Assembly (NCBI RefSeq): GCF_006345805.1
Contig: NW_021835751.1
Coordinates: 1 to 48,505 of the forward strand
Direction of reading: 5' to 3'
DNA: 48,505 nucleotides
From: Octopus sinensis
Taxonomy: Eukaryota
The notes below the pieces were generated by a model. The model saw only the letters and a list, made by a program, of their open reading frames with translations. It was not told the DNA's origin and made no database searches. The position numbers and the translations under genes are program-made. This document shows, piece by piece, positions 1-48,505 of the stretch (position 1 is its first letter; each line of letters begins with the position of its first letter).

Positions 1-783
1 CAGCCGACTGCTGATCAGGATAATTCTCCAAATCCAAACCGAATCATCTGAAATCACAGACATGGAGCAGAAAGACCGTTACAGGACCATCTGCGAGGAT
101 AAATATGAGAGGCTTCAAAACCAATCAAACCAACACAGACGTGCCTGTCTAGTGACTGAAAGATGCGAATCGAGTGGAGCTTGGATCAACACACTCCCCG
201 TTGATAGACGCATCAGCACCAGACTTGGACTGGAGATTTGCCGGACTCACAAATGCCGGTGTGGGGCCACCGTCGATTGTTATGGACACCATGCTCTCTT
301 TTGTCGAAGAAGTGCAGGACGATTCCCAAGACACAAGGCGATCAACGAAATTGTTAAGCGAGCCCTGGAGTGTGCAGGATACCCCGCCGTACTTGAACCG
401 GTTGGTCTTGACAGAGGAGATGGAAAACGTCCTGATGGGATCACAATTTTCCCATTTGAAGAGGGGAAGCCTCTAGTTTGGGATTGCCGGGAGCGCAGTG
501 AACAGACTGCACGCCGCGGAAAAAACGATGAGGGCGAAGGAGAGAAAATATGAAGCGCTGCGAGATCGATTCGTGTTCTGTCCGATTGTGGTCGAGACAA
601 CTGGAGGGATAAGTAGGAAATCGCTTCGCTTCCTAAAGAAGCTTGGACGCTTAGCCACATTAAAAAGCCACGACACACGTGAGACCCGGTGGCTTCTCCA
701 ATTGATCTCCGTTGCTATCGTAAGAGGCAACGCAACGTCAATTATGTTGACGGGGTCCACTTCTGATGGATGGCTTTGTTAAC
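1..783 (+). mobile_element. CRE-like non-LTR retrotransposon, 3' part (CCHC finger + restriction-like endonuclease), frameshifted
   Basis: ORFs 62-553 and 498-782 encode [33 protein letters not shown] and VAIVRGNA. A deletion after WD shifts the frame. It continues upstream of the window; the full duplicate is at 17290-18934. Confidence 0.85.
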
Positions 784-860
784 TTTTAGTAAATTACTAA
801 TTATTTTTTTAAACTAACTTAAATAATGAAATATTTTTTTTATTTTTCGTGTCACTTCTA

Positions 861-2674
861 TACCATCTTCAGTTTAATTTTGATAATTTTTATATCAATT
901 TTGACACTCTGCATTAACTTTGACAATGCAATAAGTATTATTGACAATGCGATATTCATTTTTGACATTTTTAGATTAATTTTGACAAAATTGGCCGTTT
1001 GTACACCCTTCATACATTAGCGCATTTTGTAATAATAGTGCACGAAATTCCGTCAGGGTTTCATTTCCTACTACATGAACATCGTTATGAGGATTGTTGT
1101 GATTGAATAAATATGTCTTTACCAGCCTTAAGAATCAAAAAACAGCCTTTTTTAATCGTGATTAAAAAATGCTGGACATTTGAGGTGCGGTTATGCGACA
1201 ACTCGCCTACTTAAAATAAAAAGTAATTCGTTTTTTATATCAATAAGTATAGACAAATATTCACTAAAGATAATGCTTACGCTTGGGCCAGGACATCTGT
1301 CAGCCCCACCCATGCCGGTGCGGGTCCACGATCTTTCCGAACGGTTTGCACGCCCTCTCGTGCAAGAAGAGTGCTGGCAGAATTCCTCGCCACACTCACC
1401 TCAATGACGTCGTGAAAAGAGCTCTAGAGTCGGCAGGTTTCCCCTCCACTCTAGAGCCAGTCGGTCTCTGCCGGAGTGATGGAAAGCGTCCTGACGGGAT
1501 GACTACCTTCCTTTTCAAGGAAGGCAAGTCCCTGATTTGGGACGCAACTTGTGTTGACTCGTTCTCCGCGTCGGTGTTACTCAAGTCCATCACTAACCCG
1601 GGTTCCGCCAGTGCTCAGGCTGAGGAGGCTAAGAGGTCGAAGTATGGAAATATTTCGGACTCTTACGAGTTTGTCCCCCTCGCCTTCGAAACATCTGGAA
1701 TTGTCGGCAGGTCTGCGACTCGCCTTCTTGCCGACATTGCCAGGAGAATCGCCAAGAAGACCAACGACCGGAGGGAGACGAGCTGGCTCTTCCAGCGAAT
1801 CTCGGTCGCAGTGCTTCGCGGAAACAGCCACTCGATACGCAGTGCGGCGACTTTGAGCTGACCTCCAGGCTCTTTATTAATTCGTGTATAACTTATTCCC
1901 CATTTTACCTGTTTTTACACTTTGTGTAAAAAAAAAATTACACATATCAAGAAAACAAGAGAGGTCGAAAAAAGGGCAGCGATGTAATACACGTGCAGCT
2001 TCATCTAAAGAGCTAACATTCATGTTATCGGTTGCATCGGTACAAAAGGGGTAATACACTTTGAAATACGAAGAGGATCCTTTAATAAACAAACTGCGTA
2101 TGATTGGATTAAAGCATGCTTTAAAAAAGCATATGAAGTTTATCTAAGTCCAGTAGTTTTAATAATTGACAATGCTCCATGTCTACAGACATTGAAAAAA
2201 TACTTAAAGAAAATAAATTCACAAAAAAAACAAAATACTTCTACTGGAACCTTACAGTCCAATGTTAAATCCAATCGAACAAATATGGTCTAAAATGAAA
2301 ACTTTTAAAAAATGGCTGAAAATCTTGGGAATATCTTAGATGGAAATGAACTTGACTTGTCAAAAAAAGAATTTCGGAAACAGAGATTGGAGGATTTAAT
2401 TAAACAATCTACGGACGAAGTTACTCCAAAGATTTGTGCTAAGTTAATAGCCAGAATCCAAGGACTATTGCCTTCTTTATTAAATTACAAAGACGTAACA
2501 TTTTAATTTTTTCGTTTGATATAAATGAGTCATGATTTTTTTTCAATATTTTTAAAATTAACTTGGAAATCCAATATTGAATTTGGAAAACCACTTTGAA
2601 CTTGGAAATCCCATATTGAATTTGGAAAATCACACTTTGAACTTGGAAATTCCCATATTGAACTTGGAAAGGTA
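861..2674 (+). mobile_element. IS630/Tc1-like DNA transposon, decayed (DDE_3-type transposase)
   Basis: Remnants at about 1940-2300 read NIHVIGCIG..FEIRRGSF..VLIIDNAP..PYSPMLNPIEQIWSKMK. Imperfect termini TA|TACCATCTTCAG and TTGGAAAGGTA|TG resemble those of the 42152-44073 element. A subterminal TTGAAYTTGGAAA array lies at 2560-2670. Confidence 0.7.
1284..1937 (+). mobile_element. 5'-truncated CRE-like retrotransposon inserted in the IS630/Tc1-like element
   Basis: ORF 1283-1861 has CRCG..HALSC..RH..RPDG..WDATC..K.SKY..RGN. A10 tail at 1928-1937, after which the host transposase resumes (LHISRKQERS). Confidence 0.85.
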
Positions 2675-2756
2675 TGGATGAACACAAATTTGAGCTCAAC
2701 ACAAGGATGAACACAAGTGATATTTATGAATATACCAACGTGTTAAATTGATAAAA

Positions 2757-3519
2757 ATGTTTCGAATGGTAGCTTTGAATTTTCTAATTTCGTCTTAGAA
2801 TGAGATAAGTAGGACAACTGTGGTGGCCCTATCCTATTTTGGAGGGGTTGTTCTTGCTGCAGATAGCAGAACAACCCAAAATCCGAATACTCCGAACGAA
2901 ACCTGTAATAAATTGTTGAACTAACAAATTAGATAACAACAGTAAAAAGAAAATATTTCGAATTACGATCAACTCGATTGTAGGGTTCTCGGGGAACATG
3001 TATGTTTGTGAAATATTGTTGGATGCATGTCGTTCTAAATATTTTTCTGATTAATTTGTTATTTAGATTCGCCCATCATGTCGAATCATGGAATTTAGCA
3101 ATGTTCATTAAAGGAATTTTTGCAAACTTCCAATTCTATTGTCGGTATATTTTATTTTTTTTATATTTTTAGGGCGTGGTTCTTGTATGCATTTATAACG
3201 GTAGAATCTACACACGTAGGATTGATTCCTTTACATTTGTAGACAAATTAAATTTCCCGACGACAATGGGATCTGGACAAATCTTCGCATTGGAGAGGAT
3301 ATTCAGACAGTATTTTTGTATAATTATTGGCAGTTACCCCAGAGGATTTATAACGCAAAGTGAGGCGATTAAAGTAGCCCACGATGCAATAAATTATGCT
3401 GCGCAAAAGGACCGATTCATGGGAGGATTTTCCCAAAGTATATTTTAATAAATAATATCTTAGTTTACACAATATCTTCATCTGGGATTAGTTTAGTGGG
3501 GGTAACCCGACTAAACTAA
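2757..3519 (+). pseudogene. Divergent proteasome beta-type (Ntn-hydrolase) gene, paralog A; near-intact, 6 micro-introns, 2 lesions
   Basis: Manual splicing (introns 2769-2798, 2905-2932, 3039-3066, 3145-3172, 3310-3333, 3438-3463) gives MFRMNEISR-TTVVALSYFGGVVLAADSRTT..KKIF..VGFSG..MGSGQIFAL..SEAIKVAHDAINYAAQKDRFMGGFSQIYTISSSG. Lesions: intron 3 begins AT, and there is a 1-nt frame mismatch at the intron 4 acceptor. Confidence 0.8.
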
Positions 3520-3529
3520 TTGAAAACAA

Positions 3530-3700
3530 AAGATTTTTCAAACAATTCTGCGGGATTTTCGGGAGATGTGAAGCTAATACACGAATTAATGTATCATCGA
3601 TATAAAATACACCCAGTGTTATTTACATCTGAAGTACATTAAAAAATATGAGAGACAAATCAATCAAGGTTGTGTGCTTCTTCGACAACAAGCATTTTTA
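3530..3700 (+). pseudogene. Proteasome beta-like paralog B, fragment
   Basis: NSAGFSGDVKLIHEL followed by gtatcatcgatataaaata. Nucleotide similarity to 26221-26345 (paralog C). Confidence 0.55.
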
Positions 3701-5049
3701 GTGATTTTCGTGGATCACGTTATAGCCAGAAAGTAGAGACGCCAAAAAAAGACAGATCAAAGACTTAATTTTTCTGGATGTCTGCTATTGATTGATTTTA
3801 GTTTTATTTGATTCTTTTTTGATTCCTCGTTATTTTTAATAAATTTCTTGTTAATAGATAAATCAGAATAAAAATAGAGTAAAAAAATTCAAATAGATAT
3901 AAAAAAATCATTATAAAAATGTCAAAATAATAAAAGATTGACTTTTAAGGAATAAAATCAAAAAAATGATGAAAATGATAAAATTTCAAATTCTGTAATC
4001 AGGAAATGAAAGTTCATAAAGATTTATTCCTTACAAATCAAATTAAATAAGAATGTAGAAAAGTACACATAAAATACCAACAAACTAAGTCAACTACATG
4101 TATCAACGTGTTAATATTTAATAGGCTTATCTTTAAAAATAGGTTAACCATTTGTGTAATGATTTTAATTTTAATAAATATAAATTTTATTTACATTTTC
4201 GAGAAGCTTCTCCTACCAATATCAGTGAGAAATTGAATCACGGCCTAGCCGACGATTCCTGAGGTTTCTATAAACTTGGAACTCTCTCTGGATTGTCAAT
4301 TTTGTAAAGAACCATGCCTTTACCGACGACATGAGTATCAGATAAGTTTGACACTTTTTTAGTGAGGACAAAAGGAATGTGAATATTCTTCATGTCGATC
4401 AAGTTACTGTTTACTGAAATGTGCGATGAGACACCTGATTTGGCATTGAAAATTGACTTGATGTCCCCTTGCTAAATTCATTTGGGTCTTTCGTTGTTTC
4501 TGCGTTGAATCATTTAACACAAGCCGGGAAATGTAGCCAAGAAGCAGTCCAAGAATATTCCTCCTCCAAAGTGGGAGTGAGTGGGTGAAGTTGGCAGAGA
4601 GGAGTCTCTTCTAGACTCGATATTGAATCCTTCTCCAAACTAGGTCCCTATGCCAGGCGTGATCACAGCCGAACAGCGATTGGATTGGGATAGGCGTAAG
4701 CTTGCTGATAGGCAGAAAAGGAATAGTCATTATGTGAGATAACCGAGTTTATTGATAGGAAATGTATGAAGTTAATTTGATGGAGCAATGCGACCTGTTT
4801 TTATTGATGGAAAAAGAACTTATCGACTAAAGAGTGAACATCGAGAGCTGCAAGCTTTTTGTGAATTATTTGTATGCTACGCCTTCTATTAGCTTGAGAG
4901 CTAGCTCTTGTCTTTTCCTGACACGAGTAGGACTAGGCCTTTTTATTACCGAATCTTGAGAAGAGCGTGCTTTCCAAATCGCAAAGATTTTTTTTCGACG
5001 AAACTTTGAGAGGAAAAGGCAAATTTCTTACCACTTTTTTGACTCAAAA

Positions 5050-5500
5050 ATGCTAAAGCTTCACGTTGCAATGAGAATCGGGGCCGAGCTTTCGCCCACG
5101 CAAGTCGGTGTTGGTGTACGTGGCGGCTGTGAAGGAGCTGTCCATGCCACCAGGGGTTTTTTCTACATGGGCCAACGTTTTACTACTGATTTCATCGTGG
5201 TGAAGCTGGATATCACCAACGCTTTCAACAACATAGGCCGCGATGCCATTTTGGAAACATGCTCTCGAAGAGCACCGGAAATAATTCATCTTGTCTCGCT
5301 TGCGTACGGTTAGGAGAGCAGTCTTGTATATGGGAATGAGATCATCCGTTCGCAGACTGGCGTGCAACAGGGTGACCCGCTTGGGCCACTTCTCTTCGCG
5401 ATAACAATCGATGAGGCAGCTCGACTTGCTGTCTCTCCTTTCAATCTTTGGTATCTTGATAATGACACATTGGGTGGCCGTGCTGATCAAGTAATTTTGA
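5050..5500 (+). mobile_element. CRE-like reverse transcriptase fragment
   Basis: LSPTQVGVGVRGGCEGAVHA..KLDITNAFN..(stop)..GVQQGDPLGPLLF..LWYLDN. Confidence 0.8.
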
Positions 5501-6050
5501 CTTGGTCCCAAAAATGGCGAGCAATAGAGGGAAAACGTTGAAAAAGATTCGTATATTTAGCTGACTCCCGGAGAACAAGAAAACAATCATAAAATGTATT
5601 CACCTCTAAATTAATTTATAGACACGAAAGGGATTTCGAAAATTAGACATATTCAAGATTGCTTGTACGGAATTATGGCCCTCAGCACACATATTTTTAT
5701 CAAATTATGTTATTTTAGGTTAAATAATTCCTAAGATATGTCCAATTCCAGTCGCAAACACACACCGATACAGATGGCTTCGTCCTCCAAGAGCAGACCA
5801 TTAGACGCCAGTTGGAGAGCACTTAACTAATCCTCAGAATGAGGGTGACAGGCGCAGTTCAACAACACCAACTGCATCTGTCGGTCCACTAAATGAGAAT
5901 ACCTGATGACATCCCAACTGTATGGAAGGAATCTCGGAGAGGTCAAATCCGAGCGATCTCCATTCGTGAACAGCAGCTGGGTATTCCGATAGCTCGTAGA
6001 GTTAGAGATTTGTTACGGCATGTTACACAAATATTATACAAATTACTATA

Positions 6051-7575
6051 CAGTCCGACCCCGAATTGGGGCACCAAGTGCCCCAAAAAGCGGGGGTGCC
6101 CCAAAAACAGGGGTTTAATAAAAACAGAGATTTTTAAACATCAAAAATCAATTTTAGAAAAATAATCAGTTAATTTATCCCCAGTTTTCCTTTTACTTCT
6201 TACATTTTTCATAAAATTAAGTCGAAAATCGTAAAATTCTTTAAGCATTTCAGGAGATTTGTGAAAAATTTTCTTTTTTAACTGATCAAGAGAATCTTGC
6301 GTTTCTCTTAGACTTGTTTCCATGTTATCGTTTTTTAAACCTTCGTTATAAATATTATCGACGAATTCGTCATTTTCCCCATCCAATGTTTCGTTTACGG
6401 CATTGTTGATTAATTCTTCTGTAATGCTATCTTTAATTATTACGGAATCACGAATCTTTTCAACTTGATTCCAACAATTAAATATCAAGTTTTTCCCAGC
6501 TTTTAGAAATTAGCAGGATTACCTGACGAAGGTTTATTTTGTTTATCGACCGTTTGAATTCATCACCATCATCCTCAAAGCACAAAAACTGAATCAGATA
6601 ATTTGAGTAATATGCATTTTTAGATAATGAGTATGAAATTCCAAAATCTTTCACATTGAAATTTTTGAGACATCGAGGGTTTTTAAATTTTCCAACAATC
6701 AATGGCTCAAGTTTTTCTCCCATAGAATTGCAACAAAGAAGTACGGTGACTCTTTCTTTTCCCTGTTTAAAGCCAAAAGTATCGTCATTTATTCCGACAA
6801 ACGACTTTCTCGGTGTCCTTTTTATATAAAGCGCTGTTTCATCACAATTAAAGACATTTTCTCTTCCATATTCCGCAATTTTCTCGTCAAGGATTTAAAA
6901 AAACTCATTGATGTAAGTTAAGTCAGATGAATTTTTCTCTCCACAAATTGATTTGAATCTCAGTTCATGACGCTTTTTGAATCTGTCAAGCCAGCCGTTT
7001 GAAGCTTTGAAAGAATTAAATCCAATTTTTGAAGCCGTATATAAGGCGATTTTCTTTATGAAAGGACCTGATATTGAAACTTTATCTTCCCGTAGTTTCT
7101 GAAATATTTCAAAAACTTGATCATCAAATTTCGATTTCTCACAATAAGACATAGGATCTTCATCCGTGTTTACAGTTCCTTGTTCAAGAAAAGGCACAAT
7201 TGTTTTTTTTTATTCGTGAAATCATGCCTTTGCTAGTTTTATATTTTTAAATTATCTGTCTTTCAGATAATTTTTTCTTCAATATCAATTTAGCAATCTT
7301 TAATTTTGTTTCATAGCTTATAACCATTGACAACAAAAAAATGTAAATAAACGTGTAAATTTAAATTATGTATTTATTAATAAAATATAATTTTATTTAC
7401 TTATAATTTCATTCCCCACAATTTTATAGTGCCCCAAAATTTTCATATTTTTTATCGATTTTCCATTTTACTCTGCCAAAATGTTGGCCAGAAAAAAGTG
7501 CCCCAAAATGCGGGGGTGCCCTAAAATCCGAGAGTGCCCCACCCCTGGGGTCTGCCCCAATTCGGGGTCGGACTG
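6051..7575 (-). mobile_element. pogo/Tigger-type transposon, internally deleted
   Basis: Perfect 23-bp TIR CAGTCCGACCCCGAATTGGGGCA with TA on both flanks. CENP-B HTH FKASNGWLDRFKKRH (6895-7197) and KER.TVLLCCNS.GEKL..IVGK are present. The DDE_1 core is missing after SKNAY. Confidence 0.92.
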
Positions 7576-8346
7576 TATAATGCTCGATGTGATTAGAATT
7601 TTTTTTATTTCTATTTTAGATCTCAAATTCGCATAGTTAATTAAAGTCATTAATTTTGACTGTCCTTGTCGTCTAAAAAGAAATAGTATATGAGTACACT
7701 GGACGTCTTCAATAATGTTAACCTGTTGAATTCACATTGTTTGCTAAAGTTAAATAGACTGACAATATTAAATGTTATTTATTTTATTTTCTAAATGTTT
7801 TTTACTTATCGAATTAAGCATGTCACATTCTGTTATTGTGTTGTACGTTCCTGTTTTTTATTTTTATTTGATTATTTTTTGTCATTAATGTTTTATTTTT
7901 GATTTTTTATTTGCTTGAAGATTAATTGAATTGACTGCTGGTAAAATATCTTGGATAAAGTTTATTTTGCAAGCGAATTTGTTTTTATTTAATCAACTAA
8001 ATAATCTTCGTTAATATGGGTTTTTTGAATTAAATTTATTTTTATCTACATACTATTTTTATTTTTTGGTATTTTATTGTTTATTTTTATAGTTGTAGTT
8101 TATTGCAGTAAAATATGGATACTTGTAATCTTGAGAATGAAATTTTTTATTATTAACTGATATTTTTTGAAGAGAACAAATTAAAATGGATTAATTCTGT
8201 TGGACTTAGTAGAGACTGAGCATAGTCAATGTCAGTACACAAATCTGGTCTTTAAGTTTTTGTAAAAAACAGATTACCAGAGATTATTTGGACGCACTGC
8301 ATGCTTTAACGTTTTCGCTTGGTTATCGAACTTAATTGAACTCAAT

Positions 8347-8822
8347 TCAGATAAAATATATTTGCTTGAATATGCATGGTGCCATAGAGAAATTTCCATC
8401 CATATACCATGTTTTAGAATTTGCCAATAACGCTAAATTACTATTGGTACTAAATATTAAAATTCTATCGTTTCTTCTATGATTATCATAAATTAAAAAG
8501 TTTTCTGAATCTGGACCAAGAGTTAAAGTTAAAAATAATGGAATATCTTCGAGATCTAGAATATTTTTTGGAATAGGTAGAGACAAGCGTTGATTCCTTA
8601 TTGTTCGCTTGAAAGAATCTGCAGAAGGGAGAATAATTTTGGATGCTGTATCACATTGAGAAACAACATTTGAACAGATTTGTAAGGGATTCTCTTGGCT
8701 CTTTTTTACAAGAAGTTTTGCTTTGTTGCACAACTTCGTCACTTTTATTTGAGTTTCGTCTAATTCCTGATTGTGAGAAATTCCTTCTTTAGGAAACTCA
8801 AAGTTATTATCTGTTTTTATTA
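8347..8822 (-). mobile_element. MULE (Mutator-like) transposase fragment
   Basis: RTIRNQR..P..FLIYD..RILIFST..L..SKTWYMDGNF.MAP..FKQIY. No TIRs found. Confidence 0.75.
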
Positions 8823-8825
8823 AAT

Positions 8826-10071
8826 CACTTTATAGCCTGCATTGAGGATGTTTTGTATTGTGGAGGCCATTGATTTGGGGATATCTTCATATAGTTTCCG
8901 CTCGGCAAGAACACAGTAATCACAAAATGTTAAATTTCCTGCGTTAAATCGACGAGAATTGTTGCCTATAAAATCAATATAATTTTGATAGGGAACTTCC
9001 TAAACTTTAAATTATTTAACTAAAACCACGTCGAGTATATAATTATAATAGTCAGTAAGACCAGTTAGTTCATAAAATAGGTCAAGTATTTCATCAAAAT
9101 ACTTCGTTTATTTAATAAAAGAAACCTCACTGCTTCGATAAAAATTTTCAGCTTCAATGTTCTGACGTGCCAAAAAATTTAAATCGTCAAATTTTCCAAT
9201 TTGATTATCAAAAATAAGTCCAATATTATATAGATACGTTCCATAGTCAAACATCTTTTTTATAGCTCAATTAACATACATTATACGGATCACAAAGACC
9301 ATCTCCAATTGCCATTCCAACTAAATTAATTGGCGTTGGATTGTTCCGGCTATATTGATCTATTGCAGAAACCATTGCAGGAATATATTTTCCGGCATAA
9401 GATTCTCCAGTAATGTAAAGGGGGTTAATCCTCAATTCTGGAAAAAGCAGATAAAATTGTTGCATGAAACTAACTCGTGTCAGTTTGATAAGATTACATT
9501 GATAAATAATAACCAACTTGTTCTTCGTTTGTAAGATAGCACTCTGTATCTGAAAAACTAAATCCAGATCCGACCTAGAAGTAACTAATTAAAATATACA
9601 GGATTGTCGATGTAAATAACGCTAAACTCTTTTGTCCACAAAATCTCTCTTAATTTTACTGCATAATTAATTAAAAATAAATAACATTCGTTGTCTGAAT
9701 TAAAAAAGTATGGACCATTTTCAACAAAAGCAGCATAAATCGAAGAAGTTCCGGGTCCACCCTGCAACCAAACTAGAATAGGTGCTGATATGTTTCCGTT
9801 CTTTTGTGATCATAAAAATAATTAAACCTCGGCTGGAAAATACCAGAAATATGTATTTCTTTCACATTCATTGCTTACTCTGAAAAAACCAGCGTAGAGT
9901 TCAGCATTTCCTATTATAGGTTCAACTCTGCTCAATTCCCTAGCCAATTCTCCTTGTCCATTATTTAAGTAGTCAGTAAGAATTAAAGGTAGGAACTCTT
10001 GAAATTTGAGGAGAATTTATGTAGTTACATCCAATGTAAAATATGTTTAAAATGATGAACAAAATTTTCAT
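8826..10071 (-). pseudogene. CPVL: Serine carboxypeptidase S10, CPVL-like; 3'-truncated
   Basis: Spliced across about 7 introns of 24-30 nt: PLILTDYL..RELSRV..YAGFF..FWYFPAE..WLQGGPG.SS..ENGP..IYIDNPVGSGFSF..ITGESYAGKYIPA..IGDGLCDP..ELTG..NAGNLTF..GYKV, collinear with animal CPVL. It stops before the catalytic Asp/His region. The signal-peptide-like N-terminus is out of frame. Confidence 0.85.
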
Positions 10072-10415
10072 TTTCTAATCTTTAAAAATGTTTAATTTAA
10101 TTTAATTTTAATTTATTGAACCAGAAAACCACCGTCATAGCCAAAAGAAAGAAGAATTCAGGTGATCCCAGCCTCCCTCAGCAGTTCGCGCAGCCTCTCC
10201 CGATGTTCCGCCGTTGTCCCGACGCATTTTCGGTACGGACGGGGATTTTCAGGACGAACCTCTCTGTTGTTCCAGACTTTTGGGATAATCTCTTTATCGG
10301 AGAAAGTATTCAGCAGGTTGCCGCTTTCACCCGAATTTTGTCGATTTTTGATCGATTGTTTGCACTTAAGTTTGTTCCCCAGATTCCGCACGCATAGCCG
10401 ATCGTAGGTTCAAAG

Positions 10416-12630
10416 CAGGGTTGTTAGATTTAAATCATTTGATTTTAATCAACAATAAAAATCAATGATTTAAATCATTAAAAAAAATCAAAAAAATCAA
10501 AAAAATCATTTAAATTTTTTTAAATGTCTGGAAGAAAGCGTGATTCTTTGTGGGCTTATTTTGATAAACGTATTATTCCTGGAAAGACCGGAAGCCGTGC
10601 CAGATGTCGTAATTGTGGGAAGGACATACAAGGTCTTGTATCTCGGATGAGGCAGCATCATTTATTATGTCGAAGTAATATTGATATCCCTGAAAATATG
10701 CCGAGACCTGAAAGCGAATTTCCTCCAAGCGAATTTCCTCGTATTATTCCTGGAAAGACCGGAAGCCGTGCCAGATGTCGTAATTGTGGGAAGGACATAC
10801 AAGGTCTTGTATCTCGGATGAGGCAGCATCATTTATTATGTCGAAGTAATATTGATATCCCTGAAAATATGCCGAGACCTGAAAGCGAATTTCCTCCAAG
10901 GATGAAGGACCATTCATTAATCAATTTCGTAACTACGACGACTTCATCTAAGAAAGATTTGATGGATCTGCAACTCGCTAGATACATATTTTCTACAAAC
11001 ACTCCGTTTGCTGCTGTAGAACATCCCGAATTTGTCAAATTCGTCCAAATGCTTCTTCCTGGGTATCGTTTACCCTCTCGTCATCAAATTGGTGGTACAT
11101 TACTTGATCATGTGTACGACCAAATACATGAAGACTGTCGACAAAGACTCCAGGACAAAACAGTGTCTATGATGTTGGACGGGTGGAGCAACATTCATAA
11201 TGAACCCGTTATTTGTGTCTCGGTTGTGACATCAGATGGGGAAAATTATCTCATTGACACTGTGGACACTTCTGGATATAGCCACACTGCGGAATATCTT
11301 CAATCTGTTGCTTTAGCCTCCGCACAATTGGCTGAACAACGGTTTGGATGTAAAATCGGCAGTCTTGTAACGGATAATGCTGCCAACATGACTAAAATGA
11401 GACGGATAATGATGGAAGATGGCAATGAAATAATTACTTATGGTTGCTCGGCACATTATCTCAACCTTCTTGTGAAGGATGTCGAGGTAGCGGACGTTAA
11501 AGGAACTATTGTAACAATCAATAAATATTTCCGAAACGTCCATCTTCCAGCTGCATGGTACAAATCTAATGGAGGAAAAAAACTCGTTCTTCCGATTGAT
11601 GTACGGTGGAACACTTTATCAGACTGTTTTCAATCTTATCTGGATAATTGGTCTATTATTTTGAGAACTTGTGAGGAACACAGAACGGATATTGATACAG
11701 AGATTTTTTCCAAGGTCCAAAATATTTCCCTAAAACGACGCGTTGAAGAATATCTGATGCTTATTAAACCAATTGCTGTCGCTTTAGATAAAATTCAGAA
11801 TGATTCTACCACGATTAGTCATGCTGTAGAAATTTGGAAAGAACTTGAACAGACATATATTGACAATGGATGTACGAATATTTTAGGAAAAGTGAGAATT
11901 CGAGCAAAACAAGCATTAACACCTTTCCACTTACTTGCGAATTTGATCGACCCGACATGTAGTGGGAAATCTCTTTCAAATGTTGAGATTGACATTGCAT
12001 TGAGTTATTGTGCTCAAAATTATGAATATGCACTTCCGACTCTGATTAATTTCAGAGCAAAAGCTGATCCATTTAAACAATACATGTTTGCTCCGATTTA
12101 TTGAGTAAAGTATCACCTATAGCTTGGTGGGAGTCGAATTCATACCAGTTACCTTCACAAGTAATTTCACTATGCAAAAAAATTCTTGGAGCAGTTGCTT
12201 CGACAGGTGGAATAGAAAGAATCTTTTCAACATTCGGATTTCTACATTCAAATGTACGCAATAGGCTGGGGATCGAAAAAGCAGCCAAACTTGTTTCCAT
12301 TTACAAGCTTTTAAATAAATAAAAACGATTTCCATTGTTTTTGTTTTTTATTTTAGTTCGCTTTGAAATATTTTTTTATTTATTAACCCGAAGACCACAA
12401 AGAAAGAAAGCGTAATGCAAACTAGTTAAGTGATCCCGGTGGACATAAGGAACTACGATAGATCGTTCTGCGTGGCCGTTTTTCAGTGTTTATGTACAAA
12501 GAGAGAGGTTCTCTGATAAGCCAGGTGGAAAGGGTCGTTTTGAAATAAAGATCATTTAATTCAAAAAAATCTGATTTAAATCAAAAAAATCGTGATTAAA
12601 TCAAAAAAATCATGATTTTTAACAACCCTG
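10416..12630 (+). mobile_element. hAT transposon, full length, one frameshift
   Basis: TIR CAGGGTTGTTA, 8-bp TSD GTTCAAAG (10408-10415 / 12631-12638) and AAATCA-rich subterminal repeats. ORFs 10524-12104 and 12101-12322 carry a BED finger, LDGWS, VTDNAAN, CSAH, RWN and GIERIFS. Confidence 0.95.
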
Positions 12631-12966
12631 GTTCAAAGTATTGATTATACATGTTGTTTAGGCCATATAGGCCTTTGCATTCTTTTGCGTTCTTCAGGAA
12701 GGCATTCAGGAAGTTAACCTTTCTTGCACCCGCCATAACTACATTTTCAACGTGGGTTGAAAAGGTTAGAAAGGTGTCGAATGTTACTCCAAGAATCTTC
12801 TGGGTTTTGCTCTGCGGTATAATTTCCCCGTCTAACTTCGCTTCAATTGAGACTTTCCCAAGCCTTCTGTTTTTCGTAAAAAGAGTCAAAATAGATTTTT
12901 CCGGACTTGCCTCCAGTTCGTTTTTATATAGCCATGAACTCAGATTGTTGAGGTTATCCTGTATTC

Positions 12967-15017
12967 CAGGGGTGGCCAACCTTTTTCACCGGCGAGCTAC
13001 TTTTCATTTTGCGATTTTTTGGAGATCGACTTATATATTTTAATATCAAAAATTTTATTTTACAATTAAAAATTAATGCGATTTTTGGCATTGTAATTCA
13101 CTTGCGATTATTTCAAATTCTGGCTCGTATAAGCTTTTGCTATTCTCATGCAATCCCCAAGATGGTCATCCGTTAAACGTGTCCTGTGTTGAGATTTTAT
13201 CATTTTCATACTTGAAAATAATGTTTCGGATAAATATGTGCTTCCAAAGCATGAAAGAATTCGTTGATACGAATCAATCAAAATTGGATATTTTTCCTGA
13301 GACATAAATTTCCACATGTTGACATTTGAATGTAATTTTAAAGTGATGTCATTTTTTAGATTTATAATTTCTATTTGACTTTTTCTTCGATCAACGTCAA
13401 ACATCTTGCTAAATTCTTCTGAAATATTTTCGATGTCTACATCCATGGACGGAGAAACAAAGAAACTGCATAATATAGTAATTTTCTTGAAATCGCTAAA
13501 TCTGTTATTAAACTCGTTCATTATTTTTTCTAGTACCATAGCAAATTCATTGACATAATGATTTTTATTCACAAGTTGTTTTGTGAATTCATCTTCAATG
13601 TTAGGAAAATGGGTAAAATTTTCTTTTCTGATTTGAGATATCCATAATTCCAACTTCATTATGAAAGCATTTATTGAACTGATCATATCGATAATATATC
13701 TATTCTTTCCCTGTAATTCTAAATTGAGTTCATTCAGTTTGCTGGTAATATCGGTTAAAAATGCCAAGTTTATTAGCCAATCAGGATTTTCAAGAAAATG
13801 CCAATTCTTGTTGTTTTCTTTAGAAAATTCTTTAATGTATGATAATAATTCTCTGAAACGACTGAGAATTAATCCCTTGCTTAACCATCTTATGTCACAA
13901 TGTAAAGGTAGATCGCCATAGATTGCATCGACTTGTTCTAGAAAAAGTCGAAATAATCTTCTTTGTAGGGGCTTGGCTCGGATGGAATTAATAATTTTAA
14001 CTGTTGTCTCCATAACATAGTTGAAATTTAACATTTTCCCACATAATGCATGTTGGTGAATGATGCAATGATATGATAAAAATTTCGGAAAATGTTCATC
14101 TTTCCGACAAAATGCAATAAATCCATTTTGATTCCCAATCATTGCAGGGGCTCCATCTGTTGTTATGGATACAAGTTTCTTCATTAACGGTAATAATTCG
14201 AATGATAACAAAAACGTTTTGAAAGAATTATAAATATTTTCACCAGTTGTTCTTTCTTTCATAGGTATAATAGCAAATAACTCTTCCTTGACAGTTAGAT
14301 CATGGAAGATTAAACGGGAAAATACACATAGTTGGGCGATATCAATAGCATCGTTTGATTCGTCAAACTGTAGAGAAAAACACGAACATGCGTAAAGATC
14401 CTTTTTTAACTGCGAAAGAACATTTTCAGAAATGCTTTCAGCCCTTCTGACAATTGACTGTTTTGAGAGCTGAAGCTCTTTGATGCAATTTGAAATTTCC
14501 TGTTTATTTTTCATACCATCAAATAGTGAATCGGCAGCTTCCAAAAAACAAGATTTTAAAATTTCCCCATCAGTGAAAGGTTTTTTGTGTTTTACGAGGA
14601 GACGAGTCACTCGCAATGATGCAATTGTTGCAGATCTGGACGAATTAATAAACTTTTTCAAAATTGTATGTTGTGAAAAAAAAGATTTTTTTAATTGTTC
14701 AACTTTCTCTTCCCGTAATAAGGAATTTAAAGGAAAGTGTTTGTTGAACTCGGGATGTAAAGAATTAAAATGCCGACAAAGATTTCCCCTTTTTGGTAAT
14801 GAAATGATTTTATTGCATAGCATACATGTGCATTTTTCCATGTGCATTGTAAAAATATAGTCTTTTTCCAAATTGGCATTAAATTTATATGATTTGGACT
14901 TTTTGTTACACCTCATAACAAGACACGTGAAAAATACTTACTTTAATATTGATAAATATTTTTTTTATAATAATTTAAATACAAAAAAAATAATTAGCAA
15001 TTTATATATCGAGCGAT
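12967..15017 (-). mobile_element. hAT Buster/SPIN-type transposon lacking one terminus
   Basis: Single TIR CAGGGGTGGCCAACC at 12967, flanked by CTGTATTC (nnnTAnnn, the Buster signature). The other TIR and most of the TSD are deleted at about 15017. Confidence 0.88.
13108..14916 (-). CDS. Intact 602-aa hAT Buster-type (GTF2IRD2/EPM2AIP1-like) transposase
   Basis: Uninterrupted ORF with C..C..H..H finger, FSLQFDES, ITTDGAPAM, HCIIH, RWLS and STYLSETLFS. Confidence 0.92.
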   Translation of the reverse strand: MRCNKKSKSYKFNANLEKDYIFTMHMEKCTCMLCNKIISLPKRGNLCRHFNSLHPEFNKHFPLNSLLREEKVEQLKKSFFSQHTILKKFINSSRSATIASLRVTRLLVKHKKPFTDGEILKSCFLEAADSLFDGMKNKQEISNCIKELQLSKQSIVRRAESISENVLSQLKKDLYACSCFSLQFDESNDAIDIAQLCVFSRLIFHDLTVKEELFAIIPMKERTTGENIYNSFKTFLLSFELLPLMKKLVSITTDGAPAMIGNQNGFIAFCRKDEHFPKFLSYHCIIHQHALCGKMLNFNYVMETTVKIINSIRAKPLQRRLFRLFLEQVDAIYGDLPLHCDIRWLSKGLILSRFRELLSYIKEFSKENNKNWHFLENPDWLINLAFLTDITSKLNELNLELQGKNRYIIDMISSINAFIMKLELWISQIRKENFTHFPNIEDEFTKQLVNKNHYVNEFAMVLEKIMNEFNNRFSDFKKITILCSFFVSPSMDVDIENISEEFSKMFDVDRRKSQIEIINLKNDITLKLHSNVNMWKFMSQEKYPILIDSYQRILSCFGSTYLSETLFSSMKMIKSQHRTRLTDDHLGDCMRIAKAYTSQNLK

Positions 15018-15389
15018 TTCTATCCGTTGCTTTTATTATGCTCACATCCCTTGATGCGACGATAATATCATCTGCATATAGTAATAACAGATCGTTGTCC
15101 CCCTCTGGCTGTGGTATGTCGTTCATCATGAGATTGAATAAAAGTGGAGATAGTGGAGAACCCTGAGGGACCCCATTTGGTAATAGTCTCGATATGGAAG
15201 ATCTGTTTCCACAGCAAGCCCTTCCCCGACGGCCGCTCAGGAAATTCCCAAGCCATAGTTTTAGATTCGTATCAATATTTGAGGAATAGATCTTTTGTGT
15301 GAATATTTTCCTTGGCACCGAATCGAAAGCCTTCTTTATGTCGATCGCGCAGACAATGGATTTTTCCTGTTTAAGTTTCTTGTTTAGAC

Positions 15390-15936
15390 CAGGGGTTCTC
15401 AACCTTTTTAGCTCAAGGGCCAAATCGATAATTAAGATTAGCTTCGCGGGCCGCACAAAAAATATTTTATATATTTTTATATTTTCCATTTTACTAAATA
15501 TTGATTCGCATAAATATGTAGATTCATATATGCATTGTGTGTTATATTTTTGAATTTGTCTTGAGGAATTAATTCGTAAAAATTAATAATGGACGCATTT
15601 TGAACAATGCCGCCAGTTTTATATCATGTTGTAAATTAATGAGTTCTAGTTGAAACTTTGCAGGCGCATCCTTAATTTCCACGCTGAATGGAGTTGAGAA
15701 TATTTTCATTAAAGGAAGGAATTCTTTAAAATTCTAAAAATTAAATTTATATAAATGTACCCCAAAACGTGCTTCAAATTAATGAAATCACCAATTATGG
15801 ATATGTTTAACCTTAAGAATGAATAATTAAATTTAAACATTATTAAAAAATTAAAAAAGTTAGTTACTCTAGAGGGGCCGCAAAAAAAATCCTGGGGGCC
15901 ACATGCGGCCCCGGGGGCCGCATTTGAGAACCGCTG
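15390..15936. mobile_element. Non-autonomous hAT (Buster/Charlie-like) MITE
   Basis: TIRs CAGGGGTTCTCAA / TTGAGAACCGCTG and 8-bp TSD GTTTAGAC (15382-15389 / 15937-15944). Confidence 0.93.
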
Positions 15937-16112
15937 GTTTAGACCGTCTGATATAAACTTCATTAAAGCATTTAGGTGTGTGACAGTTGATCGCCCCTCT
16001 TTGAATCCATGTTGGAAACTGACTTCTGGGAGGAGGGGGCGAATCAAAGTCATCAAAAATGTTTAAAAGTTTATTTATCTTTTATACTGTTGGTTTGACA
16101 TTTAATTATATT

Positions 16113-16914
16113 GGTACTTTTGTCGAAGTGTTTTTTAATATTATGGCGAGCATGTACCTAATATTGATATAAACTGGCACTATAGGTCACATGGAAAATT
16201 CTGTTGTGGACTTATGCAACATCAAATTCTGGAAGAGTTTTACCAAAACAGTGGGTCTTCGGTGGTATTTGTCGAGCCACCAAACAGTGTTTTCTGCAAC
16301 CAGTCGCGGATAGGAGCAGAGAAACACTGCTCAGTCTAGTAATTCGATATGTCGAGGTGGGAAGCATTATTTATAGTGACTGCTGGAAAGGTTAGCATTA
16401 TTTGATTAACATTTAGGGTATTCAACTGATCAATTGGTTGAAAACGGCTACACACACGAAACCGTTAACCATAAGTAAGGAAATATAATATATTCAGAAA
16501 ATTCTTTGTGGATCCAACGACGGGAGTGCACACCCAGACAGTAGAACGAATGTGGGGAAGTGCAAAATGCAAGAATAAAGCTCAAAGAGGAGCTGTAAGA
16601 CATCATCTGGGATCTTATTTCGCAGGTTTTTTTAGTTAGTTATTTTTTCAGAATTTATGTGGCGAAAACAAATACAGAACTATAAGGAATCTTTTGCACA
16701 GATTGTAAAAGACATAAATTCCTTCTACAGTCCTGGAATTTGGATGCCGCGTACTAAAAATGACTAAATTGGTTAAATAAATTTTTAAATAATTTTAATA
16801 ACCATTTAAATTATTGATAGAGGGTTATAAATTAAATAATCTATTTTTCACTAAAAAAATTAATTAATTTTAATTATCTTCTAAAAAAACTGCGACCACT
16901 TCGACAAAAGTACC
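16113..16914 (+). mobile_element. Merlin (IS1595/ISXO2-like) transposon, internally deleted, with an intron-containing transposase
   Basis: 18-bp TIR GGTACTTTTGTCGAAGTG and 8-bp TSD ATTATATT. Spliced product reads QWVFGG..IYSDCWKGY..GYTHETVNH..FVDP.TGVHTQTVERMW..EFMWR. Confidence 0.92.
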
Positions 16915-17289
16915 ATTATATTTTTATTAAATATTATAGTTAATACAATAAAATTGAAAAATTTATCGCGAGAATAATTTTCCATTATTCCTTGTTCGGT
17001 GTTTTTGACAAAGTCCAAGAATATGTCTAAATAACCAACATCTCGATAAGGTCACTTTCATGCTGATTAATCTAGAATTACATAGCGTATATAGTTTTCC
17101 TTGAAATTTGGGGGTTCAAACTTTGGGATGACTCTTCGGCTGCTTACCACCCGGCTTACAATCTTCGTAAATCCGCCAACTAAAGGACAATATGTGCTAC
17201 CTGTGCTGATCTGAAAAGAATTCTGTTGAAAATCCTTTTGGGAAACAGAGAAAAAAATCGGCATTAATACACGATTTTATCTCTATGAG

Positions 17290-18934
17290 AGCCATCTGCA
17301 GAGCAATCCTGCCTACATTGATAACACAATTACAACCAGCCCAAAATGGGTCGGCACACCGAGAGGTTGTGAACATTCACCGAAAAGAACGAGAACAATC
17401 CTTTCGTAATCGTCAAAATTGACATTAAAAATGCCTTCAGCTTGATACAATTCTGGAGGACTGCTTCACATACTCATAGCTCATATGAGAAACCATCCAG
17501 CCTGGTGCACGGCTAATATCACATCTCATCGTGTTCTGGAGTCCAACAAGGAGACCCACCGGGGCCTGCCTTGTTCAGCCTGGGAATTGTCCGTGTCACA
17601 AGATATTGTTCCACTCCTTTGAGGGTATTTTGATGATTGCACCATGGACGGCCATCCGAAGGATGTACTAGATTGCCTAAAAAGTCAGATAGCCCAATTG
17701 GAATCCCTATGCCTAACCATAAACACCAATAAGTGTGAAATTGTCAATTTTGGATTTCCGCAGCCTGAATGGAACCTGATTCTTGATACATTCAGAGAGA
17801 TCATCCCTAAAGCCACAGAAACCAAATCAGAATAACTAGAAATACTTGGATGCCCTCTCACTGATGCTGGAATCAGTAACACTCTAATAACAAATGAACA
17901 TCAACTAAAAACGACATTTAGACGTCTGGAGATGCTAGACGCACATAACTCCCTATTCCTGCTAAGAAACGCCTTGTCAGCACAGAAACTGAATTACGTT
18001 CTTCGGGGCGCACCCTGCTACCTGGAAATGCAACCTGGAAAATCGACGACCAAAGGTGGGACCAAGTCAGCCTACCTGTTAACCTGGGCGGACTGGGAAT
18101 CCCTTCACCGAAAGATCTAGCTTGCCCCGCATATCTATCCTCTTTAGATTCCAGCCGACTGCTGATCAGGATAATTCTCCAAATCCAAACCGAATCATCT
18201 GAAATCACAGACATGGAGCAGAAAGACCGTTACAGGACCATCTGCGAGGATAAATATGAGAGGCTTCAAAACCAATCAAACCAACACAGACGTGCCTGTC
18301 TAGTGACTGAAAGATGCGAATCGAGTGGAGCTTGGATCAACACACTCCCCGTTGATAGACGCATCAGCACCAGACTTGGACTGGAGATTTGCCGGACTCA
18401 CAAATGCCGGTGTGGGGCCACCGTCGATTGTTATGGACACCATGCTCTCTTTTGTCGAAGAAGTGCAGGACGATTCCCAAGACACAAGGCGATCAACGAA
18501 ATTGTTAAGCGAGCCCTGGAGTGTGCAGGATACCCCGCCGTACTTGAACCGGTTGGTCTTGACAGAGGAGATGGAAAACGTCCTGATGGGATCACAATTT
18601 TCCCATTTGAAGAGGGGAAGCCTCTAGTTTGGGATTGCCGGGAGCGCAGTGAACAGACTGCACGCCGCGGAAAAAACGATGAGGGCGAAGGAGAGAAAAT
18701 ATGAAGCGCTGCGAGATCGATTCGTGTTCTGTCCGATTGTGGTCGAGACAACTGGAGGGATAAGTAGGAAATCGCTTCGCTTCCTAAAGAAGCTTGGACG
18801 CTTAGCCACATTAAAAAGCCACGACACACGTGAGACCCGGTGGCTTCTCCAATTGATCTCCGTTGCTATCGTAAGAGGCAACGCAACGTCAATTATGTTG
18901 ACGGGGTCCACTTCTGATGGATGGCTTTGTTAAC
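17290..18934 (+). mobile_element. CRE-like non-LTR retrotransposon, decayed (RT + RLE)
   Basis: KIDIKNAFS, GVQQGDP.GP.LF, LGCP and LLRNALS..KLNY.LR, followed by a 3' part identical to 1-783. 5' limit approximate. Confidence 0.85.
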
Positions 18935-19011
18935 TTTTAGTAAATTACTAATTATTTTTTTAAACTAACTTAAATAATGAAATATTTTTTTTATTTTTCG
19001 TGTCACTTCTA

Positions 19012-20828
19012 TACCATCTTCAGTTTAATTTTGATAATTTTTATATCAATTTTGACACTCTGCATTAACTTTGACAATGCAATAAGTATTATTGACAATG
19101 CGATATTCATTTTTGACATTTTTAGATTAATTTTGACAAAATTGGCCGTTTGTACACCCTTCATACATTAGCGCATTTTGTAATAATAGTGCACGAAATT
19201 CCGTCAGGGTTTCATTTCCTACTACATGAACATCGTTATGAGGATTGTTGTGATTGAATAAATATGTCTTTACCAGCCTTAAGAATCAAAAAACAGCCTT
19301 TTTTAATCGTGATTAAAAAATGCTGGACATTTGAGGTGCGGTTATGCGACAACTCGCCTACTTAAAATAAAAAGTAATTCGTTTTTTATATCAATAAGTA
19401 TAGACAAATATTCACTAAAGATAATGCTTACGCTTGGGCCAGGACATCTGTCAGCCCCACCCATGCCGGTGCGGGTCCACGATCTTTCCGAACGGTTTGC
19501 ACGCCCTCTCGTGCAAGAAGAGTGCTGGCAGAATTCCTCGCCACACTCACCTCAATGACGTCGTGAAAAGAGCTCTAGAGTCGGCAGGTTTCCCCTCCAC
19601 TCTAGAGCCAGTCGGTCTCTGCCGGAGTGATGGAAAGCGTCCTGACGGGATGACTACCTTCCTTTTCAAGGAAGGCAAGTCCCTGATTTGGGACGCAACT
19701 TGTGTTGACTCGTTCTCCGCGTCGGTGTTACTCAAGTCCATCACTAACCCGGGTTCCGCCAGTGCTCAGGCTGAGGAGGCTAAGAGGTCGAAGTATGGAA
19801 ATATTTCGGACTCTTACGAGTTTGTCCCCCTCGCCTTCGAAACATCTGGAATTGTCGGCAGGTCTGCGACTCGCCTTCTTGCCGACATTGCCAGGAGAAT
19901 CGCCAAGAAGACCAACGACCGGAGGGAGACGAGCTGGCTCTTCCAGCGAATCTCGGTCGCAGTGCTTCGCGGAAACAGCCACTCGATACGCAGTGCGGCG
20001 ACTTTGAGCTGACCTCCAGGCTCTTTATTAATTCGTGTATAACTTATTCCCCATTTTACCTGTTTTTACACTTTGTGTAAAAAAAAAATTTACACATATC
20101 AAGAAAACAAGAGAGGTCGAAAAAAGGGCAGCGATGTAATACACGTGCAGCTTCATCTAAAGAGCTAACATTCATGTTATCGGTTGCATCGGTACAAAAG
20201 GGGTAATACACTTTGAAACACGAAGAGGATCCTTTAATAAACAAACTGCGTATGATTGGATTAAAGCATGCTTTAAAAAAGCATATGAAGTTTATCTAAG
20301 TCCAGTAGTTTTAATAATTGACAATGCTCCATGTCTACAGACATTGAAAAAATACTTAAAGAAAATAAATTCACAAAAAACAAAATACTTCTACTGGAAC
20401 CTTACAGTCCAATGTTAAATCCAATCGAACAAATATGGTCTAAAATGAAAACTTTTGTAAAAAATGGCTGAAAATCTTGGGAATATCTTAGATGGAAATG
20501 AACTTGACTTGTCAAAAAAAGAATTTCGGAAACAGAGATTGGAGGATTTAATTAAACAATCTATGGAAGAAGTTACTCCAAAGATTTGTGCTAAGTTAAT
20601 AGCCAGAATCCAAGGACTATTGCCTTCTTTATTAAATTACAAAGACGTAACATTTTAATTTTTTCGTTTGATATAAATGAGTCATGATTTTTTTTCAAAT
20701 ATTTTAAAATTAACTTGGAAATCCAATATTGAATTTGGAAAACCCCACTTTGAACTTGGAAATCCCATATTGAATTTGGAAAATCACACTTTGAACTTGG
20801 AAATTCCCATATTGAACTTGGAAAGGTA
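19012..20828 (+). mobile_element. IS630/Tc1-like transposon (duplicate of 861-2674) containing the CRE-like insert at 19435-20088
   Basis: Same termini and motifs as 861-2674. ORF 19434-20012 is identical to 1283-1861. Confidence 0.7.
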
Positions 20829-20910
20829 TGGATGAACACAAATTTGAGCTCAACACAAGGATGAACACAAGTGATATTTATGAATATACCAACGTGTTAA
20901 ATTGATAAAA

Positions 20911-21976
20911 ATGTTTCGAATGGTAGCTTTGAATTTTCTAATTTCGTCTTAGAATGAGATAAGTAGGACAACTGTGGTGGCCCTATCCTATTTTGGAGGG
21001 GTTGTTCTTGCTGCAGATAGCAGAACAACCCAAATCCGAATACTCCGAACGAAACCTGTAATAAATTGTTGAACTAACAAATTAGATAACAACAGTAAAA
21101 AGAAAATATTTCGAATTACGATCAACTCGATTGTAGGGTTCTCGGGGAACATGTATGTTTGTGAAATATTGTTGGATGCATAATAATAATAATAGAGGCA
21201 CGTCCGCAAGATCGCAACTTAATGTGAATCTCGCACTGGCCAGCCACATAAGATCAAGATAGAAAGAGAGAACATGTTATTAGGAACTAACTAATCCAAC
21301 GAACGAATCCAAACGAGCTGTCCCCCGCATCTATTTTTCTTCGTGCTGTGGCTGATGTAGACATCCGGTTTTCCGCAGTGAAATCACTGATGACGGCGTC
21401 ACTCGTCAATCCTGGGTGCATGTAATGCATGGAACCTTCAGCCGGAATGATAGCAGTGAGATTCGAACCAGAGCTTCGCTAAACTGCCAAATTCTTCAGC
21501 ACTGCACCATTGTTGGATGCATGTCGTTCTAAATATTTTTCTGATTAATTTGTTATTTAGATTCGCCCATCATGTCGAACCATGGAATTTAGCAATGTTC
21601 ATTAAAGGAATTTTTGCAAACTTCCAATTCTATTGTCGGTATATTTTTTTTTATATTTTTAGGGCGTGGTTCTTGTATGCATTTATAACGGTAGAATCTA
21701 CACACTTAGGATTGATTCCTTTACATTTGTAGACAAATTAAATTTCCCGGAGAGGATATTCAGACAGTATTTTTGTATAATTATTGGCAGTTACCCCAGA
21801 GGATTTATAACGCAAAGTGAGGCGATTAAAGTAGCCCACGATGCAATAAATTATGCTGCGCAAAAGGACCGATTCATGGGAGGATTTTCCCAAAGTATAT
21901 TTTAATAAATAATATCTTAGTTTACACAATATCTTCATCTGGGATTAGTTTAGTGGGGGTAACCCGACTAAACTAA
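20911..21976 (+). pseudogene. Proteasome beta-like paralog A' (duplicate), disrupted
   Basis: Same exons as 2757-3519, plus a SINE in exon 3 and an in-frame 33-nt deletion removing TTMGSGQIFAL (the GSG motif). Confidence 0.8.
21182..21508 (-). mobile_element. tRNA-derived SINE, family 1
   Basis: Absent from copy 1. 14-bp TSD ATTGTTGGATGCAT (21168-21181 / 21509-21522). Minus strand shows an A-box-like GGTGCAGTG, a B-box GGTTCGAATC (about 21460-21469) and an (ATT)n tail. Confidence 0.85.
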
Positions 21977-22499
21977 TTGAAAACAAAAGATTTTTCAAAC
22001 AATTCTGCGGGATTTTCGGGAGATGTGAAGCTAATACACGAATTAATGGTTAACCATTTGTGTAATGATTTTAATTTTAATAAATATTAATTTTATTTAT
22101 ATTTTCGAGAAGCTTCTCCTTTTTTTTAACACTCCTACCAATGTCAGTGAGAAATTGAATCACGGCCTAGCCGACGATTCCTGAGGTCTCTATAAACTTG
22201 GAACTCTCTCTGGATTGTCAATTTTGTAAAGAACCATGCCTTTACCGACGACCTGAGTATCAGATAAGTTTGACACCTTTTTAGTGAAGACAAAAGGAAT
22301 GTGAATATTCTTCATGTCGATCAAGTTATCGTTTACTGAAATTTGCTATGAGACACCTGATTTGGCATTAGAAATTGACTTGATGTTCCCTTGCTAAATT
22401 CATTTGGGTCTTTCGTTTTTTCTGCGTTGAATCATTTATTGGATTGAGAAAAACTAAAAATCAATGTTTTAAAAAGAGAGAAGAAATATTTTTTTCAAC

Positions 22500-25400
22500 T
22501 GTGTGGTTATGGAGGTTTGTTTTCAACTTGTTATTAGTTTAAGTGTGGAGTCTGTTATGCAACGTGCTACTATCTCGATGTGTGCTCTACCTGGACAACA
22601 ACAAACTAACAATATTATTAATAATAATATACCTAGAGCAGGATGGACAACCGCATCGGAGAGACAGACGTCCGATGGCAAGAACATCGTCTTTGCCATT
22701 GCAGAAGGGATCGAGTGCACGACCCGGGAGGACTGGGTTAAATCCGCCCTTTCCCAGGTGTTGGGAAGAGCTTCCAGGATGCCCAGAAATGGGTGGCCTA
22801 CCCTGCTTCAGTGTTTCAATCGACGCTTTAGCTCGAACCTATCGTTAGATGCACTGAAGAAGCTGGCCAAGACCCCTCCTCCTGGCTCGCGGGGGAGGAC
22901 TGCCGCTGCGGTTACGCCGTCAGGATGCCCCCGTGTTCTGAACAACACGAGCACCAGAGTAGTGAGTTATCGCTACTCTTGCAGGTTAAGGAGATATTTA
23001 GTAGGCATATCTCTGCGAATCGTGTTGTCCCCCTTGCGGACCGCAGAGTGACCCGAAAGATACCTCGGTGGCAACTCAGAAGTGACGTGATGGGTTGCAT
23101 CAATCGTGCCATAGCTTACGCGATCGTGCGTGAGCCTCCGGAGACAATGGACGAGAGATCTCTTTATTTGTACTCGGCACAGACAACCTATGATGAAATC
23201 ACTCAGAGGCCTGCCCCAAAGAGTAGATGGAGAGAAAACATTGCCGCAAAAGTAGCCGCAAGGAAAGCCGAGCTGGAAGCGCTGACTGGGCACATTTTGA
23301 ATGTGAGCAATGGGGTCAAGGGCAAGACTCCCCCCTTGGTGCGTACTTTACTTCGTCGGGAACGAGCTGCCAAATGGGACCTCAACGAGTTGAGGCGTGT
23401 CCGGGCAGAGAGGGAGGAGCTGATTCTCGTTTATCAGAAGAAGCTCTCAACTCATGAGTCTCGATGTCAGCGCAGGCGGGAGAACAACTGTTTGAATTTA
23501 ATCGCAGGTCGTTCTATCGTCGGTTGCACGGAGAGACGAAGGAGGGTACCCAGCAAAAGGCCGAAATGCTTGACACATGGGGGAGTATGTGGAAAGCACG
23601 TCCTCGCAAGGGTGTGTCGTTTCCGTTTTGTGGACCCGATGCTCCCTTGATGACCGAGTCTTGTGGTGTCCCTGACATCCGCAAGAAGTTCGATGAAGCA
23701 GTAACCCGTCTCTCTGACTGGAAGACACCTGGGGTCGATAAAGTGTATAATTTCTTTATTAAAAATTGCAAACCTATCCATGATTGCATGTGTCGAGCAA
23801 TCGAACAGTTTACACTAGACCCTGGCTCGATTCCAGAGTGGTTATGTACTGGGGTCACTTATTTGATCCCTAAAGTAGATAACCCTTCCGCTCCGACAGA
23901 TTATCGTCCGATAACCTGTATGCCCAACCTGTACAAGTTGATGACTAAGGTGGTGGCTACTGAGGTCAGAAATTTCGTGGAGGTGAATGGGATTCTGTCC
24001 GAGAACCAGTTAGGTACTCGGCGGGATTGCCAGGGAGCTAAGGAGCAGGCACTGATCAAAAATGCCTCGCGAGAGCCCACGGAAACTCACTAGTGTCAAT
24101 GTGGGTGGATGTGAAGAAGGCATATGACTCGGTTGATCATGCCTACCTCGTTGAGTGTCTGCGAAGGCTTAAGTTGCCAATGTGGTTTATCAAATTTGTT
24201 GCAACTGTGATGGACAGGTGGAACGTCCATCTAAATTACAACAAATGCGATATAGGCGAGGTGAAACTAGAGAGGGGCATATTACGGGCGACAGCATGTC
24301 TCCGCTGCTGTTCGTCCTCTGCCTAGAACCGCTGAGTAGAGTCCTCACTGCCCAATTCGAACAAATGTCGATCGAACATGAAGGAGGGTGTTTTAGCACC
24401 AACCATCTCATGTTCATAGACGACATTAAGCTGTTCGCTCGGTCTTCAGAGATCCTTCACTCAATGGGTAAAGTCCTGAAAGGTTTCATGAAGGCCGTGG
24501 GGTTGGAGCTCAACTACAACAAGTCGGCGACTAACACCCCTGTGTGTGGTGACCTAGTCAAAGTCTTGGAGGAACACCAAGGATATAAGTATCTTGGTGT
24601 GGTTGAGAGTCCAGCCTCATTAATCACACCCGAAACGAGAAAGTGTGTAGTGGAGGGTGTGCGTAGTAGAGCGGCAATGTTATGTAAGACTCGGCTTAAT
24701 GCACGGAACTTATTTCATGCCTTGAACGAGTATGCCATCTCATTGCTAAACTACTACGTTGGCCTGATCGAATTCGAGCCGAGTGAGTACGATGAAATGG
24801 ACCTTATTGTCCGAAGAGTACTCCGAGAGAATCATGTCCACGTGTTGGCAAGCAATAAGGAGAGATTGTACTTGTCTCGCGGGCAGCTAGGACGTGGACT
24901 GAGTAACATCGTACACTTAAGTGAGCGAATTCTTACTAAGATGCACGACACCTTGTGGAGTGGGTCGAGTGTATCCCAAAGGAAGGCTGCCATCCTTGCT
25001 GCTGAAAAAGCGCGTGGTACACACCTAGGGACCATAAAAGGCTATGTGTCGGCTAAGTATGGTCTAGGTGCTACCAAGTTAATGTGAAGGAGTTGATCAA
25101 ACTTCAAAGGAGTCTTTAATTAAAAAGATCAACTTAAAAGTCCTTCACAAGACTCTCTTTAGCAGCCTGGACAACCCGCACATTGACGTATCGTCGTCAT
25201 CTACGTGGCTGAAATATGGGAATAACTCTCCCCGATCAGAAGGGTTGTTCTCATATTTGCAGGATAGAAACTTTTTTAATGGGTCAACGGAAACAGTGTA
25301 ACCACTGTAAGAGTAAGGCAATGACCGTTGACCATTTAGCCACGAAGTGCGGGAGTGCTTTACCATGATTACACATGGAGGCATAACGAGGTGGTGAGGT

Positions 25401-26054
25401 CCCTCCATCTTTTGCTCTGCAATAAGTACGGCTTGAGGCGGTCCAGAAAGTTGCGAAACCCGAGTCAATATCGGTGTGTGAGAACTCGCGGGTGTGCATT
25501 AAGGTGGATACCCCCATACGCACCTCGATTGTTGTCCAGCACAACAGACCCGACATTGTGGTCCACGATAAGGTCACCGGGGAGATTGTTATCGTGGAGG
25601 TGGGCATCACGTGCCTAGACCGTTTGCAGATAGTGGAAGTGGAGAAAAGGAGGAAGTATGACCTCCTTGCAAACGAGCTAGGACTGATGCACCAGTGCAA
25701 AGTCCATGTCATCCGTGTGTGATGACATGGGATGGACTGGTCACCAAATACCACAAGCGGTACTTAAGACAGTTGGATGTAGATAAGTCTCTACAGGCTT
25801 ATATACAGTCAACTGTTCTTAAGAGGACTCTGGAGAGTGTCTCGTTTGATGCTCGCCGATCCAGCCCTTTCCTGACGTTTAGTCAGCAAGAGGCGCTGGA
25901 CTGCACCTTCTCGAAGGTCTACAGTGCCAGAGAAGAGGAGGAAGAAGGGGAGGAGGTGCGTGGAGTGCCGCCTTCTGCTCACTTCGAAGGCTCTGGACTT
26001 AGTTAGTAAAATTACTTAGTTAATTAGTTTCTTTCTTAATAAAAAAAAAAAAAA
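22500..26054 (+). mobile_element. Near full-length R4/Dong-like RLE non-LTR retrotransposon with multiple frameshifts
   Basis: KTPGVD..YRPITCMPNLYK..VDVKKAYDS..GDSMSPLLF..MFIDD..YKYLG, CCHC finger (C..C..TVDH..C..RHN), RPDIV..IVEVG..K.RKYD and an A14 tail at 26041-26054. 5' limit approximate. Confidence 0.9.
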
Positions 26055-26700
26055 GTTTGGAACAACAATACTTTAAGTCAAATATTGCGGAGTAGTCTTG
26101 CTTGCTGCAGGCTCTAAAAGAACAACGAAATTTAAACATAGAAGTAATTAATGTACTAATTTTTTTAATCCTGTAGATAAAGATGGAGTCGATAAAATCG
26201 AAGCTTTTTCGAAAAATATAATAGCAGGATTTTCGGGAAATGTCAAACTTAGTACACGGATTTGCGAGGAATTAAGGTATCATCGATATAAAATAGCTTT
26301 AGAACTATGCGCTCACCCAGTACCACTGATATCCGGAATACATTTAAAAAATGTAAAAAATCAATCGCGTTTGTGTATTTAATTTGTTGTTATATTTTAG
26401 AAAATCCTTTTTGTGGAGACAGTGTAGGGAGTTGTCATCCGTGTTGATATATTCCTGTTATAATTCAGTCAAAGAAGATGTTTTTTCTATCGGATCTGTC
26501 ACAAAAATATGTTTACCAGTACAAATCATTGTATATATTTTTAATAATCAATATTTTAGATTTTGCAAGAATAAAAATCGCTCTTTCAGGAATGCGCTAT
26601 CTCTGGCACACAATTGTCTGGAGTTCGCCTCTTGGAAGAGCACAAGTACTGGAAAGAATTTAAATAGTAAGAAAGTATTTTTTAACTATTTAGTCTGGTC
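26055..26700 (+). pseudogene. Proteasome beta-like paralog C
   Basis: FGTTIL*VKYCGVVLLAAGSKRTT..(intron)..DKIEAFSKNIIAGFSGNV..SIGSV..ALSLAHNCLEFA. Intron positions match paralog A. Stop at 26074-26076, and the 5' end abuts the retrotransposon poly(A). Confidence 0.7.
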
Positions 26701-27399
26701 TATAACGTAAAAGGGCTGTGTCTTTAAGGGTTAGAATTGAGAGAGTTGACAGAATTAAGAGATTATTCAAAATTGAGTTGAAAATTGAGTTTTAAAAACA
26801 AAAAACTCTAGAAACCGAAACCTTTGATGCAAGGGTGTCAAACGAATTTTGTGCCTTTTCTATTGAGGAATTGGTGACATTGCAAGAGATAAGTGGCAAA
26901 GGATAATGCAGATAAAGTCACAATCGGCCGTGTGGACGTCATCAAAAAATCCAAAAAGCGATCCAAAATCTAAAAATGTTGACAATATCAACAATGTTTT
27001 ATCTTTTCTCGACAATTTAAAAAAAGTTAAAAATTCGTCTTTTAGTTACCAGACAAGCCTCTCTAAACTTGCCTACAAAGACGCCTGTAAGTAATCCAGT
27101 GGCCAGGAGTGTCTACAGGTAACAAAATTTGAATTCTACCTCTAAATGGGAAGACTGCCATAGACTGCTGGATGCAAAAATATAAAAGCACTCATCTGGG
27201 GTGTTTATTAGGGCAATCAAGGTCACTCCGTGAGTAGTAAAAATAATCTGGATAGTCCAAACATGTCAGAATATCTCGAAAAACACGGTAAAATTTGTCA
27301 AAGCAGCAAAGTCCATATTAAAACTTAAGTTTACACGTTGACATGGATCATTTCACGGATAAAATAAAATCTGTCGAGTTTCTAAAATCAAAAAAAACT

Positions 27400-29925
27400 A
27401 TTTCAACGCCTTTATGTTTCACTTTTTGCTTTGATTTACTGCATTTTTGTGGGCCTTTTTCAACTTCCTCCACTGAAAACAATCCCTTCCTCACCGCCAT
27501 CTCACTGGGGACTCTTATCTGACTCCATGCAGTAACAATTCTATCCTGCCTCTGGTACGTCGAATTGGACAGAATATGCAATTACTCCTTTGTAAGTACA
27601 CCTCTCATACATTTTGTTAGACTAGTCAGGAGGAGGCCTCTCACGTGCTGGCTACCCCTAACCCCAATAAGGGTACTAAACCAATTGCAAGTCCTCCATT
27701 ATATTTATAGCTTTCAAATGACAAAAATGGCCGATATTTTATATATATTAAAGTCAAATTTATTTTTAATCCCATTTCTCAACAATTCGTCATCCCCAGA
27801 CACCCCGATGCCCAACTTGTGCTACGTGACTGTCGCCTTCCTCCACCGATTCAAAGTCAGGACGAGATTGACCAACTGAGTTGGTTTTTTGACCAGAACT
27901 AAATGACCATCGACCTTCCAGATTTCAAAAGTGTGTTTTTGGAGAAGGCAACATCTCCCTTCTTCGTTTTTCAGTCAATCTGCATGCCGTTGTGATGTCT
28001 GGATGAGTATTGGCCATTCCCCCCTCATCTCCCTCGTTACCCTCGAGGCCATCAATTCTGTGCAATAACTTGGTTACATGAAAGAAATAAGGCAATTGGG
28101 GAATTGTAGAAAAGCAGTAAAAGTATTTCGATTCGGAAAGTGATTCTCAATATCCTCGACTCTGCTTGAGGGATGTGGTCTTTATTAGTTATTCCACCCT
28201 TCTAATCGGCAAAAACTCAACTGGCCACCATTCCTTGTGATCTTCCCCTCCTCCACTGCTCCTGTGTCACCAGCGAGGCTTTACTGACGGGGGAATCTCT
28301 TCCAGTCATGAAAGTATTTCCAAACTCTCATTTTAAGGAACCAATTGACTTTTCAGTGGATGAGTTTGATGTTAATAGTCACGGAAAACTGCATTTGCTT
28401 TATTCAGGATCGACACCACCATGACGGGCCACTTCCTTTGGGTTGTACAAGCGCTGTCTTTGTGTTGTGACCCGTATTAAATTCTCCACATTTTCAGAGA
28501 CGTCTTTTCAAGATAATTCTTTAAAACGCCCAGAACAGCCATCTTCATAGCTCGGACTCATTCTATCTTATTATCCTCCTTCTCGGCTTCGGTATCTCCG
28601 CTGCCATCCACGTGTGGGTCTTTGGTTGTGTTTTAAGGAATATTCCAGTCTCAGAAGAATATGGCAACAAACAGTACAAACTGCTTTTGAAATGCATGTT
28701 CATTCTAGCATCAATTCTGCCTTCTGAACTTCCCCTCGAACTGACTATGGCAGTCAATGCCAGGCTCAGGTCTCTTTCCAAACTGGATATTCTTCTGAGT
28801 TGAGACAAAGGAATATTTTGCACTGATTCACACAAAATTCCCTTTGCGGGGAGAACTGGAATTCCTAGTTTTAACAAGACGGGGACACTTACAAGCGAAC
28901 AATTCATTCTGGCAGGAGTCAACGGCCTCAAACTCTCTCCATTGAAGTGAGGTCTAGTAATTCGGCAACTCTCCTGTGCTCCTCTGACGACTGTCCTGAC
29001 AATCTTCTGGTGGCCATTGCTTCCTGCAAGTCCCTCTACATTCACAACAACACGATCGTCGTAGATGTCTTCGAAAAGGCTCTCCTTGAGTTCACTGACT
29101 AAATTACCTACAAAAGTGTGATTTTATTTGTAATGTTAGATAAAGTGTCCCTCCAACGTGGAAGGGGAAGAACGATTCCTCCACGACTCGAGATTGTTCG
29201 GAGATTTCATTTTAGTTCGACTTTGCGTAGAATGACAGTTATTGGTCATTTTATTCCACGAAATTCCAACGTGACAAAATATTTCATCGCCGTCAAAGGT
29301 GTCCCTGAAGCACTCAAGGATTGTGTATACGTCCTGTCTAACCATAGTTTGCCTCTATTCCCCCGATTATGACAAGATTGTGAAACAGAAGATGTCCCTC
29401 AGTTACCGACTGTTAGCCATTGGGTACCGTCTTTGTGATAAATGTCCCCAAAACGACTTTCAGTCCAGTTGGAGTTTTGTGGATTCGTCAATTTTTCGTC
29501 CGAGATAAAGTCTGATTCATTCAGCACTGTTGGCCAGTTACAGCAGTCGTCTCGTCATATGCGAATTGTGGACTATTTTTTAGGTTATGATGATCGCTGG
29601 AGACAGTCTTCATACTGCCTGCTACGTCGCCTCACGACTTGGAATAACACGGAGTGGTCCCAAAGTCCTCTTCAAAGGTCCACTTGTTGTGATATAGTAG
29701 ATGATTGAGAGAAATTAGTATTCGGGTTATCTGTCCAGGAAGCAGAGTATTCTGAGACGAATTTGGAATGCTTTGAGTAGTCGTGGAGGGAGTAGTCGGT
29801 TTGTATGACAGGAAACATACAATTCACATTGTTTCCGTCTGATGTCCGTAGGCCTTGATATTATTATTCAGATTGGTATTGCCTCACGTGTGTGTTTACA
29901 AAAACTGACCCAAAACAAAAAGTGA
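27400..29925 (+). pseudogene. ATP13A1: P5A-type ATPase (ATP13A1/Spf1) pseudogene
   Basis: LEKATSPFFVFQ..L*CLDEYW, EALLTGESLPVMKEPI, LPSELPLELTMAVN, IPFAG..FNKTGTLT (D of DKTGT replaced by N), RRFHFSSTLRRM, KGVPE, MIAGDS..TAC.VA and PKQK. Contains stops and frameshifts; C-terminal helices not found. Confidence 0.9.
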
Positions 29926-30049
29926 TTCCTTTAACCGGGCCACACTCAAGGAGATGATCTCTGAAATCAGTGGAAAATAGATATTAGTACAAAGCTGGAC
30001 GCCGCCAGGAAATGGCAGAAGGCTTGTAAAACTTTAACCACAAAACCCA

Positions 30050-30900
30050 AACTTCTGGGACTGTTCTGAGAAAAAAATGTTACGTGGTCCAAAAGAGTTT
30101 TGAGCCCCCAAATTCGTCCCAATCACCAAGAAATGTACAAATATCACATAAAAACACTACGATACTGCAGTAGTGATCAATTACGTAAATAATCATCATC
30201 TGCACTGCCAATTCGAGTTAAATGTCGTTCGAAGTACTACAGTGCCTGGGAGTAAAGTCCACACTCATATGCTGCCTTCCCCAACTTGTAGAGACAACAA
30301 TACTCGATTGTAACACTCCCTAGCTGTTCCTGTCCAGTGTTTTGGAAAACAGTTCACATTGTGTTGTAGAATCCGATGACTACTTGATGGAGTGATTTGT
30401 CGCACTGGGAGTTGAGTATTGCGCTAAATTCTCGAATGATCTGTCAATTGTCATTTATAACCAACCGACTCTTTGAGAGTAGTCGTAAAATCAAAAATGG
30501 CAGCAATTTTCAAATAATACAGAAAAAACGTGATCAGGTCGGTAGAGTTGTGGAGGATTGACATTAGAATGTCCACTAGTGACCGAATTTGAAGAGTTTT
30601 TGTGTTTTGGGCCAAAAAACAAATCACCCAATTTAATACAAGCTCAGTCGAACTTGGTTGTTGTATTGCTCGAACTTTCGAATTTAATTTATCCACAAGA
30701 TATATACAATTCACATATATGAACCACAAAACTAAAAGATCTTTTACAAGTCCTCTAAATATCCCGACTTCTCCTCAGAAACGACAACCTCTTACAAATT
30801 CTCTTTCCATACTATTAAACGAGATAATCCCGGCAATTATCAAACACACCCACTCCAAACCCTTCCGATCTCTAATATTCAATGTTTCGGCCTGTCAATC
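30050..30900 (-). pseudogene. PIKK (ATR/TOR-like) remnant, FAT-adjacent region
   Basis: KLGKAAYECGLYSQAL*YFERHL (30222-30290) resembles the ATR/TOR LA.A...C.AY..AL.Y.E motif, followed by FLCDICTFLGDWDEFGG. The rest is weak. Confidence 0.4.
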
Positions 30901-31155
30901 TTGTTTGCCGTAGTGGATTGAATATTTCATTTGGTGTAATTGTGTGTATTATAGGTAACAAATCTAGCAATGCCTTGGGGAAGCTTTTCTAACGAGCCTG
31001 CCACAATACTCAAAATAGTAAATAATTAACATTTAGGAGACGTAATTCTAAATATTATAAAATTAAGTTGTAATATTTTTCTAATAATTTTTTAAATATA
31101 TATTAAAATTATTTTAATAAATTTTGTTTCCTTTGTTGTTGTTGTACTTTTTTAA

Positions 31156-31855
31156 ATGGAATTTCATTTTAGCTCAATAGATAACATAACAGGCTGATTG
31201 TTTTTTAATTACGCTGTTAGATTATGCGCAGGAAGAATTATTGAAAATTAGTGATAAATTTCATCTTAACTCAAGAGAAAACACAACAGGCTGATTGTTT
31301 TTTAATTACGCTGTTAGATTATACGGAGGAAGAATTATTGAAAATTGATATATTTGATCTTGACTCAAGAAAAAACACAACAGGCTGATTGTTTTTTAAT
31401 TACGCTGTTAGGTTATACGCTTGAAGAATTATTGAAAATTCATGATAAATTGAGTGCTCCGCGATGAAGTTACATTTCACTTTTCCAGTCCTGAAATTCA
31501 ACATTTGCTGTCACTTAGCGACAGAGTGAATATAAAAAATAACAACCGTCTCCACGAGAGAGTCACAGCAGCAACATTCGGAGGTGAAGAGCTTGGAAGA
31601 TGCGTATATTGTGGCAGGCTCATTCGAAAAGCTTCCCCAAGTACAGTTGTACTTTGTGAGGATTATCCCGGACATATTCGTTGCCTAAGATTTGTGAATG
31701 GAGATGACCATTTTTTAATGTATTCAAAATCCGAACAAGAAAAGGTCGTAAATTTTTTTCCCAAAAAAGATAAGCTCGCAAAATTTTTTTCCGAACCAGA
31801 TAACGTCGCAACATTTCTTTACTACCAAGAAAAAGCCAAATTATTTGGTTATTGA
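31156..31855 (+). CDS. Orphan Cys/His-rich gene with repeated N-terminal exons; one frameshift near 31452
   Basis: ATG at 31156, three identical 28-nt GC-AG phase-1 introns, then ORF 31454-31855 with CVYCG-x13-C...GHIRC. Confidence 0.5.
31188..31445 (+). repeat. Tandem repeat, about 2.7 units of 97/94 bp
   Basis: AACAGGCTGATTGTTTTTTAATTACGCTGTTAG at 31188, 31285 and 31379. Confidence 0.95.
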
Positions 31856-33440
31856 TAATTGGTTTAATAAATTTCATTGGTTTTGTTTAATAAATTTCAT
31901 GGTTTAATTGAGAAATTAATTTACTTCCTTCCTTGTAGAATGTTTTTTCCATGATGTTTCAGATCTGAGTGATATCTAAAATCAATTATTTCCAATTGTA
32001 AGTTAGCGGCAAGATGAAACATATTTGCGGTGAATGTGATCAAAAAACACTCATTTCTTTTTCAAATTCACTTTAAAAAGTGTCTCAAATTGTCAGAAAT
32101 CATGTTATTTCCTTTTTTATCGATTCATATCAGCATTCGAAGTGCGGGAAATTACACTTTTTAAGAGAGAGTGAATTTGTTGATTATGGATATAATGAAA
32201 ATTATGAGCTAATTGAATATTTGAAAACAAGCATTCAAATAGAGTTCAATCATTTTATTGAATAATCTAAAACGTACAGTTGGGTTGGTATGTTTGACTC
32301 TTCTATAACTGAACACCTGAACTGCAGTGCTGAAACTAGTACCGAACCTGTAAAAAGTACGGTCATGGAGGATATCCAGCCTCGTTCTGTTGATGAAAGT
32401 TCAAGTCTCCTCTATTTGGGAACGAACTTTAAAATTGAATGCGTTGAAGTGGAAAATCCGTAGTTCTCGGCGCTCTGATGTAGGGATTTTTGCCTATGCG
32501 GGTTCTTGATAGCTGCAAACATTTTACTGATTTAACTCATCAATTGAAATTTCCTGAACTTTATTAATGTCTCTAGCATATTGAAGACAAATTTCTAAAC
32601 TCATACTCATATTGTAAAAAATTTTGTGATCTACGAAGACGGGTGCTACATCTCTTATAGGCCATATGATATCCCGAAATTTTCAAGACTGTTAAAGAAA
32701 ACCTAATCAAATCTTTATTTTGAGGATTCGCTCTAATCAGAATCTAATCCGACACGGAATCAAACGATTAACACTAAATCCTTATAAAATTTACACATAT
32801 CTTTACTTTAAAGTGATTAAATCTCCATTTCTAACTCAGCAGGTAAGAAAAAAACTAAAAATCAACGGAAAAGCATGCGTCTTTATTTAAACAGATAAAA
32901 ATTCCTGTTTCTTTGCAAGAATACGCATCTTCTCCACTTAATTGTAAGAAATCGCCAACAGCTTTTCCTTCTTCCACTTTCCGGACTTCTTTTGACCCCA
33001 ATCTCTGAATCGGAGTACTCACAAAACCCAGTAGAGAGCATTCTCTAGAAAACCGACACTCAAATCTACAATTGCCTTTATTTGACTGGTCGTTGTATAA
33101 ACTGTAATTACCTTATTTGGTCCTTATTTTTCTTATTTCGTTCATTCGGTCTTTTGGATTACATGGAATTTACAATCGGAAACTTGCGATTAATTTTTTA
33201 ATTTTATATTTTATGTGGAATAGAAAACTTGCAAATTGAGCATTCGTTGGTAACTCGTTTTATAATTTCCCGTTTTATTGTATAATAAGAGAGTAAACAT
33301 TCATGTTGCTGTTTACGAATTCCAGAATGGCTATTTCGATGAATAGAATCTGCAATAGTTTGCATTTCACTCTCATTATCTATGAAAATAAATAGTTTGT
33401 GCTTTTAAAATTTTTCGTTTTTGAGGTAATATGACATAAT

Positions 33441-33811
33441 ATCTCGCCCCCAATCTGGCGACTATTGCGACCATCATTGTTGGCAGGACCTACATAGTTT
33501 GACACTAATTACTGACTAAAAATGATTGTTAAAAATTTAAAAACTTCACATTTTTTAACTCTATTCATAGTAACTATTTTAAATAAAGACTTTGAATTAG
33601 GAATTGAAAATACTGATCATCAATTATCATAAATTGATTCGCTTTTTTTATAAGTTTGTATTTTCAAATTTCAATTTTTACGGGTTTTTGAAGTAGTAAA
33701 TGTACAAGATTTTGGTATTCACTACCATTTTTCACCTAAGGATTGAGACTACACTATGTAGGTCACGCCGTCAACAAAAAGGTCGCTCGCTCACCAGCGT
33801 GGGGCGCGACA
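33441..33811. mobile_element. MITE with about 70-bp imperfect TIRs, TGT-type end (Ginger-like?)
   Basis: Left end ..CTCGCCCC..GCGACC..TTGTTG..GACCTACATAGT matches the reverse complement of the right end (TGTCGCGCCCC..GCGACC..TTGTTG..GACCTACATAGT). Possible 4-bp TSD TAAT. Confidence 0.6.
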
Positions 33812-34199
33812 TAATATAATAAATATATGCTATCGTCAACTCAAAACATATCTTATTCTATAATGGGTTTAATATATAAGTAAGATAAGTTTGTATATTT
33901 TTATTTACTAAAAAGTAGAAAAACATTAATTATTTTGTAGCATATGATGTCGATGTGGCGGCCAGTAGGACAACCTATAATTAGTCTATGCAAGTCTCTG
34001 CCCCCAAACACTGTGATTTTTGACGGACGGTGATCACACTCGTTTATTCGTAGAGTCAATTTCGAGATTACCACGGCTTCTGTTCAAATAGGGAATAAAA
34101 GAATGGACCACTTTTCTGCAAACTTGCCAGTCTCAACTCCCTCCAATCGACCTCAGATGACTGACACAGTCTCACTCATCCAAGAAGCGTTTTCACAAC

Positions 34200-35850
34200 T
34201 TGTACTTCTCAAATTTTACTAGACAGGCAAACTGGATGGCTGGGGAGACTTTGTTGAACTCTGTTTTAACCATTCCTGGACTTTTAGAACAGCAGACTGT
34301 CCATTCCAGTCTTTTTCTCCATTTTTTGAACGTTTATAAGTCGATTGTGTCATTTCTATGTAATCTGGCGACAGTGGTGAATTATACGAATATTGTCTCC
34401 CTTCTTTTTATATTTTAGGATGTATTGCCCGACCATTTGCTTTGGTCACCACAAGAGAACAGTCTCCATGATTCACTTGAGTTTATTGGAGAATATATTC
34501 GCGAATCGGGAAACAGCGAAGTGAGTTTTTTTTGCATATTTGAGGACGAGGGACAACTTTTTCTTTCCAATGTACTTTCAGTTGTGAAAGATTTGGCCTC
34601 ATTTGAAAGCCAAACTAATAAAGTCTAAGTTCTGTGCCAATCAGACAGATTGACTTGTTATACTTTCAATCGCCTGCATTCGAAAAAACAGTCAAGTCGA
34701 TCACTGACAGTCTTCTCCTGCTGGTCGGGAATGAGGGAACTAAGAGTCACTATTTCGTGTTGTATCAGAGTTGTTGTGCTTTACACGGATTGTTAATTTT
34801 TCTCAACTCGGATACGACGGCTCTTCATTCTTTTTGGTCGCTGACTGTATTATAAATCTGATTAATCCAGACAAACCTGGATGCTCTTCCAAAAAGTCGT
34901 TTTAGTCTCATTTTTTATATTTTGGCAAAGGTTGGAAGTAATGGCTATTTCGACAGAGCAGAATGTTTAATCAACTGGAATCTGTGCTGAGGAGTGGACT
35001 GTCTGGCAATATTTTGACTGGAGTCATCCGATCTCATTTCAAAATTCATTTCGAGCCATTCGATAGTTACTTCAAATTTTTAGAAAATTCGGAAAATGAG
35101 TTGTCCGTGCACGTGGCTTGTCATGTTAAATAATTTAGTGGTCAAATGGGGGTATTGATGGGGAATATTGGCTGTATTGCATTACTACAATGAAGGTGTC
35201 ACTACTCAGAAACGCAGTGAATGATGGCTTGTTTGTTACACACGAAATGCCGAGTCTTTTCTTGTAAAGGTCTTATTTATAATATTAGTGTTCTCTATCA
35301 TGTCCTTTTTCCACGTCTTGCCAGTTATTGTCAACATTTTCTAACGAGATACGAGATTATTGGAGTCGACAAGTGGATATGTTCAGGGCATACATTTTGG
35401 GATATCAAGCTTGCTTTATTGTTGAGTGTTGGATTGATTTGTAGGTGACCTGCTATCTTATATTCGAGGGGATTCTGCGTGAACCACAGTTTGAGCACAC
35501 CACCAACCAAAAAATGTTCGCCAAAAGATACTGCGAGTCACTCCCAGTCCTTCCACACAACTCGACTGAATATTCCACTATGACTGTCAGTTTGGGTGTA
35601 TATCCCAGACTGAGGTCGAATTATTGAGAAAGAAAGAGGGGACCGCTCTGTTGAATGTCGCACTCGACATGTTGAGGGAGGCAGTTCAGATAATTGAGGA
35701 CATCCCTCTGCAATATAAGTCTCTTGATGTAATCTGGTCTGTTTAGTGTGCTTAGTGTACTGTGCTTGTCGATGTGATGTCCTTTCTGAGCACTGATGTT
35801 GTGCGGGTGACTAATAAAGAAGCAAGGCCGAATGTAATTCTCGTGCATGA
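34200..35850 (+). pseudogene. Unidentified decayed host gene(s)
   Basis: Consecutive short protein-like ORFs with micro-intron-like breaks and stops. No family recognised. Confidence 0.25.
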
Positions 35851-35949
35851 TGCTTAGAATGTTGAGTTGGAGACAGGAGTGGTCTTATTTGTAAAACTTG
35901 GACTTATTGATACTACTTAATTGTGTCTTTATTTATTCAAGAATGTGAC

Positions 35950-37135
35950 CCTCCTCTAAAATTCCGAAAGTTACGACAAAGAATTTGAACTTAGAATATC
36001 CACGTGTTCGTGTCTAATGGAAAGCCGATTTTTCTTCGAGTGCGTTATTTATTCGTCTTATTTCTGTCCATTATGTTTAGGACACTGTGATAAATGGAAG
36101 GATTTGGGTCATTCTTAGACTTAATTCGTCAATAATCCCTTTCAGCACAGTCATCAGTTTGCTCCTGTTAATCGAGTTGAAGGCTTTTGATAGATCTAAT
36201 CTTAGAATGTGGGTGGCATTGCAATTTCTTTGATGTGTCGCACATGTCCATCTGTGACTCCATATTGCATTAGTTGTTGATCTTTATCTGAACCAACTTT
36301 GACTTTCTGGTAGGTATTTATAGCCTGGTTTTTATTCGTTCCAATAAAAGGTTAGCTAAGACTTTCCGTAGAGAATTTTATAATATAATTGGTCGTAGCT
36401 TTTTAACCGGTCTTATGGATTTCTTAGATTTTGGTATATCTGTTAGTAATCTCGAACCCCCAGAGGTAAATTTGAGTTAGTTGAAAACATTTCATTTATT
36501 AGTGTAGCGAGTTTTTCAAAAAAGAGTCAGGGACATATTTTAATAATTCTAAAGTTTATCATATGCTGTTTTTGCTTCAAGATTGTAATTAGTTCCTTGA
36601 GGGGTCTGGGCATTCCATTGACTGGATGGATTGCTGTTGTCACATTGGAAAGTTTTTTCCTGAGGGGCAACGTCTTCTCGATCATTAGTAGTTCTATATC
36701 TAAACTGACTTAATCTATTTGAATAAAATTTATTTTTCAAAATGTGTTGCAATTACCTCCGCTTGCTCCTCAGAATTCAGTAATGTCTTCCATTTTTATC
36801 CTTGATAATTATTCGTTCCCTTCGGTTTATGCATCGTAGTACACAAGCGGCCATATATACATTTGAGAATTATCTTTTAGTATGAGTACTTCATTTATTT
36901 TGCAGAGCAGATCTTCTTGATAAAGTGTATTGTCCAGTCTCCTGATTTTTCTACGGATTTTGTCTCTCTGCCCCTGAAGGGCTTTTCTCTTATTATAATC
37001 TTTTTCGTTTAGTTTCTTTGTATGGATTTCTTTTAAAGTCCTTTGCTAGTTTTGTTTGTACCGTCCAATCCGTACTGGCTGTCTTCCGCGTTTCTAAGTA
37101 CAGGCTTGCTGCTTCCTTTATTACGTGTTTTATGC
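35950..37135 (-). mobile_element. Decayed LINE reverse transcriptase fragment
   Basis: LRPIIL..LRKVL..LLLERI, YLPESQS.FR..RST..IWSHRW and LDLSKAF across frames. Confidence 0.7.
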
Positions 37136-37137
37136 CA

Positions 37138-37211
37138 GGTAATCTCCAATTTTAGTCATGGTATAAATCTCGACGTATAAGCAATAGATTTTAATTATTT
37201 TTTCATTTTTT
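37138..37211 (+). mobile_element. Isolated terminus of the Merlin-like family found at 47044-47478
   Basis: About 75 bp identical to the reverse complement of 47406-47480, starting GGTAATCTCCAATTTTAGTC. Confidence 0.6.
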
Positions 37212-38700
37212 GTCACCGTCCATTTGCCGGACCGTACATCACTTTAAAACAAAAAACATATCATTTCAAATAATAATGACTTAATGATGACAAATTATTA
37301 TATATTTTTTTAAAATATAATATTTTTATTTTGCTAAAATATAATCAATCGCACGCGAAAAAAATGAGTTACTTGAGACTGTCTGCGAGCGAAATGCAAA
37401 TAATTAAAAATTTTAAAATGAATGATTATTATTGTCCTGAAATTCCAAAAGACAAAAGTATAGACTTAAAAAATTGTCTGAATCGTTTGAATTTATGATG
37501 AAAAATTTTTACTTGAAAAGTGGATTTTAGGATGATTTTTTACTATCTGATCAAGCAGAATTAAAAATTTTAACAATTGAGGTAACTTGTGTTGCTCATA
37601 AAAAAAAGCCTGAACACAATTATGGCCATTTTGGAAGAGACAGATTGTACAGTCTTTTAAAGAAAAAAATTTACAACTTAACGAGAAAAGAAATTCAAGA
37701 AGTAATAAAGAAATGTGTTTTTTGTCAAGCCAAAAGATGCATGGCTACTAAACCTCCAATTACGCCAATTATCGAACAAAGACCTCGTGATAGATGTCTA
37801 GCAGATCTTATTGACTTGCGGAGGTATTCTCACATAAACGAAGAATACTCATGGGTATTAATTAAATGATGTTATCCTAAGGTTTTGGTACTTATCGACA
37901 GTTTTTCAAAGTACGGAATGGTCGAGCTAGCGAAGAATAAATCTGCAGAAGAAATTTCCTCATTGTTCGAGAGAATTTTTTATACTTGTGGTCCTCCTGT
38001 TATTCTTCATACTGACAATGGGAAAGAATTTAAAAATTCTAAAATGGAGATTTTGCGCAAAGAACTAAATATCAGACATGTTTTCGGGAGAGCTCGATGT
38101 CCATGGATACAAGGCCAGGTTGAAAGGTATATTTTATTCTACACAAAATGTAAATAGATTTAATCAAAGTATTAAACGTTGGATATCTTCAACCTCGGCC
38201 TCAAATGGCGAATTTGGGAGATATGTTAATATAATTAAAAAAATTGTATTTCAATACAATATCACTGTACATCAAAGTACGGAACAAATCCCATTTTATA
38301 TTTTTATAGGTGCACACTATCCGCAAAATCCTGAAATTAATGATTGTAATGAAGAAAATCTTACTAAAGCTCGGGAAGAAGCTTATAAGAATCTCCAGAT
38401 TTGTGGAGACTATATGTCAAAACGAAAACGGTGGAAATTTGATGAAGACGAAATCAAAATTGGCGATTGTGTTTTGCTAGGTCATGACCAAGATGCAAAC
38501 GAGCAAAATAGAAGATGCCCTCTATATGACCAATTAAATGTAACTAAGTACTTCGTTATTTATGGACTGGGTGAGAATTTTACAATACATGGAGAAGATG
38601 GAAATATAGAAAATGTGCATTTTCAAGATTAAAAAACTAAAAACTTGATTTAAAAAAAAAAATAAACCTTGATTAAAAAAAACTTTAAAAGCTCGTTTTA
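37212..38700 (+). mobile_element. Ginger2/TDD-like integrase transposon (KRBA2/SCAND3-like), with introns
   Basis: TGTCACC start. Spliced integrase (introns 37582-37608, 37855-37881, 38127-38157) reads H..GH..C..C, ADLID, LIDSFSK, LHTDNGKEF, QGQVERFN and IGDCVL. No RT/RNase H or LTRs nearby; no right TIR found. Confidence 0.75.
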
Positions 38701-38721
38701 AATGTTAGAATGCTAATCTCC

Positions 38722-38860
38722 GGGTTTCAGTTTAGGGTTAGGGTTTGGTGTCTGTCTAGGGTTTCGGGTTTGGTGTCTGTTTATGGTTAGGGTTGGGGTT
38801 AGGTTAGAGTTTGGAATTTGTGACTTTTTGGGGTTAGGGGTTGGTGTTTTTTAGGGTTTT
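38722..38860 (+). repeat. Degenerate TTAGGG-like repeat tract
   Basis: TTTAGGGTTAGGGTTT..GGTTAGGGTTGGGGTTAGG..GGGGTTAGGGG..TTAGGG, with a duplicated GGGTTTGGTGTCTGT. Confidence 0.75.
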
Positions 38861-40658
38861 CAGTAGACCTACAGTTTATGTATAATAAATCCATTAAATA
38901 AGCATAGACAAGACAAGTTTTATTTCCCAACAAACCTATAAATTAAAGTTAGGAAGAAAGCCAAGAGCAGAACAAGAAACTAATTAAAGTGGGTTTGATT
39001 TCATTGTATAGAGTCATTTTATGAGACACCACATGTCTCTTCTTCGCATATACCCTAAAGAATTACATCATACTTTCTATAAGTGACGTAACAAATCTTC
39101 AATCTTTCTGACTTTAGCGTCATAAGCATTTTCGATTTTTGAATTTAAGTTCAATCCAAATGCCAATTTAATAGCAAATCTTCTGGTCTTTTCCAACTTT
39201 TTCACAAAAATGCTACTTTCTTCGGACCTATACCATCCTTGATAGCCATATATCAGGAATGGCTCAATACATGTAGAATACACAAAAAGGAAAGTTTCAG
39301 GCTCCAAATGAAATCAACTTAAGGATTTCAACATTCCTGTAGCTTTCTCTCTTCGTGTTTTGATATGATCTTTAAAAGATCCTCTTCGGTCTATCGATAC
39401 TCCGAGATACTCCAATTTTCCAGAGTTTTTTATATCTCCTGTATTTACATATTCATTGATATTTTTTCTTTTACTTGCAATCCATGTGACTGTTGATTTT
39501 TCTCTTGACAGAGTCAACCCATTGTTTTGGCACCACCTCCCAATGTTTTTTATATGGGTTTTTACTCTTTTCCACGAAATTTGTTTACTTATGCTTGAAT
39601 CAAGCATAAGAATGTCATCAGCATAAATAATCATACGACTATTTATGCTCTCAGTTTTTGGTAACTCACTCATTACACAATTAAAGAGTAGCGGGCTGAG
39701 AATTGATCCCTGCGGAACCCCTCTTCGTAATTCAATTTTCTTAGAAATTAAATTTCCAACACGTATATACGACTTCCTTCTTGAAAGAAAGTTTTCTATC
39801 CATAATAATGCGGTTTCCCAATTCCTGCTTTTGATAACGTATCAAGAAGTCCGTAGTGCCAAACACTGTCAAAGGCCTTCGTTATATCCAAGCACGCTAT
39901 TGTAAGAAATCCTTTTTTCTCCTCGAACTATCAATTGCAGATCTTAGCTCTCTGAGACAATCTCCAGTCCCTTTTTTATGTCGAAAACCCAATTGATTGT
40001 CAGAGAGAAATTATTATCCTCAACAAGCTTGAGAGACGATTGAAAACATTTTCTCCATAATTTTCGAAATTGAGCAGATTAAGCTAATTGGCCTATAGCT
40101 ATCTGCTTTTGACTTAGGCTTTCCTTTTTTCACGACCATACGTACAATTGTTCGTTTCCAGGTCGACGGAACATGTCCAAAACTCCACGAAGAATTGTAC
40201 AAATATTTAGTAATCCAACTAACGTCTGGTCCGCATTCTTGAAAATACTCATTGGGATGAAATCCCATCCTGGTGCTTTATTTTTGCAACCTTTTATCGC
40301 AGTATTTATTTCTTCTTGTGTTATAGGTTGGCACAAGGGACTATTCAGTTTCGACGTTTCTTTATAATTACTTCTTGTATTTTGCACTTCTTGTGGAATA
40401 AAGGTGGCTGGATCAGTCTCTTGAATTCTGGACAATTGTTTGCGTAATATATCCGGTATTTCTTCCTTCGGAATAGTAAAACCATCATCTGATTTCAGAG
40501 AAATTTCTTCTTTTTTATTACTTGGCGAAACCATTCTTGCAAATATTTTCCAAAATTTTGGATTCTTTCGATGTAGCTTTGAACATTCCCTTTTCCATAT
40601 TTTTTCTTCATTCTTCTTTACAACATCCATTATCTTCCTCTTTATTAACTTGATCTGG

Positions 40659-40918
40659 GGCTTCCATGCCCTTAACCTGAGGGTTCTGGGTTCGATTCCC
40701 AGCGCTATCTGGTCGAACTGGATTTCTTGTTCTTGACTTCTTTCCTATTAGAAAAGGCGTCATGTGATCCACTCGTTGGGAGGCGCCGTTAACAAAAGGA
40801 TCATTTGCTACCCACACACCCATTGGACGTCCCTTTGGGTCATCCTTCTGGATGCCTACAAGACCGTTAATTAGTTTGGTTTACTTGTGTCTGTTTGGTG
40901 TTTAAAATAAATAAATAA
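40659..40918 (+). mobile_element. tRNA-derived SINE, family 2 (5'-truncated), antisense in LINE ORF2
   Basis: TSD ATCTGG (40653-40658 / 40919-40924), tRNA 3'-half-like TTAACCTGAGGGTTCTGGGTTCGATTCCC, and (AAAT)n tail. Removing it restores LKIQIKLIKRKIMD in ORF2. Confidence 0.85.
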
Positions 40919-42151
40919 ATCTGGATTTTAAGTTCTTGGGAGTCAAAGGAATCCCAACACCTCCTTAATTTATTTTCCAATTTATTCTTCTCCCGACGTA
41001 GAGAACGTTCTTCTACTCCTATTATCATATTTTCCTGCGGTAGGAGATTTTTCCTTTTTCCATAATTTTCCAGATAACTTAGTAATAAGCATCTTAATTT
41101 GTTATCCAGGTTATCGATATCTTTCGGTTTCGAAATCCTCAAAGAATCTATACCACCAAGTTTCATTCTGATGAAAAAATTGAAGTGATTGATCCCAATC
41201 AATTCTACTAATATCATATCCAACGAATATGTGCTGTGTGTGAACCGGGCCGGTTCTTAATTCAATCGTTTGTGGAATGTGATCACTTCCTACGTCATTT
41301 TCAATATATGGAGGATTGCACATTTCACTCATCTTTTGAGGCATTATGAACAGTCCAATTCTATCACCACTATAAGTTGCATAGTGATTTATTTCTGCCG
41401 ACGTCAATATTTTCAGTTCTCCTGATTTCATCCACTTTACAAGACATTTTCCATCTTGATTTGTTGTAACACACCCGTAATCAACATGCTTCGAGTTCAA
41501 ATCCCCAACTAAAATCGGATTCACGTTTTTGTTAAAGAATTCATCATTAATCCAAGGGTATTCACGTAATTTCTTCGAATAAATACCTCCAATTGTTATC
41601 CATCCAATATTTGTTTGTATTTGAACGCTGACTAGTTCACATACATCTTCTTCAATAATTCTAGCCCTCTTTGTCTTCAAATTAGTTCTATAATAAATTG
41701 AAGTTCCAGTTCCAGAAATAGAACCATCCTTCCATGGAATATCAATTGATGAAAATCCATTGAGTTTAAAGGAACTACCCTTCTTGATCTTTGTTTCATT
41801 TACTATCAAAACATCCATACACACTGTGCTGACCAATGCAGTCAGCTCTGAGGCCCGCTTTCTAAGAGAGCGGGCATTGATCAGGGTTATCCTGATTACT
41901 TCTGATTTTTTTGGTGGCTGATCCCTTTTCTTAGAATCGCCACCAAATCCAGTAAAAGCTTCGTATCCTTTTTTGTTTTCGTTACTTCTATAATGCTTTT
42001 TTCTAATTTCTCCAAATTTTGTGAGTAATCTAGCTGACATTTCGTACTTATCATCTGTGCTGAGATTTTATTTTTGTCCTCTTCTGCAGGTTCTTCTGTC
42101 TGCGTAGTAGCATCTTCTGCCTTCTTTTCGACCGCTGCACTATTCCAACTA

Positions 42152-44073
42152 TACCATTTTCAAGTCAATTTGACAATTACAAACTTCAAATGTCATCTGA
42201 AAAAATCAATTTGTCAATTGTAAATTTCAAATGTCATCTGAAAAAATCAATTTGTCAATTATAAATTTCAAATGTCATCTGGATAATTCAATTTGTCAAT
42301 AACAAACTTCAAATGTTATCTGCATAATTCAACTTGTCAATAACAAACTTCAAATGTCATCTGAAAAAATCAATTTGGCAATGTCATCTGAAATAATTGA
42401 AGCATATGAAAATTTTGGCGTTAATTGGAGTTAATTTGAGAACAGCTCCTCTCATGGAGTTAATTTGAGAACAGCTTATCATTGGATTGAAAATAAAGAT
42501 AAAGAAAGACATCCAAGAGAAGGTAAAAGACATTCAAAAAAAAATCAAATAAATAAAGGTAAAGACATTCAAAAATGAATTAATCAATTGGATTGAAGCT
42601 GATCCTCAGATCACATTGAAAGAATGTGCGGAGAAAATACGAAATAATTATTCAATGTCTGTGTCGGTCACAACAGTAAAAAATTGGCTTGATGGGGAAT
42701 TAATTTTTCTCAAAACCTGTCGGCCAATTTGCAAATGTAAATTCACCTGAAAATAAAGAAAAAAGAATATATTATTTGGATTGCTTGTTTAAAACAAGGT
42801 CTGCTGGAAGAACTTTAATTTGGATCGATGAATCCAATTTTAATTTATATTGTAAGAGAAAAGAAGGACGATCAAAAATAGGATCTCGTTCTTTTGTCAT
42901 TACTCAAAATTCGAGAGGCTCTAACTTACATTGTATAACATTGTTAATTTTCAATGCAAAAGAGGTTCTTACAGAGGAGAAGATTGTAAAAAATGGATGA
43001 AAGAGTTAATTAATGAATGCAGGTCTTCAGGCGTACAAGATCCCACTTTTATAATTGACAATGCTCCTGTTCACAATCAATTGGAATCAGTTGTTGATCA
43101 AGAAGAAAATATTGAACTTTTACGATTGGCTCCATATTCTTATTTATTAAACGTGGTGAAGACCTTTTTGATTTTTAATTTACCAAATAAAATTTGTTCT
43201 GTTTCCCATAATATGATTACAATTAGTTTATAGTTATTTTGAAAAAAAATAAATAACAAAACAATTGTCAGTTAACTAAATTAACCCAGCCGAACGGATT
43301 GCTTGCGCGTTCCCGCGCACGATTGCGAGTGAGATCCTCTGCCTCTACCAAGAGGACTCGCGAGCATCCATCTTCTTCCGAGCGATGAGGATACCGAGGT
43401 CTTTTAGGAAGCATGAGGTCTGCGGGCCGGAAGCGCCTGATGTCTCAAGAGCCACAGGCACGAAGGAATGCCGAGTGGCAAGATTCTTGTACTTTTCTAC
43501 TTTGCGGGCTTCCGCCACGGCCGCGACCGAGCCGGAAGAAGAAGCAGATGACGGTAGAGCGGATGGGGATCACGTGTCTGCGCACGTAACGTCCCAGATC
43601 AGGCAATTGACATTCCGGAATGGGAAGGTGGTCATCCCGTCCGGGCGTTTGCCGTCCCCCCTGTCCAATCCAACTGGTTCAAGCACGTTGGGGAAGCCAG
43701 CAGCGTTGAGAGCTCTTGAGATTACGTCTGAGCTCAGGTACTGCGATATCGGAAATTGTAGATATTGCATCATTTTTTTTAAAAAAAGTTATTTTGATAA
43801 AATGCAAATTTGAATTTCAAAATTGTAAATTTGAGTTTTGCAGATGACATTTGAAGTTTATAATCGACAAATTGAATTATCCAGATGACATTTGAAATTT
43901 ATAATTGACAAATTGATTTTTTCAGATGACATTTGAAATTTACAATTGACAAATTGATTTTTTCAGATGACATTTGAAATTTATAATTGACAAATTGAAT
44001 TATCCAGATGACATTTGAAATTTGTAATTGTAAATTTGGGGTTCATAAGTGCCAAATTGACTTGAAAATGGTA
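42152..44073 (+). mobile_element. IS630/Tc1-like transposon with long repeat-built TIRs, inserted in LINE ORF1
   Basis: TA TSD and TIR TACCATTTTCAAGTCAATTTG, plus five 41-bp repeats on each side. Transposase remnants read WIDESNFN, IIDNAP and LAPYSYLLN. Confidence 0.9.
43270..43750 (-). mobile_element. 5'-truncated CRE-like retrotransposon (RLE domain)
   Basis: [52 protein letters not shown]. Confidence 0.85.
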
Positions 44074-45029
44074 TAGTCCGTCCATTTAGAAAATCAAGTT
44101 TAGCTTTCTTTGGAATATTATTATTTCCTAATCTGGCAGGTTCTTTATCTTCTTTATGTGAGATTCTTGGCTTCTTCACAAATTTCTTCATCTTCTCACG
44201 ACGAGCTTCTAATGCTTTCGGACAGCCTCCATAATTTGCCAGATGTGTAGTCGATCCACAATTAACACATTTTCTCAAATCACATGGTTCTTTACATTCC
44301 GATCTTCTATGTGGTCCTGAACAATGTAAACACTTTTCCAAGTTCTTGCAAAACCGAGCAATGTGTCCAAACTGCTGACAACGAAAACATTGAATTTCTC
44401 GTTTTATGAACCATTCTGCCTTTATCTTTAAAAATCCAATAATCAATCCCAATCTGATTATGGATTCTGCTTCTCCCCTGCTTGTTAGGACAAGCTTAAC
44501 AATAGGTAAAATAACTCCACGGCGTACAAATCTTTCGACTTGAAACTCTCCTGTCAACTTTGTTTTGAGAAAATCTTTTAATTCATCCATCTCTATCCAT
44601 GTCGGAACATTTTTTAGAATAATAGAGGAAGGAGGAAGCTTAACTTCCGCCACCTCATGTCCACCTTGTCCAAAGGGACTACTAACCTCCAAAGATTGTT
44701 TGAACTCTTCAAGGTCGTCCAAATTCTTAAACTGCAGAATAAAATCGCCAGTATGCCGTCGAGAAATCCTCGCTCCTCTAATACAATCCATTCCATTGAA
44801 TATGTTAATAATTGTCAAATTACCAAGTTTAGAATTTTTAATACACAGCCTGAGTGAATACATACACAACCTGGTTTGGATCATGTAACCTGGTACATAC
44901 ACAACCTGACAAACAACTTTTTTATAGTTGGTTAACTTATTATTCTAAATAAAATCTTGTTAACTAACGTGTCAGAACATTTGATGTGTGTCTTTGTTGT
45001 TTTCTAATTTCACCATAATTATTTTCAAT

Positions 45030-47041
45030 ATTTTTTGTAATATTGAATTACAAATTCCCATGCCATATTAAACATCGACTGACACCAATATTTTCGAGCC
45101 ATCATATGTCGACACGTAAGTCGAGGTTTTTTGGCAGCAATCCTCCCGAATAAATTATACCTCCTCAATGTACGTCTAGCTGTATCTATACTCACGGAAT
45201 TATCAATATTGATCAATTTTTTGAGTTCAGAAGCTGTTTTCTTGGGATATTTTTTCGATGTCCTGACAAGAATCCTTTCATTTCTAGGAGATAATTTCCT
45301 CTTCGCTCCAGTGTGAATACGGTCAAAATAGCCAAAACCAGATATGTAACGTTGAAATATTTTTTGGATCGCACATCGAGAGATTTTAAGTTCTTTTGAT
45401 ACTTGTCGCTGACTCATTCCATTTTTCAAAAAACTAATAACTTTTTGACGATTTTCAAAAGATACACGAGGCATGAAATAGAATTAACACGTTTTAGTTA
45501 GATTTAAATGGATATTTAACAAAAATAATGTAATTAAATCTAAATATATTTTAAATAAATAAAGTGGCCTCTTTTCATTGCATGGCCTAGAAAAGGTCAA
45601 ATTTAATAAATTAAATAAAATTGGCATTATAATGAAAAATAACTTTTATACAGTGAAACCTCTCGAATCCGCTGCTTCTCGAATCCGCCGCTTCTCGAAT
45701 CCGCTTATTTTAATCAAAAATTTGAAATTTCCTATGAATGATTCTTGAATCCGCTTGTTTCTCGAATCCGCTCCTCAAGTATTATGAAAAATAATTTTTT
45801 AATTAACATTTTAAAATTTTCATTACACGTTAAATTGTATTTTTGTGATGCGTCGTTGTGTTAGACTTTCTATCAACGAAAAAATTTCTATACTACGTTA
45901 TATTTCTGACAACCCATTTGTTTCTGCACCTCAAATTCCAGGATTTTTTCTTCACGATAAAAAAAAATTTTAACGAGAACTATAAACGACCTTAAATCAA
46001 TATCGGACCTTTTGAATAGGACTGATATCAAAAAATTAAACATAATGAGAATTCCAAAACTCAAATTTAATGAAATTGATGTAGCGATGATAACATGGAT
46101 TGACTTAATGGAATCTAGTGGACCAATTCAATCAGATTCGATGTTAATTGCAAAAGCTCTAAATTTGGAAAAATGATCCAGAATTTAAAGCAAGTCGTGG
46201 GTGGCTAGAAAAGTTAAATTACGAAATGGTATCAAGTTAAGAAAATTTCATGGAGACAGTGGATCAGTAAATCATTATGAAAAATCTATTGCTGATTTTA
46301 ATGAAACAATCAGTTTAAAAATTGAACAATATGGATTGGACAATGTTTATAATTCAGATGAAACTGGTGTTTGTTACAAGGCGATTTCTTCTAAAAGTGT
46401 GTGCACTAAATCAAGGCCTGGAATAAAGTTGTCGAAAGATCGATTTTCTTTACTATTATGCACAAATTGTTCTGGTTCCGATAAAAAAAGGCCTATAATG
46501 ATAGGAAGATTCAAAAGTGCAAGATGTTTTTAAAATTTCAACATTGAAAAATATTTTACCTACACCAAATCAATAAGACATCGATGAACCGTGAAATTTT
46601 TAACATGTGGCTCAGTATTTTGATTGTGAACTTGCGAAGAAAAAGAAAAAATCTACTTGAAATAGATAAATGATCTCGAAAATATTATGCGAATTGAAGA
46701 ATGTTATAAAATTTTTGATATTTTGAATATAAATAATTTTATGTATTCAGTCATTTGTATATAAAAAGAAATATTTAATCTATATTGTAAGCTCATGTTT
46801 CAACTATAAAATATTATTTTAATTGCCTCTCGAATCCGCCGATTTCTCGAATCCGCCGATTTTTTGGTCGGTCCCAAAATCGGCGGATTAGAGAGGTTTT
46901 ACTGTATTTAGTTTTTTATGGATAATTAAGACGAAGAAAAAGAGTTTGCTGAATTTTTTAGAAAATTTCATACTTTAATTTTCGAGTATTTCTATTTTTA
47001 GAAATATTCTTTAGGTGGCCTCTTTTCATTGCACGGGACTG
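45030..47041 (-). mobile_element. Tc1 transposon, 5' half with an IR/DR end
   Basis: ORF 45025-45474 encodes a Tc1 HTH (MPRVS..GAKRKLS.R.ER..AAKKP.L), truncated before the DDE domain. Outer end TA|CAGTCCCGTGCAATGAAAAGAGGCCAC at 47015-47041; inner direct repeat at 45564-45585. Confidence 0.85.
45651..46904 (+). mobile_element. pogo-type transposon, internally deleted, nested in the Tc1 end
   Basis: TIR CAGTRAAACCTCTC.AATCCGC, TA flanks and CTCGAATCCGC subterminal repeats. Remnants read FKASRGWL, YNSDETG and KDRFSLLLCTNCSGSDK. Confidence 0.9.
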
Positions 47042-47043
47042 TA

Positions 47044-47478
47044 GTTAAGGATGACTTACTGGAAAACCAGCTGTTCGTTCTTATACTTCGAGAAGTTTTG
47101 CATGGAATGCATAACCAAATTGCGTTGTCCACGTTTCTTTTTGACTTAGATAAACGACAGCGTCTCTATTTTTGAGAATATAGGTTTTACTTTACAGCGA
47201 ACGCATTTCATTGTGTTAGAGATCAACCGCCTCTCTGCGCACCAAATTACACACTCTTCTATATTATCGCCGAAGAGCCTGTTTAGAGACGAAAACCGGT
47301 TATATTCCTGCATTATTTGCTCATCAGACTTGACTGCGGCCGCATCAACAATAGACAAACCCATTTAAATTTAAACAATCCCATTAAAATTAACTTAAAT
47401 TAATAAAAAATGAAAAAATAATTAAAATCTATTGCTTATACGTCGAGATTTATACCATGACTAAAATTGGAGATTACC
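47044..47478 (-). mobile_element. Merlin-like transposon, 5' end
   Basis: ORF 47146-47364 resembles a Merlin N-terminus (WCAERRLI..MKCVRC). The GG-starting terminus is repeated at 37138. Confidence 0.5.
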
Positions 47479-47619
47479 TGTTTGACATCATGTTTCGCCA
47501 TTCTGAATTAGGGCAAGCATATTTTCCTAAATTTTTGGCTTTCTATACATTTTTCTTGACCGTTGTACGGGGCACGGCATAACCTCACCAAATATTTTAT
47601 TGGTTAAATAAATATTAAA

Positions 47620-47990
47620 CAGTCGTTGGGTTAAATTTACCAGTTTTTGCAAAGAGCTATCCGAAATAAATGGCCTATCCTTACTACCTCCTAAAAGAAC
47701 TGTTCGGAATGAAAGAGATATTTAGTAGGCATTTCTCTTTTATCTCTCTTGGGTGACAACGTAGACAGTTACATCAATCGTACCATATTTTACCTAATTT
47801 GCAGAGTCATTGGAGAAAACCTCTCTATTTGTGAGTTTAGTCCAATGAGAACTGAAAAAATCGCTTCTTAGATAGTCTCTGGAAAGGCCGAACTGAGAAA
47901 TTTAATGATATAAGCAATGGAGTCAAAGACAAGACTCCCTTTGGTGCGTACTGTCGGTGTAAGAGACGTGTTCGAGCAAAGATGGAAAAA
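47620..47990 (+). mobile_element. Decayed fragment of the same R4-like family as 22500-26054
   Basis: Shared nucleotide blocks GAGATATTTAGTAGGCAT (22989) and AGCAATGG.GTCAA...CAAGACTCCC..TTGGTGCGTACT (23306). Confidence 0.7.
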
Positions 47991-48505
47991 CTAATCTTTG
48001 TTTATTATAAGAAACTTATTTCTTCTCATTGAAAATTGTGAATAATCCAAGATTCAATGAGCTATCGAACAGTTTACTTATTCATTTATGACATCTATAC
48101 CACCGAGCACACGTGTGCATCACGATGCTAAAAATTAATTTTAATTGCATTAACCTAAATAGGGTATAAACATAATCATTTCGAGTAATCTAACAAATTA
48201 GGTTGGTAATCCACGTTGATTACTTTTCTTTCATAGGGTGAGTCTCACCAAGTATGAAAATCCACGTCATTTGAATGTGTTGAGTCGGAAAATTGTCATT
48301 AAATAAAAACAAATAATTAAAACTATATCGGGAACCACCCATGAGGCTAACCACATACCCGCCCAAGAATTTTCACGCGTTCAAATCAGTGTTCACGTGA
48401 TTAAAATTATAAGAAAATGTAAAATGCTTTATATAAAAGGAATATATGAAGTTCTTATTTAACTTTTCTGTTTTTTGTGTTTGTTTTGGACGTGTTTGGA
48501 TAAAT

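Follow-up and report, generated by a model that had tools for sequence, protein, structure and literature searches.

A probable graveyard of diverged proteasome beta-like genes in DNA most likely derived from a dicyemid parasite

Results

The window, meaning the whole 48,505-nucleotide stretch of DNA analyzed here, contains exactly five proteasome beta-like loci (A, A′, B, B′, and C, all on the forward strand). We consider it rather probable that they are relics of a diverged, lineage-specific pair of beta1-like paralogs of the eukaryotic 20S type, nearest to beta1/PSMB6. Because four of the copies are clearly dead and the fifth, locus A, is doubtful, the region is probably a small gene graveyard and not a hidden working protease family. 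The first-pass annotation had also counted five loci; its fragment (here 3520-3700), its duplicate (20911-22048), and its third locus (26055-26710) are confirmed, and tblastn of the window detected no beta-like copy beyond these and A. An uninterrupted coding sequence of canonical length (∼190 to 200 mature residues) with normal splice sites is found in none of the five.

Gene structure of the best-kept locus

Locus A (2757..3519) is the best preserved, as judged by its PF00227 match, its matches to beta1 structures in the PDB, and the residues read from its sequence. Its exons lie at 2757-2768, 2799-2904, 2933-∼3028, 3173-3309, 3334-3437, and 3464-3519 (ending in a TAA stop), with an uncertain center between the third and fourth of these. 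Five tiny GTA..YAG introns are unambiguous: 2769-2798 (30 nt), 2905-2932 (28 nt), 3145-3172 (28 nt), 3310-3333 (24 nt), and 3438-3463 (26 nt). The spliced product matches Pfam PF00227 at 45.2 bits (E 1.1e-11), the score of A ranging from 45 to 49 bits with the reading of the center, and PDB searches with it return 20S beta chains. Locus C matches the same profile at 27.7 to 29.3 bits (E 8e-7). The profile search had been proposed as a check in the first-pass annotation, and both loci score above the curated cut-off of 22.4 bits. By their sequence, A and C are genuine, very diverged members of PF00227 (proteasome beta/Ntn-hydrolase).

The predicted A protein begins with a 9-residue leader (MFRMNEISR), followed by Thr1-Thr2, so that Arg occupies position -1. 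Asp17 is at the exact spacing from Thr1, and the motifs KKKI, GFSGN, MGSGQ, and QKDRFMGG can be read in the sequence. Together these supply Thr1, Asp17, a Lys33 equivalent (in KKKI, after a 4-residue insertion), Gly47, Ser129-Gly130, and Asp166. The departures from the active-subunit set are Arg instead of Gly at -1 and Met in place of Ser169, which are unfavorable for autolysis and active-site integrity in 20S beta subunits. Thr1, the spacing of Asp17, the KKI, SG, GSG, and KD motifs, Arg at -1, the loss of Ser169 to Met, and the 9-residue propeptide had been described previously, and we read them in the same way. The homologous exon frames are free of stops, with open stretches of 35 to 60 codons in DNA of 31% G+C. 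Given these frames, the catalytic residues, and the intact start, stop, and five consensus introns, A cannot long have escaped selection.

The center of A (3000..3172) is the problem zone, where segments lie in different frames and no consensus join connects them. A segment resembling helix H1 lies in frame 1 and ends at a TAA (3052-3054), a segment resembling helix H2 lies in frame 2, and the reading frame meets the donor at 3145 in phase 2 while exon 5 requires entry in phase 0. We found no ORF-preserving join across this zone using GTA donors. The center can be joined only with GTC donors (3029 and 3080) and a 13-nt micro-exon (3067-3079). This permissive path has 38-nt and 34-nt introns with off-consensus donors and one AAG acceptor, and it gives 184 amino acids, without ∼20 residues of helices H1 and H2. 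The ∼200-residue protein originally spliced from introns of 24 to 30 nt is therefore right about five such introns, but the open frame comes only with the two longer ones and at the shorter length. When frame-corrected instead, A gives one contiguous, full-length PF00227 match (positions 5 to 189 of 189), aligns end to end with beta1, and has ∼45 to 54 residues from Gly47 to the following strand, the spacing of canonical subunits; the score gap between the spliced and frame-corrected versions is small (45.2 versus 49.3 bits). The frame-breaking sites, a T run (3042-3046) and a GG (3144-3145), are the same in A and in its duplicate A′, and the lesion is therefore older than the segmental duplication. 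As the apparent frameshifts fall at short homopolymers (T5 and GG), assembly error may be involved. Because no consensus splicing model brings the H1/H2 region into frame, the likeliest reading is that A is a pseudogene, inactivated recently.

It is possible, if doubtful, that A is instead a functional, highly diverged beta-type subunit, accommodated by permissive splicing or interrupted only by assembly indels, and that A and C belong to a dicyemid family with working members elsewhere that act as alternative or specialized subunits. The nearly complete catalytic set, clean start and stop, and five consensus introns would fit such a protein, and since an ORF-preserving path exists, A could still be expressed via an off-consensus splice pattern. 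Also in keeping with this are the GFSGN motif and intron positions that set A and C apart as a subgroup, the indels between B and C, and the absence of any close relative from the protein search (see below). However, Arg at -1 and Met169 count against activity, the duplicate A′ decayed at once, and all other visible members are dead. The rescue of the frame is no better than chance, with 38% of shuffles of the 170-nt center also permitting one, and it demands two GTC donors and a micro-exon, while the 5′ splice-site consensus of D. japonicum is “GTa” (PMC13644364). We thus continue to favor the pseudogene reading of A.

A disabled duplicate and a second lineage

Locus A lies within a duplicated segment that is at least 4.5 kb long. 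Copy 1 (1..4516) carries retroelement ORF fragments, a mariner fragment, a 39- to 41-nt tandem repeat, A, and B, and it continues past the left end of the window; copy 2 (18152..22438) carries A′ and B′. By blastn, 1-3028 corresponds to 18152-21181 at 99.6% identity, with the match extending to 4516 and 22438, respectively. Alignment of the copies delimits A′ (20911..21976), a near-identical but disabled version of A. A 1-nt deletion at the equivalent of 2878 shifts the frame in exon 2, a 327-nt SINE with a 14-nt target-site duplication sits at 21182-21508, and a 33-nt deletion (equivalent of 3259-3291) takes out TTMGSGQIFAL, including the GSG. Against these three disabling lesions, only 2 substitutions distinguish A from A′ within the gene. 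The “duplicates” once listed at 20911-22047 thus exist (at 20911-22048), but as one segmental duplication with a disabled second copy.

Locus C (26055..26710) represents a second beta-like lineage. It reads FGTTIL-TAA-VKYCGVVLLAAGSKRTT.., with the in-frame TAA (26074-26076) six codons after Thr1, and has no ATG or other start codon. Two introns are clear (26144-26176, 33 nt; 26667-26693, 27 nt), and the part downstream of the TAA can be spliced open to 26710. The GTT reported at first for this paralog is indeed present as Gly-Thr-Thr, but the locus is interrupted and startless, Asp17 is replaced by Gly and GSG by GSV, and Asp166 is lost. Immediately upstream is a LINE (22440..26054, with an approximate 5′ boundary) recognized by RVT_1 matches, with reverse-transcriptase ORFs at 23458-25084. 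Its AATAAA and 14-nt poly(A) tail (26041-26054) adjoin the first kept codon of C, and the 5′ end of C is therefore missing. A search for a target-site duplication of this LINE found none.

The stop codon of A is followed at once by fragment B (3520..3700), a 5′-truncated, C-like piece (..AGFSGDVKLIHELMYHRYKIHPV..) with two in-frame stops, identified by DNA alignment and by tblastn against C. It is ∼78% identical to C 26190-26380 at the DNA level and 51% identical in amino acids (E 1.6e-7). B and C differ by four indels in their common coding part, each a multiple of three in length, which suggests that the C lineage once had more than one frame-constrained copy. Fragment B′ (21977..22048), seen in the duplication alignment, repeats only the beginning of B, because 546 nt that copy 1 has (3592-4137) are deleted. 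On this kinship the five loci fall into two lineages (A and A′ versus C, B, and B′), not the three paralogs originally proposed.

The two lineages are nonetheless related and constitute a subgroup of their own, because they have in common the derived GFSGN, where canonical subunits have G-x-AAD, and intron positions. A and C are 37% identical over 63 N-terminal residues. Two introns agree in position and phase, one behind the S3 loop and the final one, both in phase 1 (the latter splits an Ile codon), as had been claimed for the introns generally; the one after helix H1 does not, being in phase 1 in A and phase 2 in C.

Placement among beta subunits

When a combined A and C profile was compared with the PDB, the top 17 matches were beta1/PSMB6 chains (36 to 28 bits), followed by beta2, a margin of only a few bits, and 49 of 49 matches were eukaryotic 20S beta chains. 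An alternative would be that A is simply the ordinary PSMB6 (beta1) orthologue of a fast-evolving parasite, its second copy being an assembly duplication, and that the region has nothing out of the ordinary. The best PDB matches agree with this idea, as does the fast evolution of dicyemids (PMC6543705). Nevertheless, we think it very unlikely. A scores ∼34 bits against beta1 over 183 residues, or ∼0.19 bits per residue, whereas a neighboring ATP13A1-like pseudogene scores ∼0.42 bits per residue against its human counterpart (154 bits over ∼360 residues). Both A (IVGFSGN) and C (IAGFSGN) have Phe at position 45, where beta1 typically has Arg, the central frame of A is broken, and a deeply different paralog, C, and fragments lie alongside it. 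The SINE and deletions that separate the two copies are also hard to explain as collapsed-haplotype artefacts. No close relative was found among 1.84 billion representative proteins, and the earlier impression of very diverged sequences is supported.

The first-pass annotation had also raised a stand-alone, self-assembling protease like HslV or Anbu, to which BPH can be added as a further bacterial-type candidate. Only the short propeptide and small size of the predicted proteins point that way, and we now regard this origin as scarcely credible. In NCBIfam, A matches archaeal/bacterial 20S beta models (8e-11 and 3e-9) but no HslV model at E ≤ 1. The uniformly eukaryotic PDB matches, the spliceosomal introns, and the very presence of a propeptide argue against it too, and no HslU-like ATPase or AAA+ partner was found among the scanned ORFs of the window. 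The copies are better placed, as above, with eukaryotic 20S subunits near beta1.

Genomic context

The window has tiny GTA..AG introns, ∼36% G+C, transposable-element ORFs throughout, and dense LINE, hAT, mariner, and SINE sequences; adjoining the beta-like loci is the ATP13A1-like pseudogene, which is intronless. The D. japonicum genome has 36.7% G+C, 49% repeats, and LINE ORF2 copies (PMC6736024). By these and other indirect indications, the window is most likely dicyemid parasite DNA.

One hAT ORF in the window is 97 to 98% identical to proteins encoded on an “Octopus sinensis” contig, and 99% identical at the DNA level. This could mean that the window belongs to the octopus host, or to a chimeric contig, and received dicyemid genes by transfer, the beta-like genes then being parasite-derived inserts. 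We judge this very improbable. The matching contig, which has several repeated stretches in common with the window, itself has the look of a dicyemid contaminant in the octopus assembly: its IQUB gene is compact and has a GTA..TAG intron of 47 nt. Moreover, the G+C content and repeat load of the window fit D. japonicum (PMC6736024), and no near-identical octopus protein was found for the ATP13A1-like pseudogene.

As an observation in its own right, the 99%-identical hAT element in the window and the “Octopus sinensis” contig points to either contamination of a public host assembly or transposon sharing between host and parasite, and this may be of more immediate practical use than the beta-like loci.

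Discussion

The lesions and copy structure suggest the following history. Ancestrally, A and C would each have encoded a ∼200-residue N-terminal-threonine hydrolase subunit with a short propeptide, and the long-kept open frames and shared introns point to past selection on both. C has lost its 5′ end beside the LINE and gained the premature TAA and catalytic-site substitutions, with B and B′ left as truncated C-like fragments. The central lesion of A arose before the very recent segmental duplication, after which A′ was soon killed by its frameshift, the SINE, and the deletion of the GSG loop. A itself, with its catalytic residues kept, would now be inert or nearly so. The birth-and-death family first envisaged is thus supported as duplication followed by decay, but not as a working family within the window, where four of the five copies are demonstrably disabled and the state of A is doubtful.

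A less likely possibility, to which we give limited weight, is that A and C are what the window retains of a beta1-derived family, specific to dicyemids and extremely diverged. Other members, intact and expressed, would then lie elsewhere in the genome and act either as alternative catalytic subunits of the proteasome or as an Ntn hydrolase put to a new use. The marks of such a putative family would be GFSGN, Phe45, a short propeptide, and Arg at -1. The presumed parasite has ∼30 cells and a reduced set of ∼5,000 genes. Intact, expressed members elsewhere would amount to an unusual proteasome specialization outside vertebrates and insects. If there are relics only, as we favor, this is ordinary genome decay. 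The case is also of some value for the annotation of dicyemid assemblies, in which standard gene finders fail on introns this small and a set of pseudogenes may pass for a gene family.

Among known systems, beta1 (PSMB6, yeast Pre3) is the closest to A, with which it shares the PF00227 signature, Thr1 after a propeptide, Asp17, the Lys33 equivalent, Gly47, Ser129-Gly130, and Asp166. In contrast to beta1, to which it is ∼25 to 30% identical, A has Arg at -1, Phe45, Met169, GFSGN for G-x-AAD, a 4-residue insertion before the Lys33 equivalent, and a broken central frame, and the window holds several decayed copies in a transposon-rich region. HslV, Anbu, and BPH are distant kin of A and C within the same Ntn-hydrolase superfamily and have an N-terminal Thr nucleophile. 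However, the Thr of HslV directly follows the initiator Met, whereas A has a 9-residue propeptide, introns, and eukaryotic 20S beta relatives. Vertebrate PSMB8, PSMB9, PSMB10, and PSMB11 and the testis-specific Pros-beta duplicates of Drosophila are likewise diverged, lineage-specific duplicates of catalytic-type beta genes. Those paralogs are intact and expressed, and their parent type is clear, whereas the copies in the window are far more diverged and are either disabled or doubtful.

Five beta-like loci in transposon-rich DNA

The window is eukaryotic and dense in transposable elements: Pfam scans and an inventory of its ORFs brought up LINE fragments (reverse transcriptase/endonuclease), Tc1/mariner pieces, a CCHC gag-like ORF and two hAT/BED transposase ORFs. 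Neither Rfam nor tRNA scanning produced a match anywhere in it. Local tblastn with both proteasome beta-like proteins as queries found exactly five beta-like places in the window, all on the forward strand: A (2757-3519), which is the best preserved; B (3520-3700), a fragment adjoining it; their second copies, A' (20911-21976) and B' (21977-22048); and C (26055-26710). The second copies belong to a segmental duplication, in which 18152-22438 repeats 1-4516 at 99.6% identity. With A and C also matching Pfam family PF00227, the homology and the copies proposed in the first-pass annotation are real. No further copies of A or C were found by tblastn in 45 kb of the related contig VCDQ01009621.1.

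Other features of the window deserve mention. Inside the duplicated block, related ORFs at 62-553 and 1283-1861 (copies at 18213-18704 and 19434-20012) carry a Cys/His-rich motif and then ..RPD.., lack a Pfam match, and could represent endonuclease-like domains from the C termini of retroelements. A 39-41 nt tandem repeat (AACTTGGAAATCCCATATTGAATTTGGAAAA.., 2.7 copies; 2560-2670 and 20712-20824) sits ∼90 nt upstream of the A and A' start codons, and a mariner DDE fragment (2009-2290) lies directly upstream of the repeat. A perfect 171-nt tandem duplication at 10569-10900 (forward strand) doubles, in frame, the BED zinc-finger region of a 526-aa BED/hAT-like ORF (10524-12104). A 41-nt tandem repeat forms two arrays of ∼5 copies each (42162-42382 and 43808-44038), inverted to each other and 1.4 kb apart with an ORF-bearing segment between them; they resemble the termini of a foldback-type element. 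A degenerate interstitial TTAGGG-like telomeric repeat tract occupies 38730-38860.

Source of the DNA

Animal introns shorter than 30 nt have been reported only in myxobolid myxozoans and the dicyemid Dicyema japonicum (PMC13644364). The tiny introns made a myxobolid origin worth considering, and it was set aside once a link between Octopus and dicyemids appeared. Two proteins annotated as Octopus sinensis, both on VCDQ01009621.1 of assembly GCA_006345805.1, share 97-98% identity with an intact 602-aa hAT transposase ORF of the window (13108-14916, reverse strand), and D. japonicum was sequenced from its host Octopus sinensis (PMC6736024). Several repeated stretches are common to the window and that contig, including a hAT segment at 99% DNA identity (1.0-1.6 kb; matches at 11725-12736 of L001 and 12014-13652 of L002, the two parts of the contig searched). 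Window composition agrees with the published D. japonicum genome figures (36.7% G+C, 49% repeats, many LINE ORF2 copies; PMC6736024). From this indirect evidence we conclude that the window is most likely dicyemid DNA, with host-parasite transfer or chimerism as a minor alternative.

The hAT identity could alternatively come from transposons shared between host and parasite rather than from contamination. VCDQ01009621.1 itself has the look of dicyemid sequence that contaminated the host assembly, because its IQUB gene fits within ∼1.7 kb and has a 47-nt GTA..TAG intron, a compact structure that is not octopus-like. This contig, too, is probably dicyemid DNA.

Locus A: a recognizable beta-like gene with a probably broken centre

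Locus A has five unambiguous introns of 24-30 nt, all of the form GTA..YAG, each of which takes out stops or restores the frame between beta-subunit-like segments. The spliced product matches PF00227 (45 bits, E 1.1e-11; cut-off 22.4) as well as 20S beta chains in the PDB. The residues originally listed for A are correct, as they can be read directly from the sequence. A leader, MFRMNEISR, followed by TTVVALSYFGGVVLAAD, gives Thr1, Asp17 and an Arg at -1; KKKI, preceded by a 4-residue insertion, holds the Lys33 equivalent; and GFSGN (Gly47), MGSGQ (Ser129-Gly130) and QKDRFMGG (Asp166, with Met at 169) follow.

The centre of A (3000-3172) is more difficult. We enumerated all joins from exon 3 (..GFSGN) to exon 5 (GVVLVCIYNG..); since loose splice rules are uninformative, allowing thousands of ORF-preserving paths, we relied on a constrained test with a shuffle control. 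With GTA donors, no ORF-preserving path crosses the centre even when introns may be as long as 150 nt. Limiting introns to 18-45 nt leaves only paths that combine GTC donors (3029 or 3032, plus 3080) with a 13-nt micro-exon and an AAG acceptor. These donors are off consensus, because the 5' splice signal is reported as reduced to "GTa" in D. japonicum and myxobolids (PMC13644364). In shuffled versions of the 170-nt centre, 38% permit some GT-AG rescue, versus 3% under the GTA rule, so the existence of the path chosen in the first-pass annotation does not show that A is intact. Its product is 184 aa long, aligns to Pfam in two pieces, and has only ∼25 residues from Gly47 to the next strand, versus ∼49 in canonical subunits. 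An open frame through A can thus be constructed, as had been claimed, but only with GTC donors and a micro-exon.

Frame 1 of the centre holds an H1-like segment (MYVCEILLDACRSKYF..) and frame 2 an H2-like segment (..FAHHVESWNLAMFIKGIFANFQFYCR). When the two are conceptually joined, canonical spacing is regained, the product aligns end-to-end with Leishmania beta1, and PF00227 gives a single contiguous alignment (5-189 of 189) at 49.3 bits, although Pfam scores cannot by themselves separate the centre readings of A (44.6-49.3 bits). The joined frames appear to fit the family better than the path first proposed. Frame 1 ends at a TAA (3052-3054), and frame 2 arrives at the 3145 donor in phase 2 where exon 5 requires phase 0, so A has at least one frame-breaking lesion under any consensus splicing model. 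The best-fitting model has two, one in the T5 run (3042-3046) and one at the GG of 3144-3145. Neither site differs between A and A', which makes the lesions older than the duplication. On splice-site consensus, length and alignment arguments, A is probably dead; we hold this below certainty because the readings score nearly alike and the assembly may contain homopolymer errors.

Decay of A', B and C

Only two substitutions separate the gene in A' from that in A, yet exon 2 of A' has lost 1 nt, an intron has lost 4 nt, a 33-nt deletion takes out the GSG loop, and a 327-nt insert (21182-21508, reverse strand) falls exactly on the exon 3 boundary. A tRNA-like B box at 21460-21469 (GGTTCGAATC), a tail of TTA repeats and a 14-nt target-site duplication at 21168-21181 and 21509-21522 (ATTGTTGGATGCAT) mark the insert as a SINE; no other copies were found in the window or in 45 kb of VCDQ01009621.1. 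Three disabling lesions against two substitutions indicate that A' was not under selection. Downstream, 546 nt of the first copy are absent.

Locus C lacks an ATG and starts immediately after a LINE AATAAA signal and 14-nt poly(A) tail. No target-site duplication of this LINE was found beside C, so the missing 5' end cannot be located upstream. The sequence FGTTIL is followed by a TAA (26074-26076) and then VKYCGVVLLAAGSKRTT. A ciliate-type code (TAA/TAG = Gln) would open this stop; we rejected it because the standard code suits both the transposon ORFs and the end of A, and because it would not mend the frame of A. Past the TAA, C can be spliced to an open frame ending at 26710, with more than one possible reading of its centre that PF00227 scores (27.7-29.3 bits) cannot separate. 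Gly stands in place of Asp17 and GSV in place of GSG, and the sequence around the Asp166 position is WKSTSTG.

In the first 63 mature residues, identity between A and C is 37%; beyond these, BLASTP detects no similarity (28% identity in a global alignment). The two have in common a derived GFSGN motif and Phe at position 45. The intron positions and phases said to be shared are so for the intron after the S3 loop and the last one, which splits an Ile codon, but the phases of the intron after H1 differ.

Fragment B, directly behind the A stop codon, is C-like, 5'-truncated and interrupted by two stops (∼78% DNA and 51% protein identity to C), so the window holds two lineages rather than three paralogs. 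In the common coding part of B and C, all four indels are multiples of three, and differences by codon position number 9, 12 and 17. Both observations weakly suggest that the C lineage formerly had more than one frame-constrained copy.

Beyond C, at 27500-30900 (forward strand), lies an intronless ATP13A1/P5A-ATPase-like pseudogene (E 6e-44 to human ATP13A1 chains), probably a processed retrocopy. It has in-frame TGA codons near 28422 and 28801, a frameshift near 28525-28547, the phosphorylation motif NKTGTLT rather than DKTGTLT, and a G+C content exceeding its surroundings; a homology search gave no close match.

A diverged offshoot nearest beta1

Among NCBIfam models, A matches archaeal (8e-11) and bacterial (3e-9) 20S beta over their full length and does not match HslV. 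A profile of A and C matched 49 PDB sequences, every one a 20S beta chain from a eukaryote; beta1/PSMB6 of Plasmodium, Leishmania and mammals takes the first 17 places, and beta2 comes next. Similarity is low (∼34 bits over 183 residues for A, compared with 154 bits over ∼360 for the neighbouring ATP13A1-like pseudogene). A search of 1.84 billion representative proteins with the C-terminal 90-aa stretch of A (3173-3442) brought up one spurious repeat match and no real relative. A word-indexed homology search with spliced A returned nothing at E<=1e-3 from a database apparently without the source genome; this says little about expression of A, because the intact hAT ORF also has no identical entry there. 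We found no relevant literature on proteasome genes in dicyemids or myxozoans.

Together, the beta1-first matches and the low similarity make A and C a strongly diverged offshoot nearest beta1. They are neither ordinary orthologues nor HslV-like, and these matches lend no support to the suggested HslV/Anbu-like protease. Lineage-specific duplication followed by decay does fit the segmental duplication and disabled copies. That the exons of A and C have kept long open frames in AT-rich DNA speaks for both having been functional genes until fairly recently. A working family in the window is not supported, with four loci dead and A doubtful. Intact relatives elsewhere in the genome seem unlikely; if they exist, the finding would be moderately interesting. 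Eukaryotic beta1 is the nearest kin of A and C, yet both are strongly diverged from it: they are new and badly preserved members of a kind already known, that of lineage-specific proteasome beta paralogs and pseudogenes.
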